Below are positions 1-64,000 of a DNA stretch of 64,000 nucleotides, one piece after another. The translations under genes and the position numbers were made by a program. Each line of letters starts with the position of its first letter. The first letter of the stretch is position 1. The DNA is taken from the sequence record OM858838; one strand, given 5' to 3'. The stretch is from Shigella phage B2. Under the pieces are notes generated by a model, which worked only from the letters and a program-made list of their open reading frames with translations, did not search any database and was not told the DNA's origin.

Positions 1-1017
1 ATGCGTCCTTCAGCTATTAAAAAAGCTATTGAAAGAGCTTTTGCGGCAGGACTAGTTCCTTTTATTAAAGGTAGTCCGGGTATTGGTAAGTCTGCAATCA
101 TTCGCCAGATTGCTAAAGAAGCGAAGTTATGGGTTATTGACCTTCGTTTAGGTCAGTGTGACCCAACTGACTTGCTGGGCTTTCCAAATATTGAGAATGG
201 ACGTTCGGTGTATCATCCTCCGAAAGACATTCCAATTGTCGGGGATGCAGTCCCTGAAGGGTATAACGGCTGGTTACTGTTCCTCGATGAGATGAACACT
301 GCACCCAAAGCCGTACAAGCTGCTGCATACAAACTGTTGGATGGTATGGTTGGTCAAACCAAACTCCATCCTCAAGTGTATATTGCTGCGGCTGGTAACA
401 AAGATACAGATGGTGCAATCACTACCACAATGAGTAGTGCAACCCTGTCTCGTATTGTTTCTATGGAGTTAGAAGTTAACTTCGATGATTGGTCTGTTTG
501 GGCGATAGCCGAAAAAATAGACCATCGTATCTTAAGTTTCTTAAACTTTAAGAAAGAACTCTTTCATAAGTTTGACCCAAAGAACTTAAGAGAAACATTC
601 CCTTGTCCTCGTACATGGGACTTCACTAACCGAGCTATTAATGGTTTGGAAGTGGATATCAAAACTGATTTAGGCTTATTGTCAGGTGTAATCGGTAGAG
701 GTGCTGCTCGTGAATTCATCGAGTACTGCGCTATCTATGGAGACGTTTCTTCTATTGAAGAGATTCTGGCTAATCCAGAAGGTATCGTCATCAAAGACCG
801 TCCTGATATTAAGTTTGCTTACGCTGGTTATGCAGCATCTTCTATCACCGTAGAAAATGCTCCTCAATTGATGAAGTTCATCAATCGTCTGCCAGTAGAA
901 TTCCAAATTGTTGCATTGAGCAATGCGTTTAAAGCCAAACCAATGATTTCAGCAGTTCCTGAAGTTATGGATTGGGTTACTCGCTATGCCAATGATTCCG
1001 GTGAAGGAATGCTCTAA
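1..1017 (+). CDS. MoxR-like AAA+ ATPase (ORF begins at window edge, 5' end may be truncated)
   Basis: Walker A GSPGIGKS and Walker B LLFLDEMN; followed directly by a VWA-domain partner as in MoxR-VWA pairs. Confidence 0.75.
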   Translation: MRPSAIKKAIERAFAAGLVPFIKGSPGIGKSAIIRQIAKEAKLWVIDLRLGQCDPTDLLGFPNIENGRSVYHPPKDIPIVGDAVPEGYNGWLLFLDEMNTAPKAVQAAAYKLLDGMVGQTKLHPQVYIAAAGNKDTDGAITTTMSSATLSRIVSMELEVNFDDWSVWAIAEKIDHRILSFLNFKKELFHKFDPKNLRETFPCPRTWDFTNRAINGLEVDIKTDLGLLSGVIGRGAAREFIEYCAIYGDVSSIEEILANPEGIVIKDRPDIKFAYAGYAASSITVENAPQLMKFINRLPVEFQIVALSNAFKAKPMISAVPEVMDWVTRYANDSGEGML

Positions 1018-1027
1018 GGAGGTTCCT

Positions 1028-2128
1028 TTGGATAAAGACAAGGCATTAGATTTAGCTAAAGTAGATTTGTTTGCTAAGAGTAAGAATGCTTTTATCTGTT
1101 CTATCTTTTGTTCACTTCAACTTAAGTGGGACGATACCATTCCTACAGCTTGTACGGATGGTTTAAACATTCTGATAAATCCAAAGTATTTTATGGATTT
1201 ACCCCGTCCTTGTAGAGTGACACTCCTCGCTCATGAGACGTGGCATGTTGCTTTAAAACATGTCTTAAGACTTGCAGCAAGAAATCCTGAGTTATGGAAT
1301 TGGGCCTGTGATTTCTATATCAATAATATGCTGGATAGCTCTGGCTATGTAATTGGTATTGGTTGGCTCTTAGACCATCAATATGATGATTTAAGTGCTC
1401 CTCAAATCTATGACAAATTACTTCAGCAAGGCAGTAAACAACAACAGAACTCTTTAGGCATGGACATTAAACCATGTTCAATGGCTGATGAGGAAGAAGT
1501 TGAAGTACAGATTGACTCTATGTTGATTCGTGGCTCTATAGCTGCACAACAAAGTGGTCAGGCTGGGTCAATACCAGGGGAAATTCAGGCTTATATAGAT
1601 GAACTTCTTAACCCTAAACTACCGTGGAATGACATTCTCAGAAACTTTGTTAATGAGATGACTCGCAATGATTACACTTGGGCTAAGCCTAATAAGCGAT
1701 ATCTGCCTGATGTATATCTACCTTCACTAAACTCCGAAGGACTGGAACATATCATTTTTTATACTGATATATCCTGTTCTGTAACTGATGCACAGTTTGC
1801 TGTGTATATCAGCGAGATTCATGCAATTAAAACAACTCTGAATCCTAAACGAATTACTGTATGTACATTCGATACAAGGATTCATGATATTCATGAGTTA
1901 GAAGAAGGTGACAACATTGCTGATTGTAACTTCACTGGTAGAGGGGGAACATCTCTCAAGTGTGTTTATGAACATGCTAAGAAAGAGAAGCCTGAATTGA
2001 TTGTTGTATTCTCGGATTTGGAATGTCCTCCAATGAACGAACCACCAGCACCTAATATTATTTGGGTATGTCTGGATAATCCAAGTGCAACAGTTAACTT
2101 CGGGCAACTGATTCACGTAAACAGTTAA
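1028..2128 (+). CDS. VWA-domain protein with N-terminal HExxH metallopeptidase-like region (MoxR partner)
   Basis: HETWH motif near N-terminus; DISCS (DxSxS MIDAS-like) motif; SD AGGAGG 5 nt upstream of in-frame TTG at 1028 (alternative ATG at 986 overlaps upstream gene). Confidence 0.7.
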   Translation: MDKDKALDLAKVDLFAKSKNAFICSIFCSLQLKWDDTIPTACTDGLNILINPKYFMDLPRPCRVTLLAHETWHVALKHVLRLAARNPELWNWACDFYINNMLDSSGYVIGIGWLLDHQYDDLSAPQIYDKLLQQGSKQQQNSLGMDIKPCSMADEEEVEVQIDSMLIRGSIAAQQSGQAGSIPGEIQAYIDELLNPKLPWNDILRNFVNEMTRNDYTWAKPNKRYLPDVYLPSLNSEGLEHIIFYTDISCSVTDAQFAVYISEIHAIKTTLNPKRITVCTFDTRIHDIHELEEGDNIADCNFTGRGGTSLKCVYEHAKKEKPELIVVFSDLECPPMNEPPAPNIIWVCLDNPSATVNFGQLIHVNS

Positions 2129-2178
2129 ATATATCTACGTGGCTAGGTAAACAATTTGCTTACCTTTCAGATGTTTTT

Positions 2179-2205
2179 GCCCTCCTTGTGAGGGCATCTT
2201 TTTTG
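2179..2205 (+). terminator. intrinsic terminator (GC stem gccctc/gagggc plus T-run)
   Basis: inverted repeat followed by TTTTTT immediately after stop of the VWA gene. Confidence 0.6.
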
Positions 2206-2213
2206 GAGCTTAT

Positions 2214-2471
2214 ATGGGTTTATATCTGTATTGCCAAAATACCGAATGTGGTCAGTACGTTGATGGTATGGACTGTCAATGTTGTGGATGGACTCAACCA
2301 TTACCTGAGCCAGAATTCGAATTACCTGAAGACTTAAAACAAGCCTTACAGGATGCGTTAGATTTTGTAGGTCATGATTGTCGTTTTGACCATCATGGTT
2401 ATTGCCAAGAACATGGACTTCAAGAAGAAGACTCCTGCTTCGCAGGTGTATTCCGAAAATATTTGGAGTAA
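2214..2471 (+). CDS. small Cys-rich (zinc-ribbon-like) protein
   Basis: GGAG SD; CxxxxC...CxCC and C..H..H..C patterns in an 85-aa ORF. Confidence 0.5.
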   Translation: MGLYLYCQNTECGQYVDGMDCQCCGWTQPLPEPEFELPEDLKQALQDALDFVGHDCRFDHHGYCQEHGLQEEDSCFAGVFRKYLE

Positions 2472-2474
2472 ATC

Positions 2475-2879
2475 ATGTTCAAGATTCGGAAAGCTATACG
2501 TGATGTAGCGAACGCTAAGTACCCTAGAAAGCTCTCAATGAGTTTGGCTAGTAATATGCCCCTGTCTAATCATCGATGCCATTACAACGCTGTACAGGCT
2601 GTCAAAAATGATATGGCTGTAGGCGTGATAGAAGTAGTCATTATTTATGATGACACTTGTAGTGTTCACTTCGTGAATCTCATGGCTGATGGCTCAGTAG
2701 TTGATTACACATTGGGATTGATGTGCATTGACGATGATTATCGTTTTGTACGTCATGTATCTCCTAATGAGTATGACTCCATTAATCGTGCTCTGATGGA
2801 TGCTAAGCATAAGCTTCATGCTGAAACTCCTTGGCATATCAGAAAGTTAATTAAACTGTCCAAACAGGACTGGTGTTAA
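2475..2879 (+). CDS. hypothetical protein
   Basis: GGAG SD 6 nt upstream; tightly packed in operon. Confidence 0.5.
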   Translation: MFKIRKAIRDVANAKYPRKLSMSLASNMPLSNHRCHYNAVQAVKNDMAVGVIEVVIIYDDTCSVHFVNLMADGSVVDYTLGLMCIDDDYRFVRHVSPNEYDSINRALMDAKHKLHAETPWHIRKLIKLSKQDWC

Positions 2880-3694
2880 CCATGAAAGAGCAAGAACAAC
2901 TCAGGAAAGATATTTCCCGTATCTTTTCTATCTTTAAAGCCAGTGAATGTGAGTTACGTCCTCATTTTATTCTGACTGGCGAAAGTGGTACTGGAAAAAC
3001 CTTTTTAATTAAGTCTCTGGCTGACCAGCATAAGATGGATTACATCGAAATTAATGCTGCTCAGTTAACCAAAGAAGGCTTATCGGGTAATAGCTTAAGT
3101 AAGGCATTAGCTCCTCTTCGCCAAGCCAATGGTAATCCTGTCATCTGCTTTGTAGATGAATTCGATAAGTTATTTATCGCGGGTAACAACAATAGTGAAT
3201 TGGCTCATGAGTCTACTAATGGAGTTCAGAATGAATTCCTTAAGATTCTTGAATCTGATTGTACTTCGGTATTTGGCGACTATGGCAAGTATGTAGACGT
3301 TCCTGTTAGTAACGTTCTATTCGTATTTGCTGGAGCATTTAATGGAGAACCAGATATCACTCTGGATAAACTCCGTACCTTTGGTGTTAAGACTGAATTC
3401 TTAGGTCGTGTTGGTTTGGTATACAACACAGTGAAAGTCAGTCTGGAAACACTAATCAAAATCCTGAAAGACTCCAAAACTCTCGCTATGTATCTGGACT
3501 TGTTTCCAGAGGTTAAGCGCGAGAAAGCTGTTTCAGATATCTCTGCATTTATCAGAGATAACTATGAAATGAACACTCTGGGTATTCGTATGGTTAATAC
3601 GTTAATTACTCAGTACTTCATTCAAGATGGCAAACTTACCCGTGAAGAAGTTAAGTCTAGTACTTTCCAAAATAAACTTAAATTTGGTGAGTAG
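2873..3694 (+). CDS. ClpX/HslU-like AAA+ ATPase lacking the N-terminal zinc domain
   Basis: Walker A GESGTGKT, Walker B ICFVDEFDK; overall resemblance to the ClpX ATPase core (…AAQLTKEGLSGNSL…, …GVQNEFLKILES). Confidence 0.65.
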   Translation: MLTMKEQEQLRKDISRIFSIFKASECELRPHFILTGESGTGKTFLIKSLADQHKMDYIEINAAQLTKEGLSGNSLSKALAPLRQANGNPVICFVDEFDKLFIAGNNNSELAHESTNGVQNEFLKILESDCTSVFGDYGKYVDVPVSNVLFVFAGAFNGEPDITLDKLRTFGVKTEFLGRVGLVYNTVKVSLETLIKILKDSKTLAMYLDLFPEVKREKAVSDISAFIRDNYEMNTLGIRMVNTLITQYFIQDGKLTREEVKSSTFQNKLKFGE

Positions 3695-3695
3695 T

Positions 3696-3830
3696 ATGTC
3701 TAAACATCCTATCGCTTGGGATATCTTTCGTATCCCTGCAAAACTCGTCTGTCGAACCAAGAAGAACCATGTAGCCAATATTGCTCGTAGCAATGGCTTC
3801 AGAGTGATTCCTGTGTTCGGTAGAGGTTAA
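3696..3830 (+). CDS. small hypothetical protein (44 aa)
   Basis: short ORF with ATG 2 nt after upstream stop; weak. Confidence 0.3.
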   Translation: MSKHPIAWDIFRIPAKLVCRTKKNHVANIARSNGFRVIPVFGRG

Positions 3831-3853
3831 AGCCCCTTCGGGGCTTGCTTTGG
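3831..3853 (+). promoter_or_regulatory. TTC-triloop hairpin (agcccc-TTC-ggggct) followed by TGCTTTGG; candidate hairpin promoter or processing site
   Basis: 6-bp perfect stem, 3-nt loop, no T-run; same architecture recurs at 6112 and 52104. Confidence 0.4.
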
Positions 3854-3928
3854 AAAAAAGAAAGAGGAATTCATCCTCTTCAAATCAAACTGTAATTTTT
3901 AATCCCAATCTGAAAAGGTAAAAAAGAA

Positions 3929-5371
3929 ATGGCTAAGACTCTTGAGCAAGATGAAAAGAAAGTACACGTTGCTGAAATCGTTCGTCACGGCGAAAAACTG
4001 ATTGTGCCGGAAGGCATGTCTCTGAGCGATGTTATCGACCTCGCTAAACGTCGCATGAAGTTCGAAGAAGAAGAAGTTCTGGTACGTCGTACCTATAACG
4101 TATTCCCATGGGATGGTGCTCATGCTCTGATGCTGGCACTGACCGAACGTTATGGCTGGGCTGCTGCTGAAGCAACTCCTGGTTTCTTCGGCTCCAATCC
4201 TCCGCAAATGCTGGATGTGCAGGTCGGCTATGGCAAAACCAAAAAAGTTCCATGGGGACGTTTCTCTCTGCCACAGGTAGATGGTTTTGTTCAGTGTTCT
4301 GCACAGAAGAAAGATGGTCGTATCAGCTTCGAACTGGTCGGTAAAGTCCTGCGTAAAGACGAAAAGACTATCGAACTGCTGTTTGATACCGTTGAGCAAA
4401 CTCTGCGTACCAACTCCATTTACATGGGTCAGGCTATCAAAATCCGTTTCCGCGATAACGATGGCGACCTGCTGGAAATGCCGGAACCAGAATTCATGGA
4501 CCTGCGTGGTATCAGCCGTGATTCTCTGGTTTATTCTGACGATGTTCAGAACCTGATTGAAACCAACCTGTTTACGCCGATTGAGCGTGTTGCTGACTGT
4601 ATCGCTAACGATATGCCGGTTAAACGTGGCGTTCTGCTGGGTGGACCATACGGTACTGGTAAAACTATGGCTGCAACTGTTGCTGCTGCTCTGGCTACCA
4701 ACGTGGGTGTTACCTACGTATACGTACCGCGTTCTGATGAACTGTCTGATGCAATTCAGTTTGCTAAGCAGTACAGCGATAAAGCCTGCGTAATCTTCTG
4801 TGAAGATATCGACCGTGCCGTATCCGGTGAACGTAGCGTGAAGATGGACGATATCCTGAACATTCTGGATGGTATCGACACCAAAACTTCTCGCATCATC
4901 ACCGTTCTGACCACCAACCATCTGGAAAACATCAACCCAGCAATGCTGCGTCCGGGCCGTCTGGATGCAATCATCGATGTTACTGCGCCTGATGCGAAAG
5001 CTGTTGAAAAACTGGTTCGCCTGTATGGTCGTGACACCATCGCTGCTGATGCAGACCTGACTCTGGTCGGTGAAGCTCTGGCTGGTACTATTCCTGCGGT
5101 AATCGCGGAAGTTGTTAAGCGTGCGAAACTGCACCAGCTTCAGTATCAAGAAGCAGGTACTCTGATTGAAGAAATCAGCGGTCAAGCTCTGCTGGATTCC
5201 GCTCTGACTATTCAGGCACAGCGTAAGCTGCTGGAAGAACAGTCCAAGCCGAAAGTTAAAGAACCAACCTTCAACGAAACTATCGCTGCTGCTGTTGCTC
5301 CGGCAATTGCTGAAGCTGTAGGTAAAGTTGCTGGTCAGGTTTCTGAACTGCACGAACGTATCGTCGGCTAA
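3929..5371 (+). CDS. classic-clade AAA+ ATPase, codon-optimised (highly expressed)
   Basis: Walker A GGPYGTGKT, Walker B VIFCEDID, second region of homology with RPGRLD; strong host-like optimal codon usage (CTG, CGT, GGT, AAA) distinct from neighbours. Confidence 0.85.
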   Translation: MAKTLEQDEKKVHVAEIVRHGEKLIVPEGMSLSDVIDLAKRRMKFEEEEVLVRRTYNVFPWDGAHALMLALTERYGWAAAEATPGFFGSNPPQMLDVQVGYGKTKKVPWGRFSLPQVDGFVQCSAQKKDGRISFELVGKVLRKDEKTIELLFDTVEQTLRTNSIYMGQAIKIRFRDNDGDLLEMPEPEFMDLRGISRDSLVYSDDVQNLIETNLFTPIERVADCIANDMPVKRGVLLGGPYGTGKTMAATVAAALATNVGVTYVYVPRSDELSDAIQFAKQYSDKACVIFCEDIDRAVSGERSVKMDDILNILDGIDTKTSRIITVLTTNHLENINPAMLRPGRLDAIIDVTAPDAKAVEKLVRLYGRDTIAADADLTLVGEALAGTIPAVIAEVVKRAKLHQLQYQEAGTLIEEISGQALLDSALTIQAQRKLLEEQSKPKVKEPTFNETIAAAVAPAIAEAVGKVAGQVSELHERIVG

Positions 5372-5434
5372 CCGCCAGTAGTACTTGGATAGCCCTTCAA
5401 TGAGGGGCTATTCCAGTTATCACTGGAGGTAATC

Positions 5435-6112
5435 ATGAAGAATCTTTACCAGAAGATTGATGGAAGCCAATACAACCGAATCTTCGTTGTAGGAGATTTA
5501 CATGGTTGCTTTGATGAATTCCAAAAAGAGATGTGGGCTGTTCAGTTTAATGCTGAAACAGACTTAATCATCTCTGTAGGTGATTTAATTGACCGTGGTT
5601 CACAGAATGTGAATTGCTTACGTCTGTTAAATGAACCTTGGTTTAAAGCTGTTCTGGGTAATCATGAAGTAATGGCACTCAATGCCTTATCTTCTGAACC
5701 TTCTTCTGAAGAAGGGGATTTAGCATATTACAATTGGTTCCGTAATGGAGGCATTTGGATTATGGATATTCCTGAAGAACAGAAACCAGAAGTATTAGAA
5801 TTATTTACTCAGGTAGCAGAACTGCCTGGTATCATTGAAGTCTCAGTAGGTGACAAGACTATTGTTATCTGCCATGCAGACTACCCTTCAAATCAGTATC
5901 AATTCGATAAACCAGTTGATGAGGAAACTCTTATCTGGGGTAGAGAGCGTATAGCTCAAAACCAAAATGGAGAAGGTACTGTCATTCAAGGTGCTGACGA
6001 ATTCTACTTCGGTCACACACCTGCCAAAGACCCTATGCAATTTCATAACCAACATTACATTGATACCGGAGCAGTATTCGGTGGTCGATTAACATTGGTT
6101 CAAATCAAATAA
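5435..6112 (+). CDS. PPP-family Ser/Thr protein phosphatase (metallophosphoesterase)
   Basis: GDLHG, GDLIDRG and GNHE signature motifs in canonical order; GGAGG SD. Confidence 0.85.
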   Translation: MKNLYQKIDGSQYNRIFVVGDLHGCFDEFQKEMWAVQFNAETDLIISVGDLIDRGSQNVNCLRLLNEPWFKAVLGNHEVMALNALSSEPSSEEGDLAYYNWFRNGGIWIMDIPEEQKPEVLELFTQVAELPGIIEVSVGDKTIVICHADYPSNQYQFDKPVDEETLIWGRERIAQNQNGEGTVIQGADEFYFGHTPAKDPMQFHNQHYIDTGAVFGGRLTLVQIK

Positions 6113-6134
6113 CTGCCTTCGGCAGTTGCTTTGG
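6112..6134 (+). promoter_or_regulatory. TTC-triloop hairpin (actgcc-TTC-ggcagt) followed by TGCTTTGG
   Basis: 6-bp stem, 3-nt loop, overlaps stop codon of phosphatase gene; identical downstream octamer to hairpin at 3831. Confidence 0.4.
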
Positions 6135-6164
6135 TTACTCTTCACATCTGCATAGGTGCTCAAT

Positions 6165-6470
6165 ATGAAAATCCAAAAATTCGGTACTATCAATTTCACT
6201 GACTCCCTCAACTTGCCAATATTCTCGGGGTTCACTTTTAGTATTGAGAGTGAATCTGAACAGAGTATGACTCAAGATAAAAAGCTTAAAACTTTAATAA
6301 TGGTAACGGCTATCCGTGACCACTTAAGTAAAGTAGTTAAGTTTATTGAGGAAGATATCAGTAAAGCTTCTCTAAGAGATTCTGGGGACTTTTCTACTCC
6401 TGTAGGTAAAAGTACTAAGTCACCTGAAGAAATCGTCTCAGAGAGCCTCTCACGAATCATGGCTAAGTAG
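6165..6470 (+). CDS. hypothetical protein
   Basis: ORF with AGGTG SD; ATG at 6165 preferred over GTG at 6156. Confidence 0.5.
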   Translation: MKIQKFGTINFTDSLNLPIFSGFTFSIESESEQSMTQDKKLKTLIMVTAIRDHLSKVVKFIEEDISKASLRDSGDFSTPVGKSTKSPEEIVSESLSRIMAK

Positions 6471-6498
6471 TATTGAGCCTCTTTGGTTAAGGAGGCGT

Positions 6499-6759
6499 AT
6501 GTCTGAATCCCCAAATGCTACATATCGTGGAAACATGATGTGTATCAACTTTAGTTATGACTTTAAAATAGTCCTCCCTATTGAAGATGGTAAAGCCTTA
6601 CTTGAATTATTGAGTAAGGCTGAAATCTACAGGGAAGAATATAATAAAGACCCTTTCATTGAGCCAATGGATAAATCTTTAGATATCAAATTCATTGCTC
6701 GGAGTAAGTATGAGCTTCTTAAGCTCGCATTTTTAAGGACTGAGAATGAGTCTAACTAG
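6499..6759 (+). CDS. hypothetical protein
   Basis: AAGGAGG SD 4 nt upstream of ATG. Confidence 0.5.
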   Translation: MSESPNATYRGNMMCINFSYDFKIVLPIEDGKALLELLSKAEIYREEYNKDPFIEPMDKSLDIKFIARSKYELLKLAFLRTENESN

Positions 6760-7990
6760 TTGCCAAGAACAAGCAGCTAAGCAGTTCTTATCGTTTCTTT
6801 GTACTCCAATGAAACATATGGTTATTTCTGGTCCACCTGGAGTAGGCAAGACATTCATGCTTAATCACATGATTGATATGTTGCCTAGTACTAGACGTAT
6901 CACAAATATTATGGGTGTTGACCCAATTAATAATATTGCTGTTACTGCTACAACCAATAAGGCTGCTGAAGTATTACAGGAAAGGTTCTCTAATAGAACT
7001 GTATCCACAATCCATTCAACGTTAGGTCTAACAGTAAGGGATGATTACCGAACAGGTAAAACATTCACTGCTAAGGGCAAAAACTTTATACCTCTATCCG
7101 ACACTCTCATCCTTATGGATGAATCCTCAATGGCGGATACTCAACTACTGAAGTTAATCGATGAAGGTACTGCTAAAAACTGTAAGATAGTTTTTATTGG
7201 TGACCATTGTCAGTTGGCTCCAGTCTCAGAAACAATGAGTCCAGTTTTCAACTCGGGCTACATTACTTCATATCTAAATACCCAAATGCGAACTAACAAT
7301 AGTCCAGCATTAACTCTACTTAATGACCAGTTACGTCAGACAGTAGAAACGGGTGTCTTCAGACCAATCATTCCTGTTCCCGGTGTTATCGATTTCGTTA
7401 ATGACGATGAGATGCGCCGACTGATGAATGCAAATTTCATTTTGCAGGAAACTCCCGGTCATAAAATCCTAGCTTATACAAATAATGGGGTTCAAGAGTA
7501 CAACTCGTACATACGAACCAAGAAGCATTTACCTCCAACTTTGATGGTAGGTGATGCTGTCGTATCAAATAACAGCATTGAAACTGCTGGTTCTCGTACC
7601 ATTATCGAAAAGGTATACCGAGTACATTCAATATCTGGTGTACATCATAATGATGGTATTCCTTACTACATGGTAGATATTGGAGTAGGTGGTTTAGTTA
7701 AACAACCTGTTAACTATAGCCAGTTACAACAAGCAATCAGAGAAGCAGCCAATAATAAAGATTGGGTTGAGTACTTTCGTTTAAAGAATGAATTTGCTGA
7801 CTTACGGTTTGCATATGCATCTACTGTACATAAGTCTCAAGGCTCAACATTTGATACTGTCTATATCGATTTAGGTGACTTGTGCATCTGCAAGGATATG
7901 GAACAATTAGCTCGTATGCTTTATGTAGCTGCCAGTCGTGCTACTACTCGTGTTGTGTTCTATGGTAATCCTCCTCACTTCATGAGGTGA
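6746..7990 (+). CDS. Dda/RecD-like superfamily 1 DNA helicase
   Basis: Walker A GPPGVGKT, Walker B LILMDESSM, motif TVHKSQGSTFD and C-terminal AASRATTR typical of RecD/Dda helicases. Confidence 0.8.
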   Translation: MSLTSCQEQAAKQFLSFLCTPMKHMVISGPPGVGKTFMLNHMIDMLPSTRRITNIMGVDPINNIAVTATTNKAAEVLQERFSNRTVSTIHSTLGLTVRDDYRTGKTFTAKGKNFIPLSDTLILMDESSMADTQLLKLIDEGTAKNCKIVFIGDHCQLAPVSETMSPVFNSGYITSYLNTQMRTNNSPALTLLNDQLRQTVETGVFRPIIPVPGVIDFVNDDEMRRLMNANFILQETPGHKILAYTNNGVQEYNSYIRTKKHLPPTLMVGDAVVSNNSIETAGSRTIIEKVYRVHSISGVHHNDGIPYYMVDIGVGGLVKQPVNYSQLQQAIREAANNKDWVEYFRLKNEFADLRFAYASTVHKSQGSTFDTVYIDLGDLCICKDMEQLARMLYVAASRATTRVVFYGNPPHFMR

Positions 7991-7992
7991 TT

Positions 7993-8466
7993 ATGTCCAC
8001 ACTCACTACTCCAACAAGTAGGCATAAAGAAGATATTCTGGATTGGTTACTTAACTTAATTACAGATAACTTCTGTACTTTTGTACATAATAAAGAATTG
8101 CAATTATGCATTGATAACAATGCTCCTGATGGATTCATGTTTAATAATATGACATTCAGAGGAACTGACAGAATGGTTTTCACATGTAAACCAGAACTGG
8201 AAGAAACTGCAAAAGAAGTATGGGAATTGAAGCAAAAAGTTAAGAGAGACTGGATGTATCTCGAAAACTACTTCAAAAGAGTATTGGCTCGTATGACTAA
8301 CTATGGTCAGTTGTACTGCTATGTACCTCCCTTTATGCATAACAAGCTTAATGAAATCTTTGTTCATGCTTTCATAGGCGAGAAAGAACCAATCAGAGGT
8401 ATGCCTCCTGATGAGTCTATTCATAAACTTATCTCGTTCTATGTGATGACTAAATTGGTTATCTAA
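7993..8466 (+). CDS. hypothetical protein
   Basis: ORF; GAGG SD before ATG at 7993. Confidence 0.5.
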   Translation: MSTLTTPTSRHKEDILDWLLNLITDNFCTFVHNKELQLCIDNNAPDGFMFNNMTFRGTDRMVFTCKPELEETAKEVWELKQKVKRDWMYLENYFKRVLARMTNYGQLYCYVPPFMHNKLNEIFVHAFIGEKEPIRGMPPDESIHKLISFYVMTKLVI

Positions 8467-8711
8467 TGGATATCGCATTTGTAGTATCAAAAGTAATTGT
8501 TACAGAGTACACACTGCTTAGGCAGTGGTGGCCTGAACAGTTACGCGAGTCTAGATATGTCGATACAGATATGACTAGAACCTACTTCTTAGATAGACTT
8601 CCCTCTCCTGAATTGTATGAGCTTATGGATAGGCTTAATGCAGAAGGAAGAACCTATCGATTTATGGACTTAAGAGGAGTGGACTCAGAAGATGCGTCAC
8701 ATAATCTTTGA
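8466..8711 (+). CDS. hypothetical protein
   Basis: ORF with ATG overlapping upstream stop. Confidence 0.45.
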   Translation: MDIAFVVSKVIVTEYTLLRQWWPEQLRESRYVDTDMTRTYFLDRLPSPELYELMDRLNAEGRTYRFMDLRGVDSEDASHNL

Positions 8712-10347
8712 ACAGAACCAAAGATATCCAATAGCAATTCTCATCAAACCACAGCAACTAAAGAAGCGTGAGTTACAGGAAGCGTATATCGACCCTACTG
8801 GAATCAAGCCAAAGCAATTCATTGCATTTGACCTTGAGTACAATGGTAAGAAAGCTCCTGTATCTATGCAGAAAGACTATCTTAAAGACCTGTTACCAGA
8901 GCTATGCAACTTAAGAACAGAGTATGTTCTATGTTGCGATAGTGCTTACTTCAAGACTCTAACCAAGCAAACCAAAGCAGAACCTCATTATGGTTATGTA
9001 TTGCCTTGTGCTATTGCTGGTTTCGAGCACTTGAATATTATCTTTTGTCCTAACTATGCTCAGATTTTCTATGACCCATCAGTTCAGGATAAAGTCGATT
9101 TAGCACTTAAAGCATTGGTAGATAAAGTGAATGGGCAATACCAAGAGATTGGTAAGGATATTATTCATTCTGCTTATTACCCTTCAACAGTTGAAGACAT
9201 TGAAGCTTGGCTTGAATCTCTTCATCAATATCCAGTATTGGCGTCAGATATTGAGGCATTTAGCCTCAAATTCTATACAGCAGGTGTAGGTACTATTGGT
9301 TTTGCATGGGACCAACACAATGGAGGAGCATTCGCTGTTGATTACACGAATGAACCAGACAAGGCTAATAGGATAAGGCAGGCTCTTAAGAAGTTCTTTG
9401 AAACTTATAAAGGCAAACTGATTTGGCATAACGCTAGTTATGACTTAACAGTGCTTATCCATCAGCTTTGGATGAAAGGTCTAATAGACCAGAAAGGACT
9501 GCTTAAGGGGTTGCATATTATGTGTCGTGATTTTCACGATACTAAGATTGTAACTTATCTGGCTACAAACTCTTGTGCAGGTAATGAATTGGGACTGAAA
9601 GCTCAGGCTCATGAATTTGCTGGCAACTATGCACAAGAAGATATTAATGACATTACTAAGATTCCTCTTCCAGAGTTACTGGAATACAACTTAGTTGACT
9701 GTTTAAGCACTTGGTATGTTGCAGACAAACATGCAGATACTATGGTGCTGGATGAACAGTGGGAAATCTATAATGACCTAATGTTACCTTCGCTGAAGAA
9801 TATTATTCAGATGCAATTAACTGGTATGCCTATTGATATGGCAGAAGTTAAGAAGGTTAAAATAGAGATGACTAAAGAGCGTGATGGATATCTCAATGCT
9901 ATCCGTTCATTTGCTGTAGTAGATTTACTAGTTCATAACTTGCGTGAACAACATGTAGCTACTCGTAATGCTGCCCTTAAAACCAAGCAAATTACAATGT
10001 CTGATGATGAGACATTAAAAATAGAGTTTAATCCAAACTCTAACCCTCAGATGCAAGAACTCTTGTATGAGATTATGGGATTACCTGTAATCGATTATAC
10101 CGAATCTAAACAACCTGCTACTGGAGCAGATACTTTAGATAAGTTAATTAACCATACAACAGATGACCGTCAGAAAAAGATACTCGAATGCCTTATTAAG
10201 TATTCTAAGGTAGAGAAGATTTTATCTGCATTCATCCCTGCATTTGAAGAAGCACCTTTAGCCGAAGATGGTAACTACTATCTGTTCGGTAGCTATAACT
10301 TAGGTGGTACTGTATCCGGTCGTTTGAGTTCATCAAAGCCTAAATAA
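8692..10347 (+). CDS. DNA polymerase I family, N-terminal part (3'-5' exonuclease and palm start), ends inside the conserved GRLSS..PN.QNIP motif
   Basis: exonuclease-like DIEAFSLKFY region; C-terminus …TVSGRLSSSKPK matches the first half of the Pol I motif …TGRLSS.DPNLQNIP. Confidence 0.85.
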   Translation: MRHIIFEQNQRYPIAILIKPQQLKKRELQEAYIDPTGIKPKQFIAFDLEYNGKKAPVSMQKDYLKDLLPELCNLRTEYVLCCDSAYFKTLTKQTKAEPHYGYVLPCAIAGFEHLNIIFCPNYAQIFYDPSVQDKVDLALKALVDKVNGQYQEIGKDIIHSAYYPSTVEDIEAWLESLHQYPVLASDIEAFSLKFYTAGVGTIGFAWDQHNGGAFAVDYTNEPDKANRIRQALKKFFETYKGKLIWHNASYDLTVLIHQLWMKGLIDQKGLLKGLHIMCRDFHDTKIVTYLATNSCAGNELGLKAQAHEFAGNYAQEDINDITKIPLPELLEYNLVDCLSTWYVADKHADTMVLDEQWEIYNDLMLPSLKNIIQMQLTGMPIDMAEVKKVKIEMTKERDGYLNAIRSFAVVDLLVHNLREQHVATRNAALKTKQITMSDDETLKIEFNPNSNPQMQELLYEIMGLPVIDYTESKQPATGADTLDKLINHTTDDRQKKILECLIKYSKVEKILSAFIPAFEEAPLAEDGNYYLFGSYNLGGTVSGRLSSSKPK

Positions 10348-11053
10348 ATTGGGCTGTTTAAACTTCGTGAATTCGGGGAAAATCCAGAACGGACAATCCC
10401 GAGCCAAGTCAACCAATCATGTCTTAAGAGGCAGAATGGACACTAAAAAATTAGAATATTTATATGAAAACACTTCTTTATCTCAGAAAGAGATTGCTAA
10501 GTGTTTAGGATTAAAATCTGCTAGGGCTGTTCAAAAATATTGTTACAGACACTATACAAGTGCCTATCGTAAAGAAAGGCATTCCAAGCTATTAGCTAAA
10601 GCTAAACTAGGAAGTTTAAACCCTATGTTTGGTAAATCTGGTTTATACCACCCCAGATATCTAGGAGTTGTCTCTGACAACAAAGGGTATTGGATGGTAT
10701 TAAAACCAGAGTGGTATACAGGGCGTAAAAGCAGTAAGCATGTATTTTTACATTCTGTAGTTGTATGTGAACATCTAGGATGGACAGAAATACCGAAAGG
10801 GTATGTAGTTCATCATTGTGATTTTGACCCATCAAATAATGATTTTGATAATTTAGTGGTGCTTACTGTAGCAGAACATATGAGCTTACATGCAGCATTG
10901 AAAGGTGTAACGACTATCTCGAAAGAGAGTACACTCAAGTGGGTGGAAGCGCGAAGGGCTGGTAACAGCCATGATATAGTCTGACCTGTATAGGAATATA
11001 CAGCAGCACTGAATAGTGCGAGTACAGCTTAACGAACTGTACTGAACGTAGTG
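10342..11053 (+). mobile_element. candidate group I intron carrying an HNH homing endonuclease ORF, inserted in the DNA polymerase gene
   Basis: insertion splits a single ultra-conserved motif; proposed 5' exon ends in T (10341), insertion ends in G (11053); joining 10341 to 11054 is in frame and restores SKPNMQQIP. Confidence 0.5.
10436..10984 (+). CDS. HNH homing endonuclease
   Basis: VVHHCDFDPSNNDFDNLVVLTVAEHMSLH HNH motif; GAGG SD before ATG 10436 (track ORF starts further upstream at non-ATG 10349). Confidence 0.8.
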   Translation: MDTKKLEYLYENTSLSQKEIAKCLGLKSARAVQKYCYRHYTSAYRKERHSKLLAKAKLGSLNPMFGKSGLYHPRYLGVVSDNKGYWMVLKPEWYTGRKSSKHVFLHSVVVCEHLGWTEIPKGYVVHHCDFDPSNNDFDNLVVLTVAEHMSLHAALKGVTTISKESTLKWVEARRAGNSHDIV

Positions 11054-11995
11054 AATATGCAACAAATCCCATCCTCTAAGAGTCCTTATGCCAAGCCTAT
11101 TAAGCGATGCTTTAAAGCTGGTAAAGGTTGGCTTCTTATTGGGTTAGACTTTGCATCTCTAGAGGACCGTATTTCAGCTCTGACAACCAAAGACCCCAAT
11201 AAACTTAAAGTTTATACTGATGGGTATGATGGTCATTCTCTCAGAGCATTCGCTTACTTTGGCGACCAAATGCCTGATATTCAGAATACAGTGGATAGTA
11301 TTAATAGTATTCAGGACTTATATAAGGACTTTAGACAAGAATCTAAAGCTCCTACTTTTGCACTTACCTATCAAGGTACTTATCACACATTGATGGCTAA
11401 CTGTGGCTTCCCAGAAGACAAAGCGAAAATGGTTGAAAAGAGGTATCACGAACTCTATTTCGTCTCTGACCAATGGGTAGACGCCAAGTTAGCACAAGCC
11501 AGCAAAGATGGTTATATCACTGCTGCATTCGGATTAAGAATCCGTACTCCATTACTCAAAAATGTTGTCTGGGGAATTAAACAAACACCATATGAAGCCA
11601 AAGCAGAAGGCAGAACTGCTGGTAATGCTTTAGGTCAGTCTTGGTGCTTGTTAAATAACCGAGCAGCAAATGAGTTTATGGAACGTGTATGGAATTCTCC
11701 TTATGCAGATGTAATCAAACCATGCGCTCAAATTCATGATGCTCAGTATTATCTGGTTCCAGATGATATTGATATTGTTCATTGGGTTAATGAGAACTTA
11801 GTTGAGTGTGTTCAATGGCAAGACCATCCCGATATCTATCACGAGGAAGTGAAGTTAGGAGGAGATTTAAGTGTCTTTTACCCATCATGGGCTAATGATA
11901 TCTCCTTAAAGAATGGAGCTTCTAGAGAAGAAATCTTAGATACATGTGAAGTTGGATTGGATAAGTATCTTCACCCGGAGAAATATAAAAAATGA
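11051..11995 (+). CDS. DNA polymerase I family, C-terminal part (fingers/palm with motifs A and C)
   Basis: begins NMQQIP (second half of the split motif), DFASLEDR motif-A-like, QIHDAQYY motif-C-like. Confidence 0.85.
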   Translation: MNMQQIPSSKSPYAKPIKRCFKAGKGWLLIGLDFASLEDRISALTTKDPNKLKVYTDGYDGHSLRAFAYFGDQMPDIQNTVDSINSIQDLYKDFRQESKAPTFALTYQGTYHTLMANCGFPEDKAKMVEKRYHELYFVSDQWVDAKLAQASKDGYITAAFGLRIRTPLLKNVVWGIKQTPYEAKAEGRTAGNALGQSWCLLNNRAANEFMERVWNSPYADVIKPCAQIHDAQYYLVPDDIDIVHWVNENLVECVQWQDHPDIYHEEVKLGGDLSVFYPSWANDISLKNGASREEILDTCEVGLDKYLHPEKYKK

Positions 11996-12369
11996 GTATC
12001 TTACAGTCCCCTATTGATAATGCTCCTGCAATCTTACAGGAAGCACATCGTTGTATTGCTGACAGAGCACATGAACGTGACCAAGAATCTGAACGTTCAA
12101 TGGAACGCACTGTAGCAGCCTTCAATGCAATGTATAAGCTCAACCTGACAGAAGAACAGGGTTGGATGTTTATGGTCTTCCTGAAAGCTGCAAGAGCTTC
12201 AGGAGGCTCATTCAAGCTTGATGACTATGTTGATGGCTCTGCTTACTTTGCGTTAGCTGGTGAAGCTGCTATGCCACATCCTCAATTAGAACTGTCACTT
12301 TCTGAACCAGAAATGACTAGAAAACATGCAGAACATTTCGGAATTCCATTAGGAAAGGAACAAATCTAA
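11992..12369 (+). CDS. hypothetical protein
   Basis: ORF with ATGA overlap to polymerase stop. Confidence 0.5.
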   Translation: MSILQSPIDNAPAILQEAHRCIADRAHERDQESERSMERTVAAFNAMYKLNLTEEQGWMFMVFLKAARASGGSFKLDDYVDGSAYFALAGEAAMPHPQLELSLSEPEMTRKHAEHFGIPLGKEQI

Positions 12370-13133
12370 TGCAAGTTAAGTATGTAGACCATATGGGTAA
12401 TGACCAACGTATTGTTGATGTTGCTCGTCAGTCATTTGCTAAGACAGATGCCACTGTACGTACTGAAGCTCAGAACCAAGGATTGATTCGTTATTTAGCT
12501 GAAGGTATTTCTTCTAAAGAAAGAGATTCAATTATCTTATCTATCCTGAAAGGTGTAAGTAATGAATTCTATTTTGATACTGAAGAAGATGCCGAGAAAG
12601 CTGCTGAAGAATTGTATAGAGATATTCGTCACCAAGCAGTGCATTGGACTCCATTTGCTCATACTGCAATAACCCTTCAGATGCAGGCTCCTATTCCTAT
12701 TCGTACCCAAGCTTTTAAACATAAGCAGGGTTTAGTAGAGAATGAGGAATCTCGTCGATATATCAGTACAACGCCTGAAATATTTGTACCTGAATTTCGT
12801 TTAAGACCTGAAGGTTCAATCAAGCAAGGTAGTGCTGGTATTCATCCTGCTAATGATGATTGGAAACATACATACATTCAGATGACACAGGATGCTGTGT
12901 TTACTTATGAACGTATGATTGCAGAAGGTATTGCTCCTGAACAAGCCAGATTCATCTTACCTCAAGGTGTAGAAGTTAACTGGACTTGGACTGGCAACTT
13001 ATTAGCTTTTGCTAACTTCTATAACAAAAGAAGTGATGCCCATGCTCAACAAGAAATCCAAGATTTAGCTGAGATGGTTCGTGCAATCATTGAACCACTA
13101 TTTCCAATATCTTGGAAAGCTCTTACTCAATAA
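12369..13133 (+). CDS. hypothetical protein
   Basis: ORF, coupled start. Confidence 0.5.
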   Translation: MQVKYVDHMGNDQRIVDVARQSFAKTDATVRTEAQNQGLIRYLAEGISSKERDSIILSILKGVSNEFYFDTEEDAEKAAEELYRDIRHQAVHWTPFAHTAITLQMQAPIPIRTQAFKHKQGLVENEESRRYISTTPEIFVPEFRLRPEGSIKQGSAGIHPANDDWKHTYIQMTQDAVFTYERMIAEGIAPEQARFILPQGVEVNWTWTGNLLAFANFYNKRSDAHAQQEIQDLAEMVRAIIEPLFPISWKALTQ

Positions 13134-13143
13134 GGATTAACTT

Positions 13144-13773
13144 ATGTCTGTACGTTTAACTAATGCTGCTCGTGATGAAATCGTAAAAGCTGCTGTAAAT
13201 AAATCTGGTTTTCCTAAACGTATCGAAGAAGCACGTACTGCTTTAGAAGATATTAAAATGGAATGCTGGATTGCAGCATTTGGTGGATTAAAAGCTTATC
13301 GTCGTTTATGTGACCGCTTTGAAACCATTGAAGAAAAGATTAGTGAACTTCGCAAATCAGGTGTGAATGTACCAAGTCTTGGTTCAGGGCATACTTGGAG
13401 CAATTCCAAACTGAACCTCGCAGGTATGCAAGTTCCATCTCCCGATATGAATTGGGTATCGGATAAGTTTAAAGAGTTACGTGTCATTTATATGTATGAC
13501 AGTAAACCTACTTTAACTGCGGATAACCCATTGGTTCAGAAATTCCTTGATGCTGAAAAAGCATTAGAAGATTTGAAATCATCTCGTCAACAAATCAAAG
13601 ACAACGTTCAAGCAGTAGTTTACTCAGTATCTACTACCAAACGTTTGATTGAAGTATGGCCTGAATCTGCTGAACTGATTCCAAGAGAAGTTGAAGTAGT
13701 TCGTGCAGGTTTACCTGCTATTAACTTTGAAAGTCTGAACGCATCAATTGGTATTCCATCCGAGAAGAAATAA
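13144..13773 (+). CDS. hypothetical protein
   Basis: ORF with AAGGA SD. Confidence 0.5.
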   Translation: MSVRLTNAARDEIVKAAVNKSGFPKRIEEARTALEDIKMECWIAAFGGLKAYRRLCDRFETIEEKISELRKSGVNVPSLGSGHTWSNSKLNLAGMQVPSPDMNWVSDKFKELRVIYMYDSKPTLTADNPLVQKFLDAEKALEDLKSSRQQIKDNVQAVVYSVSTTKRLIEVWPESAELIPREVEVVRAGLPAINFESLNASIGIPSEKK

Positions 13774-13775
13774 TT

Positions 13776-14762
13776 ATGAAGCTAACCAATAATACTAACA
13801 TCGCTTTATCGATGGCTGTCTGGTTAGCGGCTGATGATTATGACTACGTTGAGAAACCAAACTATATCTCTGCCACCAGCTTACTTAAGAGCGTTCGTCA
13901 ATTAGTCTTGATGAAGCGTCTCACAGGCTCTCTGGAGGCTTCTGCTGATGTATCTGGACGAATCTCTAACCGTATGGGTTCAGCCTTCCACGATGCGATT
14001 GAGAGAGCTTGGAAGGAGAAATACAAACAGTCCTTAACTGACCTTGGTTATCCAAAAAGAGTCATTGAAGCTGTGCGTATTAATCCAACAGAGGAAGAAC
14101 TCAATGATGATGTGATTCCTGTCTGGTTAGAACAGAGAGTTGAGAAGGATTTCCGAGGATGGACTATCGGAGGTAAGTTCGACATGGTTATGGAGTACAG
14201 ACTGAGAGATGTTAAATCTACCAGTGTGTTCACATACCAGAACAAATCCAATGATGAAAAGTTTCGTATGCAGGGAAGTATTTACCGTTGGCTTAACCCA
14301 GAGAAAATCAAGCATGACCACATGTACATTGATTATCTCTTCGTAGATTGGTCTGCCAATCAAGCCAAAGGTAATAAAGATTACCCTCAACAGAAGATTT
14401 TAGAATATCCATTGCAGTTGAAATCTGTGCATGAAACGGAGCAGTATGTTGCCTCCAAGCTAACTGCTTTGGAAAGGTACATGGATACCCCTGAACCAGA
14501 ACTTCCTGAGTGTACAGAAGAAGACTTATGGCGCTCTGACCCTGTCTATAAGTATTACAAAAACCCTGCCTCTACAGGCCGTAGTACAAAGAACTTTGAT
14601 AACTTACACGATGCTAATCTGAGGTTTGCTGAAGATGGTGCAGTAGGTATTGTTGTCACTGTTCCGGGTGAAGTTAAAGCGTGTAAATACTGTCCAGTAT
14701 TTGCTATCTGTACTCAGAAAGATAAGTATTTGGCTTCAGGGGAACTTAACGTTTCAGATTGA
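13776..14762 (+). CDS. putative PD-(D/E)xK nuclease with C-terminal Cx(n)CxxCx5C iron-sulfur cluster (Cas4/RecB-nuclease-like)
   Basis: C-terminal Cys cluster PEC…ACKYCPVFAIC; central acidic/lysine motifs; location in replication module. Confidence 0.5.
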   Translation: MKLTNNTNIALSMAVWLAADDYDYVEKPNYISATSLLKSVRQLVLMKRLTGSLEASADVSGRISNRMGSAFHDAIERAWKEKYKQSLTDLGYPKRVIEAVRINPTEEELNDDVIPVWLEQRVEKDFRGWTIGGKFDMVMEYRLRDVKSTSVFTYQNKSNDEKFRMQGSIYRWLNPEKIKHDHMYIDYLFVDWSANQAKGNKDYPQQKILEYPLQLKSVHETEQYVASKLTALERYMDTPEPELPECTEEDLWRSDPVYKYYKNPASTGRSTKNFDNLHDANLRFAEDGAVGIVVTVPGEVKACKYCPVFAICTQKDKYLASGELNVSD

Positions 14763-14770
14763 GGAACCCA

Positions 14771-16933
14771 ATGTTTGACTTATCATCTGCCCAATATCAT
14801 CCAATCTCTGAACAGATTGTAGATGTGTTAACAAAGAAAACTCTAAACAGTAACCGATTGTTCTTCAGAGTTCAGGTTAGTTACTTTTTAGCTAAGATGG
14901 CATCCAGTATGAGATGTACTCTGGATACCTTAGATAGAGGAAAGATTCCTGTTAATGTATATGCCTTGAACTTAGCTCCGTCAGGCTCAGGCAAAGGGCA
15001 TTCCACTAACATCATTGAAGGCCAGTTCTTGAACCAGTTTAAGAACACATTCCTTCAAGATACTTTCCCCTATATAGCTCAACAGAATCTTGTTGATATA
15101 GCTGCTAAAAGAGCCAATAAAAATGGAACAGACCCTGCTGATGAGTTAGTGAAACTGGAGAAGGAATTTGCTTCTACAGGTGCATTAGCATTCTCATTTG
15201 ATAGTGGTACTGTGCCTGCTCTCAAGCAGTTACGTCACAAGCTGTTACTGGCTAATGCAGGTGCTGCATCCTTCGAGTGTGATGAGTTAGGTAAGAACCT
15301 TATCGCTAACATGGACTTGTTAACAGCTTTTTTAGAGTTGTATGACCAAGGACTTATCAAACAGAAGTTAACCAAGAATACAGCAGACTCCCAACGTGCT
15401 GAGGAATTGGAGGGTAAAACTCCAACCAATATGCTCCTGTTTGGTACTCCAAGTAGTTTGCTGAATGGCGGTAAGGAAGAAGACGAATTCTATGCATTAC
15501 TGGAAACAGGATATGCTAGACGTTGTTTGTTTGGTTATTCTCGTAAAGAGGATTTCCAACAAGAAATGTCTCCAGAACAAGTCTTCGATATGCTGACTGA
15601 CTCTACATCCAACTCAACCATTGCTCAGTTATCCCAGCACTTTGGTATGTTGGCTGATGCCATAAAGTACAATCAGCAAATCATGGTTAACAGGGATGTG
15701 AGTATCAAACTCATTGCCTACAAACTCCATTGTGAACAGATAGCTGACAAGCTGCCTGACCATGAGGAGATTCGTAAAGCTGAATTACGTCATAGATATT
15801 TCAAAGCACTGAAGCTTGCAGGTGTGTATGCATTTGTGGATGAAACTCCTGAAGTAACTGAAGCCCAGCTTTTATCTGCAATCAAACTCGTAGAAGAGTC
15901 TGGTGAAGCATTCAATAGAATTCTCAGCCGTGAGAAGAACTATGTGAAGTTAGCCAATTATATTGCAGAAGTAGGTAAGGAAGTTACCCACGTAGATTTG
16001 GTAGAGGATTTACCATTCTATAAAGGTAGCAATGCGCAGAAGCAAGAGCTAATGAACTTAGCTATCGCATATGGCTACAAGCACCACATCATCATCAAGA
16101 AAACATTTGTTGATGGCATTGAGTTCTTTAAGGGTGAGGCTCTTAAGCCAACAGACTTAAGTAAACTCATTGCTTCTTATAGTGGGCATGTAGCTTATAA
16201 CTATCTCTCTGAACCAATCTCCTTTAGTAATCTTCAGGCTTTATGCCAGATGGATGATATGCATTGGATTAATCATGCATTGATTAAAGGTGCTGATGGA
16301 GATGGGCATAGAGATGGTTCAAACATTCTGCCGGGCTTTAACGTTATCGTCATCGATGTAGATGAAGGAACATCATTAGATGAAGTTAGAGTATTGATGA
16401 AAGATTATACATATTTCATTCATACAACTAAACGTCATCAAACAGAAGGATATGGCGATAGATTCAGGCTTATCATGCCTATCAATTATCATCTTAAACT
16501 TGATGAAAATGAATTCAGAGAGTTTATGAATAACGTCTATGAATGGCTTCCATTTAAAGTCGATGAACAAACTAGTCAACGTTGTCGTAAGTGGGCAACA
16601 CATCAAGGAATCACATTCTCCAATGAAGGAGAGATTCTAGATGCTTTAGCTTTCATTCCGAAAACAAGTAAGAATGATGAGTTGAAGAAGACTATGGTTG
16701 ATTTAGGTAATTTAGATAATCTTGAACGTTGGTTTGCTCAGCGAATGGGTAACGGAAATCGCAACAATCAACTGCTGAAATTTGCTATGATGTTGGCAGA
16801 TACTGGATTGGATTATCAAGGAATCTTGGATAAGGTTCTTGGCTTCAATGCCAAACTGGATAGCGGACTTCCAGAGATTGAAATTCACAGTACTATCATG
16901 CGCAGCGTTAGCAAGAAACTTTCCGAGAAGTAA
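14771..16933 (+). CDS. putative primase-like replication protein with N-terminal P-loop domain
   Basis: P-loop APSGSGKGHS; C-terminal IDVDEG and downstream His motifs resembling archaeo-eukaryotic primase motifs; GAGG SD before ATG 14771. Confidence 0.5.
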   Translation: MFDLSSAQYHPISEQIVDVLTKKTLNSNRLFFRVQVSYFLAKMASSMRCTLDTLDRGKIPVNVYALNLAPSGSGKGHSTNIIEGQFLNQFKNTFLQDTFPYIAQQNLVDIAAKRANKNGTDPADELVKLEKEFASTGALAFSFDSGTVPALKQLRHKLLLANAGAASFECDELGKNLIANMDLLTAFLELYDQGLIKQKLTKNTADSQRAEELEGKTPTNMLLFGTPSSLLNGGKEEDEFYALLETGYARRCLFGYSRKEDFQQEMSPEQVFDMLTDSTSNSTIAQLSQHFGMLADAIKYNQQIMVNRDVSIKLIAYKLHCEQIADKLPDHEEIRKAELRHRYFKALKLAGVYAFVDETPEVTEAQLLSAIKLVEESGEAFNRILSREKNYVKLANYIAEVGKEVTHVDLVEDLPFYKGSNAQKQELMNLAIAYGYKHHIIIKKTFVDGIEFFKGEALKPTDLSKLIASYSGHVAYNYLSEPISFSNLQALCQMDDMHWINHALIKGADGDGHRDGSNILPGFNVIVIDVDEGTSLDEVRVLMKDYTYFIHTTKRHQTEGYGDRFRLIMPINYHLKLDENEFREFMNNVYEWLPFKVDEQTSQRCRKWATHQGITFSNEGEILDALAFIPKTSKNDELKKTMVDLGNLDNLERWFAQRMGNGNRNNQLLKFAMMLADTGLDYQGILDKVLGFNAKLDSGLPEIEIHSTIMRSVSKKLSEK

Positions 16934-16952
16934 TCCCCAAGCAGGAGATAAA

Positions 16953-17681
16953 ATGTCAGAACCAATTAAAGACCTAGTCTTAATTGCAGGTGCATCATCA
17001 TCTGGTAAATCAGCTTCATTGATGAATCTGGAAGACCATCCGGGAGTGATGTATCTAAACTGTGAATCTGGTAAACGTCTGCCATTTCCAAACAAGTTTG
17101 ATAAGTATGTAATCACTGACCCACTACAAGTGTATGAAGCATTTGATGCTGCTGAGACTATGCCTCACATTCATACCATTGTAGTTGATTCAATTACATT
17201 CCTGATGGATATGTTTGAATCCCTTTATGTTATTGGTTCAGCCAATACCATGAAAGGTTGGGCTGATTACAATCAGTTCTTTAAGAATCTGATGCAGGTT
17301 AAGGTAGCCAAATCTACCAAACGAGTAATCTTTACTGCTCATACTCTGTCTCAGTTAAATGAGAATGAGATGATTGTAGAAACCAAAGTTCCAGTGAAAG
17401 GTGCACTGAAGAACCAAGGTATTGAAGCTTACTTTACCTGTATTGTTTATGCCAAGAAGATGCAGCTTAAGCATCTGAAGCCTTATGAGAATGACCTATT
17501 GGTTATTACTCCAGAGGAAGAAATCCTTGGCTATAAGCATGTCTTCCAAACTTGTATCACCAAAGATACTGTCCATGAACGTATTCGTTCTCCACGCTTT
17601 ATGTGGAAGATGAATGAAAGTTTCATCGATAACGATGTAACTAAAGTACTTGGTCGTATCAAAGAATTTTACGAAGAATAA
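16953..17681 (+). CDS. P-loop ATPase, possibly RecA/Sak4-like recombination protein
   Basis: Walker A GASSSGKS near N-terminus, VVDSITFL Walker-B-like; AGGAG SD before ATG 16953 (track ORF start 16839 overlaps upstream gene). Confidence 0.5.
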   Translation: MSEPIKDLVLIAGASSSGKSASLMNLEDHPGVMYLNCESGKRLPFPNKFDKYVITDPLQVYEAFDAAETMPHIHTIVVDSITFLMDMFESLYVIGSANTMKGWADYNQFFKNLMQVKVAKSTKRVIFTAHTLSQLNENEMIVETKVPVKGALKNQGIEAYFTCIVYAKKMQLKHLKPYENDLLVITPEEEILGYKHVFQTCITKDTVHERIRSPRFMWKMNESFIDNDVTKVLGRIKEFYEE

Positions 17682-17690
17682 GGAACAAAT

Positions 17691-18434
17691 ATGTCTCTGT
17701 TAAAAAATCTGGAAACTAAAGCTGGCATCGAAGGTGAAAAGGATATTCTGGGCGGTGATGGTGCTCTTGAATCAGGTCTGTATGACCTGACTATCAAAGT
17801 AGCATACGTCACTACCTCTAGTGGTGGTGCATTAGCTTTGAATACCGTATTTGACTATAACGGTAAAGAAGTACGTCAGCAGTTCTGGATGACTTCTGGT
17901 ACTGCCAAAGGTGGCAAGAACACCTATATCGATAAGAGAACTGGTAAAGAACAGTATCTCCCAGGATTCCTGACAGCTAATAGCTTGGCTCTCCTGACTG
18001 TTGGTAAGGAAATTAGCCAACTGGAGTTGGAAGAGAAAACCATCAAACTGTATGACTTTGATGCCAAAGGTGAAGTACCTACTAAAGTACAGGTATTCAC
18101 TGAACTGACTGGTCAAACAATCACTGCTGGTGTACAGAAACAGACTGTTGATAAGAACATTGATTCTGGTCAGGTAGATGGGCAAGGTCAGAAAATCTAT
18201 GTCCCATCTGGGGAGACTCGTGATATTAACGAAGTTGTTAAGTTCTTCCGTGCAGATGATGGTCTGACTGTTCCTGAAATTGAAGCTCAGGTAACTGAAG
18301 CTAAATTTAAAAATGATTGGGATGCCAAGTATACTGGTAAAACCATCAATAAAGCCAAAGGCTCTAAAGATGGTGTAACAGCAGGTGCTCCATCAGCAGG
18401 AGCTAAACCTACTAAATCCCTGTTTGCTAAATAA
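17691..18434 (+). CDS. abundant protein, candidate single-stranded DNA-binding protein
   Basis: strongly optimised codon usage, position at end of replication module as for the SSB of N4-like phages; C-terminal PTKSLFAK tail. Confidence 0.55.
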   Translation: MSLLKNLETKAGIEGEKDILGGDGALESGLYDLTIKVAYVTTSSGGALALNTVFDYNGKEVRQQFWMTSGTAKGGKNTYIDKRTGKEQYLPGFLTANSLALLTVGKEISQLELEEKTIKLYDFDAKGEVPTKVQVFTELTGQTITAGVQKQTVDKNIDSGQVDGQGQKIYVPSGETRDINEVVKFFRADDGLTVPEIEAQVTEAKFKNDWDAKYTGKTINKAKGSKDGVTAGAPSAGAKPTKSLFAK

Positions 18435-18442
18435 GGATTTGT

Positions 18443-18688
18443 ATGGATTCTACAATTAGTTCAAATGACCATTTGCCTGTAATAATCATTAAGATTAAAG
18501 AGATTAAAACTTTCAAAGGTACATTTACAATTATTCCTGAGAATGAAGAACAAACTGAGTTCGAAGTTCGTCCAGAATATATTGCTAAATTTGCACCGAA
18601 GGTTGGAGGCTACTATATAGTCTATGCAGGAGGGTACGAATCTTACTCAGAAGAAGACCCTACTCCACCTAAAGTTGAAATCCAATAA
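18443..18688 (+). CDS. hypothetical protein
   Basis: ORF with AAGGA SD. Confidence 0.5.
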   Translation: MDSTISSNDHLPVIIIKIKEIKTFKGTFTIIPENEEQTEFEVRPEYIAKFAPKVGGYYIVYAGGYESYSEEDPTPPKVEIQ

Positions 18689-18695
18689 AAAATAA

Positions 18696-18717
18696 GCCCT
18701 CATTAGAGGGCTTTTTT
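18696..18717 (+). terminator. intrinsic terminator
   Basis: stem gccctc/gagggc with T6 run directly after stop. Confidence 0.6.
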
Positions 18718-18731
18718 AATAGGTAAATGGT

Positions 18732-18965
18732 ATGACAATCAAAGTAAGGATGTTCCAAAATGTTTCTGGTACAGCTTACCAGAAAGTGTCATATAAAATC
18801 ATCCAAGGGATTGTAGAAAATCCACATGACAAAGAGATTGATGTTCTTTTAACTGGATGGGAACATGCTTGTTCTAAATCATTAATGAGAACACAAATCT
18901 TACAGCAACTAGAATGGTTTAAGTCTCAGGGATACACTGTCATTTTTAATGACAAGAGACTATAA
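18732..18965 (+). CDS. hypothetical protein
   Basis: ORF after terminator, own SD. Confidence 0.5.
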   Translation: MTIKVRMFQNVSGTAYQKVSYKIIQGIVENPHDKEIDVLLTGWEHACSKSLMRTQILQQLEWFKSQGYTVIFNDKRL

Positions 18966-18967
18966 CC

Positions 18968-19351
18968 ATGTACAAACTTATCGCTCCCCTCCGAGTACAT
19001 AAATCCAAAGCCAAACTATTAAGTCTCAATCTTAATGCTTATAGAAATGAGCATCATATGAGTCTTAATAATGCTAAGGCTAACTTTAAAAAGATTATGG
19101 AAGAACAGATTAGAGCACTACCTAAGTTCTCTAAGGTGCATCTTACCTATGTCTTTTATCCCGGAACCAAACATCTAAGTGATGTTGGTAATGCTTGTAC
19201 CATAGTTGATAAGTTTTTTGCTGATGCTTTAGTCGAACTAGGGAAACTCCCAGATGACAATTATCTTTACATTCCTGAGTTGGTTTTTCGGATGGGGTCT
19301 ATAGACCGCGAAAACCCTCGTGTAGAAATCTTTATTAAGGAAATTGATTAG
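18968..19351 (+). CDS. hypothetical protein (weak resemblance to RusA-type resolvase)
   Basis: 127-aa ORF; D…D..K..DAL pattern only. Confidence 0.4.
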   Translation: MYKLIAPLRVHKSKAKLLSLNLNAYRNEHHMSLNNAKANFKKIMEEQIRALPKFSKVHLTYVFYPGTKHLSDVGNACTIVDKFFADALVELGKLPDDNYLYIPELVFRMGSIDRENPRVEIFIKEID

Positions 19352-19352
19352 T

Positions 19353-19799
19353 ATGCAAATCACTCTGAACCAAGACGAAATCATGGAAGCCCTGAAAGAT
19401 TATGCTTTCCGTGTAATCAATGTAGCTCCGGGCAATGATATCACTATCGACCTGAAAGCTGGTCGTGGTGAGAATGGCTATTCAGCCACTCTGGAAATCA
19501 CTCCACAGCGTTTAACGGAATCACATGACCCAAAGGGTCCTAATGTACGTGCAAGCTCCTCAGAAGGCTCTGTAGGCTTACGTACAGAAGTAATTGAACG
19601 TACAGTTGTTGAGCCAAGTAAGGGAATCCTGCGTGAGGTAGCTCCTGAACTTCCAGTTGAAGGTGAAACTGTAGTTGATACTGCTCCTACGGAGCCAGTG
19701 GACCCAGCAGCCCATCTGTCTGAAGAACAGGTTGATGCTGAAGTTGATGAATTCTTAGCTATCCAGAATCCTACCAAATCACTCTTCGCACGTAACTGA
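19353..19799 (+). CDS. hypothetical acidic protein sharing C-terminal PTKSLFA tail with 17691-18434 protein
   Basis: AAGGA SD, ATG at 19353; C-terminus …NPTKSLFARN. Confidence 0.55.
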   Translation: MQITLNQDEIMEALKDYAFRVINVAPGNDITIDLKAGRGENGYSATLEITPQRLTESHDPKGPNVRASSSEGSVGLRTEVIERTVVEPSKGILREVAPELPVEGETVVDTAPTEPVDPAAHLSEEQVDAEVDEFLAIQNPTKSLFARN

Positions 19800-19812
19800 T
19801 TAAGGAGCCAAG

Positions 19813-19959
19813 ATGAAAGCACTTAAAGCTGCTTTCATTACTGCTCTCATAGTAGGGGTCTTCTTTGCATGGCCCCTAGTATTAACAGTAGCTGTGATAG
19901 CAGGTATATTCTGGTTCATCTATATGGCTCTTAACCAAACAGAAGAGGAAGACGAGTAA
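19813..19959 (+). CDS. small membrane protein (48 aa, not in ORF track)
   Basis: AAGGAG SD; single hydrophobic helix; TAATG coupling to next gene. Confidence 0.4.
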   Translation: MKALKAAFITALIVGVFFAWPLVLTVAVIAGIFWFIYMALNQTEEEDE

Positions 19960-20186
19960 TGTATATCTGGCTTTTAATTGGCTTAGCTGTATCCATTTAT
20001 GTAGTACATGGACCTAAGCTAGATAATGAAGAAGCAAAGAGAATCAGAAAGAATGTTAAATTAGCGTTCGAACGTGTGGCTCTATTCAGAGCTATTATGA
20101 TTCCTGCATATATATTTTGGATGTGTGTGTTCTCTTTGATATGGCCTCTGATGATTTACATCAGATTCTTCTATAAAGATAAATAA
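19959..20186 (+). CDS. small membrane protein
   Basis: two hydrophobic segments in 75-aa ORF. Confidence 0.5.
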   Translation: MYIWLLIGLAVSIYVVHGPKLDNEEAKRIRKNVKLAFERVALFRAIMIPAYIFWMCVFSLIWPLMIYIRFFYKDK

Positions 20187-20190
20187 AATT

Positions 20191-20218
20191 AAGCCCCATC
20201 CTTGGGGCTTTTCTTTTA
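20191..20218. terminator. bidirectional intrinsic terminator between convergent + and - strand genes
   Basis: stem aagcccca/tggggctt flanked by A-run upstream and T-run downstream. Confidence 0.55.
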
Positions 20219-23200
20219 GTACAAACTCACCAGAGGGTGTACTGTAAGTCCATTCAATGCTGTACCCATCCCAACGTTATAACTCAGACTACCAGTTACT
20301 AAGTTGGCTTCAGTAATGTTAGGTAATCCAGATTCAACACTGTTACCAAACATCAGGAACAATGCTCTCAATGGATTCTCTCTAATCGTTCTCAGAATGA
20401 TTTTCTGGATACGAATCTTATAGTTCAGGAACCAAGTTAAACCAATAGCATCCAGATAGAATCTGGTACGACTTGGTAACACATCATAGTTCACGAACTC
20501 ATCCATCACTCTGTTAAGCGCACTGTCTTTATCCATTGGATTACTCTTACGAGTAGTCAAATGTTTATACAATGAATACTTAGCAACAAAGTCACCATAC
20601 TGGATTGAACGGTTCAGTAAGAAGTACACGTTACTATCTCTTGAAAGGGTAACTTCCTTAGCAACACGTTTAACACTATCTGGAATACCAGATGTGTATT
20701 CATCCATCTTATTAAGTAATTTATCTTTCAATGAATAGTTATCTTGCTGTCCTAAATCCTCTGCAATGGTAGGCAGTAAACCTGCTTTGATTAAATCAGC
20801 AACAGGGTTACGAGCCTGAGAATCTTTCAGTTCTGAAATCTTTCTCTGATATTCGTCAGCCATTTTAGGATTATGGTTTACAGCCAGATAGTGAGAATAC
20901 TCGTTAATCAGTTTCTCATTCTTTCTGTACTCCTCAGCAGCCAGTACAGCAGTAGACATATCCTTAGCCATAGTCACAGGGCTTACACCAACAGTAGCTA
21001 AGTGAACCATGTTAGAAACAATGTTCGCTGCTGATACAACTATTGAACGAACTACAATCCAATCCTTCATTTCCTTCACGAATTCCATCAGACCACGTTC
21101 ACCAAGTCTCAGATAGCGAGCAGCATTCTTACCTAAGAAGGTTTCAGCAATGCTGGTGAAAGCTTTCTGGAACTCTTTAGAGTAACCAGTCTGACCAGTC
21201 CACATATTCAGTACAGAAGGTTCACGATAACCAAATGCGTTATTCAGTAAATCCTTACGTACTTTAATCTTACCATCAGGCCAAATCTTCTTAGCTTGTT
21301 CCTTCATCTCAATAGGCATCAGTTCATAAATCTCTTTTAACTGATGGTCTGTAGAGTTCTCATCCATAGTAATGTATTGGTATGCCCTGCCTTCTCTGGC
21401 ATCCTTCACATACATTTCATGGAGTCTCTGGAGCAACATTTCATTGTATCTGGCTGCCTGAATCTCCTCAGCAATACGACCTTCCCAAGCACCGATTACC
21501 TTAGTGAAATCATTATCTACATCCAAATGTGCTTCTTTGTTAGCTCTAGGCATCTGATATGAGTAACCCATAATTGAACCAGCACGATTCAATACAGGTT
21601 GCATATATGAGTTATTGCCAGTAGGCATAGGAGCATTTGCATCAAATAAATTATCAATACTGCTTCTCTTACGAGTAGATAAATTATTCTTCTCAGTAGC
21701 TCTCCATATACCCGGAGTCATAGCACCATTCACAGTTCTACCTGTAATTGGGTTTACTCCACCTACGGTGTTTTGCAGGGTACTCATTACACCAGCAATC
21801 CAACGAGGTTCACCACCATTGTTTGAATGGTAGTAATACATTGGTTCCTTGTTGGTATCCTGTGGGTCACGAGCAACCTGAGCACCTCTGGTATACCCTC
21901 TACGAGATAAGCTTGGTTCATCTTTAATAGATGCAATAATCACTTTCTTGTTAGGGTCTGACAGAGTAGGAGTAAATCCTTTAATCCCAGCTAGTGCTTG
22001 GTTTTGACCAGACTTAGCTAACTCTGCACCCTGCAAGCTTGAATAATATTTGAGAGTGAAAGTCATCCCATTATTATTTGGTTCACCTTTAGTCATCTCT
22101 CTATTAATCAAATTACTTACAGTAGCAATATCAGTCTGAGATAACTCTTTCAGTGCTGCCAGAGAAGCCATAGTATCAACCAATTGAGTAACAGTATTAA
22201 CTGTTGCATCATTAGGTCTAACTCTGCCAGTACCAATTAAACGAGCAATAGCTGCTGCGTTAGGTAACTGATAAGCCAGTGGACTAACTCCATGAACCAT
22301 TTGTTTAGCTAATCCATATGCAGACTTAATATAGAAAGGAGCATTCTGTGCACCTGCTGTCTGCAATTGAGATTCAATAGAAGCAATCTCTTTAGCCAGT
22401 TCAGTTGGATTGGTTAAGAGTTCATTCAGTCGTGCCAAGTCATATCCATTGGCAAACAGATAAGCCATATCAGTATTAGCAACTACTCTCTGAATAGCTT
22501 CTTTCTCTGTTTGGTTCAGGGATACAAATGTACTCTCAATCATACCCGGAACCATCTCACGAATAATCTGACGTGCTCTATCAGCAGCCATATTCTTCTG
22601 AGTCAGTAAGGTATGAATGGTGCTATTGGTTTCGTTAGAACCAATGAACTCATTAATCAGTTCAGCAACAGTACCTAACTTGCCATTCTGGTGAATGGTC
22701 ATATAAATGTTAGTGATAGCATCACGTACATCCTGAGCATCTTGGTCATTGAATACTGCTGAACCAGCAGTGATACCAAATGCTACAGACTTAGGTACTT
22801 TCTTCTCTACCTTGAGTAACTGTCTACGGATAGTGTGACCAAAGGATTTGAGTTTATCCTGAGTAGTATCAGTGATTTTCTCTGCACCTCTAACCAATCT
22901 ACCAAACAGATTGTCTCTGGCTTCACTATCAACATGACTAATATTCTTAGCCAGTTTAGTTAAGCGAGAAGCAACGTCAGTATTACCCAAAGACTTAGTA
23001 GCCAAACCCGATAACCAAGTAAGAATGGCATTGGTTAAATCACCAATACGTTCTCTCAGAGTTGTAGCTGGAGTCTGTCTGGTACGCTTAACACTAATCT
23101 GAGAAAGTTTATTTCTCAGTTGTTCATTGGTTTCTGCCAGTGCAATGAAGTTAGCCAGTCTATTAGTACGACCAGTAGCATCAGTAGTCACAGCAGTGTT

Positions 23201-26200
23201 ACCAAATACAGCATCATATCTTTGTTTAGCTAATGCCATTTCACTAGCTGAACGATTATTAGGGTCAGTTAAGAAGTCTTCTACTTTCAAGGTATCTCTG
23301 GCTTGTGCATACAAACTACGTGCAACCAGAACACTTGGAGAAAAGTTCTCTAAACCATACTTCATAGAAACTTGCAGCATCTTGAATACAAATGCTTCTT
23401 TCTCACTCATGTTAAAACCATGAGCAATCAATGCATTTGGAGAGTTATCAATCTCTGGGTCGATACTATCTACCAGAAGTTTTTCCTGATAATGGTCTAA
23501 ACCAGAGATTTGCTGACCAGTATTCTTAATCACTTTAATGATATTTGACTGGAGATAATCCAGTGTATCAGTCAAATGATTCACATGGTCTTGCGTAGCT
23601 TTACCAGCATCCAGTTTATTAAACAGAGTTTCTGCATCTAATCTATTGATGTTATTAGCATTGGTTTGAGCATAGCTAGTTTCATCATTAGATTTAACCG
23701 GATTAGTAGAGTCAGTTAAAGCAACTGTATGCCCTAACAGACGTGACCAGTAAGAGGTAACATCTGGATTAGAGCCAATAGCAAACAGGCGCTTAATAGA
23801 ATCAGCTAACTGTTTGAGTACATTGGTAACAGTCCCAGCAATAGTCTTCTGAGTCATTGCATCAATCATTCTTGGGTTAACTAATCCCCATGCAATAAAC
23901 TCAGCAGTAGCTTGAGACATATTACCAGAAGCGATATGAGTATTAATCAGGTCTACTACAGCATCAGTTTCTGGATTGGTGCTTGAATATTCATTCACAA
24001 ACTTATTCATCAATCCTTCAATTGAAGCTACTTCTACTCTCTGAGCAGGAGTAATTGCTTCTGGATTGCTGTAATAGTTATGAACAGTATCAGCAGTAGC
24101 AGCATGAATTAACTCATGCATTACTGTCTCAATAGACTGAGAACCAATATAGATGTTCTGGCCTTGTGTAAGACCCAAGAACGTGTCATTAAACTCAACC
24201 TTAGTATCAGGTGTCATTTCCTGTTGAACGCCTGAGAGAGCTTCTGGTGAGCCTACATACACATTAATATCATTAGGGATAGAATTGATAATCTTATCCA
24301 GAATGAAACCAGTGATTCTATTCTGGCGAGAAGGCAGAGATTTAGCTGCCTCTCTTACAGCAGCAACCACATCACCTTTAGCCAGAACTTTAACACCTTC
24401 ATGACCTTTTACAGTTCTACCATTTCTATCCAGAGCCTCAGTCATCTGACGAGTAGGAGGAATGGTTACTCTACCTTTAGGTAGAGATACAGAATCCATA
24501 GTAGGTAATTCAGTATTGGCTACTAACTGTTCCAGAGGAGTTCTGGTATCAGTTGCTTCTCCATCAGTCTGTTTACCATTCTTAACATTGAATGGAATAT
24601 TGGCACCAGTCATCTGGTTAATGGAGGTAATAGCCTCACCACCTAACAGACCTTGTTTAATAGCAGTCTGAGTAGCAGCTTCTCTCTTAAGCAGAGTAGT
24701 GAATGCTTCAACCACTTCTGGACTAGTAGGTGCATTAGTTTCATCAGCACCAATCATTTCCATAATTCCACGGAAAGACTGTTCCAGACGAACATCTGCT
24801 TCTGGACCTAATTCCTCTGCCAGATTCACTCCATCCATTGCTTGCTCAAAACGGTTAGTGAAATCTTGCAGTAAATCGAATTCATTCCAGCTTTGCAGAA
24901 CACCTTGGTTAATAGCCTGAGAACCAGTATCCAAATGAGATACAGCATTGATGTAGCCATCGAATACGTTCAGAGCATTGTTAGGATTGATATCACGAGC
25001 AATAGCCTGCATAGCTGCTTCTACAGACTGAACCAGTAAAGGCATTACACGAGTACCCGGTTCAGTATAAGTAGGCATATCTACACCGAAGGTAGAACGA
25101 CGCATCTTACCATCCAGTTCTCTACGTCCTCTGGATTCCATTCTGTGTACGTCAGATGGAACACGCCCTTCCTCACTCAGAAGAATACCTTCATTCAGCT
25201 TTTCAACATCTAAGTTGTTAGCAGTAAACCAAGAATTGAAGATTGGCATTGAACCAATCAAGTAATTCTTAATGTCGTTGTACTGCTGCTGAGATAGAGA
25301 TTCATATTTAGATAACTTACCTTCTTTACGAAGTTCAGTTTCTAATCTCTCTACTTCTTTATTCCAACGAGACATGAATACTTCATGCATTACAGCAGCA
25401 GCATAGACCATCATCTTGCCACGATTAACTACAGTACCAAATTCATTAGCAATGGATTCGTTTACTGCTGCACCAATACCAATCTTGATGTTCTGAGTAA
25501 TAGCTTCGATTTGTTCACCGTCAAATTCAAACATAGTCACATCCTGACCTAAGTTGATAGGTGAACCAATCTGAACCCAAGAACCATTTCTGAATACCCG
25601 AGCAGTAGTCAGTTCATTAGTTGTATTAGTTAAGTCATTGATGTGTTCAATAGCAGCATCACGTTCTTCCTGATTAGTAGCTGCATCAACTGCTCTCAAT
25701 GCTTCTGTGATTGCTTCGTAATATCCATTAGCAATACCCATAGCAATCTTTCTATTGATTGCAGTAGCACCGCCTGAATAAACAGTTACTGTTACTGGAT
25801 TCTTAAGTAAACCTCGACCAATCTGAATTGGATGGTCTACATTTTCACCTTCAACAATATTCACATCACCAATCAGTTTGGATGCAGCAAGAGTAACCCT
25901 CATCTGATTCTTCAGACGTTCAATTTCACGCATTTCTTTTTGCTGGAATTGACGTGGTTTATTCTTCATTGCAGCAATTCGGTTAGGAATATTTCTAACT
26001 GAATCCATCATTCTATTGATGTATTGCTGACTATCAGCAGCAGCAGTCTTATACAGGTCTAAGAATCCCGGTTCTTCAGCAGCATCATTATACAGACGGT
26101 CAGACTGCCCATAGAAGAAACCGCCCTTCTCCAATTTATTCAGTAAGTCCTGGTTCACATCTTTCAAACCAAGCTGAACAATGGAGTTAAATGGTCCATT

Positions 26201-29200
26201 AGTAACACCATCAAGCTCCAGCATTACATGAGTCTGGAATGAGGTCTTACCTTGTTCTACAGCCAGTTCATATTGAGCCTGTGCATACAGAGCATGGAGA
26301 GTCTTAGTCTTCTCCTTACCTGCTTTAACAGCCTGCAACAAAGTCTCAGCATCACTATCACTGATGGCATCCTGATTCTCAGCAGCTTTAAGGATATCGA
26401 TAGCATCTCTGAACAGACCAGTACTGATAGCTTTATTCAGTCTATCTCTGGCTGTTTCAGAAGACAGCTTATCAACAGCAATATCTAAGCCCTGAGCAAT
26501 TGCATAATCAAGGAATGCACCATGCTGAGGGTTATTCAGTTCAATGGTAGATGGTTCAACAGTAACCAGTTCACGATGTAATTTAGCTGACTGAGGATTC
26601 AGGTCACCAGAGTTAAGCATCATACGGAAGTTACTGATTACGTTATAACCAAAGTAAACAGGAGTGGTAGCCAAAGGTAATCCAGCTTCAACCATTCTAG
26701 TTAAACCATTAACCAGAGTATTTATATCTCTTTCAATGGTACGGTTAGAACCCTGAATAGATTTCAGGTGAGCACCGTTAGTATTCTCTTCTGACTGAAT
26801 GCCTAACATTCTACCAATCCACTGAGTACCTAACTTATCAAGCATCAGGTCATGCAGACCCATGTTAATGAAGTGAGGTTGTTTGCTAGCTTTGTTACGA
26901 GCAGCAAGCATCTTCTCAGGGATATCCTGACCACCACCATTCTTAACTTTAGTGCTTTGACCTTTTGGTGGAGTACCAAAGTATGCACCTGCTCTTTCTC
27001 TCTGAGGATTAGTCAGTTGACCTAACAGGTCATTAGAATTCTGCATCAATTCTACTAAACGAGTAGCAGCAGGAGACTCTTCATTCATACGAATGAATAC
27101 ACGAGAGTTCTTCATGTTTGAGTCATTTACTTTAGTAGAACCAACAGCAGCTAATTCAGAGTTTTTAACAACTGATTCCTGAACCAGATTAGCATTAATC
27201 ATTACGTTCAATACTTCAGATGCCATTGCTTTAGACACAGCATCACGTACAGAGATAGGTGCATTAGGGTCTGCATTGATACCTAATACTCCAAAGATTT
27301 CTCTGCTTAAATCATCAATAACATTCTGACGGTCAGTACCAACGTTACGCAGTAAGTCAGTCTGTTCTACAGTTGGCCTAGTCTTGTTATCTAAACCAAG
27401 AATATCCATTACTGTACGGTCATCATTGAATGTAGTTTCAGATGCATTACGTACAAACCACTGCATCATTCCAGCAGTCATTGCTTCAATTACTGGCTGC
27501 GGTAAGAAGTAAACATTCTCACCATTGATGTTTCTAACTTCATCAAAGTACTCAACAGGATAAGTTTCCCAGAAGATACGCTGACCTTCAGGAGTTAATT
27601 TACCCCAAGACTGAATCAGAGATTGTTCAATAGCAGGGACTAAACCAGCAAACTGACGAAGTACATTTACTTCTTTCTCAGTTACTTGTTCTGGTTTGAT
27701 ATAACCTTTAAACAGATTCTGAATCTGAGTAATAGGATTAGAACCATTAGTAAAGATGCTATTAAGTCTCCCAGAGAAATTAGAAGTTCTCAGGAAAGCT
27801 GAACGTTTACCGGTAGGTTTAAACCATTTCTTAACTTGGTTTGTAGCTTGATATTCTTTATCTACATCAGAAGTAGACTTAGCATCAGAGCGTATTGTCT
27901 CTGCTTGCAGTCCATTCAGAATGTCATAGTTAACACCTTTCTCTGAACCAAGGTCTAATTGAGACTCATCCATCAGGTCAGTTTCTACATCAGTAGGTTT
28001 TTCCTGTAACTGGATATCAGATTCTACAGTATCTGGTTTCTCAAACAGTTCACCCTGTACAGGTTCAGTACGTACAGCTTCCTCAGACGCTACTGGCTGA
28101 GTTATTTCAGGCTGTACTGGTGTTTGTACCTCTTCCTGAGAAGTCTGCTCAGAAGTCTCTACAGGAGCTTCTACAGTAGTCTGCTGAGATACAGGTTGAG
28201 GGAAAGTATTCCTGACGTGGTTCAGGAAATCAGTACGTGCCTGAGAAGGTGTAGCCCATACTTCACGAGTACTACGTAAACTGAAGATATGCCCATCTGG
28301 TGTCATAACGTAAGGTACATTAGTGTCACCATAATTAAAGGAAGACAGAACATCCTGTTTACCAGTAACTGTGTCCTCTCCAGGAATAATAGTAGTTTTA
28401 CCACCATTAACCGGAACGGCACGAATACCCCCCATGTCTTTACCAATAGCAATATAGTCTTTGCCATTATAGGTAAAGTACTGACCTAACTGCATATACA
28501 GTGCCTGCTGCTGTCCAGTAAATTCAGCAGATTTCATCTCAGGACCGGCAGGGATACCACTAGAAGTAGTCTGCTGAGGAGCTGGTTTAGTTTCTTTTTT
28601 AACAGGTGCAGATTCCTGAGTCTGGTTGTTCACTTCTTCAGAAGCAACAGGAGCAGACTGTGCAGGGATATCTACAGGTTTACCATCTACCAGTTGACTG
28701 GTAAGGGTATGAGCCAGTCTTACTGCATCAGCATCATTACGAATCTCTTGGATTAATCCTTTAGAACGTACCGGATGGTACGTCATTGGATTTCCATCGA
28801 GAGACAGGTATGGCTGACCAGTAGTAGGATTAATTACTTCTACAGGTTGATTTCCAGTAAAGTTCTGAGCAGCTTGGTCAAAGGCAGCAGCCTTAGTTTC
28901 CATATGTTCAGCAAAGCGATTCAGGTGGTCTAACAGACCCTGAGCACGAGCAGTATCACCTAATGATAATGCACGGAAGATACCTTGCTGATATTGCTGG
29001 ATACCAATAAAGCCATCCGAACCTTCACGTACATCTTTACCTACTTGGCTCATAGCCTTACCAGTAGCAGAGATGACCTTAAGTTTATCCACATCCTGCT
29101 GACTTAAACCAAGAGTATCAGCAGAGTTAACTAAACGGTCAGCTACATCTGGAGTAATAGAAGATGCATCTAAGTTCATCTGAGCCAGAACAGATTTAAC

Positions 29201-31441
29201 ATTCTTCTGAACTTCAGGAGATTTGTAAGTCTCTGGAGTAATCTCAGAAGGTAATGATTCCATGACTTTAGTCATTTCATCAGGAGTCAGTTTAAATCCT
29301 TCAGCAGTAGTCTTAACTGCCTGTACATCAGGATGATTCAGTACAGCATTAATATTATCAATAGCAGTCTGATACTGAGCTTTCTGGTCTTCTGGAGCAG
29401 CATCCATCTGTGCCTGAATCTGAGGTAATGCTTCTTCATATGCAGAGATAACACTGTTACCAACAGTAGCTAAATCTCTACGAGAAGCTTCATCTAGATT
29501 ACGTTCTTTAATGGCACGAGAGATTCTCAGAATAGAATCAGGAGAACTGATTTCTTCTTCTGGAATAGCTTTGAATACTTCTTTGGCAGCAGGTTCAGTA
29601 ACAGCATCTACAGCTTTAGTAGTTACAGTTGGTTCTACTGGCGCTTCAGTATTAGTTTGTGGGGCAGCTTGTTTAACTGATTCATTGGCAGCAGATACAG
29701 TATTTCTAAAGTCTTGTGCTCTGCTTTCAGTTCTACGAGTCTGTCTTGCATCAAATGCTGTACGACCTTGTTGAACTCCTTCTTGGATTGCTCTAGGTGT
29801 CTCACTGATAGCTGAACCAACAGCACCCATACCCGCACCAGCAATAGCAGATTCAGCAACGTTTGAACCAATACCCTCAATGAGGGATTGAGATTCGTCA
29901 GCAGAGCTACGTACCCCGAGATTAGAAGCGAACTGACCAGAAGCGCCCTGTAATGCTTCCTCAACAGTCTCTTTAGCAGCATTCTGTGAAACCCTTGAAG
30001 ATGCAGCCAGTAATCCTTTACCTTCCAGTAAAGATGGAGTTAACAGACGTGATTCAAAGGGAGCAGCAACCTTACCAGTTAATGCACCTAAAGTACCTGC
30101 CACAGCAGAAGTAACATTACCTGCTTGAGTACGTACCTGACTTCTAGCCTGAGATGGTGTAGCACCTTCAGCAATAAGGTCACGATACATTGGTGATTTT
30201 TCAGCTAACTGAGCATCAGTTAATTTATCAATCTCATCCAGTGACTGTTGAGCATTTGAACCAGCTTCTTGGAAACCAACGTAACCAATAAATGCTCTTT
30301 CAGCAGCATCCTGTAGACGCTTTCTACCAAACTCAGTAGCAGCTAATTTAGTAGCAAAGTCCTCACCATACTCTTGAGCCAATTGCTTCAAAGCACCACG
30401 AGTAGCTAACTTACCTACGATACCACCAGTCAGTAAGTCTGGAGCAGATTCAGCAATCAGAGTAGTTAATGCACCTGGTGAAGTACCATACTGTTCAGCA
30501 GTATTAACGAACTGACGTAACTGTTCCTTAGCACCAGCTACTAATGGATTATCACCTTTAGCAATATCAGCAGCTTCTCTTGCTGCACCGCCTTGTTCAA
30601 AGCGTTGCTTATTGGCTTCGATAACAGATTGTTCATATTGAACAGCAGGAGAATACTGAGAACGCTGTTCATCAACGAATTCTTTTAATGGCTTATCAAT
30701 ACCTGCTTGGTCTAACAGAGTAGGTTGCCCTACTTGGTCTTCTTGACCAGTAACATTAGCAATTAAATCCTGAGCATTCTGTAATGCTAAGTTACCTAAA
30801 CTAGTAGCAAATCTTGCAGTATTACCTGCCCATACTTGGGCAGCATTACCAATGTCTGAAAGTTCCATAGGAGCATTTTCAAACTGGTCTGTATTAGCTT
30901 GAGCAATATTTAATGCAAGTTTGTCTCTAGCCGCTTGAGGACCATACTTCTGCTGTAAAGCAGAGATAGGCATATCTTTTAAATCAGCAAGATATTGGTC
31001 ATTTGGATTAGTCTGTGCAGCTTGATTAGGAGCTACATAGTTAGGATGACTTGGGTCAAAAGGACCAGTACCACCAAATTCAGGAGATACTTGAGGATTA
31101 ATCATCCTACGATAGAAAGGCTTAGTTGCTGCAATAGCATCATAGTTAGCCTGCATATCAGGAGTGGTTGGTTGAGTCTCAGGAATATTAAAATTATTAA
31201 TATTCTGACCAGTCAACATTGCCTGCATCTGTTCACGAGTATATTTAGGACCAGATTCAGCCAGACGAATAGCTTCCTGTCCTCTCTGATATTCAGGAGA
31301 ACCTACAGGGAAATCTGTTTCTACTCCGGGTACTGGAGCACCCATCTCTACTTGTTTCTGCTGAGTGGCTTGATTTAGTTGTTGTGTTTTTTGTAAATCA
31401 ACTCCAGCTAATTGTTGTTCTTTTTCAAATCCGGTAGCCAT
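20216..31441 (-). CDS. giant virion RNA polymerase (N4 vRNAP-like), 3741 aa
   Basis: T7-like RNAP motifs: A (MLELDG, D1744), B (R1876-x3-K1880-x7-Y1888-SG), C (VFDG, D2161); Y-to-D spacing of 273 residues equals that I recall for N4 mini-vRNAP; position downstream of structural genes. Confidence 0.85.
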   Translation of the reverse strand: MATGFEKEQQLAGVDLQKTQQLNQATQQKQVEMGAPVPGVETDFPVGSPEYQRGQEAIRLAESGPKYTREQMQAMLTGQNINNFNIPETQPTTPDMQANYDAIAATKPFYRRMINPQVSPEFGGTGPFDPSHPNYVAPNQAAQTNPNDQYLADLKDMPISALQQKYGPQAARDKLALNIAQANTDQFENAPMELSDIGNAAQVWAGNTARFATSLGNLALQNAQDLIANVTGQEDQVGQPTLLDQAGIDKPLKEFVDEQRSQYSPAVQYEQSVIEANKQRFEQGGAAREAADIAKGDNPLVAGAKEQLRQFVNTAEQYGTSPGALTTLIAESAPDLLTGGIVGKLATRGALKQLAQEYGEDFATKLAATEFGRKRLQDAAERAFIGYVGFQEAGSNAQQSLDEIDKLTDAQLAEKSPMYRDLIAEGATPSQARSQVRTQAGNVTSAVAGTLGALTGKVAAPFESRLLTPSLLEGKGLLAASSRVSQNAAKETVEEALQGASGQFASNLGVRSSADESQSLIEGIGSNVAESAIAGAGMGAVGSAISETPRAIQEGVQQGRTAFDARQTRRTESRAQDFRNTVSAANESVKQAAPQTNTEAPVEPTVTTKAVDAVTEPAAKEVFKAIPEEEISSPDSILRISRAIKERNLDEASRRDLATVGNSVISAYEEALPQIQAQMDAAPEDQKAQYQTAIDNINAVLNHPDVQAVKTTAEGFKLTPDEMTKVMESLPSEITPETYKSPEVQKNVKSVLAQMNLDASSITPDVADRLVNSADTLGLSQQDVDKLKVISATGKAMSQVGKDVREGSDGFIGIQQYQQGIFRALSLGDTARAQGLLDHLNRFAEHMETKAAAFDQAAQNFTGNQPVEVINPTTGQPYLSLDGNPMTYHPVRSKGLIQEIRNDADAVRLAHTLTSQLVDGKPVDIPAQSAPVASEEVNNQTQESAPVKKETKPAPQQTTSSGIPAGPEMKSAEFTGQQQALYMQLGQYFTYNGKDYIAIGKDMGGIRAVPVNGGKTTIIPGEDTVTGKQDVLSSFNYGDTNVPYVMTPDGHIFSLRSTREVWATPSQARTDFLNHVRNTFPQPVSQQTTVEAPVETSEQTSQEEVQTPVQPEITQPVASEEAVRTEPVQGELFEKPDTVESDIQLQEKPTDVETDLMDESQLDLGSEKGVNYDILNGLQAETIRSDAKSTSDVDKEYQATNQVKKWFKPTGKRSAFLRTSNFSGRLNSIFTNGSNPITQIQNLFKGYIKPEQVTEKEVNVLRQFAGLVPAIEQSLIQSWGKLTPEGQRIFWETYPVEYFDEVRNINGENVYFLPQPVIEAMTAGMMQWFVRNASETTFNDDRTVMDILGLDNKTRPTVEQTDLLRNVGTDRQNVIDDLSREIFGVLGINADPNAPISVRDAVSKAMASEVLNVMINANLVQESVVKNSELAAVGSTKVNDSNMKNSRVFIRMNEESPAATRLVELMQNSNDLLGQLTNPQRERAGAYFGTPPKGQSTKVKNGGGQDIPEKMLAARNKASKQPHFINMGLHDLMLDKLGTQWIGRMLGIQSEENTNGAHLKSIQGSNRTIERDINTLVNGLTRMVEAGLPLATTPVYFGYNVISNFRMMLNSGDLNPQSAKLHRELVTVEPSTIELNNPQHGAFLDYAIAQGLDIAVDKLSSETARDRLNKAISTGLFRDAIDILKAAENQDAISDSDAETLLQAVKAGKEKTKTLHALYAQAQYELAVEQGKTSFQTHVMLELDGVTNGPFNSIVQLGLKDVNQDLLNKLEKGGFFYGQSDRLYNDAAEEPGFLDLYKTAAADSQQYINRMMDSVRNIPNRIAAMKNKPRQFQQKEMREIERLKNQMRVTLAASKLIGDVNIVEGENVDHPIQIGRGLLKNPVTVTVYSGGATAINRKIAMGIANGYYEAITEALRAVDAATNQEERDAAIEHINDLTNTTNELTTARVFRNGSWVQIGSPINLGQDVTMFEFDGEQIEAITQNIKIGIGAAVNESIANEFGTVVNRGKMMVYAAAVMHEVFMSRWNKEVERLETELRKEGKLSKYESLSQQQYNDIKNYLIGSMPIFNSWFTANNLDVEKLNEGILLSEEGRVPSDVHRMESRGRRELDGKMRRSTFGVDMPTYTEPGTRVMPLLVQSVEAAMQAIARDINPNNALNVFDGYINAVSHLDTGSQAINQGVLQSWNEFDLLQDFTNRFEQAMDGVNLAEELGPEADVRLEQSFRGIMEMIGADETNAPTSPEVVEAFTTLLKREAATQTAIKQGLLGGEAITSINQMTGANIPFNVKNGKQTDGEATDTRTPLEQLVANTELPTMDSVSLPKGRVTIPPTRQMTEALDRNGRTVKGHEGVKVLAKGDVVAAVREAAKSLPSRQNRITGFILDKIINSIPNDINVYVGSPEALSGVQQEMTPDTKVEFNDTFLGLTQGQNIYIGSQSIETVMHELIHAATADTVHNYYSNPEAITPAQRVEVASIEGLMNKFVNEYSSTNPETDAVVDLINTHIASGNMSQATAEFIAWGLVNPRMIDAMTQKTIAGTVTNVLKQLADSIKRLFAIGSNPDVTSYWSRLLGHTVALTDSTNPVKSNDETSYAQTNANNINRLDAETLFNKLDAGKATQDHVNHLTDTLDYLQSNIIKVIKNTGQQISGLDHYQEKLLVDSIDPEIDNSPNALIAHGFNMSEKEAFVFKMLQVSMKYGLENFSPSVLVARSLYAQARDTLKVEDFLTDPNNRSASEMALAKQRYDAVFGNTAVTTDATGRTNRLANFIALAETNEQLRNKLSQISVKRTRQTPATTLRERIGDLTNAILTWLSGLATKSLGNTDVASRLTKLAKNISHVDSEARDNLFGRLVRGAEKITDTTQDKLKSFGHTIRRQLLKVEKKVPKSVAFGITAGSAVFNDQDAQDVRDAITNIYMTIHQNGKLGTVAELINEFIGSNETNSTIHTLLTQKNMAADRARQIIREMVPGMIESTFVSLNQTEKEAIQRVVANTDMAYLFANGYDLARLNELLTNPTELAKEIASIESQLQTAGAQNAPFYIKSAYGLAKQMVHGVSPLAYQLPNAAAIARLIGTGRVRPNDATVNTVTQLVDTMASLAALKELSQTDIATVSNLINREMTKGEPNNNGMTFTLKYYSSLQGAELAKSGQNQALAGIKGFTPTLSDPNKKVIIASIKDEPSLSRRGYTRGAQVARDPQDTNKEPMYYYHSNNGGEPRWIAGVMSTLQNTVGGVNPITGRTVNGAMTPGIWRATEKNNLSTRKRSSIDNLFDANAPMPTGNNSYMQPVLNRAGSIMGYSYQMPRANKEAHLDVDNDFTKVIGAWEGRIAEEIQAARYNEMLLQRLHEMYVKDAREGRAYQYITMDENSTDHQLKEIYELMPIEMKEQAKKIWPDGKIKVRKDLLNNAFGYREPSVLNMWTGQTGYSKEFQKAFTSIAETFLGKNAARYLRLGERGLMEFVKEMKDWIVVRSIVVSAANIVSNMVHLATVGVSPVTMAKDMSTAVLAAEEYRKNEKLINEYSHYLAVNHNPKMADEYQRKISELKDSQARNPVADLIKAGLLPTIAEDLGQQDNYSLKDKLLNKMDEYTSGIPDSVKRVAKEVTLSRDSNVYFLLNRSIQYGDFVAKYSLYKHLTTRKSNPMDKDSALNRVMDEFVNYDVLPSRTRFYLDAIGLTWFLNYKIRIQKIILRTIRENPLRALFLMFGNSVESGLPNITEANLVTGSLSYNVGMGTALNGLTVHPLVSLY

Positions 31442-31516
31442 TAGGAATCCTCAGAAGGGAAATAACTGATATGAAGTGTACTAAAAGAAATCCCTCACTA
31501 GGAGGGATTTTGTCAT

Positions 31517-32941
31517 TTATCTGGTAGAAGTATTCACTTTTGGATTACCTAACGTATCCTCAAGGAACTTTCTAAGCTCTTGCCGTTGTCCTGTGTAATC
31601 AGGAACAACTGGCTGGAATGCAGGTACATCAGTACCAGTGATATTAGCTTTAGGAATATTCCTTTGAAACTGAACCAATGGAGCACTGGCTTGTTTCATT
31701 AAAGTATCACCTGACTTATCTACCAATCTTAATGCATCTGTTAATGCTTGCTTGGCAGCAGCATTGTTAGCAGTCTTCATAATGTCTTTAGCATTGGATT
31801 CAACATCCCCAAAAGAGATTGTTACACCATCTGCTAAACCACCCCATCTAGATGGGCTAAGAGACTTCTCAACAATGTATCCAATGGTTGCTGGAGTAGC
31901 ATTAGGATACGCTTTCTTAGCTCTAGTATAGGCTTCTGTGGCTTCATTAGGGTCTGCTAATCTACCTTGCAAACTCTTAATTACATCATCAGCAGAAGTC
32001 TTTTTATCGTCCTGTAAATTAAATACAGTTGGGTCAATACCAGAACTTAAGAATGCAGCATTAACTTCCTGTGTAGCATCAGCTTTATACTGGTCAGCAG
32101 CTTCTTTAATCAATGCACTCTGGTTCTGAATAACTGCTGTTTGAGAAGGAGTAGGAGCACCAAGAGTAGCAATGTTTTGAGCTACAGCACCAGCAACCTG
32201 ATTACCTGTAACAGGGTTAATATCATATTTCTTCTGCAACTCAGCAGCTTTAGCAGCAGGAGATTTATCTGGATTATCCAGAACCCATTGGTTTAATTCC
32301 TGACCATAAGAACGTAAATTACTACGCTCTTTATTAGCAGCATTCCTTTCAGCATTAGCAGAAGCTCTAGCAGCACGAGATTCAGCAAGCTGTGCTCTCT
32401 GTAATCCCATCTGTTCAATCTGCTGTCTACGGTTAGTCAAATCACCATACAATTGACGAGAGTCAGCAAAATTAGCTTCATTGGCTCTCAAGAACTGTTC
32501 AGCCTGATTAGGATTAGAAGCCAATAAAGAATAGAACTGATTCTCAAATGGTTGAGAAGCCTGTTCCTTCTGTGCTTGTTCTAATTGAATCTGACCTTGT
32601 AAGTCCTGTCTCAATTGTCCGGGACGAGTAGCCAATGTCTGGTTAATAGCAGACTGGTCTACAGCAGCACCAAACCTTTCTCTTAAAGCATCTGGATTAA
32701 AGTCTGCTCTTGCAGCATCTAATTGAGATGGGTCAGTAAAACCAAGTAATTGATTCTGAATATCAGCAGTATTTTGAGTACGTGCCGTATTAAAATTGAT
32801 ATTACTTAGCTGTTGATTCTGCTGAATAGGGGCTAATAAACCAGAGATTGCATCTCTGATACTTTGATTGCCAGCAAGTTGAAGTCTGGCTACTCCACCT
32901 AAGTCTGGAGCATCAATATTTCTCCAAGTAATCTGAGCCAT
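31517..32941 (-). CDS. virion structural protein (Q/N/A-rich)
   Basis: large ORF in late operon upstream of vRNAP. Confidence 0.55.
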   Translation of the reverse strand: MAQITWRNIDAPDLGGVARLQLAGNQSIRDAISGLLAPIQQNQQLSNINFNTARTQNTADIQNQLLGFTDPSQLDAARADFNPDALRERFGAAVDQSAINQTLATRPGQLRQDLQGQIQLEQAQKEQASQPFENQFYSLLASNPNQAEQFLRANEANFADSRQLYGDLTNRRQQIEQMGLQRAQLAESRAARASANAERNAANKERSNLRSYGQELNQWVLDNPDKSPAAKAAELQKKYDINPVTGNQVAGAVAQNIATLGAPTPSQTAVIQNQSALIKEAADQYKADATQEVNAAFLSSGIDPTVFNLQDDKKTSADDVIKSLQGRLADPNEATEAYTRAKKAYPNATPATIGYIVEKSLSPSRWGGLADGVTISFGDVESNAKDIMKTANNAAAKQALTDALRLVDKSGDTLMKQASAPLVQFQRNIPKANITGTDVPAFQPVVPDYTGQRQELRKFLEDTLGNPKVNTSTR

Positions 32942-32950
32942 GATTTCCCC

Positions 32951-33415
32951 TTACAGACGGTTCTTATCTAAATAGCTTTGAACGTCCTGTTCTTTACCAG
33001 CATAGTCAGAAGTACGACCTCTAATACGGTCTTCTAAAGCAGTATTATAAGTCTGTCTCTGGTTAGCCAAGTTTGTATTAAAAGCATTCTTCTGGAAGTT
33101 CAATTGGTCTTTAGCTAAGCCAAGAGTCTGCATACCATTCCATGCTTGGAACAATGAACCAAGACCTTGTAAGGTAGGAGATACTATACCCATAGATTGA
33201 AAGCCTGTAGATGGGTCAGTACCACCAAACAAAGAACGACTAGTATCGCCATTTAACCAATTAGAGAATGCTGAAAACATTCCATTATCTGCAACTGGAG
33301 CATTACCTGTACTCAAAGGAGCATTTAATACAGAACTTTGAGTAGGATTATATCCACCCGTTAATAGTTGAGCTTGGTCTGGGGCTTGATACCCAAAATT
33401 TAAATCAAATGCCAT
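32951..33415 (-). CDS. virion structural protein
   Basis: ORF in late operon. Confidence 0.5.
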   Translation of the reverse strand: MAFDLNFGYQAPDQAQLLTGGYNPTQSSVLNAPLSTGNAPVADNGMFSAFSNWLNGDTSRSLFGGTDPSTGFQSMGIVSPTLQGLGSLFQAWNGMQTLGLAKDQLNFQKNAFNTNLANQRQTYNTALEDRIRGRTSDYAGKEQDVQSYLDKNRL

Positions 33416-33417
33416 CG

Positions 33418-35745
33418 TTAACTCCTTAATGAATTTAAGTCAGTAGGTAATGTTAAAGCATAATCCACATAACTACCGATACTATCTAGTGTAACAGTAC
33501 CTGGATTCATATTTAATGTTCTGGCGAAAAATTCATCTGGTTGTTCAAACAGATTAAAGAATGCAGCATTCATTAAACCATCAATATCAATATTGGGATT
33601 TGGATTACCAAGAGCATCCATAGCATCTTCGATATCTTGCATCTGCTTCTGGTAGTTTTCTTGGTTCTTCTGCATGTCTTTAATTACATCTTGTAATTCT
33701 CTCTGTAGCTCTCCCTGAGCACCTTTTGATACAGCAGGTACTAATCCCATTACCTCATTAGCATAAGGCAACCCAGCATTGCCTGTAGAGCCATATGATT
33801 GGTATGCAGATACTGCCCCATATGCCAGCATAGCTACAGCAGCAATAAACATGATATTTGGTCCAAGGTATCTAGCCAACAAAGACATACCTACACCAAT
33901 AGCAATACCAATTGCTACTTGAGTAGCTAAGTAAATTGCTACAGCTAATGCCACTGATGTACCAGCAGCAGTTGCACCTGCGGCAGCAGCAGCTACCCCA
34001 GCAGATAATGTACCAGCAGAGTACACAGCAATTACAACAGCAATGATAATGGTTACTACTTTGAATATACCTGTCTGATACCACTTAGCTTTAGTAACTT
34101 CATATGAGTTAACCACTATATGTAAGCAGTCAAACGTCATCTGAGTACGTTGAACAATCTGCTGTGCTTCTACTACGTTTACACATAAAGGAATTAAGAA
34201 GCCTTCATTGTCTGGGTCATTCAAACTAGCTTCACCAGTGATATTTACTGAGTGTCCTTTATATACATAATTAACATGTTCTAAACCACATACCTCTACT
34301 TCTTCATATTGAGTAGCTGAAATCTGTTTACGGAAAGTAATGACAGTTACATCAGCAGTCATCTCTGTTGATTGGTTAAATTGATTAATTATCTGGATAG
34401 CAGCAGCAGGTCCAGATGTTCTAGTCACAGTTCCTTTAGGACCAATAGAACCAGTCTTCACAATCAATGATGAGTATTGGTAAGCAATAGAAATATTGTA
34501 TGGGTCTTCCTTAAGACTCAATCTGTTTACAGGAGGCTTAGGGGATATGTTTGATATGCTACCTGTATCTGGGTCAACATTCTCATTATACCAAGTTACG
34601 TACTTGGTTTTATCTGAGGGGGATACCTGAGCCAAGTACTTAAAAAACTCATGTAAGTAATCCATAGAGGATTCATATTGTGAGTTCAGTGAGATGCCTA
34701 ATACAAAAAATGCATGGTCAATATCATCAACATCAGGGTTCTCATTAATCTTATCTCCAAGCATAGTGTACTTGAGATTAAGTTTATTCATGAGAGTCTT
34801 AGATGTTTTAAACATCTCAGGGCTTACATTAGCAGGGTCAGTGTAATCAGTGTTATTTACTCGTAATGGAACTACAGGATAGTAAGCAGAATCCTTAATG
34901 AAACTATCTTGAATAACATCAAGAGTAGGATACGTACCTAAGCCAGCCTGATAAATGAAGTACTGCTTACGAGACAAATCATCAACAATGACAGTTGTTG
35001 TAATCTTGGTTTCAGTCTCAGCATCATTTACTTCAGTCACTACTGTAGTTGTAGTGATAGTGAAATGACCAAAGTTATTATCTGTAGTCTCACTAGTAGT
35101 AGTGCCATCTACATCGCCCGGTTCAAATGGTCTGGTTTCAGTAGTGACAGTAGGAGTACCGGGAGTACGTACACGGTAAATAACTTGGTAGTATTCTTTG
35201 GTGTAATCGATATCAGGGAATGATTTATTCTCTGTAAAATCTATATCAGGTGGAGTATTACTCATCTGAATAGTAGCTACACCGTTGTTATCAATTGTCC
35301 AATCAATAACAGCATTAGCATTTACACCGGATGGTGGATTACCCATGCCTCCATAGTCTGCATCCCATTGGTATTGGTCAGTAAGATACTGCTCAATCCA
35401 ATAAGATAAATCAGCTACGTTATAATCAGACATGACTATAGATACTTGTTTGCCTGCATTCAGAGATGATAATACAGCCAGCAAATCATCATTATTAGGT
35501 GTTCCATAGAAGATGGAACCATCAGGTAAACCAAGTTCATAGTAATCTCTACCGTATCTATAGACCTGTCTAATCTTGGTTCCCATTCCTTTGAGATATG
35601 CTTGTGGGATAGCTGTACCAAAGTCACTACCCTGCATTACAGAAGACGTGATTAGTTTCTGTAAAAAGTTAGTAGGGTTATCCCCTGCTAAGTTAACAGT
35701 GACTGAAGATACAGAGATGATTTTCTTTCTACTGAATAATCCCAT
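33418..35745 (-). CDS. virion protein with ~80-residue hydrophobic membrane-spanning segment (candidate ejection/channel protein)
   Basis: long Ala/Ile/Val/Gly-rich hydrophobic tract; T-rich N-terminal half. Confidence 0.55.
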   Translation of the reverse strand: MGLFSRKKIISVSSVTVNLAGDNPTNFLQKLITSSVMQGSDFGTAIPQAYLKGMGTKIRQVYRYGRDYYELGLPDGSIFYGTPNNDDLLAVLSSLNAGKQVSIVMSDYNVADLSYWIEQYLTDQYQWDADYGGMGNPPSGVNANAVIDWTIDNNGVATIQMSNTPPDIDFTENKSFPDIDYTKEYYQVIYRVRTPGTPTVTTETRPFEPGDVDGTTTSETTDNNFGHFTITTTTVVTEVNDAETETKITTTVIVDDLSRKQYFIYQAGLGTYPTLDVIQDSFIKDSAYYPVVPLRVNNTDYTDPANVSPEMFKTSKTLMNKLNLKYTMLGDKINENPDVDDIDHAFFVLGISLNSQYESSMDYLHEFFKYLAQVSPSDKTKYVTWYNENVDPDTGSISNISPKPPVNRLSLKEDPYNISIAYQYSSLIVKTGSIGPKGTVTRTSGPAAAIQIINQFNQSTEMTADVTVITFRKQISATQYEEVEVCGLEHVNYVYKGHSVNITGEASLNDPDNEGFLIPLCVNVVEAQQIVQRTQMTFDCLHIVVNSYEVTKAKWYQTGIFKVVTIIIAVVIAVYSAGTLSAGVAAAAAGATAAGTSVALAVAIYLATQVAIGIAIGVGMSLLARYLGPNIMFIAAVAMLAYGAVSAYQSYGSTGNAGLPYANEVMGLVPAVSKGAQGELQRELQDVIKDMQKNQENYQKQMQDIEDAMDALGNPNPNIDIDGLMNAAFFNLFEQPDEFFARTLNMNPGTVTLDSIGSYVDYALTLPTDLNSLRS

Positions 35746-35776
35746 AAGTATTAAAGGAGGCTTTCGCCTCCTCTCC

Positions 35777-36397
35777 TTAGTAGTTTACGCTAACCCCATC
35801 TGCTACTTTCCTCGTAAACGCATCCACCGCAGCAGTGTCGAATCCTGTTGGTAATGGCGTACCATCATCAACTGTCTTACGAGTAATCCAAGTATCAGAA
35901 ATAATCTTCAATGCCTTCTGTTCAGCATCTCTGATGAAGCCATCTTTCTGTTGTTTATACAGTGCAATCTGAGCACCAATAATACCGGTTACAGGTACAC
36001 TATCAACAGTATCTGAAATCTGTGCTTTCTCAGTCTTAACCTTCTGAGCAATAAGTTCCTTGTTAAGCTCTAACAGTTCAATCTCTTTATCAGCTTTCTC
36101 AAGTTCCTTATCAGCCAGTTCAATTTGCTTATTGGCTAATTCAATCTGAGCATTAATCAGAAGGTTATTGAGATAGGTTTTATCCTTTTCAATAAGGAAA
36201 GTAACAGCTTGTTGTAGAACTGCTGTTAACTGGCCTAAGTATACCTCTGCATACTGAGTACCAGTGATTCTTTCCATATCCCACTGAGCACTAAGATGAG
36301 CATTGGCTGCTGTCATCAACTCATCAAAGATACCAGTACCATCAACTACTTTAGTAGTCAGGTCTTCATTTGTAATTGGTTCGATAACAACAGCCAT
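35777..36397 (-). CDS. structural protein with coiled-coil segment
   Basis: ELANKQIELADKELEKADKEIELLELNKEL heptad-like repeats. Confidence 0.5.
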   Translation of the reverse strand: MAVVIEPITNEDLTTKVVDGTGIFDELMTAANAHLSAQWDMERITGTQYAEVYLGQLTAVLQQAVTFLIEKDKTYLNNLLINAQIELANKQIELADKELEKADKEIELLELNKELIAQKVKTEKAQISDTVDSVPVTGIIGAQIALYKQQKDGFIRDAEQKALKIISDTWITRKTVDDGTPLPTGFDTAAVDAFTRKVADGVSVNY

Positions 36398-36407
36398 TAT
36401 CTACTCC

Positions 36408-36956
36408 TTAATCGATAGATTTAGCAGCAGCCTGTTGGTTCTTCAGGTCTTCTAACTCAGCAGGAGTCAGATTAGGAAGAACTTCAATTGCATAAGCATT
36501 GGCTTGAACAGACTGTTGTGTATCACCCTTAGGACCTTTGATGGTCTTAATGGATGCATACTTACGGTCACGTAAGAACTTATAAATGATGTTAGGTACG
36601 TGGTAACCATTCTCGTAGAACTCTTCACGATAAGGTACGAACACTTTAATGTTACCTACCACGTCATTGGAGACAGTAATAATCTCACCTTGATAATCTG
36701 CTTTGTTTGGGTCCATACAAGTCAGACGAATACGTACAAGCTTCATAGCTTCATCTGCTGCTTCAGCACGTAACTGTGCAGGGGATTTGGTTTTAGTTTC
36801 AGTCACAGTTTCTACCTCAGCAGTTGTATTGGATTCACCATTTAATTTAGCTTGGACTTTCTCACGTAACTTTTCCAAACCAATGTTTGGATGATAAGCA
36901 ATACCTAGCTGGTCAGCTTGTGTTTTTAGTAAATCAAGTTCGTTTAAATCAGACAT
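36408..36956 (-). CDS. structural protein
   Basis: ORF directly downstream of capsid-gene terminator. Confidence 0.5.
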   Translation of the reverse strand: MSDLNELDLLKTQADQLGIAYHPNIGLEKLREKVQAKLNGESNTTAEVETVTETKTKSPAQLRAEAADEAMKLVRIRLTCMDPNKADYQGEIITVSNDVVGNIKVFVPYREEFYENGYHVPNIIYKFLRDRKYASIKTIKGPKGDTQQSVQANAYAIEVLPNLTPAELEDLKNQQAAAKSID

Positions 36957-37028
36957 ACAGTTTCCTTTTAAATTTCTGGGTGGAACCAGTTTTAACTAGT
37001 CTCGGTAAGTTTACCGTATTTTATAGAT

Positions 37029-37057
37029 AAAAAAAGAGTGGGTTTCCCCACTCTTAG
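37029..37057 (-). terminator. intrinsic terminator after putative major capsid gene
   Basis: stem agagtggg/cccactct with A7 run on + strand (U-run on - strand transcript). Confidence 0.6.
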
Positions 37058-37071
37058 TTAGTTTTAGCTCA

Positions 37072-38241
37072 TTACATAGCAGCTACAGTTTTGAACAGAG
37101 CAATCCATTCAGGACGCAGAATCAGTGAACCGTAGTACCACTTGATTGAGGTCAGGCCCATTTCACCATACGGGTCAGCATAAGACACAGTCTCAATGCC
37201 TGGTTTCTTAGTATAAGTGGTGAACTTAACAGTCTTACCATCAGTCTGGAAACCGATAGTGGTGAAGGAACCAGAACCAACACACAGCATTGGGAATACA
37301 TCATACTTACCAGAGGTAGCATAGTAACCCGGATTGGTAGTAACGGTAGCACCAGCACCTGCCCATTTCAGCATCTTAGGAACGACGATGACACGGAAAG
37401 AAGCGATGGAACCAATCTCACCTTTTAACAGGTTACCAGCATCAGCATACTGCTGTACTGGAATGAATGCTGCATTATCAAACGGGTCTTTCATCTTACG
37501 AAGCTGAAGTTCCAATTCAGAACCAATGTACAGAGCACGAGCACCTTGAATGGTACGAGTGTCAGTCATCAGAGAACCAGCAATCAGCTTAGTCTGCATA
37601 GGACACAGGTTATCGTTCAGGGTAATACCCATCTTAACCAGACCTTCGTAGGTAACTACAGTAGCAGTACCTTCACCAGTCATATCAGCATTAGATGTAG
37701 CAGCACCTGGATAACGAACAACACCTGCACCATTCAGCAAATCAATTTGCAATTGGTCTTCAGTGATTTCGTTAGCACCTTTAACTGCTTCCTGAATCAG
37801 ATGGCTATCCAGTTCTTCATCAGTATCGAAATCCATTGCTTCCTGAGTCCACTCATAGAAGAAACCGAATTTCTTGATTGAACCAATCAGTTGGATACGG
37901 GTGAAACCAACACGGTTAACTCGACCACCATTCTCAGTCAGAGCAGGCAGTTTAGATGGGATAGTACCAATGTCTTTGCTAGAACCATACAGGTTACCGT
38001 TAGCAATGGTAGCACCAGCAGCATCAATACCTTGGTCGTTAACGTTACGGTCATCTAACAGCGGTACATAGTGATACAGCTTAATTTGTTTACCCATGTT
38101 CTTAGGCATGTTGGTAACTTCAGCCAACTGACCAAAGTACATTTCTTTAGCTGCATCAACCAGTGCTTTCTTGTAGTAGTAGTCCAGACGAATCTGAGGA
38201 CCAATACTAGAAGGGGTTGTATTCGGAGCATTATACTTCAT
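37072..38241 (-). CDS. putative major capsid protein
   Basis: 389 aa, between portal/scaffold-like genes and strong terminator; position matches N4-like gene order; no motif-level proof. Confidence 0.55.
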
Positions 38242-38257
38242 AAGTTATCATCCTCGT

Positions 38258-39349
38258 TTAACGGAATTTTGATTTAAACGCTTTCTCAAACTCTTCATCA
38301 GACATAGCCAGAGGATTTAACTCTGGTTCTTTTGCCTGACCTGAAGGCTTGCTTGGACTTGCAGCTTTACGCTTTGCAGCCCTATCAGAATCTTCTTGCG
38401 TAGGAACACGAGGCTTAACTTCTACCGGCTGTTGTGGAGGTGCTTTACCAAAGGCTCCTTTAGCCGCTAACTGTTTACCTACTGCTTCATACGCCTGTAA
38501 ATCTGAAAGACCACTCAAATTCCCCAATGCTCTTTGCTTCATCATCTCAGATGCGATTGTGTCAAAGATTCCATTTGCCACATGCTCATTGATGAGTGGA
38601 ATAAGATTTGGTTCATTCGCAAGTGCACGTTTACTGTTATCATCCCATTCATCGAGAATGACGGTCATTGTCCGACCATATGTTGGAGTATGCTCAATGC
38701 TATCCAACACTGTATCTAGATTAACCTGTGCATCCGGGACAGAATAATTACCAGGTGTGTACTTAGGTTCTTCCTGTGTATTTACATCAAGTGGGTCAAT
38801 CCCACTGTCTTTAATAAGTTTGCTGATTGCTTCAGGGTTCTTCTTATCTAAGTCGATTAGATAAGTAAGTTTCTGTTCATCAAGCAATCCATTATTTTCT
38901 AACATCTTAAGAACTTTTAAAGATGGTTTCAAGGCTGCCATCTTTTTATTATAGTTCGCTCCTTGTTGCATAAGCTTAATAGCATCATCAACATTATCAA
39001 TTTGAATGTCTCTACCATTAGCTTTGAACGGACTAAATAATTTCTTAAGTTGTTCTTCAGCAGAACCAGTCTCTACTTCCTGAGTAGTTTCAGTTTCCTG
39101 ATTCTCAGTATTAGTTTCTTGGTTCTTATCTGTATTTTCTTCTGTAGTAGTTTCTTGTTCAGTAGTAGTGGTTTGTTCAACCTCTTCATTCTGCTGAGTA
39201 GTTTCTACTTCAGTTTCTTCTGTAGTCTGTTCCTGAGTAGTTTCCTGTTGCTCTTGTGAAGATGCCGACTCAAAGGTCGGCATCGGAGCTTTCAGGAAAT
39301 CAGCATCAGACATTGCAAGAATTGATTGTTCAACGCTGTTTCCAGACAT
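38258..39349 (-). CDS. scaffolding-like protein with acidic T/E/Q-rich low-complexity region
   Basis: N-terminal QEQTTEETEVETTQQNEEVEQTTTTEQETTTEE tract; located between portal and capsid genes. Confidence 0.5.
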   Translation of the reverse strand: MSGNSVEQSILAMSDADFLKAPMPTFESASSQEQQETTQEQTTEETEVETTQQNEEVEQTTTTEQETTTEENTDKNQETNTENQETETTQEVETGSAEEQLKKLFSPFKANGRDIQIDNVDDAIKLMQQGANYNKKMAALKPSLKVLKMLENNGLLDEQKLTYLIDLDKKNPEAISKLIKDSGIDPLDVNTQEEPKYTPGNYSVPDAQVNLDTVLDSIEHTPTYGRTMTVILDEWDDNSKRALANEPNLIPLINEHVANGIFDTIASEMMKQRALGNLSGLSDLQAYEAVGKQLAAKGAFGKAPPQQPVEVKPRVPTQEDSDRAAKRKAASPSKPSGQAKEPELNPLAMSDEEFEKAFKSKFR

Positions 39350-39355
39350 AAGCTA

Positions 39356-39694
39356 TTACTCCTGTGCTTCTTCTTGTAACAGTTCTACCTGAGTTTCTTC
39401 ATCCTCTGGCAGAGCCTTACGAGCCAATTCAGCCATATACTGAGTACGACCTAAGAAGCTACGGAAATAGGCAATAGCCAACATCTGATTACGAATCTCT
39501 TTCTGGGAAGCCTCATCTTGCATATCAGGATGAGCCATAAGATGAACCAATCGAGCAGGTTCTTTATCAAAGAATTCACTATCGATAATACGTTTCCAGT
39601 CACGAGACTTAGAAATACGAGTGATAGCATCACCTAACGCAATTGTTTCTTTCTTCTGTTCAATGCTGATACGAATTTGTTCTGACTGACTCAT
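39356..39694 (-). CDS. hypothetical protein
   Basis: ORF in late operon. Confidence 0.5.
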   Translation of the reverse strand: MSQSEQIRISIEQKKETIALGDAITRISKSRDWKRIIDSEFFDKEPARLVHLMAHPDMQDEASQKEIRNQMLAIAYFRSFLGRTQYMAELARKALPEDEETQVELLQEEAQE

Positions 39695-39715
39695 ACGTGT
39701 GTCCTCATAATGAGA

Positions 39716-41836
39716 TTATATTTCACTTAGTGGCTTACCAGATTTAAGGATGTAATCCACAATCTTGGTTTGAGTTTGGCTTTCAGCTTGTGCAGAAATC
39801 TTCTGAACATCTCTAGCCTGTTTAACACCGGACTCTTGTTCAACGTAATCCAAGTTTTTAAGGTCTGTATCACTTTGAACATTCTGAGCTTGTGTAGCTT
39901 TATACCCTGCTGAAGCTCTATTTTCAATTGCTTTAGATTGGGTTTCAGCAATTTGAGCCTCTAAAAGTGCAATTTCAAGCTCTGCTTTACGTTGTGCCAA
40001 TGGGTCAGGTTGTGGCTGATAGGATTCAATTCTCTTAGCTAAGTCAGGCATATTTCTAAGACGAGCAATATCACTTAATACCATCTGAGACATTTCAAAT
40101 GGTAAGCTATTACCCATAGTCTGAAGCATGAAAGCTAATTCCTGTGCTTTCTGGTTATCTGCCTCAGCAGTAGAAATACTTAACTTAAGGTCAAATTCCC
40201 CAGCTAATTCATCTCTTCTAACAGTAACGAATTGTTCATTGGTTACTCGTACCACTTCCTCTTCTGATAAGAACTCTGAGTTCATAGAAATAATCTTACG
40301 ACCAATCTCTACAACACCTTGAGCCAATCTACGAAGAATACCTAACTCACGTTTAGAAGCTGCATCCAATGCTCCTCTAATACCAGCAGCAACATCACCT
40401 AATGCTTGTGATGCAATACCTTGTGAGAAGGATTTAACACCTGTAAGAGACTCTGCTTCATTATTCTGATATTGAATCATCATAGGAGCAGATTGAGGAA
40501 TCTCAGGGGATACATGCATGTAGATACCTTGTCTTGGGTCTACGTTAGCATTGAACTCATAATCCTCACCTTTATCAAATTTACGTCTATTGGTTACATC
40601 CAACATATCCTTACGAATACCTGTCTGACCATTAGCACTACGAGCCAAGATATCAATCATTGCTCTAGTAGTAGCACCAATAATCTTTTGGTTATCCTCA
40701 AGTAATGCACCATCAGGTTCACCATAAATAGAACGTGGTACAGGTAAATATGGAACCACAACAAATGGAATCTTTTTATCTGGGAATGGATTCTCTTCAA
40801 GACGAATCATAGTATTACCAACAAAGGTAGCTACGATTGGTACAGTCTTACCATTACCATTAATATCCCACCAACCCCAATACTCATAAGCTACAAACTT
40901 CTTACGAGGTTCATCTTTAAAGTTGAAACCAGATTGGTCTTCTACTTGATGGTCAGGGGTATTCAGGGGATTAGACATACTGGCAGAAATCTTATCCAGA
41001 TTCTTATATCTACCATCTTTCTCTAAGTCAGATTTAGAGGTTTCAAAACTATAAATAACAAACTGAGCTTGAGAAATATCACCATTACATGTTGGGTCAA
41101 TAACTACGTTCTGTGAGTTAACTACTTCAACAGTAGGTTGATTCTTAATTACCTTCTCATACTCAACTTCTTCCGTACCAGTTTGTACAGCAACAAAAGC
41201 ACCACGATTCTCAAATGAGTAATCAACTGATGCGATGATATCATCTGGCAAACTATTGTAGGCATTAGGATTCTCTAACTTAAGTTGTAGAGCTTCTTGT
41301 AATGCAGCTACTTGGTCTTCATTAGCAGCAGGGTAATAAGCATATACAGGAACGGTTTCTTTAACCATTTGAGTATAGTTACACCAACCAACACGAACAA
41401 TTACAGTACCCTCATTTACAGCATTACGAACATAATCATCAATGAAACGTACCTTATCAATCTTAATATTGAATTGATAATTAAGTACTAACTGGTTCTG
41501 TATAGCTGCTTCACGGTCTTCCCATGTAACAGGGGATACAGCAAATAATTCATCTGTACTTAGAAATGGTTCAGTAAGAGCAGAGTATCTCCATTCAGCT
41601 TGCTTACGAATAAGCATAGGCTGTACAGAAGACCTCCCCGGAACTTTCTTAGGTTTAGCTGAACCTTCAACATTCAGGTTATTGAGCCAAGTAGTAATCT
41701 GACTCATCTGTGCAGAATGAGAACTATAGGCAGAATCATAGTCTGACTTCAAATCAGATACTGTTGGTTCATTATCCCAATCTGTCAGGTTTCCAGTCTC
41801 TTCTGGATTAACAATTGGTAACTCGTCTTTAGCCAT
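39716..41836 (-). CDS. putative portal protein
   Basis: 706 aa, first gene of capsid block; size and position as in N4-like phages. Confidence 0.55.
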   Translation of the reverse strand: MAKDELPIVNPEETGNLTDWDNEPTVSDLKSDYDSAYSSHSAQMSQITTWLNNLNVEGSAKPKKVPGRSSVQPMLIRKQAEWRYSALTEPFLSTDELFAVSPVTWEDREAAIQNQLVLNYQFNIKIDKVRFIDDYVRNAVNEGTVIVRVGWCNYTQMVKETVPVYAYYPAANEDQVAALQEALQLKLENPNAYNSLPDDIIASVDYSFENRGAFVAVQTGTEEVEYEKVIKNQPTVEVVNSQNVVIDPTCNGDISQAQFVIYSFETSKSDLEKDGRYKNLDKISASMSNPLNTPDHQVEDQSGFNFKDEPRKKFVAYEYWGWWDINGNGKTVPIVATFVGNTMIRLEENPFPDKKIPFVVVPYLPVPRSIYGEPDGALLEDNQKIIGATTRAMIDILARSANGQTGIRKDMLDVTNRRKFDKGEDYEFNANVDPRQGIYMHVSPEIPQSAPMMIQYQNNEAESLTGVKSFSQGIASQALGDVAAGIRGALDAASKRELGILRRLAQGVVEIGRKIISMNSEFLSEEEVVRVTNEQFVTVRRDELAGEFDLKLSISTAEADNQKAQELAFMLQTMGNSLPFEMSQMVLSDIARLRNMPDLAKRIESYQPQPDPLAQRKAELEIALLEAQIAETQSKAIENRASAGYKATQAQNVQSDTDLKNLDYVEQESGVKQARDVQKISAQAESQTQTKIVDYILKSGKPLSEI

Positions 41837-41996
41837 TGCGGTTATCCCTCATTTACTTTGCAAGCAGTATATATGTTTTGGTCTAATTCTGTACTTAGTT
41901 TGCTTCCTCCCTTAAGAATTATCTAATCTTTTTAGATGTATCAGGGTATTCTGAGCACACTTCTTAGGAAGTAATTCTAATATTGGAGGCTTTCAA

Positions 41997-42371
41997 ATGC
42001 ATGAACCAGTTTCTGGAACTGCTATTACGTCAGGATTGGGTGCAACTACCTTACTATCTTATTGGGCTGGGATTCCATCAGGAGTCATTATTGGTTCCTT
42101 TGCTGGTGCAGTTGTCTATGTTCTGACTAATTCAGATGTTCCCTTATTCAAAAGATTATCTTTTTTCTTTATATCTTTTGTAGTGGGAATCATTGGGGCT
42201 GGGTATACAGCTAAAGTTATAGAAGGATTCACTCGTCTATGGACCCAATCTGAAATCAACGTGGACCATTCTGTAGGAGCTTTGATAGCAGCAGCACTAG
42301 CTATTAAAGTTTTAATCAGTTTGATTGCTAAGGCTAAAGTTCCCGACTTACCAACGGGAGGAAAATCATAA
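41997..42371 (+). CDS. holin-like membrane protein
   Basis: three hydrophobic helices, charged C-terminus, directly upstream of endolysin. Confidence 0.5.
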   Translation: MHEPVSGTAITSGLGATTLLSYWAGIPSGVIIGSFAGAVVYVLTNSDVPLFKRLSFFFISFVVGIIGAGYTAKVIEGFTRLWTQSEINVDHSVGALIAAALAIKVLISLIAKAKVPDLPTGGKS

Positions 42372-42661
42372 TGACTATCGTTGAGTATCTGAAATCATTC
42401 TCTCCAATGGAGCTAGGTAATGCATTCATTTGCATGGGTATAGCCCTACGTTTGATGATATTTAGACAAGGTACTGCAAGACATAAGTTTTGGTATTCAG
42501 TCTTTGCCTATGTACTCATCGTATCTTCAGCAGCAATAGCAATACGTATCCTAATGAAGCACTATATCCAAGTAGACTTATGGGAACTTGTTCTCAATAG
42601 TTCAGTACTCTTGGGTGTAGTATTAGCTAAAGGTAACGTAGGAAGACTATTGAGGAACTAA
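42371..42661 (+). CDS. membrane protein (second holin/antiholin candidate)
   Basis: 96 aa with hydrophobic helices; ATGA coupling. Confidence 0.45.
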   Translation: MTIVEYLKSFSPMELGNAFICMGIALRLMIFRQGTARHKFWYSVFAYVLIVSSAAIAIRILMKHYIQVDLWELVLNSSVLLGVVLAKGNVGRLLRN

Positions 42662-42665
42662 CTTC

Positions 42666-43166
42666 ATGAAACGTACTATCTCTAATAATGGTTTAAAATT
42701 TACTGCTGCTTGGGAACAACTGAAAACCAAAGCATATAGAGCTACTAGTCAGGAAGAGTATCTCACTATTGGATATGGGCATTATGGTCCTGATGTAAAA
42801 CCAGGAGATACAATTACTCCAGATGGTGCTTTAAATCTTTTAAACAGTGATATGGCTAAAGCTACACGTAAAGCTAATGAACTGGTCCATCCTAACTTTA
42901 ACCAAGCTCAATTCGATGCAATCGTTGACCTATGTTTTAACGTGGGTACAGGTGTTATTGAAAAAGATAATGTCTTAGGTGACTTTGATGATGCTGTCAG
43001 ATTAGGTAACGTCAAAGAAGCTAGACGTATTATGTCTCAATTTATCTATCAGAATAAGAAACCATTACTTGGATTAAAAAGACGTACTGAAGGACGTCTT
43101 GCACTCTTTGATGGTAAGACTTGGTCTGAAGCAGAAAGAATTGGGAGAGAGGTGAAGTCGTTATGA
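42666..43166 (+). CDS. endolysin, GH24 lysozyme-like muramidase
   Basis: AWEQLKTKAYRATSQEEYLTIGYGHYG matches the E…D…T catalytic region of phage lysozymes. Confidence 0.85.
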   Translation: MKRTISNNGLKFTAAWEQLKTKAYRATSQEEYLTIGYGHYGPDVKPGDTITPDGALNLLNSDMAKATRKANELVHPNFNQAQFDAIVDLCFNVGTGVIEKDNVLGDFDDAVRLGNVKEARRIMSQFIYQNKKPLLGLKRRTEGRLALFDGKTWSEAERIGREVKSL

Positions 43167-43708
43167 CAGATAGAACCAAGTTAATATTACTTGGTTTAGT
43201 TGCTGTAGCTCTCATTTCGGTGGGAGCTTTTTTTGCTTGGTACATTACCAGCAATAAATATGAAAAGGACTTAGCAACTTTAACCAGTGAATATAATACT
43301 CAACTCAAAAAGATATCTGACAAAGCTTCAGCAGATATGGCTGATGAAATCAAAAGACATAATGCTACTCAAGCTCAGTTAGATGCTCTTGATGCTAAAC
43401 ATACTAAAGAGAATCTTGAACATGAAAAAGCTAATGCTCAGCTTAAACTTGATATTGCTACTGGCAATCGTAAGCTGCAATTCGCCAACGCAGGTCTTGC
43501 AACCTGTAAGCTCTCCAAAGATACAGGAGACAAAGCCAGCAGCTTGGGCAATGGAACCGAAGTCGAACTCTCTCCAACTGTTCAACAAGACCTTCTCGAT
43601 ATCAGAAATGGAATCCAATCAGACCAAGATAAATTAGACTATCTTCAGAATTACATAAGAGTAAGAGGATGGGATGATGGCAGTACTATCCAGCAAACAG
43701 AGAAATAA
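43163..43708 (+). CDS. Rz-like i-spanin
   Basis: N-terminal TM helix LILLGLVAVALISVGAFFAWYI then coiled-coil periplasmic domain; follows endolysin. Confidence 0.7.
   Translation: MTDRTKLILLGLVAVALISVGAFFAWYITSNKYEKDLATLTSEYNTQLKKISDKASADMADEIKRHNATQAQLDALDAKHTKENLEHEKANAQLKLDIATGNRKLQFANAGLATCKLSKDTGDKASSLGNGTEVELSPTVQQDLLDIRNGIQSDQDKLDYLQNYIRVRGWDDGSTIQQTEK
43422..43637 (+). CDS. Rz1-like o-spanin embedded in Rz in the +1 frame
   Basis: signal peptide with lipobox IVSC, Pro-rich mature part; entirely nested in Rz. Confidence 0.6.
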   Translation: MKKLMLSLNLILLLAIVSCNSPTQVLQPVSSPKIQETKPAAWAMEPKSNSLQLFNKTFSISEMESNQTKIN

Positions 43709-43877
43709 ACTTCCTGATTCTGCATTTGCAGGACCAGATAGAAGTTATCCAGTACATGATAAAGCTCATGCTGCTAACGCTAAAGCCAGAGCAACTCAAC
43801 AATATGAAGCAGGTAATCTAAGTAAATCAGCCAGAGATAAGATTCGTGCCAAAGCCAATAAAGTGTTGTATGGCTAA
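43674..43877 (+). CDS. small basic hypothetical protein
   Basis: GAGG SD, ORF overlapping Rz 3' end. Confidence 0.4.
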   Translation: MMAVLSSKQRNKLPDSAFAGPDRSYPVHDKAHAANAKARATQQYEAGNLSKSARDKIRAKANKVLYG

Positions 43878-43918
43878 TTAGTTATGTATACTCATACTGC
43901 CAACTTATAGGAGGTCTT

Positions 43919-44218
43919 ATGGCATACTCAGATGTTGATGCAATTCTTGCTGATGGTAAACAAGCTGTAGCTGTTAAACATGGTGGTGGTTTAGTTGTTG
44001 TAGGTGAACTTGGTGCTCAAGTACTTGCAGCTAAAGACGTAAGTGAATTACCAGATGGTGTAGGTGGTACTGCTCCAGGTGCTGCTACTACTACTACTGC
44101 TGGTGTAGTTAAACAATCAACTACTCAAGCAGCTTCAGTAGCTACTGATGTAGCAGGTGTAGTTACTGATTTGAATGCTTTAATTACTAAGCTAAAAGCT
44201 GCTGGTATTATGGCTTAA
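43919..44218 (+). CDS. small Gly/Ala/Thr/Val-rich protein sharing N-terminal module with next gene
   Basis: GGAGG SD; N-terminus MAYSDVDAILADGK…GGG…LAAKDVSELP; biased codon usage. Confidence 0.55.
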   Translation: MAYSDVDAILADGKQAVAVKHGGGLVVVGELGAQVLAAKDVSELPDGVGGTAPGAATTTTAGVVKQSTTQAASVATDVAGVVTDLNALITKLKAAGIMA

Positions 44219-44238
44219 TTCTTACGAAAGAATATACA

Positions 44239-44262
44239 AAGCTCCTTCGGGAGCTTTTTTTG
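44239..44262 (+). terminator. intrinsic terminator with cTTCGg tetraloop
   Basis: 8-bp stem aaagctcc/ggagcttt, TTCG loop, T-run. Confidence 0.6.
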
Positions 44263-44295
44263 TATACTGTCATTGCCTACTTATAAGGAGGGCAT

Positions 44296-44931
44296 ATGGC
44301 TTATTCAGATTTGGATGATGTATTTGAAGATGGTAAAGATATCATTCCAAAACAAGGTGGAGGAATTGCTGTAATTAGTCCTTTTGGAGAAGAAATACTT
44401 TCTGCTAAAGATGCTACAGAACTTCCATTTGTTGTTACTCCTCCAGAGACACCTGAAGATATCTTCTTATTAGATATCTTTAACTGGACTGGTAATTTAT
44501 CTATTCCTACAAGTGCTACTACATTCACTAACTTCTTTGCATTATCAGGTATAACCAAGAATCCTATTGGTACTGCTGGGTTGACTATTACTTCTGGTAA
44601 TCTCCTATTCCCATTGAGAACCAAACATAGTCAAGTAATCTTCTCCATTCGTGTTTCTGGAAGTGTTGCTGGTGCAGCAGGTACTGATAGAGAATGGAAG
44701 ATTCAAACCAGAAGACCTAATGGAGATATTGTTGGTTCTGATTTTGCTGTTAAAACTGTAGCTGATACAGATATCAGTAACCGTGATACTACTTTATCAA
44801 GTTATGCACTAGCCAATACTGACCCATTCTTTACTCAGGGTATTCAGTTAGGTCTATTTAATAACTCGGGTCAAACTATCACTCTTACTTCAGTATCTGT
44901 TCGAATACTACAAACAATTAATCCAAGCTAA
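44296..44931 (+). CDS. protein with same N-terminal module (MAYSDLDDVFEDGK…) and divergent C-terminal domain
   Basis: GGAGG SD; paralogous first ~45 residues to 43919-44218 product. Confidence 0.55.
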   Translation: MAYSDLDDVFEDGKDIIPKQGGGIAVISPFGEEILSAKDATELPFVVTPPETPEDIFLLDIFNWTGNLSIPTSATTFTNFFALSGITKNPIGTAGLTITSGNLLFPLRTKHSQVIFSIRVSGSVAGAAGTDREWKIQTRRPNGDIVGSDFAVKTVADTDISNRDTTLSSYALANTDPFFTQGIQLGLFNNSGQTITLTSVSVRILQTINPS

Positions 44932-44971
44932 ATATAAGGCCCTACGGGGCCTTTTCTTATTGAGGTAATAC

Positions 44972-45292
44972 ATGAGAGTCAAAACATATCTAAGACGCCA
45001 GAGAGAAGGCTCTATACCTGTTAAATCAAGTAATGATGATATAGGTATACAAGAGTATCCTGACGTACTCTTAACCATGTACATCAACACACTTGAAAAT
45101 GGAGATTCTCCGAGAGCCTTACGTGAAGGTATTAAGGAAATTATGAAACGAGTTCAATCTCCTAGAGTTAAGTCCATCCTCCAAGATATCAAACGAGCTA
45201 CATCACCAGTAGGCAGATTACATTTTTACTATGGTGCTTTGGAACGTGACTTAGAAGAGATTAGAGACATATCAAAAGAAAGCCCCCAATAA
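44972..45292 (+). CDS. hypothetical protein
   Basis: ORF ending in bidirectional terminator. Confidence 0.5.
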   Translation: MRVKTYLRRQREGSIPVKSSNDDIGIQEYPDVLLTMYINTLENGDSPRALREGIKEIMKRVQSPRVKSILQDIKRATSPVGRLHFYYGALERDLEEIRDISKESPQ

Positions 45293-45299
45293 GGGGGCT
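45281..45299. terminator. bidirectional hairpin between convergent genes
   Basis: stem agccccc/gggggct with AATAA loop. Confidence 0.5.
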
Positions 45300-45305
45300 A
45301 TTTAC

Positions 45306-47639
45306 TTAGATGGATGCTTCAGAGTTACCAAACATATCCCAAGCTTCTAACTCAATATTCCAGTATGAAGTTGGAGGAGTAGAAGGCCACGTTATATTAA
45401 TATCTAAAACAAGTCCGCCATTCCCTGCACCTACACCAATAGTGACATAAGAAGCCATATCAATATCTCGTATGGTTTCTAATGGCATATTAGGGCCATT
45501 AGCTCCAGCAACTTTAAGGTCTTTCATACTATAGTGGGCCGCAGTTGCTGTAATAGCTGTTGGTTGGTTACCTGTTGCATATGTAGTCTTAAGGATTTTA
45601 CCAGTGAATACATACCCACCACCAGTAGTCTTGATTAATAAGACCTCTAAATAATCCCCACTACTGTTACTAATTTTAAGTACGGAATGCCCACAGTTAT
45701 AGAAATTAGTACCTAAATCTCCAGAAATAGATGGAGTAGTAGGAAGCATACTTTGTGGCATTGGTACTTGAAAATTAACTAATGCAGTAGCCGTAGGCAA
45801 AGTTGCTTGGTTATATGCCTGCGGAATTTTTTTAGAATAAACAGCACGATGACCTTTATCAAATCTAGCCCAATTACGTGCTTGAACAGACATACCTACA
45901 GGCACAGGTTGTACAGTCAAAGAGTTAAGATAAAAATCTCCTCCAGTACCCTGTAAATTGGTAAAAAATGTAAGAGTTTTCCAACCACGACCCAGAATTC
46001 TACCAACAAATTTCCTATCTGCTGAGTATGTAGTACTCAGGTCAACAATGGCATTATTCGCTGCTTGAGGTGAGTTAGAAAAATTAATGGACTGGTTATT
46101 AGCGAAATCATAATAATCTTGTGCGCCATTATTCCACCAACTAGGAGCATCAACAAGAACGTTTATTGGACCAGCACCACTACCATGTACAAAAATATGT
46201 GCTGCTTCTGCATCTAAATAAAAACTGAATGTTGCAATAGATGCTACATTAGCAAGCATACCCCCCACAACTTTAGTACGGGTATACGCACCATCAGAAC
46301 GACCTAAGTTAATATTACCCGTAGCATCGCAATAGCCAATGCTATCATCTAAACGACCACACCAAGTATTAATCTCATTAGTGAGTGGACGGTAGGTTGG
46401 TAACAAACCACCAGCCATAAACATAGATGCTAGCATCTGACCATGAATCGCATAACCCATGGAGTTAAAGTGACCACCATCAGATTGCACTGCACCATTA
46501 TGACGATAGTACTGAACTTCATCAGCATTGAAATGAGCACAACCATATGTGTCAGCCATCATACGCATACGTTTTGCCCACAGGTTAGCAACAACACCGC
46601 CAGAACCCTGACCACCAGTAGAGCAAGTCTGGACAACTACACCCATACCCCAATCAATGAAGCGACGGATGAGTTTTTCCATATACTCCATGTAAATATC
46701 TTCAGTAGTTCCAGCAACACCACCAGCATCGTTCAAACCTAACATTAAAATAACAACATCACAGTTAGGATTGGATTGCCATGATGGTTCATTGTATGAC
46801 TGAATTGCTGTATGTCCTGAAATAGCACGATATACACCAGTAACACTACAACCTGACTGTTCTGGTAAGTAAGCCATAAAACGTTGAGGATAAGTCATAC
46901 TAGCATGAGTAGCCCAATCCCCGTTGTTAGCAGGAACACGGTCAGTAGAAGTAGTATCGTAACCAGCAGTCATTGAGTCACCCTGGAACAATACTTTGAT
47001 TGAACCACGACTATGAACTTGCTTATCTACCCAAGCTAATTTCTGGATATTACGTGCACGGTAATTTGCTGAATCATTAGCAATAATCCACTGTTGTACA
47101 GTTTTACCATCAGACGTACCAATCTGGGATGCACCACCAGTAGTAGCTAATTCATCTCGTAACTCTTCACCAGTAACTTCAATCCATGCTGATGCACTAA
47201 TACCTCCACTTGAAGCAGGAGTTGAACCAGCAGGAACTACTTTAGGTACTGCCCCCGCCCAACGATATTGAGCGCCATTAGAATGGGTAAGAATTTCATT
47301 CTTAACCTGAATGGTTGCACCAGAAGTAAAGTCACCAGGAATAGTCACATACTCTTTACGCAAAACAGCTACTGCTCCAAGGTCTACAGAACCTTGTGAA
47401 TGTACAAGTACAGCAGCAGTACTAAGACTGATGGCAGTAGTACCAGCAGGAATACCAATAGGTAAGGAGTAAGCTCTTTGCGTGGTCTTGTCATAAATTA
47501 CTTTATATCCAGAGATATCAACACCAACAGAGAAATAAACAACCTCAGACTGTTTAACTCCGAAGTGTCTAGCTACTGCTTGTTTATTGGTTAGGATTCC
47601 AGCAGAACCTTTACCACCTTGACTAAATAACTGATTCAT
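45306..47639 (-). CDS. tail fibre/spike-like protein with SGNH (GDSL) hydrolase domain
   Basis: SGNH block ILMLGLNDAGG and upstream GDSMTAGY; 777 aa late gene. Confidence 0.6.
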   Translation of the reverse strand: MNQLFSQGGKGSAGILTNKQAVARHFGVKQSEVVYFSVGVDISGYKVIYDKTTQRAYSLPIGIPAGTTAISLSTAAVLVHSQGSVDLGAVAVLRKEYVTIPGDFTSGATIQVKNEILTHSNGAQYRWAGAVPKVVPAGSTPASSGGISASAWIEVTGEELRDELATTGGASQIGTSDGKTVQQWIIANDSANYRARNIQKLAWVDKQVHSRGSIKVLFQGDSMTAGYDTTSTDRVPANNGDWATHASMTYPQRFMAYLPEQSGCSVTGVYRAISGHTAIQSYNEPSWQSNPNCDVVILMLGLNDAGGVAGTTEDIYMEYMEKLIRRFIDWGMGVVVQTCSTGGQGSGGVVANLWAKRMRMMADTYGCAHFNADEVQYYRHNGAVQSDGGHFNSMGYAIHGQMLASMFMAGGLLPTYRPLTNEINTWCGRLDDSIGYCDATGNINLGRSDGAYTRTKVVGGMLANVASIATFSFYLDAEAAHIFVHGSGAGPINVLVDAPSWWNNGAQDYYDFANNQSINFSNSPQAANNAIVDLSTTYSADRKFVGRILGRGWKTLTFFTNLQGTGGDFYLNSLTVQPVPVGMSVQARNWARFDKGHRAVYSKKIPQAYNQATLPTATALVNFQVPMPQSMLPTTPSISGDLGTNFYNCGHSVLKISNSSGDYLEVLLIKTTGGGYVFTGKILKTTYATGNQPTAITATAAHYSMKDLKVAGANGPNMPLETIRDIDMASYVTIGVGAGNGGLVLDINITWPSTPPTSYWNIELEAWDMFGNSEASI

Positions 47640-47657
47640 AAATACCTCTATTTTTTC

Positions 47658-48890
47658 TTATACAACAGCACCAGTTGAGTCTACCCATGCAGTTCCATTA
47701 AACCAAATAGGTTTACCTAACGTAGTATCAAAATGTTGTGTACCAGTTAATACTCCAATAGGTCTTTGTGCAGTAGTACCACTCAGTCCTAACGTAACAA
47801 TAGGAGTCAAGGTTACTACAATATTACCCGGCAGATAAGTTAACTGACCATTCACTACACTTTGAATATATACGTTGTTAGGTACACTAGAAGGAATCCA
47901 ATAGTAAACCTGAGACACAATATCATACAGGATACGCTTACCATTTAGAGTCTCTACAGTGTTATCACTTTTGATAACCTCTGAGTCCTTCATGTTAGTT
48001 GCTCTAGCAATCTCATACAGGCTTCTATCTGGAGATTCTAATGTAACTAACTCACCTCCAAGCTGAACTACTAATCTATCATTAGTAGATAATGGTTCAG
48101 TCAGTAAGATACGTTTGTTATCTTGGTCTACAGTATAAGATTGAGTTGATAATCCACCTTGATATCTCAATCCATTCTTAAAGATTGCTGGTACAGTTTG
48201 GAAGGTATATGGAATAACAATTACCTGTTCTCCGCCAACTGCTGCACCATTGTTATAAATCCAGTTAATAACAGTCCAACTATCAATGTTTGGATTATCA
48301 GGTACAGCAGGATTACCTGAAAGCATCAGAACAACTTCATCACCTTGCTCTAATGGCTGAGCTAAAGTAACAGTCAGATTAACAGAGTTAAAAGTAAATC
48401 CTCTGCCTACCTGTTGACGGAAACCTTCCACATAAATTTCTGGAACACCAATAGTGTAATCAGGAACTACAATAGTAGTTTCTCCACCAGCAGCAGAACC
48501 ATTATTAAATACAAATGGGATATATGCACCAGTGCCTGTAGCAGCACCGCTATTAGATGAGCCAACAACTACCCAGCTACCAGTAGCAGTAGGGTCACTT
48601 GGTAATACTCCAGTACGGTCACCTTCTACATAGAGGTAATCAGTATAGATTCTGACACCTGTAGGGGTAGAAGAATACACACGAGTATACTTAGCAGTTG
48701 TAGGTAATTCCTGTAACTCTGTAACTGAGTCAACTGTAATCAATACACCATAATCATTTAAAAAATTATAGATGAACTGAATCTCACCCAGATTATCATA
48801 TACAGTTTTAACTACATCGTAAGCAGTACCAATGAATTTCTCCACCATACCTGCTTGATTACCACAGCACGTATTTGTAGTTCGAATCAT
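47658..48890 (-). CDS. tail-associated structural protein
   Basis: Gly/Thr/Val-rich beta-type composition, late operon. Confidence 0.5.
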   Translation of the reverse strand: MIRTTNTCCGNQAGMVEKFIGTAYDVVKTVYDNLGEIQFIYNFLNDYGVLITVDSVTELQELPTTAKYTRVYSSTPTGVRIYTDYLYVEGDRTGVLPSDPTATGSWVVVGSSNSGAATGTGAYIPFVFNNGSAAGGETTIVVPDYTIGVPEIYVEGFRQQVGRGFTFNSVNLTVTLAQPLEQGDEVVLMLSGNPAVPDNPNIDSWTVINWIYNNGAAVGGEQVIVIPYTFQTVPAIFKNGLRYQGGLSTQSYTVDQDNKRILLTEPLSTNDRLVVQLGGELVTLESPDRSLYEIARATNMKDSEVIKSDNTVETLNGKRILYDIVSQVYYWIPSSVPNNVYIQSVVNGQLTYLPGNIVVTLTPIVTLGLSGTTAQRPIGVLTGTQHFDTTLGKPIWFNGTAWVDSTGAVV

Positions 48891-48891
48891 C

Positions 48892-49596
48892 TTATACCCA
48901 TCCTCTCATTTCTGGTTTAACGTTAGTTTGTGCAATGTGAGCATTGTCCAAATCTAGATTCTCAATCTTCGTACACTCTGCTTCAAATCTCTGACTCCAT
49001 TCAACCCCTTTAGCTGCTGTCTCTGGATTAGGTGAATTGGAATAAAGCTGTGAAGCAATGTAATACGTCAGAGCCTTTTCATGACTAGCTGGGATACGTA
49101 CTTCTGTATTCAAGTCTGTAGTCGTCAGAGCAATCTTAGGATGATTTGCCCTATAAGTCACAAACAATGCATTAGTTTCAATTGGATAAACAATCTGAAT
49201 GCAGTCAAATGAAGGGGTCACAATAGAACCACAGCAAGGTTCATTGTTTAAATACAACGGACAACCACATTCATCAAAGACTCTCTCTACTCTAATAACA
49301 TCATCTAAGAATCTTTCAGTTGGTGAATCCATTAAGTACTTATACTTTTCTGTAGAAGTAGTATTCATCTGAGCAAACTCACTGCGCAGATAATACTTAG
49401 AAATTTGCTCATATTGCTGAATGATTACTTCTTTTTCTAACAGAGGAAATCTGGCATGAAGGTTAGTTAAGCCAGCATTCAATTGAGCAATAACTTTAGG
49501 ATAATCTTGAGTACGAATACCCTGTCCATCATTACCAGTTCGAATGAGGCTTAACTCACCTACAGATAACATCTGAAATAATTCTGACAATTTCAT
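48892..49596 (-). CDS. structural/assembly protein
   Basis: ORF coupled to neighbours. Confidence 0.5.
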   Translation of the reverse strand: MKLSELFQMLSVGELSLIRTGNDGQGIRTQDYPKVIAQLNAGLTNLHARFPLLEKEVIIQQYEQISKYYLRSEFAQMNTTSTEKYKYLMDSPTERFLDDVIRVERVFDECGCPLYLNNEPCCGSIVTPSFDCIQIVYPIETNALFVTYRANHPKIALTTTDLNTEVRIPASHEKALTYYIASQLYSNSPNPETAAKGVEWSQRFEAECTKIENLDLDNAHIAQTNVKPEMRGWV

Positions 49597-49639
49597 AATG
49601 TAGCTCCGAGAGTTAACGTCACCACATTATAAGCCAGAG

Positions 49640-51265
49640 TTAAACCAGATAACTATCTATTCCATTGGATTGGGTTGGTTCAGGCATGTCCCATATACCA
49701 TCATCCTGTACACCTCCTGTAGAGCCTTGTGAGGGCTTCCATACTTTAAGACACCCTAACATACTGATGGTATCAATAAAGTCGTCATGCTTGCTCTTAA
49801 AGCCCTCTACAGTAGCTAACTGAAGCTCATCCATAGCTTCTAACATAATCTTCTCTTCTTTGAGTTCTTCAGGGAAATACATCTTACCTGCTTTGAACCA
49901 AGGAAGAACTGAGTTGAATCTCACCATCTTATTACTATTAGGTCGAATACCCGGTCTACTGTTATTGCCATCAGAGGCAAAATTGAACCAAATATTACGA
50001 GTCATCATCTCATTCTGAAGTAGCGGGATGAATCCACCTTGCTGACCTGTAACTTCAATGCCTACAGATTGAGGTTGGTACTCTACAACTAGTCTAAATA
50101 GGTCATCAAAGTTCTTATCCATAAGCTGGCGTCTACAAATACCATCAACCCAGAACCAATCACCATTAGAGTTGATGGCCCATACAGAAATAACTGAATA
50201 GTCAGCAGACTGTTTCTCAGAAGTAGCAAAGTCAGTAGTGATATAGAAATTAAAATGACCTCTATTCAGCAGAAGAGACTTACGCTTATACCATTGGATA
50301 TCAGAATCCATGACAAGCCTCTCTTCATCAGAGGTAATTCGTAGCATCAATTCCTGATTGAATGCAGCAACCTGTCCAGTTGATACAGCAAGGTCGTATT
50401 GCCCTTTAACGAAGTCATATGAGAAGCGGTCTTCCCAAGCTCCTACAAATTCTTCACGAGAACATGGGAATTTCTCACAAATAGGGAATACGTTTACATA
50501 CCAACCACCTGATTCTACTGCTTCATAAAGAATATCGTTCTTATTAAAGGGTGTTCCACTGAAAACAATCTTTCTACGTACAGGGTCGAGAGCATAATCG
50601 ACACCTTTGTACACAGTATCCTTGATTGCCTGCATAGTTGACTTAGATTTAGCATCATCATCACTAACTAAGTCATCCAATACAGCTAAAACAGGACGTT
50701 TACCAAAGATTTTAGTACCACGAAGACCTGTCTTAGCACCAAACATACGAACACCTAGCTTATGCCCATCAGCATTAGTGAATTCTAGGTATGCATCAGT
50801 GAATTTGGCTTCAGGAATGTACTTCTGAAGGAATTCAGAGTTGTTATAACGGTATTCGATATTCTTTCTAAGTGATTTTACCCCGTTCTCCATTGAGTCA
50901 GAGACATAAATCATACCTTCGATTTCACCAAATCCATCAATCTCCCCATATAAGGCAATATACAGAACCAGATACTCACCAAATAAGGTAGTTTTAGCCA
51001 TACCACGAGAACAAAGATTGGCTAATCGAGTACGTTTACCTGCTAACTCATCAAGCATTTTAAGATGAACAACAGGAGTAAGGTTAGATTCACCTGCTTC
51101 ACCATTAACCATCTTGATAAAGTTCACATAGTTAATTGCGAATACAGAAGGAACATAGTTACCGTCATTGAGAGTGCTGTAATCAACAGTATTCAGCCAC
51201 TCTACAACTGACTTTTTAACCATTGGGTCTTCTTTAATCATCGACACGTTCAGATTCTCCATCAA
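49640..51265 (-). CDS. terminase large subunit
   Basis: Walker-A-like SRGMAKTT, Walker-B-like PVLAVLDDLVSDDD, C-terminal acidic nuclease-like region; 541 aa. Confidence 0.7.
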   Translation of the reverse strand: MMENLNVSMIKEDPMVKKSVVEWLNTVDYSTLNDGNYVPSVFAINYVNFIKMVNGEAGESNLTPVVHLKMLDELAGKRTRLANLCSRGMAKTTLFGEYLVLYIALYGEIDGFGEIEGMIYVSDSMENGVKSLRKNIEYRYNNSEFLQKYIPEAKFTDAYLEFTNADGHKLGVRMFGAKTGLRGTKIFGKRPVLAVLDDLVSDDDAKSKSTMQAIKDTVYKGVDYALDPVRRKIVFSGTPFNKNDILYEAVESGGWYVNVFPICEKFPCSREEFVGAWEDRFSYDFVKGQYDLAVSTGQVAAFNQELMLRITSDEERLVMDSDIQWYKRKSLLLNRGHFNFYITTDFATSEKQSADYSVISVWAINSNGDWFWVDGICRRQLMDKNFDDLFRLVVEYQPQSVGIEVTGQQGGFIPLLQNEMMTRNIWFNFASDGNNSRPGIRPNSNKMVRFNSVLPWFKAGKMYFPEELKEEKIMLEAMDELQLATVEGFKSKHDDFIDTISMLGCLKVWKPSQGSTGGVQDDGIWDMPEPTQSNGIDSYLV

Positions 51266-51929
51266 TTACTAACTTGGTATGAGCTACTTCTTTAGCTGAA
51301 TAGACTCCGCCTTCAATCAGTTGTCGCTGCTTCGCAGCTAGCTGTGAGGTTAATTCCCTCAGTTCACTAATTACACCACCTTCCTGCAATCCAACATTAA
51401 GTTCAATCTTATTGGCTTCAGGACGTTTGAGATGATTAAGTAATGAGTTAGCTGCTTCACACTTAACCTTCTCACTTTTAGCATTAAGCATTAAATCTGC
51501 TTGAACGTTAATAGCTTTCTGAAAGATATCAGCATTAAGAACATGAGTTGGAACCAAAGTCTGTTCATAGATAAGGTTAACTAACTTACCTTTGTTGTAT
51601 GCAGATACATAACAATGAATATCTTTAGTGGAAGTACCGGAGTTCAAGAAGTTTTGATATCGGTCTGGGAAAGTTTTTATATAAGCTTCAAAGTTGGTAT
51701 GTCCCATTAGTTTAAAACTGACATACTTAACTGCGGATAAGTAGTCTTCAATCTTAAACTTACCATCCTTCATTACATGGGTATAAGACATTAAGTTATC
51801 TCTCAATACTTCACCCATAATGGGGTCAGAGAGAATCTTATTAATCTTATCCATTAAATCCTGATTAACACTGCCTTTATGATTTTGAGGCATTACAGCT
51901 TTAAACTGTTCTACTGATAACTGAGTCAT
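51234..51929 (-). CDS. possible terminase small subunit
   Basis: immediately upstream of and overlapping large terminase gene; no motif proof. Confidence 0.4.
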   Translation of the reverse strand: MTQLSVEQFKAVMPQNHKGSVNQDLMDKINKILSDPIMGEVLRDNLMSYTHVMKDGKFKIEDYLSAVKYVSFKLMGHTNFEAYIKTFPDRYQNFLNSGTSTKDIHCYVSAYNKGKLVNLIYEQTLVPTHVLNADIFQKAINVQADLMLNAKSEKVKCEAANSLLNHLKRPEANKIELNVGLQEGGVISELRELTSQLAAKQRQLIEGGVYSAKEVAHTKLVIDGESERVDD

Positions 51930-52103
51930 AGTTACTCCGAAGGGGTTTACAAATAGATTATCAGTACTATATAGTACTTTTCACAGAAAGTAGAAGATTC
52001 TTAAGTGAGAGGTGTATTAGAACGTAACGGACTCATTATCCAATCTACGTTCAGTTGTTAAGATTGCAGTCTTAATAACATTTGATGATACATCTCTCTC
52101 TTA

Positions 52104-52126
52104 AGCACCTTCGGTGCTCTCTTTGG
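52104..52126 (+). promoter_or_regulatory. TTC-triloop hairpin (agcacc-TTC-ggtgct) followed by CTCTTTGG, upstream of tRNA cluster
   Basis: 6-bp stem, 3-nt loop; third copy of hairpin plus TTTGG architecture. Confidence 0.4.
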
Positions 52127-52134
52127 AAAGTTTT

Positions 52135-52209
52135 GGTTCTATGGTCCAGTGGAAAGGATATTCCCCTGTCACGGGAAAGGCCCGAGTTCAATTCTCGGTA
52201 GAACCGCCA
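52135..52209 (+). tRNA. tRNA-Asp (anticodon GTC), CCA encoded
   Basis: hand-folded cloverleaf: acceptor ggttcta/tagaacc, anticodon loop CTGTCAC, T-arm ccgag-TTCAATT-ctcgg. Confidence 0.8.
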
Positions 52210-52213
52210 ATTA

Positions 52214-52288
52214 CAGGATATAGCTCAAGTTGGTTAGAGCACTCGGCTCATAACCGAGAGTGTCCAGGTTCGAAACCGGGTGGAACCA
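52214..52288 (+). tRNA. tRNA-like, anticodon CAT (Met or Ile2); acceptor stem does not pair by hand-folding, possible pseudo-tRNA
   Basis: canonical D-arm tagctcaagttggttagagca and anticodon arm ctcgg-CTCATAA-ccgag, T-loop TTCGAAA. Confidence 0.4.
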
Positions 52289-52298
52289 CCAAATAATG

Positions 52299-52383
52299 AA
52301 GAGAGTCGTATAGCGGCCCAATACGCCACCCGAACGTTACGACTAGTACGGAGAACACGCAGGTTCGAATCCTGCCTCTCTTC
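52299..52383 (+). tRNA. type II tRNA-like element, anticodon unresolved
   Basis: acceptor aagagag/ctctctt, perfect T-arm gcagg-TTCGAAT-cctgc, 85 nt; anticodon arm not foldable by eye. Confidence 0.35.
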
Positions 52384-52389
52384 ACAAAT

Positions 52390-52463
52390 TGTCTCATAGC
52401 TCAGTAGGTCAGAGCGTTCCCCTGATAAGGGAAAGGTCACTAGTTCGATTCCAATTGAGACAA
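52390..52463 (+). tRNA. tRNA-Ile (anticodon GAT)
   Basis: acceptor tgtctca/tgagaca, D-arm, anticodon loop CTGATAA; T-stem has two mismatches. Confidence 0.55.
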
Positions 52464-52605
52464 CCATCCAATAGATTACAGTTCGTATCTCTTAGGGGAA
52501 TACACTTGTAATTGCGGCCCGATAGGAAAGGGTAATTTCTCGACGATGGGAGTAGACCATTGACTGTTTGGAATAGACAACTGACGCTGTGAACGAGAAC
52601 AGGAA

Positions 52606-52692
52606 CAAGATGAGTCGTATAATAGGCAAATACAATATTCATGTTTCGCTATAGGCATGGAGAAGGAACGTGAGTTCGAGTCTCACCTCATC
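52606..52692 (+). tRNA. type II tRNA-like element, anticodon unresolved (paralogue of 52299 element)
   Basis: acceptor agatgag/ctcatca, T-arm gtgag-TTCGAGT-ctcac; shares 5' tcgtat…atac D-arm with 52299 element. Confidence 0.35.
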
Positions 52693-52794
52693 AATAGTTC
52701 TTATCAGGGATTACTTACTACTATATATCATACATTACCTCGCCTGGTGTGTTGGTGTTACCTCGGTAGATAAGTAATCCACTAATAAGAATTT

Positions 52795-52880
52795 GGAAGA
52801 TTCCGCTCAGTGGTGGGCAATCCGGTTTGAACCCGGAGGTGCTGGTAACGGTAGGGGTTCGACTCCTCAATCTTCCGCCA
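52795..52880 (+). tRNA. tRNA-Ser (anticodon TGA), type II, CCA encoded
   Basis: acceptor ggaagat/atcttcc, anticodon arm tccgg-TTTGAAC-ccgga, long variable arm, T-loop TTCGACT. Confidence 0.75.
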
Positions 52881-52886
52881 ATATTT

Positions 52887-52962
52887 GATAGGATAGCTAA
52901 CTCGGTAAAGCGGCAGACTGTTAATCTGCGACATTAGGGTTCAAATCCCTATCCCATCGCCA
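52887..52962 (+). tRNA. tRNA-Asn (anticodon GTT), CCA encoded
   Basis: anticodon arm gcaga-CTGTTAA-tctgc, T-arm taggg-TTCAAAT-cccta. Confidence 0.8.
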
Positions 52963-53127
52963 AACTTGCAGGTAACTCTGCAATCCGTGACCAGTCGGTA
53001 TGTTTATTAGTATGTAAAAGGCTGGGCTTCCTGCCTCTCATAGCCATACTCTTAAATGAATAACTGGTAGTCCAGCCAAGCGCACGAAGATGGGGACCCT
53101 CACCATCGGACAAAACGAGGGTACTAA

Positions 53128-53204
53128 GCATCCTTAGCTCAGTTGGATAGAGCAGTAGCCTTCTAAGCTATTGGTCACTGGTTCGAATCCAGTAGGGTGT
53201 ACCA
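53128..53204 (+). tRNA. tRNA-Arg (anticodon TCT), CCA encoded
   Basis: D-arm gctcagttggatagagc, anticodon loop CTTCTAA, T-arm actgg-TTCGAAT-ccagt. Confidence 0.8.
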
Positions 53205-53205
53205 A

Positions 53206-53281
53206 GCTCACTAAGTTCATATGGGTGAACGCCTGCCTTGTAAGCAGGATGAACGCGGTTCGATTCCGTGGGTGAGCACCA
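53206..53281 (+). tRNA. tRNA-Thr (anticodon TGT), CCA encoded
   Basis: acceptor gctcact/ggtgagc, anticodon arm cctgc-CTTGTAA-gcagg, T-loop TTCGATT. Confidence 0.8.
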
Positions 53282-53283
53282 AT

Positions 53284-53369
53284 GGGAGTATGGTGAAATC
53301 GGTAGACACAAGGGATTTAAAATCCCTCGGCTTATAGCTGTACGAGTTCGAGTCTCGTTACTCCCACCA
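53284..53369 (+). tRNA. tRNA-Leu (anticodon TAA), type II, CCA encoded
   Basis: acceptor gggagta/tactccc, anticodon arm aggga-TTTAAAA-tccct, long variable arm, T-arm acgag-TTCGAGT-ctcgt. Confidence 0.75.
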
Positions 53370-53392
53370 AATTAATACAAGGAAAATCCCAA

Positions 53393-53568
53393 TGCGTTTT
53401 ATCCAAATGAATTCTGGACCTAATCGTGCAGAACGCCGTAAAGCGTCTCATAATATTCGCAGAACAGAAGTAAAATCTCGTGTAGCCAAACGTATGGACC
53501 GTCCTCACAAGATGGATATCATCGATGCTGGCTATAACAAAACGATGAATTTCTTCTTCCCAGCGTAA
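53393..53568 (+). CDS. small basic protein (58 aa, below ORF-track cutoff)
   Basis: AAGGA SD 6 nt upstream of ATG; Arg/Lys-rich. Confidence 0.35.
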
Positions 53569-53688
53569 AGAACTCGCTGCCAGCGGGTGCCTGAGTACAA
53601 CTGAGTGTGGGAGCTATCAACTCCACGGTATACTTTCCTTAAAGTCGGCTCACGAGTACAAGCCTCTCAGCTATGAGTAAATAGCACT

Positions 53689-53720
53689 AAGCCTCCTTGG
53701 TCACGCAGGGAGGCTTTTTT
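53689..53720 (+). terminator. intrinsic terminator
   Basis: stem aagcctcc/ggaggctt with T-run. Confidence 0.5.
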
Positions 53721-53755
53721 ATTTCTCTTTTTCATAACATCTGAAGGATTACAAA

Positions 53756-54364
53756 ATGTCTGAAGTTAAAAAAGTTATTACCGTTTCTGACCGTTCTACC
53801 AAAGCTCTGGTAGTTGCTATTGCTGGCTTAGGCAAGATTGCCACTGACCTTCAAGGTCTAGGTGATATTACCGTTAAGTTGGCTGATGATATTGAATTCA
53901 AACAGTCCCAATTGGACAATCTGGATTCTGAATTCGAAAACAAATTCCGTGAATCTGCCGCACAACTGCGTCTGCGCGTACTGGAAGATGAAGAAGGTGT
54001 ACTTCTGAACATGCTCCAGCAGCGTGGTCTGGCACATGTCACAACCTTAGCACTGAACGAACTGCAAGATAAGCTGGTTGAAGCCACCTCTGATAACTCA
54101 GAAGCTCTGGCTCAAGCTGAATCCGCTGGCTTCCGTAAAGGTGCTGCACAGTTCGAACAGAAACTGAAAGATGCCGATGCAAACCATCGTATTGCAATGG
54201 CTGAACTTACCGCTAAATCCAACGCGAAAGACGATAAAATCGCTCTGCTGGAAAGCCAACTGGAAGATGCACGTAAGCAGATTACTGCTGAACGTGAAAC
54301 CCGTCTGGCAGTAGCACAGGCTGAATCTGCTCGTCAGGGTGTTGTAGTAAACACCGGTAAGTAA
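53756..54364 (+). CDS. coiled-coil protein, codon-optimised (highly expressed)
   Basis: GAAGGA SD; Ala/Glu/Leu-rich heptad-like sequence; host-optimal codons. Confidence 0.7.
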   Translation: MSEVKKVITVSDRSTKALVVAIAGLGKIATDLQGLGDITVKLADDIEFKQSQLDNLDSEFENKFRESAAQLRLRVLEDEEGVLLNMLQQRGLAHVTTLALNELQDKLVEATSDNSEALAQAESAGFRKGAAQFEQKLKDADANHRIAMAELTAKSNAKDDKIALLESQLEDARKQITAERETRLAVAQAESARQGVVVNTGK

Positions 54365-54992
54365 TAAACTCAGATTGTCGTTTTACTACGACGATTGGGA
54401 TAGCAAGCTGGCTCTGCTTAAACCAGCGCATAGTAATGAGAGCATTTGCAGGGGCGATGGATTGATGTTATTTAACCATGCGTGTAAGTGTTCTCTTTAC
54501 TATGCTGCCATAGTAACCCGAAGATTGCTTTCCTTAGAGGAAGCAGAGTTTAAACAGGTATATCCTGTCCTGTATTGAAGGTGTAACAACTGAATATACC
54601 AGAGTACTAGAACTCTGTTACCGAACTCAGGGAGTTGCTGGCCTAACCAGCTTAACATCCTATCAATGAGTACACTTGATTGAGGTCAGAAGATGAAATG
54701 AAGCTTCTGTAAAATGAATCCACAGAGTGTACTCTTTGATAGTTTTCGTATGCGATTATGCGGTTTTTTAAAAACGAACCATAAAACATAAATGCAAACG
54801 ATGATGTTGTTCTGATGGCGGCTTAACAGCCTATAAATCAGTGAGGTATTCCAGTTCCTCATAACAGAATCTGGCGCACTGGCCCGGTGTGATTAATAAT
54901 GGGCAACCAATATCTCTTTAAGTGTATTGAATCAGTATATTTACAGAGATACGCGCCAAGTATATCTCACTTCCGAATACGTTGATTATTTT

Positions 54993-55019
54993 GCCCATCT
55001 CCCTTGATGGGCTTTTTTT
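54993..55019 (+). terminator. intrinsic terminator at start of early region
   Basis: stem gcccatc/gatgggc with T7 run. Confidence 0.55.
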
Positions 55020-55113
55020 ATCCCAATCCCCGCCTTACGCTTATGCGCTTCCATCGCTCACTACGTTCGCTCGGAGCGCTTCGCTTCAGGCTAGTCGTAG
55101 GAGACTCTTAAGA

Positions 55114-56376
55114 ATGTCTACCCCTTGTGAAAGATTAGGTTATAAAGAAGGAATGCAGTTCACTCTCGTCAACGATGATGTTGATGGATTGAGTGCTGGT
55201 GATACCCTCTGGCTTCATAGTGATGATGGTTCACATAATCCTGAATTCCGTGATACTGAAAAAGTAAACGATGATACTGAAACCTACTACATCGATTTAA
55301 ACTGTGTAGCTCGTTGTACCGAAGATGAAACACTCGCCTATAACCGTGGCTTAAGAGAAGGAGATATCCTTCAGATGGTTATGGATGATGATGGTGAGGA
55401 AGCCTATGAAGGCGATATCATCACATTCATCAAAGATGATGGAGATACCTGTCCTCAATTTGAAGTACAGAAGGATGGTAATAAGGCTTACCTGTACCTC
55501 TCTCATGTAGGTGGATTAGAACCTAAAGTAGGTCGTAAGGTTCGTGTAATCCATAACTGTACTGGTGGGTTCTCTTCAGGTACTGAAGGAACTATTGTTG
55601 ATATCTGTTCTGATGGGGACTATTTGATTGCAGCACGTGGAGATACCATGTATCACCATGCTGACTCCTGTATTGTCTTCGGCTATGCAGATGACGAATC
55701 CTCTGACAGTAAAGACCCTGAACCAGTAAAAGAAGATTACCCAACTAAACCTGCTTCTGAATGGAAACAAGGTGATAGAGGTATTGTTCGTGGTCAGCAA
55801 GATAATGACCCACATAACTTCCAGATTGGTGAAGAGATTACCTTTGAACGGGGAAGAGACTCAGAAAGAGGTATCTTCCGAGGTACTAAGTACACTTCTA
55901 CTCAAAACATTCAATATGATTTGATTGAAGTAGTCTCTATTGAACCGTACCCAATCACTGTTACTAAAGTATCCAAAGAGAATCCTGTAGCCTGTATCAA
56001 AGCTATACGTGCTGCTACTGGGTTAGGTTTGTATGAAGCTAAACAAGCTTATGACTTTGTTAGAGATAACGAAGAACCATACAGCTTACAGATAATCATC
56101 TCTAAAGGTGAGTTAACTCATCTCTTTACTGAAGCAGGTATCGAATACTTCTTTGATAGACAAACTGAAGTATCTGGAACCAAACCAACAGTAATCATCT
56201 GTGATGAGTTAGCTGATACTTCTAAGAAGTATAAATACTTCATTGATGGTGATTCCATTGAAGTAACATTAGTTGGATACTTCGAAGGTGAACCCATCTG
56301 TGCTTACAAAGACAGATGGGGTGATATTCAAACCTTCGTAGCTAAACAATCACTTCTGGTATCTGATGATGACTAA
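55114..56376 (+). CDS. early protein with acidic DDG-repeat N-terminal region and ribosomal protein L7/L12 C-terminal-domain-like segment
   Basis: VACIKAIRAATGLGLYEAKQAYDFV closely parallels the L7/L12 CTD core [29 protein letters not shown] SD before ATG 55114 (track ORF start 54982 rejected). Confidence 0.6.
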   Translation: MSTPCERLGYKEGMQFTLVNDDVDGLSAGDTLWLHSDDGSHNPEFRDTEKVNDDTETYYIDLNCVARCTEDETLAYNRGLREGDILQMVMDDDGEEAYEGDIITFIKDDGDTCPQFEVQKDGNKAYLYLSHVGGLEPKVGRKVRVIHNCTGGFSSGTEGTIVDICSDGDYLIAARGDTMYHHADSCIVFGYADDESSDSKDPEPVKEDYPTKPASEWKQGDRGIVRGQQDNDPHNFQIGEEITFERGRDSERGIFRGTKYTSTQNIQYDLIEVVSIEPYPITVTKVSKENPVACIKAIRAATGLGLYEAKQAYDFVRDNEEPYSLQIIISKGELTHLFTEAGIEYFFDRQTEVSGTKPTVIICDELADTSKKYKYFIDGDSIEVTLVGYFEGEPICAYKDRWGDIQTFVAKQSLLVSDDD

Positions 56377-56547
56377 ACTACCTGGCATTGGTACTAAACC
56401 TTTGTTTGTAATTGATGGCCTCAATCCTGTTGAGGTCTCTATTGTCGCCCACTACAAAGACAAAGCTGTATTCATCTACTTAACCAAAGATAAGTTTGAA
56501 CGAGTAGATATGGCTACAGCTCCCTGCTTCAGGAACCAAAAGTAATC

Positions 56548-56790
56548 ATGGTAAAAGACCCACTTGCTCTCTCATTAGAAAAACGTAAGCTATGGAGAAG
56601 GGCTGCTACTCGATGGTTAGAACTATTAACATCCAGAGACTTAACAGCTACTGAGATGGATTGGGTCTTAGCCAGAAGAGACTATTGCACTAGAAAGACT
56701 AAGAGAGCAGAACCTCTTATAGATTCTGGAGTAATACACGGAGCACCTAACTCATTTATCTATGATTACTTTGGCTTTCTCCGTAAATGA
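56548..56790 (+). CDS. hypothetical early protein
   Basis: 80-aa ORF. Confidence 0.45.
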   Translation: MVKDPLALSLEKRKLWRRAATRWLELLTSRDLTATEMDWVLARRDYCTRKTKRAEPLIDSGVIHGAPNSFIYDYFGFLRK

Positions 56791-56906
56791 ATAATGGGGT
56801 ACAGATAGTACCCCATTTCATAAACCAGTATCAAACCAATAGTAACTAACTCTATCACTAACCATTTCATCTCCCTACCCTCATAACATTCATAGGAACC
56901 AATCCA

Positions 56907-57149
56907 ATGAACGAAATCATTATACTCTCTTCTCTTGGTTTTATCTTTGGTTGGATTACATCAAGAGTTAACTACAAACGTAAGATTATTAGATGCATTA
57001 GTAACATTACCTTTGAATCTAACTCTTCTAACAAGGATTTCAAGAATGGTATAGACAGGGGAATAGAATCTACTAAAGACTACATAATCAGAGTACTTAT
57101 CAACAACAAGTTAGATAAGGATTATAGTAAAAGATATAATAAAGACTAA
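56907..57149 (+). CDS. small membrane-anchored early protein
   Basis: N-terminal hydrophobic helix. Confidence 0.45.
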   Translation: MNEIIILSSLGFIFGWITSRVNYKRKIIRCISNITFESNSSNKDFKNGIDRGIESTKDYIIRVLINNKLDKDYSKRYNKD

Positions 57150-57360
57150 CTAACTACTGTCAATATGTAATTTAATACAGTACTAACTAAGGAATACCAA
57201 TGAAGTTACATGATATCTTATTCATAGTACTAGCTATTGTACTGTTTGGATTAGCAGTATATCTAAGTAAATAATTATTATTTTTTAAAGGGTTAGAGAA
57301 TTTTTAATAATTACTTACCAATGTAGTATTACTGCACACAATCTTTTATTAATCCGAATA

Positions 57361-57371
57361 CCCCCCCCCCC
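57361..57371 (+). repeat. poly-C homopolymer tract (11 C)
   Basis: uninterrupted C11 run in an otherwise AT-rich intergenic region, 18 nt upstream of a triloop hairpin. Confidence 0.9.
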
Positions 57372-57388
57372 ATACTTCACACATCCAT

Positions 57389-57401
57389 GAGTCTTCGACT
57401 C
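57389..57401 (+). promoter_or_regulatory. TTC-triloop hairpin (gagtc-TTC-gactc), candidate vRNAP-type hairpin promoter
   Basis: 5-bp stem, 3-nt loop, followed by TAGTGGAG; upstream of gene at 57447. Confidence 0.4.
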
Positions 57402-57446
57402 TAGTGGAGCAATGGTGCTCTACTTAATCATGATTAGGAGTATGTT

Positions 57447-57788
57447 ATGAAACCTGTTAACTCTATCGGTATCTTCGGTGCTGTATCTTCCTCAACTGTA
57501 TCTGCATTGAATGCAATTGAACGTGGTGCAGTAGCTGTAGCCAATACTGCCAACATGGCTGTAGCTGTTACTGAATGGGGCAATGATGAAATCGAGAACC
57601 TTCGTCATCACCGTGCTATCAAACGTGAGGTAGAGGGTGAAATCTTCCGTACTAAATATGTTATGGAAGCTGCTAAAGAAGTAGCAGAAGTACATGCAGA
57701 AGCAGAGAAATCCATGAAGGATGCATCACCAGAGGTTAAAGCAGTGTTCGATGCACTGGTAGCCAAACATTTGGGTAACAAGAAATAA
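57447..57788 (+). CDS. hypothetical early protein
   Basis: AGGAG SD; 113 aa. Confidence 0.55.
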   Translation: MKPVNSIGIFGAVSSSTVSALNAIERGAVAVANTANMAVAVTEWGNDEIENLRHHRAIKREVEGEIFRTKYVMEAAKEVAEVHAEAEKSMKDASPEVKAVFDALVAKHLGNKK

Positions 57789-57804
57789 TCACTAAGGCTC
57801 AAGG

Positions 57805-57990
57805 ATGAGCCAAGGAACAATTATGTTAATCAACATTGAAATTATTATCCGTAAACTAAAGTGCAAAGCAATCTATCATCTGAATGTTATTGCTCTACAT
57901 GCATACGCTAAAGGTCTACGTACCTCCGGTAATATTACATCAGTAGCTGTACGGTATGTACGTATCAAAACCATATCTTCATCACTGTAA
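57805..57990 (+). CDS. small hypothetical protein
   Basis: 61-aa ORF only. Confidence 0.3.
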   Translation: MSQGTIMLINIEIIIRKLKCKAIYHLNVIALHAYAKGLRTSGNITSVAVRYVRIKTISSSL

Positions 57991-58201
57991 TCAATCTCTT
58001 ACCTCTGGCTAATGCTGGAGGTCAAGAGCAAATCACACATTACACATATGATAGATAGTATGTATATATTACCAGTGTATAAACATACACCATGCTGTAA
58101 CGCTCTAGGAAGCTCTACAAGAGGTTTTGAGAAGAGGTAATAGGGTAGGAGAGTTGATACTATTCTATCTCAATCTAGGTAGCATTGAGGACTTATATTG
58201 C

Positions 58202-58231
58202 ACTTACTTCGTAAGTATCTCACTTCGTGAG
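58202..58231 (+). promoter_or_regulatory. tandem pair of TTC-triloop hairpins (acttac-TTC-gtaagt and ctcac-TTC-gtgag)
   Basis: two perfect hairpins 2 nt apart immediately upstream of ORF at 58234. Confidence 0.4.
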
Positions 58232-58233
58232 TA

Positions 58234-58572
58234 ATGGGTAGAGCAAAAGAGAGAATTCACATGGCTATCATCCATTCAATCATTGGTTCTAATTCAGAAC
58301 CATCAACAGTAGTAGTCAACAAGTATAAGGAACCATACGATGTATATATCGGTAGAGGTAGTCTATGGGGAAATCCTTATACAGTTCAAGAACATGGCAG
58401 AGAACTATGCATTGCAATGTATGAGCAATACATACGTGCAAGACTACATCAAGAACCTGATTTATATCTTCAATTACTTGAGCTTAAAGGTAAGAAGCTA
58501 GGCTGCTTCTGTAAACCTAAACCATGTCATGGTGATGTATTAGTTAGACTCATCCAAGAGTACTCAAACTAA
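58234..58572 (+). CDS. hypothetical early protein (start may be ATG 58261)
   Basis: 112-aa ORF; Cys/His-containing C-terminal half. Confidence 0.5.
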   Translation: MGRAKERIHMAIIHSIIGSNSEPSTVVVNKYKEPYDVYIGRGSLWGNPYTVQEHGRELCIAMYEQYIRARLHQEPDLYLQLLELKGKKLGCFCKPKPCHGDVLVRLIQEYSN

Positions 58573-58648
58573 TAATCTAATACCCTTCAATTCCAATAAA
58601 CATACTATAGAGCACTTAGTTACTATCTAGGTGTTCAGGAGTGTATTT

Positions 58649-58855
58649 ATGTCTATTAAATTAACTGTTGTTGCTAAACGTTATAACTCAGAGAAACTCA
58701 TCAGAATACTTATGCCATGGGGTTCTAACATCTCATATGGTAGACGTTGGCAAGTGTCATTTAGGGATGGTAGAGGTAGACACTATGACCATTCATTCGT
58801 AGCTAAACCAACTCGTAAACAGATTCGTAAACTCATCAAGGATATCAACAAATGA
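58649..58855 (+). CDS. small basic early protein
   Basis: AGGAG SD before ATG 58649. Confidence 0.45.
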   Translation: MSIKLTVVAKRYNSEKLIRILMPWGSNISYGRRWQVSFRDGRGRHYDHSFVAKPTRKQIRKLIKDINK

Positions 58856-59142
58856 AACAGTACAAATTACTTGAAGGCTTTCACTCTATGCTTCCTCAAG
58901 AAGCTATCGTTCCATCTCAACCATCAGACGTTCAGGAAGGTGATTACGTCAAGATTGGTGTAGAAACCAATGATGGTAAAGCAACAGAGAAGTTCTGGGC
59001 TGTTGTGTACTGCATTGACAGAGATAACTGGAAGTATGGAGTACGTATCAATCAAGACCTCTGTCAAACTCAATTACATGGTCTTAGTGATGGTGATGAA
59101 CTCATTGTTGAATTCAAACATATCGTAGCTGTTATTAAATAG
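58852..59142 (+). CDS. hypothetical early protein
   Basis: ATGA-coupled ORF. Confidence 0.5.
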   Translation: MKQYKLLEGFHSMLPQEAIVPSQPSDVQEGDYVKIGVETNDGKATEKFWAVVYCIDRDNWKYGVRINQDLCQTQLHGLSDGDELIVEFKHIVAVIK

Positions 59143-59228
59143 GAGCTATCAAATGGAATGGTGGTTAGCAGAGATTGTACCTAGCTTATTCGGAGCTATC
59201 GTAGGTGGTCTGGTTGTATATCTAGCTG

Positions 59229-59474
59229 TTGCTAAAGGAGAGGATGATGATGATGCGTAAGTCATTACATGTAGGTACTAAAACTGATGTTATTAAACGT
59301 CGCTCTAAACCAGTATTAGATGTGGAATTTTTACATGTACGTATTAGTGAAACTTATAATGAATGTGGTCAGATGATTGCTGCTGGTGTTAATCCTTATG
59401 CTGCTGTTGTAGCTATGGATACCAAGCTCAGTCGTATTGTTACATTCAATCATCCTAATCTTCTGAACATGTAA
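59229..59474 (+). CDS. hypothetical early protein (start within ATGATGATGATG run)
   Basis: AAGGAG SD followed by four tandem ATG codons. Confidence 0.45.
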   Translation: MLKERMMMMRKSLHVGTKTDVIKRRSKPVLDVEFLHVRISETYNECGQMIAAGVNPYAAVVAMDTKLSRIVTFNHPNLLNM

Positions 59475-59483
59475 TATCTTCAT

Positions 59484-59551
59484 CACCGTCTTCGACGGTG
59501 GTGGAGTTCTCCCTTAAGTTCTCCTTCTCCTGTAAGAGCGACTTCGTCGCT
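59484..59551 (+). promoter_or_regulatory. tandem pair of TTC-triloop hairpins (caccgtc-TTC-gacggtg at 59484-59500; agcgac-TTC-gtcgct at 59537-59551), each followed by GTGGA
   Basis: 7-bp and 6-bp perfect stems with 3-nt loops, 36 nt apart, upstream of codon-optimised gene at 59593. Confidence 0.45.
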
Positions 59552-59592
59552 GGTGGAATAATCCAATTCAATTAACTATCGAGGTAATTATC

Positions 59593-60009
59593 ATGGCAGT
59601 ATTAAACGGTTCTAACAACGCTTCTTCTATCATCGGTGCTGCTCTGGGTGGTAAACCTGCTGCTGGTGCACAGCGTCCACAAGCTGAAGTATTTATCAAC
59701 GTTGGTATCAACGTACAGATGCCTAACGAAGAAGGTGAGATGGTTGATACCTTCCTGTCTCTGCCTTTCGGCCTGCCGTTGGATACCATGAATGAACTGG
59801 TGATTCGTGGTAATAACCAGCAGTGGAATGAGCAGGCTGCTGCTCGTAATGAGCTTCTGAAAGCTCTGGTCAAAATGGGTGAAGCTCTGGATGCTGGTAC
59901 TGGTACAGAGATGCCTAAGCTCAGTGTTCAACTGTATCGCCGTAAGGCTCAGGAAGAACATCAGGCCAGCAACAACGCAATGGCTCAGATTCTGGCTGCA
60001 TTGAGCTAA
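59593..60009 (+). CDS. abundant early protein (codon-optimised), function unknown
   Basis: host-optimal codons; flanked by tandem hairpins upstream and tetraloop terminator downstream. Confidence 0.75.
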   Translation: MAVLNGSNNASSIIGAALGGKPAAGAQRPQAEVFINVGINVQMPNEEGEMVDTFLSLPFGLPLDTMNELVIRGNNQQWNEQAAARNELLKALVKMGEALDAGTGTEMPKLSVQLYRRKAQEEHQASNNAMAQILAALS

Positions 60010-60018
60010 TCGAATAAT

Positions 60019-60047
60019 GGGATACCTTCGGGTATCCCTTATTTTTT
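60019..60047 (+). terminator. intrinsic terminator with cTTCGg tetraloop
   Basis: 8-bp stem gggatacc/ggtatccc, TTCG loop, T-run. Confidence 0.55.
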
Positions 60048-60056
60048 GGAGGGGAC

Positions 60057-60239
60057 ATGCGTGTATTAGCAGTGTTAATTCTGTTTCTAGTTATCTTCGG
60101 GAAACTAGTACTCAATGTTATCGAAGAAGATACAGTGCAATACCAGCATCAAATGAAATGCGTCAAAGAGAAGATTGCCAACGGGATTCCTCGTAGTGCA
60201 ATCAAGTTAACTACTGATTCATGTGAGGTTATCAAATGA
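60057..60239 (+). CDS. small membrane protein
   Basis: 60-aa ORF with N-terminal hydrophobic helix. Confidence 0.4.
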   Translation: MRVLAVLILFLVIFGKLVLNVIEEDTVQYQHQMKCVKEKIANGIPRSAIKLTTDSCEVIK

Positions 60240-60403
60240 ATTTATTCTTGTTGTTAGTGTTCATCGTGCTGCGCACGCTCATTGGGTTGTTCTGGTTTGT
60301 AGTGGAAATGGTATGGTTCCTGTTCTGCGTAATGATTGGAATCCTATCTTTACCCTATTACTTAGGTGTCATCATCAGAGCAGTAGCTAAGCCCTCGAAA
60401 TGA
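60236..60403 (+). CDS. small membrane protein (55 aa, not in ORF track)
   Basis: ATGA coupling; two hydrophobic helices; followed by hairpin agccctc/gagggct. Confidence 0.4.
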   Translation: MNLFLLLVFIVLRTLIGLFWFVVEMVWFLFCVMIGILSLPYYLGVIIRAVAKPSK

Positions 60404-60433
60404 GGGCTATATTACGCTTAAGGTAGATAGTCA

Positions 60434-60637
60434 ATGAATGGAGATTTGATAGATATATTAGAACTAATAGTTGTTCTCAAATTAGGTAATAGAAATAAAG
60501 TATGTAACCACATAATGATACATAGAATGTGTAATGATATTCCATGTAGTGAATGCCTACTTAATACAAGTAAAGTATATATTTCTGACTATCCAATTCA
60601 AATCATTGAAATGAAAGGTAAGCTAAATGAACAATGA
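60434..60637 (+). CDS. Cys-motif mini-protein family member 1
   Basis: N-terminal MNGDLIDILELI, C-terminal C…C…C..C cluster. Confidence 0.5.
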   Translation: MNGDLIDILELIVVLKLGNRNKVCNHIMIHRMCNDIPCSECLLNTSKVYISDYPIQIIEMKGKLNEQ

Positions 60638-60839
60638 TTTATTCTTAATTCTTAGTTCTATTAAAGCTGCATTAGGTGAAGGTAGAGGTAAAAATACTTC
60701 TGCTGATTTTCTATGTAATGGTATTCATGATACTGACCCTGAACAATGTCATTATGTTAATTGTATTGATTGTATAGTTGGATATAAAGATTCAACTAAA
60801 TATGCACATCAGATAATCCAGACATGGAAAATATTATGA
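60627..60839 (+). CDS. Cys-motif mini-protein family member 2
   Basis: MNNDLFLILSSIK…C…C..C.DC; overlaps neighbours. Confidence 0.5.
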   Translation: MNNDLFLILSSIKAALGEGRGKNTSADFLCNGIHDTDPEQCHYVNCIDCIVGYKDSTKYAHQIIQTWKIL

Positions 60840-61045
60840 ATAAAGAACTTAAGTTAATTTTATTTACTTTAAAAATGAAAATTAAATTTGGTAATGGAAC
60901 TGCCGAAAACTTATGTAGAAGTATGGTAATAGATATTGATGGAGAATTAATTCCTCAATGTACTCAAATTTCTTGTTTTAATTGTCTATTTTATCAAGAT
61001 TCTACTTATGCAGAAAAGGTAATACATGTCTGGCATCAACTCTGA
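60836..61045 (+). CDS. Cys-motif mini-protein family member 3
   Basis: MNKELKLILFTLK…C…C..C.NC; ATGA coupling at 60836. Confidence 0.5.
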   Translation: MNKELKLILFTLKMKIKFGNGTAENLCRSMVIDIDGELIPQCTQISCFNCLFYQDSTYAEKVIHVWHQL

Positions 61046-61271
61046 ATTATTATTCATACTTCAAAGTATTAAAAACTCTATGGCAAAAGAAGAAGTACAA
61101 AATAAGAGAGGTATTCAATGGGGAGAATCAGATAAATTGTGTACAGAACATTTATATAATGTATGTGGGGATAAAACATCTAAAAATATATGTGATGATT
61201 GCTTAATTGGATACAAAGATAATGTTGGATATGCATCCAATATGATTATTGTAATTCAAAAGTTAATCTAA
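61026..61271 (+). CDS. Cys-motif mini-protein family member 4
   Basis: …SELLFILQSIK…C…C.DC. Confidence 0.5.
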   Translation: MSGINSELLFILQSIKNSMAKEEVQNKRGIQWGESDKLCTEHLYNVCGDKTSKNICDDCLIGYKDNVGYASNMIIVIQKLI

Positions 61272-61344
61272 GGGCTATCAATATTGGTAGTCCAATATTA
61301 ATGTCTCGTTAGATAGTTGTACTTCAATCCAAGAGGATATCAAT

Positions 61345-61584
61345 ATGTCAAAGAAAACTAAGTCAGCTAAACCAGTAGAAGTTAAGTTAGGTAATGTTCC
61401 TGATTATACAGTGACTTATAGTCGTCAAGAACAGTTATGGGGAGTCCATATTAATGGTATCTCTGCATACATTCTCAAACGACCTATTGGTAAAAAGAAT
61501 ATGTATTACGTAGGTACTCGTTATTTCAAAACACTACGTGATGCAATCTTCAGTGTTGTATTGGGGAATTCACTTCCCTTCTAG
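61345..61584 (+). CDS. small basic hypothetical protein (not of the Cys family)
   Basis: 79-aa ORF with own SD. Confidence 0.45.
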   Translation: MSKKTKSAKPVEVKLGNVPDYTVTYSRQEQLWGVHINGISAYILKRPIGKKNMYYVGTRYFKTLRDAIFSVVLGNSLPF

Positions 61585-61592
61585 GAGAAGTA

Positions 61593-61766
61593 ATGAACCA
61601 AGAGTTAATACTTATTCTCTCAGCCATTAGAGAAAATAAAGGAATATGTACTAAATATTCTGTTAAATGTCATGGAATAGATTGTGGAAACTGTATTCTA
61701 GCAGAAGTATATATACAAAACTTCTACAAAGATTATATAGTTAAAATGGGTGAGAGAATATTATGA
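61593..61766 (+). CDS. Cys-motif mini-protein family member 5 (57 aa, not in ORF track)
   Basis: AGGAG SD; MNQELILILSAIR…C…C..C.NC. Confidence 0.45.
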   Translation: MNQELILILSAIRENKGICTKYSVKCHGIDCGNCILAEVYIQNFYKDYIVKMGERIL

Positions 61767-61993
61767 ATAGAGAATTACTAACAATAATAGAATCTCTATG
61801 TAAAAAGGTAGTATTTAAAAGCCATTCAGGGCTAGAGTTCATAGAAACTAAGCCTGAAATGTGTCGTATTATTTCATTAAGAGTTCCTCGTAGATGCGAA
61901 GGAACTAGTTGCTGTAATTGTTATTTCTCAAGGAGTAAACAATTACATGAAGTTTATACTTTATATTTAAAAAGACTTATTCAACGTATTTAG
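61763..61993 (+). CDS. Cys-motif mini-protein family member 6
   Basis: MNRELLTIIESLC…C..CCNC. Confidence 0.5.
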   Translation: MNRELLTIIESLCKKVVFKSHSGLEFIETKPEMCRIISLRVPRRCEGTSCCNCYFSRSKQLHEVYTLYLKRLIQRI

Positions 61994-62015
61994 TTTTCCT
62001 TGTCGCTTCGCTCCT

Positions 62016-62028
62016 CAGCCTTCGGCTG
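62016..62028 (+). promoter_or_regulatory. TTC-triloop hairpin (cagcc-TTC-ggctg), candidate hairpin promoter
   Basis: 5-bp stem, 3-nt loop, followed by TTCTGGTGAA; upstream of macro-like gene. Confidence 0.4.
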
Positions 62029-62058
62029 TTCTGGTGAATTATAAACTTAGAGGTAAAT

Positions 62059-62562
62059 ATGTTAGAAGCTCGCGGTAATATGCTTGAAATGGAATGTGAT
62101 GCGTTGTGCATTACTACCAATGGATTTGTTAAAAGCAATGGTGCATCAGTTATGGGTGCTGGTATTGCAAAGCAGATGCGAGTAACTATTCCTGGACTGG
62201 ATAAAATTCTAGGTCAGAAGATTGCTCGTGAAGGTAACAATGTTCATTTCTTATTAAATTATAACAATATTGGAATTGTATCCTTCCCTGTTAAACCAAT
62301 AACAGAAATTAGTAATGGTGAGAACTTTGTTAAACATAAGTTCTTCCCTGTAGGTACAACAGTTCCGGGATGGGCATGTAAAGCAAACATCGATTTGATT
62401 GTACGTTCATGCCAGCAACTGGTAGCACTGGCTGACCAATATGGTTGGCAGAAAGTCTTATTACCAAGACCGGGATGTGGTGCTGGTGAGCTTAACTGGA
62501 GCCATGTGAAGAAGGTTATTGAACCTTTGTTAGATGACAGGTTTATCGTCTGCACCTATTGA
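62059..62562 (+). CDS. macro-domain-like protein (possible ADP-ribose binding/hydrolase)
   Basis: N-terminal …DALCITTNGFVKSNGASVMGAGIA… resembles macro-domain Gly-rich ADP-ribose pocket; GAGG SD. Confidence 0.5.
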   Translation: MLEARGNMLEMECDALCITTNGFVKSNGASVMGAGIAKQMRVTIPGLDKILGQKIAREGNNVHFLLNYNNIGIVSFPVKPITEISNGENFVKHKFFPVGTTVPGWACKANIDLIVRSCQQLVALADQYGWQKVLLPRPGCGAGELNWSHVKKVIEPLLDDRFIVCTY

Positions 62563-62569
62563 GGTGAGT

Positions 62570-62773
62570 ATGGGTAACCAATTAATAGTAATATTTAAAG
62601 AATTACTTCACTCAGGAGTGAATCCTACTTTATGTCATAACTATATTGGCACTGAATGTGTAGACATACCATCATGCGCAAATTGCCCTTTATCTAGTAC
62701 TTCATTCGCAAAACATCCTGAAAGAAATTTCCCTAATCAGTTATTTACTGTATTGGAGAAGTTGAATGGATAA
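62570..62773 (+). CDS. Cys-motif mini-protein family member 7
   Basis: GAGGTGAG SD; MGNQLIVIFKELL…C…C…C.NC. Confidence 0.5.
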   Translation: MGNQLIVIFKELLHSGVNPTLCHNYIGTECVDIPSCANCPLSSTSFAKHPERNFPNQLFTVLEKLNG

Positions 62774-62996
62774 ATTAATTACCATTTTAAATGGAATATA
62801 TAATTTACCTGAACGCAAAGACTACGCTCCAAAAGAGTACATATGTGATTTAATCATATGTCCTGATGTACTTTGCAGTAATTGTCCAATGGGCAACCCA
62901 CATTATTTAAATCCTGACAAAGAATTATTTGTCACTCAAATCCATAAAACATTGGAAGTCATGAACCATGAAACAAGAAACTCAACTCCTGATTGA
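62766..62996 (+). CDS. Cys-motif mini-protein family member 8
   Basis: MDKLITILNGIY…C…C.NC. Confidence 0.5.
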   Translation: MDKLITILNGIYNLPERKDYAPKEYICDLIICPDVLCSNCPMGNPHYLNPDKELFVTQIHKTLEVMNHETRNSTPD

Positions 62997-63891
62997 ATCT
63001 ATGTTCAACCGTCACCAATCTCGTGACCTAATTAGAAATGAAATTAGAACTTCACCTGAAGTTATGGAGTTAGTTAGTGCTGCTGTAGATAAAGCACTGG
63101 AATGGGTAGAAGGTGATTACTTTGAAAGTAAGAACAAACGTCTGGCATTATTGGATACCAATATCCTAGAAGACTTCTACATTGATGTTGCTGGTTCATT
63201 GGCTCAATTTGGTAAGGCTAAGTATACCCAGATAGTAGGTATGGTATCTGGAATGATTTCTACTATGCCTCAGAAAGAGGCTATAAGGACTGCTGGAGAG
63301 CTTATCTCATTAGCAGCTATGGTAGACCTCATTGACCTGATTCCAGCCTCTATGAGCGTTACAGGCTCTATGGAACTGGTATCCCGTATACAGCTTGAAC
63401 CAAAGACATTGGAACTGATTAACCAGTATCAATATCTGCCTCCTATGCTTGTTCCCCCTGAACCAGTTAAATCAAATACTGGTAGTGGGTATCTGTCCAT
63501 CAAATGGGATTCCCTGATTCTGAAGAAGAATCATCATGAGTTTGATATCTGTTTGGATAATATCAACAGATTTAACTCAGTAGCTTTCTCTCTGGATGAC
63601 CGTGTAATCCGTAATATTAGGGATAACCGTAAACATCTGGATAGTGCTAAAGCTGATGAATCTGCTGATGAGTACAAAGCACGAGTTGATTCATTTCTGA
63701 AAATGGAAAAGGAATCTATGCGTGTATTTGCAATGCTCATCAATGAAGGGAACAGATTCTATCTGACTCACAAGTATGACAAACGAGGTCGTACTTACTG
63801 TCAGGGCTATCATGTCTCCTACCAAGGGAATACCTATCGTAAAGCTATTCTTGAATTAGCTGATAAAGAAATCGTACCCATTGAGGAATAA
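62968..63891 (+). CDS. T7-like RNA polymerase, N-terminal subunit of a split (two-gene) phage RNAP (N4 RNAP II-like)
   Basis: C-terminal YDKRGRTYCQGYHVSYQGN matches the T7 RNAP D.RGR.Y…QGND region; gene continues as a separate ORF. Confidence 0.65.
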   Translation: MKQETQLLIESMFNRHQSRDLIRNEIRTSPEVMELVSAAVDKALEWVEGDYFESKNKRLALLDTNILEDFYIDVAGSLAQFGKAKYTQIVGMVSGMISTMPQKEAIRTAGELISLAAMVDLIDLIPASMSVTGSMELVSRIQLEPKTLELINQYQYLPPMLVPPEPVKSNTGSGYLSIKWDSLILKKNHHEFDICLDNINRFNSVAFSLDDRVIRNIRDNRKHLDSAKADESADEYKARVDSFLKMEKESMRVFAMLINEGNRFYLTHKYDKRGRTYCQGYHVSYQGNTYRKAILELADKEIVPIEE

Positions 63892-63893
63892 TC

Positions 63894-64000
63894 ATGTTTT
63901 GCATTATTACAGCAGCATATCTACGTCTTAAGAATAAGGTAGATGAAGATATAGTAATTGGTTCATGGCTTGCTGGTTTATTAGAGCTATGTCTTGAAGT
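63894..64000 (+). CDS. start of the next gene, presumably the catalytic subunit of the split RNAP (truncated by window end)
   Basis: GAGGA SD then ATG at 63894; open to end of window. Confidence 0.4.
   Translation, partial: MFCIITAAYLRLKNKVDEDIVIGSWLAGLLELCLE

Follow-up and report, generated by a model that had tools for sequence, protein, structure and literature searches.

MoxR-type AAA+ ATPases that work with VWA-domain proteins are represented in cells by the RavA-ViaA, CbbQ-CbbO and NorQ-NorD pairs, none of which contains a peptidase domain. [quoted passage not shown] The p618/p892 pair of that virus is a more distant MoxR-VWA pair without the peptidase domain. Jumbo phages are also reported to encode BCS1 orthologues and a ClpX-like ATPase, so that all three AAA+ classes considered here have already been recorded there (PMC7824862). 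Bcs1, a mitochondrial folded-protein translocase, and YjoB, a substrate-specific chambered chaperone of Bacillus subtilis, act on folded proteins. They have in common an exceptional 'ED' Walker B motif, and the chaperone activity of YjoB requires an internal chamber (PMC9565160), while Bcs1 lacks a substrate-contacting pore loop (PMC7994207). ClpX and HslU are HCLR-clade unfoldases, and ClpX carries an N-terminal zinc-binding domain as well as GYVG, RKH and IGF loops.

The block described here lies at the start of a 64,000-nucleotide stretch of Shigella phage B2 (OM858838), hereafter called the window, which is placed in Ithacavirus (Schitoviridae) and is 99.6% identical to Salmonella phage UTK0001. 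The same 5.4-kb block recurs in nine related genomes, and its genes are therefore conserved rather than chance open reading frames (ORFs). They sit among the replication and nucleotide-metabolism middle genes, presumably with the timing of that class, and the late structural block is on the other strand. All five ORFs listed in the initial annotation (1-1017, 986/1028-2128, 2214-2471, 2873/2882-3694 and 3929-5371) were found, along with two that it had not included (2475-2879 and 3696-3830). The features of the block and its immediate 3' flank are as follows:

1-1017, plus strand: gp24-like MoxR/AAA_5-type ATPase of 338 aa, with Walker A GSPGIGKS and Walker B LFLDE as read from the translation
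1028-2128, plus strand: gp25-like protein with an N-terminal HExxH metallopeptidase-like domain (DUF2201_N, HETWH) and a C-terminal VWA-like domain
2169-2199, plus strand: intrinsic-terminator-like hairpin from the terminator scan and fold, a 12-pair stem followed by TTTTTT, closing the gp24-gp25 unit
2214-2471, plus strand: Cys/His-rich accessory ORF of 85 aa, with CX4C-X8-CXCC and a second Cys/His cluster
2475-2879, plus strand: ORF of 134 aa, phrog_6596
2882-3694, plus strand: mini-ClpX/HslU-clade AAA+ of 270 aa, given from ATG 2882 (the mechanical ORF runs from GTG 2873)
3696-3830, plus strand: ORF of 44 aa, an annotated CDS in UTK0001
3830-3846, plus strand: G+C-rich hairpin AAGCCCC-TTC-GGGGCTT with a 7-bp stem and a TTC triloop, directly after the 44-aa ORF
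3861-3881: second hairpin, after the one at 3830-3846
3929-5371, plus strand: classical AAA+ of 480 aa, with an N-terminal alpha/beta domain (about aa 1-205), an AAA domain and C-terminal long helices
5385-5416, plus strand: imperfect G+C-rich hairpin, 3' of the 480-aa gene, with an AAU triloop in the minimum-free-energy fold

Pfam, NCBIfam and PDB searches agreed with the families first assigned from the letters, namely a MoxR-like ATPase, an HExxH plus VWA protein, a ClpX-like core without zinc domain and a classical-clade AAA+. The general idea of the initial annotation, a concentration of protein-remodelling or chaperone-type ATPases, holds at the level of predicted family.

The gp24-like ORF matched Pfam AAA_5 at E 3.8e-6 (27.4 bits, cutoff 22) and phrog_1297 at E 2e-119, and its sole PDB sequence match was the AAA module of midasin. 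Homologues of gp24 occur in 804 phage records, including the orthologue of N4 gp24 in Jura, a phage that labels its own copies gp24/gp25; homologues of the window genes in N4-type (Enquatrovirinae) coliphages show 37-41% identity. The gp25-like ORF matched DUF2201_N (E 4e-43) and the DUF2201 VWA-like domain (E 2e-25) in Pfam, and its MIDAS motif is complete (DISCS...GGT...D). The HExxH(+H), DxSxS, GGT and D elements are invariant from N4-like phages to the jumbo phage GAP32 and the cyanophage S-TIM66, and genes of the two types adjoin in GAP32, S-TIM66 and Jura. As in the jumbo-phage pair (PMC7824862), the ATPase gene is followed by that of a VWA/MIDAS protein with an N-terminal HExxH, and no structural difference separates the window pair from those of N4 and the jumbo phages; the peptidase domain distinguishes it from the cellular pairs and from p618/p892. 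A perfect Shine-Dalgarno sequence, AAGGAGG, lies at 1016-1022, overlapping the stop codon of gp24 and ahead of TTG 1028, which is the likely start of the gp25-like gene, as first proposed, in preference to the annotated ATG 986. Judged by sequence, this pair is an ordinary Schitoviridae core cassette. Its two genes would be translationally coupled, with gp25 acting as a co-chaperone in which a zincin-like HExxH domain is joined to a VWA domain whose MIDAS site is complete. If the pair works as other MoxR-VWA pairs do, the VWA/MIDAS domain would tether a target protein or complex to a gp24 ATPase ring, ATP hydrolysis by gp24 would remodel the target, and the HExxH domain would cleave it, perhaps as a step in maturation or assembly that widely differing phages share.

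The second ATPase is closest to ClpX and then to HslU, with ClpX structures as its best PDB matches, and ATG 2882 is its more likely start than GTG 2873. Its scores fall far below the equivalog cutoffs of both families (67.5 bits against 359 for NCBIfam ClpX; 39 against 362 for HslU). The Walker A and B motifs, the GVQ..LLK motif, the box VII arginine (EF[IL]GR; EFLGRVG here) and the sensor-2 arginine are common to all three proteins. Profile and PDB searches upheld the description of this protein as a ClpX-like core lacking the zinc-binding N-domain, and the losses extend beyond that domain. The pore-1 sequence is GLSG in place of GYVG, so that the aromatic residue is gone, and the family alignment gives G[T/L/V/I][S/A]G throughout; profile-to-ClpX alignments show that the RKH loop and the ClpP-docking IGF loop are deleted across the family, which comprises more than 2000 clusters at 90% identity, almost all of about 270 aa. 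The features by which ClpX engages adaptors, docks ClpP and grips polypeptides thus all appear to have been lost. The protein may work alone as a ring ATPase, its invariant non-aromatic channel loop binding a single specific, conserved ligand.

Mini-ClpX is missing from the near-identical relatives L006 and L009 and is an accessory gene, dispensable in nature. The neighboring 85-aa ORF, which matched only phrog_28967 (category: unknown function) and nothing in Pfam, is also patchy, being missing in L003, L005, L006 and L009. It had been considered as a possible detached zinc domain of the ClpX-like core, but L003 and L005 carry mini-ClpX without it. Although it is rich in Cys and His, the Pfam and PHROG searches lend no support to its first description as a zinc-ribbon partner of the ATPases. 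The 134-aa ORF, for which a Pfam search gave no significant match, is kept in relatives without mini-ClpX, and the 44-aa ORF, with no family match in PHROG or Pfam, is 70-100% identical across the nine relatives.

The 480-aa protein contains Walker A GPYGTGKT, Walker B FCEDID and the second region of homology (SRH) NPAMLRPGRLD. In Pfam it matches AAA only, over residues 235-351, and no family was found there for the N-domain. By sequence its AAA domain is nearest p97/Cdc48, which, along with the proteasomal ATPases, ranks above Bcs1 and YjoB. Alignment with p97 D1/D2 leaves a gap of 7-9 residues at the pore-1 loop, and in the AF2 model (pLDDT 80.7) strand 262-266 leads into helix 269-280 with no pore-1 loop. 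Of 130 family representatives, 108 have 'ED' in Walker B and none has 'DE', and the spacing from Walker A to Walker B is short (43 aa). Foldseek ranks Bcs1 and YjoB highest for the model, with 422-449 aligned columns that cover both domains, although the TM-scores are modest (0.45-0.53) and the E-values for Bcs1 only about 100-fold better than those for p97. The resemblance consists of a single classical AAA domain after an alpha/beta N-domain of about 150-200 aa, the 'ED' Walker B and the missing pore-1 loop. YjoB is likewise soluble, whereas Bcs1 has a transmembrane anchor that the 480-aa protein, judging from its hydrophilic N-terminus, does not. No sequence similarity to BCS1_N was detected for the N-domain, which on its own gives weak, generic fold matches; Bcs1 and YjoB lack the extra C-terminal long helices, and the phage family differs from them further in being virus-specific and very highly codon-optimized. 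Jumbo-size contigs carry members of this family, to which the jumbo-phage 'BCS1 orthologues' (PMC7824862) are candidates to belong. Database names of the FtsH or 'metalloprotease' type are, on the predicted domain content, an over-annotation, as the protein has neither a transmembrane segment nor an M41 peptidase domain and scores 53.6 bits against an FtsH model with a cutoff of 600. The protein would then be a soluble Bcs1/YjoB-class AAA+, and its gene an accessory one set apart by flanking hairpins. A ring of N-domains and a ring of AAA domains would enclose a chamber that binds folded or near-native proteins, and it may work without threading, as a holdase or chaperone gated by ATP.

The initial annotation called the 480-aa gene the most codon-optimized of its region, which understates the case: none of the other ORFs among the 58 of 80 aa or longer in the 64 kb reaches its CAI of 0.669, and the capsid-like gene has 0.553. 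These values use the Sharp-Li E. coli weights, and the raw codon counts, which are independent of the weights, show CTG for 93% of Leu, CGT for 85% of Arg and no TTA, AGA, TCA, ACA or ATA at all. The gene ranks first by CAI at 31, and in the top two at 43, of the 52 scorable IMG/VR loci (53 in total). Codon usage predicts that its product is the most abundant of the phage. The protein is 65% identical to its homologue in Erwinia phage Frozen, on par with polymerase and terminase, versus 36-38% for gp24 and gp25. Five convincing homologues were found in 185,579 species genomes, all of them on MAG contigs, and clustering of neighbors by BLASTP, which distant partners would escape, revealed no conserved neighbor.

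The distribution of the 480-aa gene, patchy across unrelated phages in the style of mobile accessory genes, would suit a conflict gene, whose product would serve in anti-defence, in superinfection exclusion or in host shut-off instead of assisting phage proteins as a chaperone; the protein might then stoichiometrically bind and neutralize an abundant, conserved host protein. Very high predicted expression and conservation across hosts are what titration of a conserved host machine would call for. In a lambdoid prophage the gene occupies the rex/early-left position, downstream of and co-oriented with cI, and in Gordonia phage Fryberger it is inserted in reverse between the tail assembly chaperone and tape measure genes. 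PADLOC models of IetA match the protein at E 1e-13, but generic AAA family matches are stronger, and Pfam and PHROG searches detected no IetS-like protease nearby. Furthermore, conflict genes usually evolve fast, which is at odds with conservation at the level of polymerase and terminase, and the closest structural class consists of chaperones or translocases. We regard this role as distinctly improbable.

Capsid-level codon optimization would fit a chaperone for an abundant structural substrate, and a role for all three ATPases in virion morphogenesis has been proposed for jumbo phages, with the MoxR-vWA-peptidase processing structural proteins, the BCS1-like protein moving folded proteins into the head and the ClpX-like protein aiding assembly, a proposal that leans on the MoxR-VWA pair of the Acidianus two-tailed virus in tail development (PMC7824862). 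Cyanophage S-TIM66 has a small heat-shock gene directly upstream of its MoxR-VWA pair, which is in keeping with such a role. Yet the genes of the window lie with the middle genes and not in the late structural block, N4 and sampled N4-like contigs without the 480-aa gene or without mini-ClpX assemble similar virions, and the 480-aa protein has no membrane anchor. A common function in morphogenesis is on balance unlikely, though it has more in its favor than a conflict role.

The initial annotation had proposed that the three AAA+ proteins, with the VWA and Cys-rich proteins, are expressed from one operon and act as unfoldases in a dedicated remodelling or host-takeover system. Their genes do lie on one strand within 5.4 kb, the set is retained in Ithaca-, Pollock- and Pylasvirus, the three ATPase genes are also close together in Erwinia Johnsonvirus, and many other N4-like contigs have mini-ClpX immediately upstream of gp24. 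Proximity carries little weight here, because nearly all N4-like non-structural genes share strand and region. A single operon is disfavored by the terminator at 2169-2199, which follows the VWA gene, and by the triloop hairpins (TTC at 3830-3846, AAU at 5385-5416) that bracket the 480-aa gene, as had been noted; the second of these lies inside a longer structure at 5372-5429 whose fold is -31.4 kcal/mol. The curated Pylas record has terminators annotated at both equivalent places, after the VWA gene and after the 480-aa gene, and together the terminator and hairpins leave the block in three units or more. The three ATPases are phyletically independent of one another as well. Neither other ATPase is found within 10 kb at 39 of the 53 IMG/VR loci of the 480-aa gene, and gp24 is not within 8 kb at 59 of 80 mini-ClpX loci. 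N4-type Enquatrovirus has only gp24/gp25 in the equivalent region, the Erwinia relatives have all three ATPase genes in a different order, and L009, a 71.4-kb relative whose flanking genes are 95-99% identical, is a near-isogenic natural variant without mini-ClpX and the Cys-rich ORF. Nor does the 'unfoldase' part of the proposal fare better, as two of the three ATPases, mini-ClpX and the 480-aa protein, are without canonical pore loops for threading, and none of the three looks like a threading unfoldase. One dedicated system of this kind is accordingly the least probable of the readings considered, and very unlikely.

The block is instead probably three independent AAA+ chaperone-type cassettes, standing side by side among the middle genes of Ithacavirus, and not one machine. 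In two Schitoviridae subfamilies, all three ATPase genes occur within 8 kb of each other, and because of this co-occurrence and the position of mini-ClpX next to gp24, some functional link among the three ATPases may exist inside N4-like phages.

Bases 1–5500 of the window share 99.6% identity with Salmonella phage vB_SenP_UTK0001 and 98.8% with FSL SP-058, which are both N4-like podoviruses (Schitoviridae, Humphriesvirinae, Ithacavirus), and the ATPase block therefore belongs to the early and middle genes, which are carried on one strand in N4-like phages. Genes for a NinI-like phosphatase, a RecD-like helicase, and DNA polymerase lie 3' of the block. Every ORF listed in the initial annotation is present, together with two small ORFs absent from that list, and family and profile searches upheld its assignments for the four main ORFs. 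The features are as follows.

1–1017, plus strand: gp24, AAA_5/MoxR-like ATPase
1028–2128, plus strand: gp25, DUF2201_N (HExxH) and DUF2201 VWA-like protein
2169–2199: 12-pair hairpin followed by a T-run, closing the gp24-gp25 unit
2214–2471: Cys-rich ORF, 85 amino acids
2475–2879: small ORF
2882–3694: mini-ClpX, a 270-aa AAA+ ORF with ClpX as nearest family and HslU second
3696–3830: small ORF
3830–3846: hairpin with a 7-bp stem and a TTC triloop
3929–5371, plus strand: 480-aa gene, classical AAA with SRH
5385–5416: imperfect hairpin

The TTG start of gp25 at position 1028 chosen in the initial annotation is favored over the ATG annotated at 986, given the perfect AAGGAGG at 1016–1022, and mini-ClpX most likely begins at ATG 2882. 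The 480-aa gene is flanked on both sides by hairpins, as had been described. Perfect hairpins with a stem of at least 6 bp and a 3-nt loop number 48 in the window vs. approximately 20 in shuffled sequence, and the recurrent triloop hairpins could serve as terminators, as RNA-stability elements, or as hairpin promoters of the N4 type. Further G+C-rich TTC-triloop hairpins resembling the one at 3830–3846 are found at 6111–6127, where the hairpin and the phosphatase stop codon overlap, and at 52104–52118, 59484–59500, and 59537–59551. Within 8692–11995, the DNA polymerase gene is in two pieces (8692–10347 and 11051–11995), and a single polymerase in Erwinia phage Frozen matches both. They are separated by a 211-aa HNH_3 endonuclease ORF (10349–10984), an arrangement suggestive of an intron or another insertion by a homing endonuclease; the polymerase CDS of Klebsiella phage Pylas is likewise annotated as joined.

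The three ATPase genes and their partners had been proposed to form one operon of unfoldase-type enzymes devoted to protein remodeling or host takeover. This proposal was not borne out, and the block appears not to be one system: it is cut by the terminator and the hairpins, its gene order differs among phages, a natural deletion exists, and the distributions of its members are mostly non-overlapping, with mini-ClpX and the 480-aa gene each having a wide range of its own. In N4-type phages, gp24 and gp25 stand alone in the equivalent region, while the order in Erwinia phages is mini-ClpX, five genes, the 480-aa gene, gp24, and gp25. Two close relatives (L006 and L009) lack exactly mini-ClpX and the Cys-rich ORF, and one of the two, a 71.4-kb contig, carries gp24, gp25, and 480-aa genes that are 95–99% identical to those of the window. 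The natural variant IMGVR_UViG_3300021357_000002 leads to the prediction that mini-ClpX can be dispensed with. Among 80 IMG/VR loci containing mini-ClpX, gp24 occurs within 8 kb in only 21 and the 480-aa gene in only 6; conversely, in 39 of 53 loci containing the 480-aa gene, gp24 and mini-ClpX are both absent within 10 kb. When the ORFs of these 53 and 80 loci were clustered by BLASTP, only lineage-specific synteny emerged and no conserved partners. Mini-ClpX lies directly upstream of gp24 in many N4-like contigs, so that a lineage-specific link between these two genes is conceivable as a residual possibility. A dense cluster of similar-looking ATPases can come from juxtaposition in a region of accessory genes and need not reflect a shared system.

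The gp24-gp25 pair corresponds to gp24 and gp25 of phage N4, core genes of N4-like phages without known function, gp25 having been noted only as a “vWFA domain” (PMC4193335, PMC7650795). They are 2 of the 14 core genes in a 25-genome comparison of N4-like phages, and a literature search covering their function, essentiality screens, and transcriptomes found no functional data. The gp24-like ORF scores above the curated threshold of the AAA_5 profile (27.4 bits, cutoff 22, E 3.8e-6), its sole PDB sequence match is the AAA module of midasin, and it is paired with a 3' DUF2201 VWA-like gene that carries a MIDAS site. The gp25-like ORF likewise exceeds the thresholds of both of its families (DUF2201_N, 148.3 bits; DUF2201, 89.8 bits). 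In six distant gp25 homologs, with identity down to 21%, the HExxH motif with a downstream His (H69, E70, H73, H78) and the full MIDAS (D247, S249, S251 of DxSxS; G306, G307, T308 of GGT; D330) are invariant, and retention over this distance argues that both sites are functionally required. The ribosome-binding sequence AAGGAGG overlaps the gp24 stop codon, which indicates that the two genes are translationally coupled, and in the curated Pylas record a terminator is annotated at a site equivalent to the one that closes the unit in the window.

By tblastn, the gp24-like ATPase was found in 804 phage records and the gp25-like VWA protein in 587, and the genes adjoin one another in Enquatrovirus (Jura), the 359-kb myovirus GAP32, and cyanophage S-TIM66. 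In S-TIM66 (L060, 1954–4589), a gene for an Hsp20 small heat-shock protein is situated immediately upstream of the MoxR-like ATPase and DUF2201-type VWA genes, a neighbor hinting that the pair belongs to a chaperone context. In Pylas (L002, 3947–5816), the gp24-like gene is annotated as interrupted by an intron encoding an HNH homing endonuclease; selfish elements often target conserved, important genes. The architecture of the pair is exactly like that reported in jumbo phages, in which a MoxR AAA+ protein accompanies a vWA co-chaperone that carries a metallopeptidase at its N-terminus (Iyer et al., 2021; PMC7824862). The authors proposed that those proteins function in virion assembly, with processing by proteolysis, and cited the MoxR-VWA pair of Acidianus two-tailed virus (Iyer et al., 2021; PMC7824862). 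The gp24-gp25 cassette is thus an ordinary member of an already known kind, and its invariant peptidase and MIDAS sites, along with the translational coupling, are clear targets for mutation.

Mini-ClpX belongs to a family of more than 2000 clusters at 90% identity, nearly all of approximately 270 amino acids and retaining 60–65% identity across very different phages. The protein keeps Walker A and B, the box VII arginine, and the sensor-2 arginine, and by sequence it is classed as a ClpX/HslU-clade ATPase, but not as a ClpX. It falls far below the ClpX equivalog cutoffs (NF003745, 67.5 bits vs. 359; TIGR00382, 58.7 vs. 370.75) and far below the HslU cutoff as well. The N-terminal C4 zinc-binding domain of ClpX is absent, as only ~30 residues precede Walker A and the alignment starts at ClpX residue ~113. 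The tyrosine of the pore-1 GYVG motif is also absent, the window protein having GLSG and 21 family members G[T/L/V/I][S/A]G, and profile alignment to solved ClpX structures places a 6-residue deletion where the RKH loop should be. Between two aligned segments, ~23–32 ClpX residues have no counterpart in mini-ClpX, a stretch that, by position in E. coli ClpX, we take to contain the ClpP-docking IGF loop. By every known criterion, the predicted protein cannot be a Clp protease subunit, which is a caution against annotating such genes as “Clp protease.” The most invariant part of the protein is its channel-loop region, NAAQLTKEG.SGNSLSKAL, and we infer from this invariance that one specific conserved ligand may be bound there.

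The Cys-rich ORF was considered as a detached ClpX zinc domain. The zinc domain of ClpX has the Cys pattern CxxC...CxxC; the Cys spacing of the ORF is unlike this pattern, and mini-ClpX also occurs without the ORF, and this identification was rejected. With respect to the surroundings of mini-ClpX, the gene adjoins Sak4-like recombination genes in siphovirus-type contigs. In N4-like IMG/VR contigs such as L127, L132, and L138, the order is mini-ClpX, gp24, gp25, and a RecD-like helicase, unlike the order in the window, and the gap between the end of mini-ClpX and gp24 is less than 100 nt.

Database records name the 480-aa protein “cell division protein FtsH,” “metalloprotease,” or “proteasome subunit.” An FtsH identity was rejected, as the protein lacks a transmembrane segment and an M41 peptidase domain, has PF00004 as its only Pfam match, and scores 53.6 bits against a TIGR01241 cutoff of 600. 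Its N-terminal 205 residues match no Pfam family, yet they define a large group of 1101 clusters at 50% identity, in which nearly all members consist of the N-domain and one AAA domain, some with N-terminal extensions. In one family member, P0263, the P-loop region is interrupted by an intein that contains an HNH domain. Within the AAA domain, the site of the pore-1 loop corresponds to a 7–9-residue gap in the alignment to p97 D1 and D2, and in the AF2 model (pLDDT 80.7) strand 262–266 is joined to helix 269–280 by two residues only. Alignment and model thus agree in predicting that the pore-1 loop is missing, as expected of the Bcs1/YjoB class. The Walker B motif reads FCEDID, with “ED” replacing “DE”; among 130 family representatives with Walker A, “ED” occurs in 108 and “DE” in none (0/130), and the distance from Walker A to Walker B in the family is 43 amino acids.

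Both features are documented for this class. Bcs1 lacks the substrate-contacting pore loop of hand-over-hand threading (Bcs1 review, PMC7994207), and the “ED” sequence was described as an exceptional feature common to YjoB and Bcs1, whose N-domains share the same fold (PMC9565160). YjoB forms a soluble “bucket-hat” hexamer with an internal chamber that is required for substrate-specific chaperone activity (PMC9565160). Unlike Bcs1, the 480-aa protein has no N-terminal transmembrane anchor: its N-terminal sequence, MAKTLEQDEKKVHVAEIVRHGEK, is hydrophilic, and the AF2 model shows it as disordered, and the protein is predicted to be soluble, like YjoB. In a PDB profile search with the family alignment, the top 60 matches were filled with p97 and similar proteins and included neither Bcs1 nor YjoB, so that sequence alone fails to place the protein with them. 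The conclusion drawn is that the 480-aa protein is predicted to work like the Bcs1/YjoB class and is probably a soluble member of it. “BCS1 orthologues” were reported in all three groups of jumbo phages (Iyer et al.), and jumbo-size contigs carry members of the 480-aa family; the two sets may be the same family. A reading as the IetAS defense system was also rejected, as PADLOC matches to IetA (E 1e-13) are weaker than generic AAA matches and the 480-aa gene has no protease gene beside it in the window. Recognition of a Bcs1/YjoB-type protein shifts the focus from degradation to a chamber and a folded client.

The initial annotation considered the 480-aa gene the most codon-optimized of its region, and the gene proved to rank first in the whole 64 kb by CAI. 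With weights from the Sharp-Li E. coli table, its CAI is 0.669, compared with 0.553 for a capsid-like gene and 0.481 for an SSB-like gene. Raw codon counts, which are independent of the weights, reveal that 93% of Leu codons are CTG and 85% of Arg codons are CGT, while TTA, AGA, TCA, ACA, and ATA do not occur at all. A 484-aa open frame on the minus strand (3899–5353) covers nearly all of the gene; it is free of stops because the sense gene has no TTA, CTA, or TCA codons, and was dismissed as a shadow of codon bias. The window also contains seven tRNA genes at 52135–53369 (Asp-GTC, Ile-GAT, Ser-TGA, Asn-GTT, Arg-TCT, Thr-TGT, and Leu-TAA), four of which read TCA, AGA, ACA, and TTA, codons that are frequent in most phage genes and number zero in the 480-aa gene.

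The codon bias extends to homologs: scoring was possible for 52 of the 53 IMG/VR loci, and among its neighbors the gene had the highest CAI in 31 of these and one of the two highest in 43, while its GC3 was above the locus median in all 52, irrespective of host GC content. The 480-aa gene is also conserved to the same degree as polymerase and terminase. Compared with Erwinia phage Frozen, which belongs to a different subfamily, identity is 65.1% for the 480-aa protein, 65.2% for a polymerase fragment, and 62.5% for terminase, and declines through capsid (56.4%), portal (53.8%), and mini-ClpX (45.9%) to gp24 (37.9%) and gp25 (36.4%).

Homologs of the 480-aa gene occur in only some Schitoviridae, in KPP25-like podoviruses, PhiW-14, Gordonia siphoviruses, and Mycobacterium prophages, and one follows an HU-like gene in a ~100-kb Salmonella replicon with Rep3-type and phage-type replication genes. 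In Gordonia phage Fryberger (L057, 4887–6368), a ~32%-identical homolog, together with two small ORFs, separates the gene for the tail assembly chaperone from that for the tape measure and is reversed relative to the surrounding structural genes. In a lambdoid prophage from an enterobacterial MAG (L144, 7001–8455), a 68%-identical homolog is located on the same strand as, and downstream of, the cI repressor gene; this is the rex/early-left position, where accessory genes for exclusion or host interaction are typically found. A search of 185,579 species genomes with strict peptide patterns returned only five convincing matches, all of them on MAG contigs, and the family thus appears to be virus-specific. 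The 480-aa gene is mobile and strongly constrained, and its product is predicted to be abundant, a combination suggestive of a self-contained device with an abundant, conserved client, whether of host or phage.

The class of each component has already been recognized in phages, either among the core genes of N4-like phages or through the jumbo-phage survey of 2021. What is new is the evidence, from sequence features and modeling, for the “FtsH-like” gene of these N4-like phages as a probable soluble Bcs1/YjoB-type ATPase, the extreme codon optimization and conservation of that gene, the systematic loss of all ClpX coupling features across the mini-ClpX family, and the invariant peptidase and MIDAS sites of the translationally coupled gp24/gp25 pair. 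Several names in circulation appear to be over-annotations or errors, including those given to the 480-aa protein, “CLP protease” for mini-ClpX, and “HNH endonuclease,” which is widely applied to gp25 homologs (phrog_1314, RefSeq) and found no support in the present analysis. A more specific proposal for the 480-aa protein is offered tentatively and may well prove incorrect: that it is one of a large family of soluble, chambered AAA+ chaperones of the Bcs1/YjoB class, specific to viruses and comprising at least 1,100 clusters at 50% identity, and that it would be made at or above the level of capsid protein and would enclose a folded protein, either an abundant, conserved host protein or a major phage protein. 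If true, these proteins would constitute a general phage chaperone or sequestration device, comparable in importance to the phage homologs of GroES/GroEL.

Follow-up and report, generated by a model that had tools for sequence, protein, structure and literature searches.

Candidate DNA-hairpin promoters in the middle region and ahead of the tRNA cluster of an N4-like phage

The window (the whole 64,000-nucleotide stretch of Shigella phage B2, record OM858838, that was analysed) represents an N4-like phage of the Schitoviridae (Ithacavirus), with 98% identity to the Salmonella phages UTK0001 and FSL SP-058. Besides the hairpin copies of its early region, it carries three hairpins of a second class (class 2), found among the following genes and elements:

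3831-3845, + strand: class-2 hairpin 1, AGCCCC-TTC-GGGGCT
3846-3853, + strand: octamer of site 1, TGCTTTGG (spacer TGCTTT, then GG)
3862..3880, + strand: second hairpin, AAGAGGA-attca-TCCTCTT, 10 nt past the predicted start at 3852
3929..5371, + strand: AAA+ ATPase gene (PF00004, E = 3e-16; FtsH-like annotation in relatives)
5435..6112, + strand: Ser/Thr metallophosphatase gene (PF00149, E = 1.7e-15)
6112-6126, + strand: class-2 hairpin 2, ACTGCC-TTC-GGCAGT
6127-6134, + strand: octamer of site 2, TGCTTTGG (spacer TGCTTT, then GG)
52088..52103, + strand: conserved upstream box ATACATCTCTCTCTTA, adjoining hairpin 3
52104-52118, + strand: class-2 hairpin 3, AGCACC-TTC-GGTGCT
52119-52126, + strand: octamer of site 3, CTCTTTGG (spacer CTCTTT, then GG)
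52135..53369, + strand: tRNA cluster (Asp, Ile, Ser, Asn, Arg, Thr, Leu), preceded by hairpin 3

The sequence-only reading had placed three hairpins with a TTC triloop and a 6-bp stem at these positions, and the match is exact. As it had also proposed, they are followed by the AAA+ gene, the gene block after the phosphatase and the tRNA cluster (sites 1, 2 and 3, respectively), and their downstream signature is unlike that of the early copies: the class-2 sites have GG at +14/+15 from the loop centre (and T at +11), whereas the early copies have it at +11/+12, in an RGTGGA-type sequence. Two of the stems reach 7 bp (3830-3846 through the pair A3830-T3846; 6111-6127 through A6111-T6127), and folding yielded -6.8 kcal/mol for the template strand of hairpin 1 (as DNA) and -6.2 kcal/mol (z = -4.4) for hairpin 2. 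The three hairpins are real and exceed chance expectation. Perfect TTC-loop hairpins with stems of at least 5 bp number 13 in the window (expected 1.5, maximum 6 in 200 shuffles), while TTC-N6-YKCTTTGG, counted without a stem requirement, has three matches there, all on the + strand (shuffle mean 0.15; 0/100 shuffles reach 3). The strand bias is pronounced, as C-TNC-G hairpins were recorded 18 times on the + strand and once on the - strand of the window, and 18 times and never, respectively, in Pollock.

Co-oriented genes lie downstream of every class-2 site. Hairpin 1 begins right after the TAA stop (3828-3830) of a 44-codon ORF, and the first gene on its 3' side is the AAA+ ATPase gene. The hairpin at 3862..3880, which is kept in Pollock, would form the 5'-proximal stem-loop of the putative site 1 transcript; in the - direction a T-run comes next, which gives it the look of a terminator. 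At site 2 the metallophosphatase stop codon overlaps the base of the hairpin and the next ORF has its ATG at 6165, so that the leader would measure 32 nt from the predicted start at 6133. Hairpin 3 occupies the divergent intergenic region from which a gp69-like/terminase operon (start codon 51929) runs leftward and the tRNA cluster rightward, with no co-oriented gene upstream; tRNA-Asp follows 17 nt past the hairpin and 10 nt past the predicted start at 52125. In three genera this hairpin stands in front of the tRNA cluster, though the first downstream gene varies, and the box ATACATCTCTCTCTTA is kept in Pollock despite a deletion of ~58 nt farther upstream there. A sigma-70-like candidate (51946-51975, 10/12 matches) upstream of site 3 could place hairpin 3 within a leader.

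Class-2 hairpins were found at equivalent places in three genera. Site 1 orthologues (Pollock, Pylas and IMG/VR contigs) carry compensatory stem changes, those of site 2 have TTC, TCC or TAC loops (one clade with the doubly compensated stem ACCACC/GGTGGT), and the site 3 stem is the same in Ithacavirus, Pollockvirus and Pylasvirus. A fourth member occurs in relatives (FSL SP-058 at 12903, Pollock at 9208, Pylas at 11632), in a part of ~8 kb lying outside the window, where it starts at or within a stop codon; a fifth is present only in Pollock and Pylas, and at both of these sites a canonical hairpin with a T-run follows 5-6 nt past the G. Upstream of its orthologous AAA+ gene, Pseudomonas phage Littlefix carries a tandem of two C-TCC-G hairpins with 6-bp stems and G at +14. 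Across 14 sequences (4 sites, up to 4 lineages), Watson-Crick pairs make up 100% of the 6-bp core, and 3/3 variable stem pairs change by double substitution, G-T intermediates being absent. The stem covariation score was 0.468 against 0.165 in shuffles (0/500 reach 0.468), and the pairing was lost when the partner was slid as a control. This comparative pattern indicates that the hairpin is under selection.

Invariant in the same set were the loop T and C (G-N-A in the template), the CC/GG closing pairs, T at +12 and G at +14 (14/14 sequences), and the second stem pair was always C:G (G at +3). The octamer was described as conserved by the sequence-only reading, which proposed a motif search across related genomes as a check. 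Only T(+12) and G(+14) proved invariant in relatives, and hence the octamer is partly refuted by the test set in that reading: its other positions vary (TGCCTCGG, TGCCTTGG, TTCTTTGG, TTTCTTGG, TTATTTGC) and its T-tract drifts to C in orthologues (TGCCTCGG or TGCCTTGG) while G+14 stays. Judged from these alignments, the conserved unit is the module of hairpin plus G+14, not the octamer.

Hairpin promoters outside the early region have already been reported for the related phage LUZ7, and four LUZ7 hairpin promoters with 6-bp stems are mapped: PE7 and PE8 (early), PM2 and PM3 (middle) (Putzeys et al. 2022, PMC9163698; bioRxiv 10.1101/2022.03.18.484859, Table S2). In 4/4 transcription starts from the G at +14 (PMC9163698): PE7 reads GCGTTCtccGAACGC tccatt[G], PE8 has a hairpin as in PE7 followed by tttcat[G], PM2 reads GCCCCCtccGGGGGC ttgaat[G] (start confirmed by primer extension) and PM3 GCCGCTtccAGCGGC tctttc[G]. 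GC-rich C-TNC-G hairpins with stems of at least 5 bp are known promoters in 3/3 cases in N4 (P1-P3) and start-site-associated in 6/7 in LUZ7, which makes 9/10 mapped promoters in the two phages together. Non-random, strand-specific and covarying around invariant positions, the class-2 elements share an architecture identical to that of the mapped LUZ7 promoters; promoter activity, the start nucleotide, the polymerase used and terminator activity are what we infer. We consider it somewhat favoured (probability roughly 0.55) that a phage single-subunit RNA polymerase, most likely RNAPII, uses the three elements as DNA-hairpin promoters. The invariant positions match, at the level of sequence, what is expected of a DNA-hairpin promoter, and the gene context fits, with site 3 mirroring the divergent junction of LUZ7 PM2. 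The C-TNC-G hairpins and the match to PE7, PE8, PM2 and PM3 also best support the two promoter options among the functions initially put forward (middle promoters, vRNAP promoters of another strength class, RNA processing sites), a set in which the terminator option had been missed.

As promoters, the elements would work through extrusion of the inverted repeat in supercoiled DNA, upon which the template strand would fold into a 6-7 bp GC-rich stem with a G-N-A triloop closed by C:G, a mini-hairpin of the very stable type recognised by N4 vRNAP. The polymerase would bind this hairpin and initiate at the G 14 nt from the loop centre, past a 6-nt pyrimidine-rich spacer (predicted starts: G3852, G6133 and G52125). 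Its user would be the middle-gene enzyme RNAPII, i.e. a gp15/gp16-like heterodimer with a gp2-like single-strand-binding protein; relatives are annotated as encoding the RNAPII subunits and a gp2-like protein, and homologues of N4 gp15, gp16 and gp2 are present in the phage lineage. The predicted units comprise the AAA+/phosphatase pair (site 1), the replication block past the phosphatase (site 2) and the rightward tRNA cluster (site 3). In RNA read through from upstream, each element would form a hairpin tailed by a short U-rich stretch, which probably also acts as a leaky terminator.

The main rival is a terminator role, either alone or combined with promoter function. That the hairpins are only terminators or 3'-end-forming RNA hairpins (for phage or host polymerase) at gene-block boundaries, devoid of promoter activity, seems unlikely, even though sites 1, 2 and 4 begin at the preceding gene's stop codon and have a U-containing tail, as intrinsic terminators do with their GC-rich hairpins. 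The RNA hairpins are stable (-7.9 to -11.5 kcal/mol), a loose terminator scan picks up site 2, and the Pollock record annotates the orthologues of sites 2 and 4 as terminators. In LUZ7, the PM3 hairpin, of like type, is also the mapped 3' end T41 (termination efficiency 0.54-0.68; PMC9163698), and the efficient early terminators carry short pyrimidine tails rather than long U-runs. Sites 4 and 5 stand in tandem with canonical terminators, a layout unexpected of promoters; it is shared by LUZ7 PE7 and PM2, where a second hairpin follows soon downstream (T12 and T37, respectively) with low termination (PMC9163698). Against exclusive termination, no 3' end was mapped at 3/4 comparable LUZ7 hairpins (PE7, PE8, PM2), and site 3, which closes no transcription unit, directly precedes tRNA genes in three genera. 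Just 4 of the 8 nt in the class-2 tail are T's, and orthologues replace these by C but always keep G+14. For an RNA terminator, a loop confined to T-N-C and closed by C:G is not known to mean anything; where these genomes have canonical terminators, the loops are 4-7 nt long and of varied sequence, with runs of at least 5 T's and G-T wobble pairs. At the convergent middle/late junction of the window there is no class-2 hairpin but a canonical T-run terminator (18694-18713), a terminator being annotated at this junction in the Pollock record too; another canonical one lies in the middle region at 2178-2196.

Because the early (PE7, PE8) and middle (PM2, PM3) LUZ7 promoters share their architecture, the polymerase is not identifiable from architecture. 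The elements might be vRNAP promoters instead of RNAPII ones, a second spacing class used once this part of the genome enters the cell, with 'middle' timing merely reflecting later DNA entry. The C-TNC-G hairpin is as in N4 P1-P3, the T-rich spacer and GG are nearer to N4 (GCTTC-TTTTGGA) than are the phage's own early copies, and PE7 and PE8, of identical 6-bp, +14 architecture, are classed as early. We nonetheless regard this reading as rather improbable. N4 vRNAP measures the loop-to-start distance and requires template C at +1 (PMC4496689), whereas the predicted start is 3 nt farther from the loop than in N4 and the early copies (+14 vs +11) and the +11 base is T. It also contacts template -8G, equivalent to C at +3 (PMC4496689), a position that is always G at class-2 sites and mostly A or T in the early copies. 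Finally, the TAC loops of some orthologues place a template pyrimidine where N4 vRNAP needs a purine, although LUZ7 early promoters tolerate it.

RNA processing or stability elements, by which an endonuclease cut ~7 nt 3' of the hairpin would leave the upstream RNA with a 3' end shielded by the hairpin and give the downstream RNA a new 5' end (e.g., freeing a tRNA precursor), appear very doubtful. The adjacency of T41 (3' end at 39374) and PM3 (5' end at 39375) in LUZ7 (PMC9163698) is a classic cleavage signature and could mean RNA cleavage instead of initiation; the first tRNA begins 10-17 nt past site 3, and the sigma-70-like candidate could supply a precursor transcript. However, the LUZ7 5' ends come from samples in which 5'-triphosphate ends had been enriched (PMC9163698), the 6-7 bp stem is too short for RNase III, and no match to a known RNA family was obtained. 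The T-N-C loops closed by C:G and the purely Watson-Crick stems suggest a structure at the DNA level.

With the N4 vRNAP early promoters P1, P2 and P3 (N4 90-102, 557-573 and 4546-4562), which rely on a C:G-closed G-N-A template loop (PMC4496689), the class-2 elements share this loop, a stem of 5-7 bp, a T-rich spacer ending in TGG and location on the strand of early and middle genes; they differ in the start (+11 in N4, predicted +14 here) and in the base at +3 (C in N4). In N4 such hairpins number only three; all belong to the early region, and examination of its genome revealed none in the middle region. The N4 RNAPII middle promoters, as summarised in PMC4496689 (Abravaya and Rothman-Denes 1990), consist of an AT-rich minimal element from -7 to +2 without a hairpin, and according to the LUZ7 paper (PMC9163698) they start preferentially at thymidine. 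The elements described here resemble them in strand (rightward), in middle-region location and in the T/A-rich sequence just before the start, but their conserved feature is a GC-rich hairpin and the predicted start a G. That N4, which uses the gp2 cofactor too, has AT-rich, non-hairpin RNAPII promoters counts against assigning the hairpins to RNAPII.

The closest likeness is to LUZ7, with its GC-rich 6-bp stem, T-N-C triloop, 6-nt pyrimidine- or T-rich spacer, G at +14 and hairpins restricted to the rightward strand. PM2 sits at a divergent junction, as site 3 does, while PM3/T41, at a mapped 3' end, lies just past a stop codon like sites 1 and 2, and the second hairpin often located shortly downstream (PE7 to T12, PM2 to T37) is paralleled by 3862..3880. 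The two systems differ in lineage and host (Migulavirinae on Pseudomonas vs Humphriesvirinae on Salmonella), in cofactor (Drc in LUZ7, the N4 gp2-like protein here), in loops (mostly TCC in LUZ7; TTC here, with TCC or TAC in orthologues) and in their unrelated stem sequences, and the start sites measured in LUZ7 are predicted here.

The three triloop hairpins that the sequence-only reading had singled out, together with the YKCTTTGG octamer after each, were recovered at exactly the positions and with exactly the sequences it reported, and its observation holds with the refinements described here. We refer to these hairpins, and to two more found in relatives, as class 2 (square brackets mark the predicted start nucleotide):

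3831-3845, plus strand: site 1, AGCCCCttcGGGGCT-tgcttt[G]G, flanked by the AAA+ ATPase gene (3929-5371); predicted start 3852
6112-6126, plus strand: site 2, ACTGCCttcGGCAGT-tgcttt[G]G, flanked by the metallophosphatase gene (5435-6112); predicted start 6133
52104-52118, plus strand: site 3, AGCACCttcGGTGCT-ctcttt[G]G; predicted start 52125
52135: start of tRNA-Asp
FSL SP-058 12903, Pollock 9208, Pylas 11632: site 4, after the ORF following dUTPase, in the part of the genome beyond the window
Pollock and Pylas only: site 5

The pattern TTC-N6-YKCTTTGG, counted without requiring 6-bp stems, matched three times in the window, always on the plus strand, against 0.15 expected, while TTC-loop hairpins with stems of at least 5 bp numbered 13 against 1.5 expected. 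C-TNC-G triloop hairpins were found on the plus versus the minus strand in ratios of 18 to 1 (window) and 18 to 0 (Pollock). The RNA fold energies of sites 1, 2 and 3 were -11.5, -9.7 and -7.9 kcal/mol, and the template loops read GAA at all three, with GTA (a central pyrimidine) in some orthologues. At sites 1, 2 and 4 the 'TAA' before the stem is a true stop codon, and at site 3 it ends no more than a 6-codon frame; its A's double as basal A:T stem pairs. A second hairpin (3862-3880) follows site 1. Reading CTTCGG as a UUCG tetraloop was discarded (6-7 pairs form at all sites only in the triloop register), as was an RNase III site (the stems are too short), and Rfam 15 at gathering score returned tRNAs only across the whole window, with nothing at the hairpins. 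The 11-mer TTCAAATCAAA found near sites 1 and 2 (3878-3888, 6100-6110; coding sequence at site 2) is probably a chance repeat, since in 64 kb one would expect 11-mers to recur in hundreds of pairs.

The phage is assigned to the Schitoviridae (subfamily Humphriesvirinae, genus Ithacavirus, N4-like) and shares, over 6 kb, 98.7% identity with Salmonella phage vB_SenP_UTK0001 and 97.8% with FSL SP-058. Matched landmark hairpins place FSL SP-058 position 28 at window position 57389, so that the window shows the genome in permuted order:

1 to ~18.7 kb: middle (replication) genes, pointing rightward
~18.7 to 51.9 kb: late genes, most of them leftward, the vRNAP gene first
52.1 to 57.3 kb: rightward tRNA and small-gene cluster, right genome end
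57.4 to 64 kb: left-end early region

Some 8 kb of genome fall outside it; in relatives this part includes the RNAPII genes (for gp15-like and gp16-like proteins) and the opening of the middle region. A gp2-like protein is encoded by relatives as well. Matches to sigma-70-like promoters were depleted in the middle region (25 in window 1-20000, against 55.3 +/- 8.4 in shuffles), which would fit transcription by a phage polymerase and selection against host promoters there. Homologues of the AAA+ protein with 68% identity occur on GC-rich IMG/VR contigs of ~45 kb (44-46 kb; L010-L016, L025) that are not N4-like in appearance, suggesting that the gene has been exchanged horizontally.

Orthologous regions were compared in Pollock, Pylas, KpCHEMY26, FSL SP-058 and several IMG/VR contigs. 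Four versions of site 1 were seen: AAGCCCCttcGGGGCTT-gctttgg, that stem followed by gcctcgg (Pollock), AAGCGCCtccGGCGCTT-gcctcgg (Pylas, KpCHEMY26) and AACCGCCtccGGCGGTT-gccttgg. Site 2 keeps the stem AACTGCC/GGCAGTT with loops TTC, TCC or TAC, and in one clade is replaced by ACCACCttcGGTGGT-ttatttgc. The stem of site 3 is identical in three genera (spacers ctcttt, ttcttt or tttctt), with a conserved ATACATCT box upstream, and downstream of GGAAA the sequence differs wholly between phages. Across an alignment of 14 sequences the 6-bp core is Watson-Crick in 100% of cells and its three variable pairs change by double substitutions only; the basal A:T, the two closing C:G pairs, loop positions T1 and C3, T+12 and G+14 (counted from the loop centre) are invariant. 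The octamer, proposed earlier as the conserved signature, gives way in this comparison: its T's are freely replaced by C, so that it is not the unit under conservation. A scan of IMG/VR with CCTTCGGNNNTNNCTTTGG retrieved the full hairpin in 1 of 120 among the matches listed (a Pylas-like contig), the rest being mostly chance.

Similar hairpins also occur within or against reading frames. Two 5-bp C-TTC-G hairpins lie in ORFs at 2434-2446 and 2665-2677, both kept in Pylas and KpCHEMY26, the latter with a compensatory change (TTCAC/GTGAA versus CTCAC/GTGAG) and GG at +13/+14; these two may be internal promoters, or may be conserved just as coding sequence. Beyond the window, an in-ORF 6-bp C-TNC-G hairpin (FSL SP-058 10590-10604, Pylas 9683-9697) is retained from one genus to another, with a compensatory change in its stem (ACTGCC/GGCAGT versus GCTGCC/GGCAGC) and a different loop (ttc versus tac). 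The plus-strand hairpin GCTGC-ttc-GCAGC (51326-51338), antisense within the leftward gp69-like ORF and present in Pollock too (63541), may mark an antisense start or be there by chance.

N4 vRNAP promoters consist of a 5-7 bp hairpin with a 3-nt loop, template G-N-A closed by C:G, and initiate 11 nt from the loop centre (PMC4496689). The class-2 hairpins of the window share the stem, the loop (including its central purine) and the closing pair, and depart from N4 in three respects. Non-template +3, equivalent to the N4 -8 contact (template G), is G in 14/14 class-2 sequences versus C in the N4 promoters P1-P3 and A or T in most early copies of this phage; +11, where N4 starts (template C), is T at the three sites, the first G coming at +14; and, instead of the early region, sites 1 and 2 lie between the gp25-like and gp37-like genes and site 3 near the right genome end. 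The early-class hairpins of the same phage obey the N4 rule, with GG at +11/+12:

57389, 58219, 59484, 59537, 62016: early-class hairpins

Two of them (59484-59500 and 59537-59551) are arranged in tandem at a spacing of 53 nt, with GGTGGA after each; matched to FSL SP-058, the pair lies immediately ahead of the gp2-like gene. In LUZ7, too, the cofactor gene drc is preceded by early promoters in tandem.

A closer match is offered by LUZ7, for which ONT-cappable-seq identified middle promoters of a 'GC-rich hairpin' type: the stem has 6 bp or more, the loop 3-4 nt, and transcription starts at a G ~15 bp downstream (PMC9163698). The class-2 stems at the window sites (6-7 bp, 4-5 G:C pairs) and their loops (TTC, with TTC/TCC/TAC in orthologues) fall within these dimensions. 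Of the LUZ7 promoters, as read from Table S2 of the preprint and from the genome sequence, four have 6-bp stems:

PE7 (early): GCGTTCtccGAACGC-tccatt[G]
PE8 (early): the PE7 hairpin, then tttcat[G]
PM2 (middle): GCCCCCtccGGGGGC-ttgaat[G]
PM3 (middle): GCCGCTtccAGCGGC-tctttc[G]

All four start at a G located at +14 from the loop centre, the very position of the invariant G of the class-2 alignment, and in dimensions their architecture equals that of the window sites base for base. The settings agree too, PM2 lying in a divergent intergenic region (as site 3) and PM3 just past the primase stop codon (as sites 1 and 2). As a rough predictive test, GC-rich C-TNC-G hairpins with stems of at least 5 bp were associated with mapped start sites in 6/7 cases in LUZ7 and were known promoters in 3/3 in N4 (P1-P3); N4 has none in its middle region.

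Either phage polymerase, RNAPII or vRNAP, may use these elements. Their location (middle region and right end) and the G at +3, found as well in the LUZ7 triloop middle promoters, speak for RNAPII. Use by vRNAP stays a serious alternative, because PE7 and PE8 have the same architecture and are nevertheless classed as early; for a vRNAP of the N4 type, however, the distance between loop and start would be 3 nt too long, the base at the -8 equivalent would be wrong, and some orthologues carry a pyrimidine at the loop centre.

Considering that sites 1, 2 and 4 begin at a stop codon and that the hairpins are stable and GC-rich as RNA, as in intrinsic terminators, a terminator role (secondary and leaky, beside the promoter) is a real possibility. 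In the Pollock record a terminator annotation is given to the orthologues of sites 2 and 4, a loose terminator scan accepted site 2, and the PM3 hairpin of LUZ7 is also the terminator T41, whose 3' end (39374) adjoins the PM3 start (39375). Sites 4 and 5 have canonical hairpin-plus-T-run terminators a few nt downstream. Against this stands the weakness of the U-tract: with at least 5 T in the 8 nt right after the stem as threshold, sites 1 and 3 fail and site 2 passes only via a G-T-extended stem, site 1 orthologues read GCCTCGG there, and it is G+14, not the T-tract, that is conserved. The restrictions on loop and closing pairs suit a DNA mini-hairpin and make no sense in an RNA terminator. 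Stop codons adjoin sites 1 and 2, but site 3 is without a co-oriented upstream gene and stands at the head of the tRNA cluster in three genera, and the convergent middle/late junction, where a terminator is in place, has a canonical one (18694-18713) and no class-2 hairpin. A mapped 3' end is absent from 3/4 of the comparable LUZ7 hairpins, and the mapped promoters PE7 and PM2 resemble site 1 in having a second hairpin behind them (T12, efficiency 0.06-0.20, after PE7; T37 after PM2). Weighing these points, we favour the prediction that class-2 hairpins are promoters, and caution that automatic annotation labels some of them 'terminators'.

Canonical terminators of this phage look different from class-2 hairpins: the one after the gp25-like gene (2178-2204) reads TGCCCTC-cttgt-GAGGGCA followed by TCTTTTTTGG, and the bidirectional one at 18694-18713 reads AAGCCCTC-atta-GAGGGCTT.

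At site 3, in the window as in FSL SP-058, 10-17 nt separate the G from the first tRNA, and the predicted promoter is probably the way in which the tRNA cluster is expressed. A sigma-70-like candidate (TTTACA-18-TATAGT, 51946-51975) lies upstream, and hairpin 3 could instead be part of the leader of its transcript. The divergent region that separates the tRNA cluster from the late gp69-like/terminase operon also contains a perfect 14-bp palindrome, GTACTATATAGTAC (51964-51977), conserved in Pollock and partly in Pylas, that presents TATAGT on both strands and could be a -10 element common to divergent host-type promoters, or an operator. Within the cluster, a tRNA-like sequence (52216-52288; Rfam 37.7 bits) was not reported by ARAGORN, and a tRNA-Ser reported by ARAGORN (52795-52880) is not in the Rfam gathering list. 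Four tRNA genes of Pollock (KM236242, 64673-65002) are on the minus strand in GenBank, while ARAGORN places them on the strand of the hairpin and the rightward cluster; the record is probably in error.

One could further imagine a single hairpin with two jobs, acting as transcriptional punctuation, which we consider an unlikely scheme. In its RNA form the hairpin would stop or pause a polymerase arriving from upstream ~6 nt past the stem, and in its extruded template-strand DNA form (negative supercoiling in the wake of the passing polymerase might help it extrude) it would recruit a phage polymerase, which would restart at the very next nucleotide. The adjacent 3' and 5' ends of T41 (39374) and PM3 (39375) in LUZ7 are as such a scheme predicts. 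Were it true, hairpin-promoter recognition would not be peculiar to the injected vRNAP but a general organiser of rightward transcription in Schitoviridae, and N4, with its AT-rich middle promoters, would be the exception.

The class-2 elements, as predicted promoters, are best filed as cases, from the enterobacterial subfamily, of the kind of hairpin promoter known from N4 (early) and LUZ7 (early and middle). The middle promoters of N4-like phages are poorly defined: those of N4 RNAPII are AT-rich, and LUZ7 is the only report of GC-rich hairpin middle promoters, based on just four middle start sites, one of them coinciding with a 3' end. What is added here is an architecture conserved with covariation and in synteny across three enterobacterial genera that have the N4-type gp2 cofactor, which suggests that Schitoviridae widely possess hairpin promoters beyond the early region. 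Together with predictions precise to the nucleotide (starts at 3852, 6133 and 52125) and a set of invariant positions (the CC/GG closing pairs, T+12 and G+14), the comparison would extend a recently proposed and thinly supported promoter class from LUZ7 to phages with the N4-type gp2 cofactor.

Follow-up and report, generated by a model that had tools for sequence, protein, structure and literature searches.

The 64,000-nucleotide stretch of Shigella phage B2 DNA analysed here (sequence record OM858838; hereafter the window) carries a gene that very probably encodes an active, single-domain lambda-type metallophosphatase, a non-essential accessory enzyme that would dephosphorylate host proteins during take-over. 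An earlier note on this DNA had reported a complete GDxHG/GDxxDRG/GNHE signature, and all three motifs were present in the protein, with GDLHG at residues 20-24, GDLIDRG at residues 49-55, and GNHE at residues 75-78; C-terminal landmarks were located at H147, R170, and a GH pair at residues 193-194. The assignment to the PPP family made in the same note was borne out, since profile, structure, and alignment matches all agreed. The protein matched Pfam Metallophos (PF00149) at 1.7e-15, scoring 58.4 bits against a cut-off of 21.5, and matched PHROG 246, "NinI-like serine-threonine phosphatase," over residues 2-224 (E 1.5e-91). Its best solved-structure match was the lambda Ser/Thr phosphatase (PDB 1G5B) over residues 4-224 (E 5.1e-70). 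As sequence matches, those to Pfam, PHROG 246, and 1G5B are all far above chance. An AlphaFold2 model built on a 38-sequence alignment had a pLDDT of 94.9 and a pTM of 0.92, and its top PDB matches in Foldseek were chains A and B of 1G5B (TM 0.93-0.96, rmsd 1.4-1.6 Å, 50% identity), followed distantly by Ap4A hydrolase, the Pnkp phosphatase domain, PP1, PP5, and ApaH. By all sequence and fold measures, the protein belongs to the PPP/calcineurin-like superfamily and to the lambda PPase/NinI group.

A global alignment with the lambda phosphatase (lambda PPase) contained 113 identical residues in 217 aligned positions (52%). The catalytic residues of lambda PPase, which we take to be D20, H22, D49, D52, R53, N75, H76, H139, R162, and H186, corresponded to D21, H23, D50, D53, R54, N76, H77, H147, R170, and H194, respectively, of the present protein, and all these metal-ligand and catalytic positions were invariant in the 38-homologue alignment. 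It had been suggested that the assignment would fall if a careful alignment revealed lost metal-binding residues. None was lost in the alignment to lambda PPase, and because every metal ligand and catalytic residue was kept, this attempt at refutation fails and the family reading stands. Relative to lambda PPase, the protein has a 7-residue acidic, Ser-rich insertion at about residues 86-99 (SSEPSSEEGDLAYY), which could alter the specificity of the enzyme. The sequence was otherwise ordinary, this insertion being its sole unusual trait.

By homology to lambda PPase, the phosphatase is almost certainly catalytically active. Asp21, His23, and Asp50 would bind the first metal, and Asp50, Asn76, His147, and His194 would bind the second, with Mn2+ as the expected metal. 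The phosphate would be held by Arg54 and Arg170, a metal-bridged hydroxide would directly attack the phosphorus, and His77, oriented by Asp53, would protonate the leaving group. The predicted outcome is a broad phosphomonoesterase acting on proteins that carry phospho-Ser, -Thr, or -Tyr, and probably phospho-His; both the metal preference and the substrate range are extrapolated from a homologue that is 52% identical. Lambda PPase itself is a broad Ser/Thr/Tyr phosphatase that also acts on phospho-His.

Lambda PPase is in addition a phosphodiesterase and a 2',3'-cyclic phosphodiesterase, with substrates that include bis-pNPP and nucleoside 2',3'-cyclic phosphates (PMC2190708), so the hydrolysis of protein phosphates may not be the sole chemistry available to the phage enzyme. 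These activities would suit an enzyme whose substrates are nucleic-acid ends or nucleotides. Such an enzyme could take part in RNA healing, as a 2',3'-cyclic phosphodiesterase/3'-phosphatase on RNA (e.g., tRNA) cut by host anticodon nucleases or toxin RNases, or could break down second messengers or Ap4A-type alarmones. The next-best structure and sequence relatives, the Pnkp phosphatase domain and ApaH-type Ap4A hydrolases, point the same way, as does the investment of the phage in tRNA supply (8 tRNA genes). However, over its full length the protein resembles the protein phosphatase group, the ApaH and Pnkp models matched short motif segments only and scored far under their cut-offs, and neither an RNA ligase nor a polynucleotide kinase that might serve as a partner is annotated in the genomes of the close relatives UTK0001 and FSL SP-058. 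We therefore regard nucleic-acid or nucleotide substrates as highly improbable and a protein phosphatase as the better reading.

The positions of the gene and of the elements around it are listed in Table 1. The description of the gene as phage-encoded and as lying in the middle region was correct, as its relatives are Schitoviridae and the locus is placed between N4 gp24/25-like genes on one side and genes for a gp37-like helicase and a gp39-like DNA polymerase on the other. The Shine-Dalgarno sequence was kept in all eight of the orthologous loci examined. The AAA+ ATPase gene adjoins the phosphatase gene upstream in the same orientation and encodes an FtsH-like ATPase module; its Pfam and PHROG profile matches did not include a protease domain. 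The PADLOC similarity of AAA+ ATPase neighbours to IetA and TRIP13 was generic to AAA proteins and was not considered meaningful.

Table 1. Features of the phosphatase locus and copies of the hairpin motif in the window.
Feature	Position	Strand	Remarks
Sister hairpin, AAGCCCC-TTC-GGGGCTT + GCTTTGG	3830..3853	+	Overlap with a small upstream ORF at its stop codon (3828-3830)
AAA+ ATPase gene, 480 aa	3929..5371	+	Pfam AAA 3e-16; PHROG 10440; stop codon 5369-5371
Two-part stem-loop, 60 nt	5371..5430	+	Between the AAA+ ATPase stop and the phosphatase start
Shine-Dalgarno sequence, GGAGG	5425..5429	+	5 nt before the phosphatase ATG; read from the sequence
Phosphatase CDS, 225 aa	5435..6112	+	ATG start; TAA at 6110-6112; uninterrupted ORF
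Triloop hairpin, AACTGCC-TTC-GGCAGTT + tail GCTTTGG	6111..6134	+	Hairpin 6111-6127; candidate promoter/terminator
Third copy of the hairpin motif	52104..52126	+	Leads a cluster of eight + strand tRNA genes, 9 nt ahead of the first

Over the 1.6 kb surrounding the phosphatase gene, identity was 99.4% with Salmonella phage vB_SenP_UTK0001 and 98.9% with FSL SP-058, both of which are classified in Schitoviridae, Humphriesvirinae, Ithacavirus; the window is assigned to the same genus. The UTK0001 protein (OQ359891.1) was 100% identical and is annotated as "serine/threonine protein phosphatase 1," and the orthologues in SP-058, SP-076, Pollock, Pylas, KpCHEMY26, and TR2 carry the RefSeq label "NinI-like serine-threonine phosphatase." Because the identical protein and its orthologues bear these phosphatase names, the finding was already public and is already known; GenBank/RefSeq contain the exact protein sequence under the correct gene and family name.

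Homologues were detected by tblastn in 1,412 phage records, and in 1,400 of these the match spanned 80% or more of the protein. Only 18 phage records, all from Humphriesvirinae and Triduovirus, exceeded 60% identity, and the rest were below 60%, indicating that these 18 form a discrete schitovirus phosphatase clade. In a search of 5.8 billion proteins, eleven clusters were found at 61-91% identity, after which identity dropped to 56% or less. The long contigs among those of the eleven clusters measured 63-73 kb, as do the genomes of these phages. The named proteins of that lower group were from Enterobacteriaceae, and the nearest relatives outside the clade were about 50-55% identical. One Enterobacteriaceae relative that was examined lay inside an integrated prophage, adjoining an integrase and guaAB.

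The order of genes, from AAA+ ATPase through phosphatase, two small ORFs, and a Dda/RecD-like helicase to a family-A DNA polymerase, was fixed in Ithacavirus, Pollockvirus, Pylasvirus, Triduovirus, and a 72.6-kb metagenomic contig. The AAA+ ATPase is about 63% identical in Erskinevirinae (Ea9-2 and phiEaP-8) and Zurivirus, where other genes come next. Neither positions 1-45000 of N4 nor segments of roughly 9 kb enclosing the AAA+ ATPase gene in Ea9-2, Zuri, and phiEaP-8 gave a tblastn match to the phosphatase (E <= 1). Because it was not found in these N4, Erskinevirinae, and Zurivirus regions, we consider the phosphatase a lineage-specific accessory gene. Most simply, an ancestor of Humphriesvirinae and Triduovirus would have acquired a NinI-type gene once, from temperate enterobacterial phages.

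Selection on the gene was estimated from seven orthologues with amino-acid identities of 60-100% and dS values reaching about 1.8. Nei-Gojobori dN/dS was 0.13-0.22 between genera and 0.08-0.22 over all 21 pairs, and these low values across genera indicate clear purifying selection. The ORF could be supposed to be a functionless relic, whether decaying, catalytically dead, or a chance reading frame, and the general dispensability of the lambda and P1 homologues is the one point in favour of this. The supposition is contradicted by the selection and conservation analyses: every catalytic residue is retained, dN/dS stays within the above range across genera even at a dS of about 1.8, and the Shine-Dalgarno sequence and gene position are conserved. 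We thus give a relic virtually no probability and treat the gene as functional.

The intergenic region upstream of the gene is occupied by a two-part stem-loop consisting of an inner hairpin (5385-5416, loop AAU at 5399-5401) and an outer stem (5371-5383 paired with 5418-5430). The predicted fold had a free energy of -33.5 kcal/mol (z = -5.95), and across seven phages it contained 23 consensus pairs, four of which had compensatory double changes. The outer stem pairs the bases just past the AAA+ ATPase stop codon with most of the phosphatase Shine-Dalgarno sequence. Because the base of the stem joins these two sites, translational coupling or a role in processing or attenuation is suggested, and the element may be a translational-coupling structure, a processing site, or a terminator/attenuator. 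The equivalent element in Klebsiella phage Pylas is annotated as "terminator."

At the other end of the gene, the stop codon had been said to overlap a triloop hairpin, and the last two bases of the TAA are indeed the first two positions of the stem. This stem is a perfect 7 bp (6111-6117 paired with 6121-6127) closed by the loop TTC (6118-6120), and the 56-nt segment 6095-6150 folded as RNA at -15.4 kcal/mol, with z = -3.95 relative to shuffled sequences. The hairpin was kept in all orthologous loci. In TR2/L012 it reads ACCACC-TTC-GGTGGT, two stem pairs having changed on both sides, and elsewhere the loop varied at its middle base only (TTC, TCC, or TAC). Reading the element as a C(UUCG)G tetraloop was rejected, as the register allows a triloop only and C6-C13 would mismatch. 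True tetraloop terminators followed by T-runs do occur elsewhere in the window, at 44238 and 60019.

Related hairpins were found at two further places. The sister hairpin precedes the AAA+ ATPase ATG by 76 nt, and its stem covaries across genera (CCCC/GGGG, CGCC/GGCG, and CCGCC/GGCGG); it is a candidate promoter of the AAA+ ATPase-phosphatase unit. The third copy precedes the tRNA cluster, in which seven genes were detected by ARAGORN and one more by Rfam, and since the upstream neighbour of this copy is encoded on the opposite strand, nothing reads into it. The shared motif, CCTYCGG-N7-YTYGG, had three exact copies in the 64-kb window, all on the + strand. When one mismatch was allowed, four matches were obtained against 0.41 expected, a number that none of 100 shuffles reached. 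The motif recurred in FSL SP-058 at the place equivalent to that of the third copy and was absent from the FSL SP-058 early region, from N4, and from the Erskinevirinae and Zurivirus loci. At the gathering threshold, Rfam reported tRNAs only, with no family at the stop-codon hairpin or at the upstream intergenic hairpin.

The hairpin at the stop codon could be a terminator or a promoter. A terminator consensus scan flagged it; however, its tail is GCTTTGG and not a T-run, and the same motif stands before the tRNA cluster with no gene reading in, so that a plain intrinsic terminator, or a role in termination only, is less likely. On the template strand the element reads AACTGCC-GAA-GGCAGTT, with the loop 5'-GAA-3' closed by C:G, and the template loop variants in relatives were GGA and GTA only. 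The element at 6111-6134 therefore has the stem and loop of the N4 family, namely a 5-7 bp stem and a 3-nt loop of the form 5'-G...A-3' with G:C closing. N4 early-promoter hairpins need a 5'-G...A-3' loop and a G:C closing pair for extrusion and stability (PMC4496689). The template hairpins of the N4 vRNAP promoters P1 and P2 are GTTGC-GAA-GCAAC and AGAAGC-GGA-GCTTCT, and the present element resembles them in its stem of 6-7 bp, its 3-nt 5'-GNA-3' template loop, and its C:G closing pair.

In all copies a G stands 14 nt downstream of the loop centre; at the stop-codon hairpin it is the first base of the GG that closes the tail, at 6133. In LUZ7, transcription starts at the early and middle hairpin promoters were mapped 13-15 nt from the loop centre (PMC9163698). 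The 14-nt spacing falls within this LUZ7 range and differs from that of N4, which is 11 nt. The element also departs from N4 vRNAP promoters in that template position -8 is C instead of the recognised -8G and the +1C determinant at 11 nt is lacking, and, as a further difference, it belongs to the middle region and directly adjoins a stop codon. Another group of C-TTC-G triloops, which have GG at 11 nt as in N4, was observed in the early region at 57389, 58219, 59484, 59537, and 62016.

On account of the loop and closing pair, the spacing of the G, and the copy at the tRNA cluster, we consider it more likely that the stop-codon hairpin acts as a hairpin-type promoter of the unit that follows (ATG at 6165) than that it is a terminator only; it may also form the structure at the 3' end of the AAA+ ATPase-phosphatase transcript. 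The overlap with the stop codon described in the earlier note thus stood, whereas the treatment of the hairpin there as incidental did not, since the element more probably serves as a transcription signal at the boundary of the phosphatase unit. To our knowledge, middle promoters are poorly defined in N4-like phages apart from N4 and LUZ7. A candidate class of hairpin promoters for Humphriesvirinae middle genes and the tRNA cluster is a by-product of this analysis that may prove more useful than the phosphatase.

Judging from gene order and the flanking hairpins, the AAA+ ATPase and phosphatase genes are probably co-transcribed. The phosphatase would then be the second gene of a two-gene unit bounded by two hairpin signals and would be expressed in the pre-replicative (middle) phase, and its most likely role would be the removal of phosphates from host proteins in take-over. 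Non-essentiality agrees with what was found for lambda ninI and P1 ppp, as CRISPRi knock-down of either gene caused no plating defect once polar effects were removed (PMC10695390).

The earlier note had gone further in proposing that such phosphatases reverse host kinase signalling or abortive-infection phosphorylation. This proposal drew no support from the sequence, the gene context, or the literature searched, and we retain it as a possibility. In its full form, the phosphatase would be a dedicated counter-defence enzyme that erases the marks left by host Ser/Thr kinases, in abortive infection or signalling, on host or phage proteins. Several observations would suit such an enzyme: the class is broad and, by homology, acts on protein phosphates; the gene is accessory, lineage-specific, and probably horizontally acquired, as is typical of anti-defence cargo; and homologues occur in about 1,400 phage records from many virulent and temperate groups. 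Phosphorylation is also used in phage-host conflict by the T7 kinase, in the opposite direction (PMC13645617), although the paper describing this mentions phosphatase as a reagent only. Set against these points are the normal plating of the ninI and ppp knock-downs on laboratory hosts (PMC10695390), the lack of a PADLOC model match by the phosphatase, and the location of the gene among replication genes and not in the early anti-host block. The role is, moreover, too unspecific to follow from sequence, and the full-text literature searched yielded no paper on a defence-related or other phenotype of any phage PPP phosphatase; what it did contain was essentiality data and the use of lambda phosphatase as a reagent. 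A dedicated counter-defence function is thus unlikely, and general dephosphorylation of host proteins remains the reading that we prefer.

No kinase gene is annotated in the UTK0001 and FSL SP-058 genomes. One small ORF of SP-058, of DUF6378 type, carries a "phosphofructokinase" label, which was disregarded. A second "phosphatase" label, on the early gene at 62059-62562, belongs to a weak macro-domain-like protein that is unrelated to the PPP family.

Lambda-type phosphatases are common in phages, and the gene itself is of little import. No physiological role of these enzymes in any phage was defined in the literature searched. A strictly virulent phage such as this one offers a clean genetic background for the old and general question of what phages use a lambda-type phosphatase for. 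The most far-reaching interpretation would be a translationally coupled AAA+ ATPase-phosphatase module that is driven by a hairpin (non-sigma-70) promoter and specifically erases a host phosphorylation signal, from kinase-based defence or a stress two-component system, by which N4-like infection would be aborted, the hairpin representing a new class of Humphriesvirinae middle promoter that also drives the tRNA cluster. We regard this combination as very unlikely.

Among known phosphatases, several subfamilies were compared with the present protein. Membership in ApaH (score 77.5 against a cut-off of 176, residues 16-90 only), PrpE (51.3 against 340), and the bacterial Pnkp phosphatases (41.8 against 750) was rejected. 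The NCBIfam models for PrpA (PphA; NF008516) and PrpB (PphB; NF007425) both matched over the full length, with E values of 1e-76 and 1e-63, and the scores of 257.6 and 214.5 were below the respective cut-offs of 326 and 332. Because both equivalog cut-offs were missed, the protein is not a PrpA or PrpB orthologue. Lambda PPase also stays under these cut-offs, with scores of 271.6 for the PrpA model and 236.9 for the PrpB model, and the present phosphatase therefore groups with the phage NinI type. It belongs to the same subfamily as E. coli PrpA and PrpB and differs from them in being phage-borne, and it shares membership of PHROG 246 with P1 Ppp and with the phosphatases of T5-like, rV5-like, and Vibrio phages. 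In contrast to the gene for lambda PPase, which lies in the nin region of a temperate siphovirus, its gene is located in the replication block of a virulent N4-like podovirus and adjoins an AAA+ ATPase gene, and the protein has the acidic insertion of seven residues after helix 76-85. In other respects it closely resembles lambda PPase (NinI/ORF221), a single-domain protein of about 220 amino acids with which it can be aligned from end to end and with which it shares identical metal ligands, the His-Asp pair, and both phosphate-binding arginines.

The triloop hairpins of one family in Shigella phage B2 share a 'CC-TYC-GG' core with a stem of 6-7 bp, followed by N7 and YTYGG, and the first G of YTYGG lies 14 nt from the loop centre. 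Three exact copies of 'CC-TYC-GG'-N7-YTYGG were found, and a motif search tolerating one mismatch gave 4 matches against 0.41 expected. As shown in the table, the motif also occurs in two comparison sequences, L013 and L016. The copy preceding the tRNA cluster lies 9 nt 5' of it, and the gene upstream of this hairpin is not co-directional. The family has the GNA template-strand loop and C:G closure of the N4 hairpin promoters, and is a candidate middle-class hairpin promoter for the Humphriesvirinae, the N4-like subfamily to which this phage belongs.

Features discussed in this part (window positions unless a comparison sequence is named)
Feature	Position	Strand	Remark
ClpX-like AAA+ ATPase, 273 aa	2873-3694	+	PHROG of unknown function
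Triloop hairpin + YTYGG tail	3830-3853	+	exact motif copy
FtsH-like AAA+ ATPase, 480 aa	3929-5371	+	PHROG of unknown function
Two-part stem-loop, 60 nt	5371-5430	+	conserved; between AAA+ ATPase stop and phosphatase start
Triloop hairpin + YTYGG tail	6111-6134	+	exact motif copy
Family-A DNA polymerase, exonuclease + N-terminal polymerase part	8692-10347	+	
Free-standing HNH endonuclease ORF	10349-10984	+	between polymerase parts
Family-A DNA polymerase, C-terminal polymerase part	11051-11995	+	
Virion RNA polymerase	20216-31441	-	among late genes
Triloop hairpin + YTYGG tail	52104-52126	+	exact motif copy
tRNA cluster	52135-53369	+	ARAGORN, Rfam
Intergenic C-TTC-G triloop hairpin	57389-57401	+	early region
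Intergenic C-TTC-G triloop hairpins, tandem pair	58202-58231	+	early region
Intergenic C-TTC-G triloop hairpin	59484-59500	+	early region
Intergenic C-TTC-G triloop hairpin	59537-59551	+	early region
Intergenic C-TTC-G triloop hairpin	62016-62028	+	early region
Early-region gene, 'phosphatase' label in FSL SP-058 (SP058_00075)	62059-62562	+	PHROG 335 match
Triloop motif	L013:12177-12195		one mismatch
Triloop motif	L016:36073-36091		

The basal pairing of the stem-loop preceding the lambda-PPase-type phosphatase gene joins the nucleotides immediately 3' of the AAA+ ATPase stop to the phosphatase Shine-Dalgarno sequence, and four pairs show compensatory changes; the element may serve in translational coupling or processing. 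Both AAA+ ATPase genes lie near each other, 5' of the phosphatase gene; in PADLOC the resemblance of their products to two defence proteins, IetA and TRIP13, was weak and of a generic AAA kind. No protease domain was detected in the FtsH-like ATPase.

The family-A DNA polymerase gene (8692-11995, +) is split into two parts, whereas that of Salmonella phage UTK0001 and the Ithacavirus relative FSL SP-058 is unsplit (863 aa); the Pollockvirus phage Pollock carries an HNH homing endonuclease at a comparable place. ARAGORN called seven tRNAs in the cluster (Asp, Ile, Ser, Asn, Arg, Thr, and Leu), of which Ser (52795-52880) is absent from the Rfam list. An eighth tRNA with a CAU anticodon loop (52216-52288; Rfam, 37.7 bits) was missed by ARAGORN. 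The mechanical ORF list contains several short ORFs overlapping these tRNAs; such ORFs are unlikely to be genes.

The window runs from the middle region through the late genes and the tRNA region to the early region, with a layout junction at about 57340. Compared with the records of FSL SP-058 and UTK0001 it is circularly permuted, so the physical genome ends or a terminal repeat should lie within it near 57.3 kb. The product of the early 'phosphatase' gene is unrelated to the PPP family; its Macro-domain match is weak and sub-threshold (18.6 bits versus 22), and it may be an ADP-ribose-processing enzyme. In the early-region C-TTC-G triloops, GG is located 11 nt past the loop centre. These hairpins are probably the early promoters of this phage, used by the virion RNA polymerase, and their geometry is identical to that of the N4 virion RNA polymerase promoters P1 and P2.
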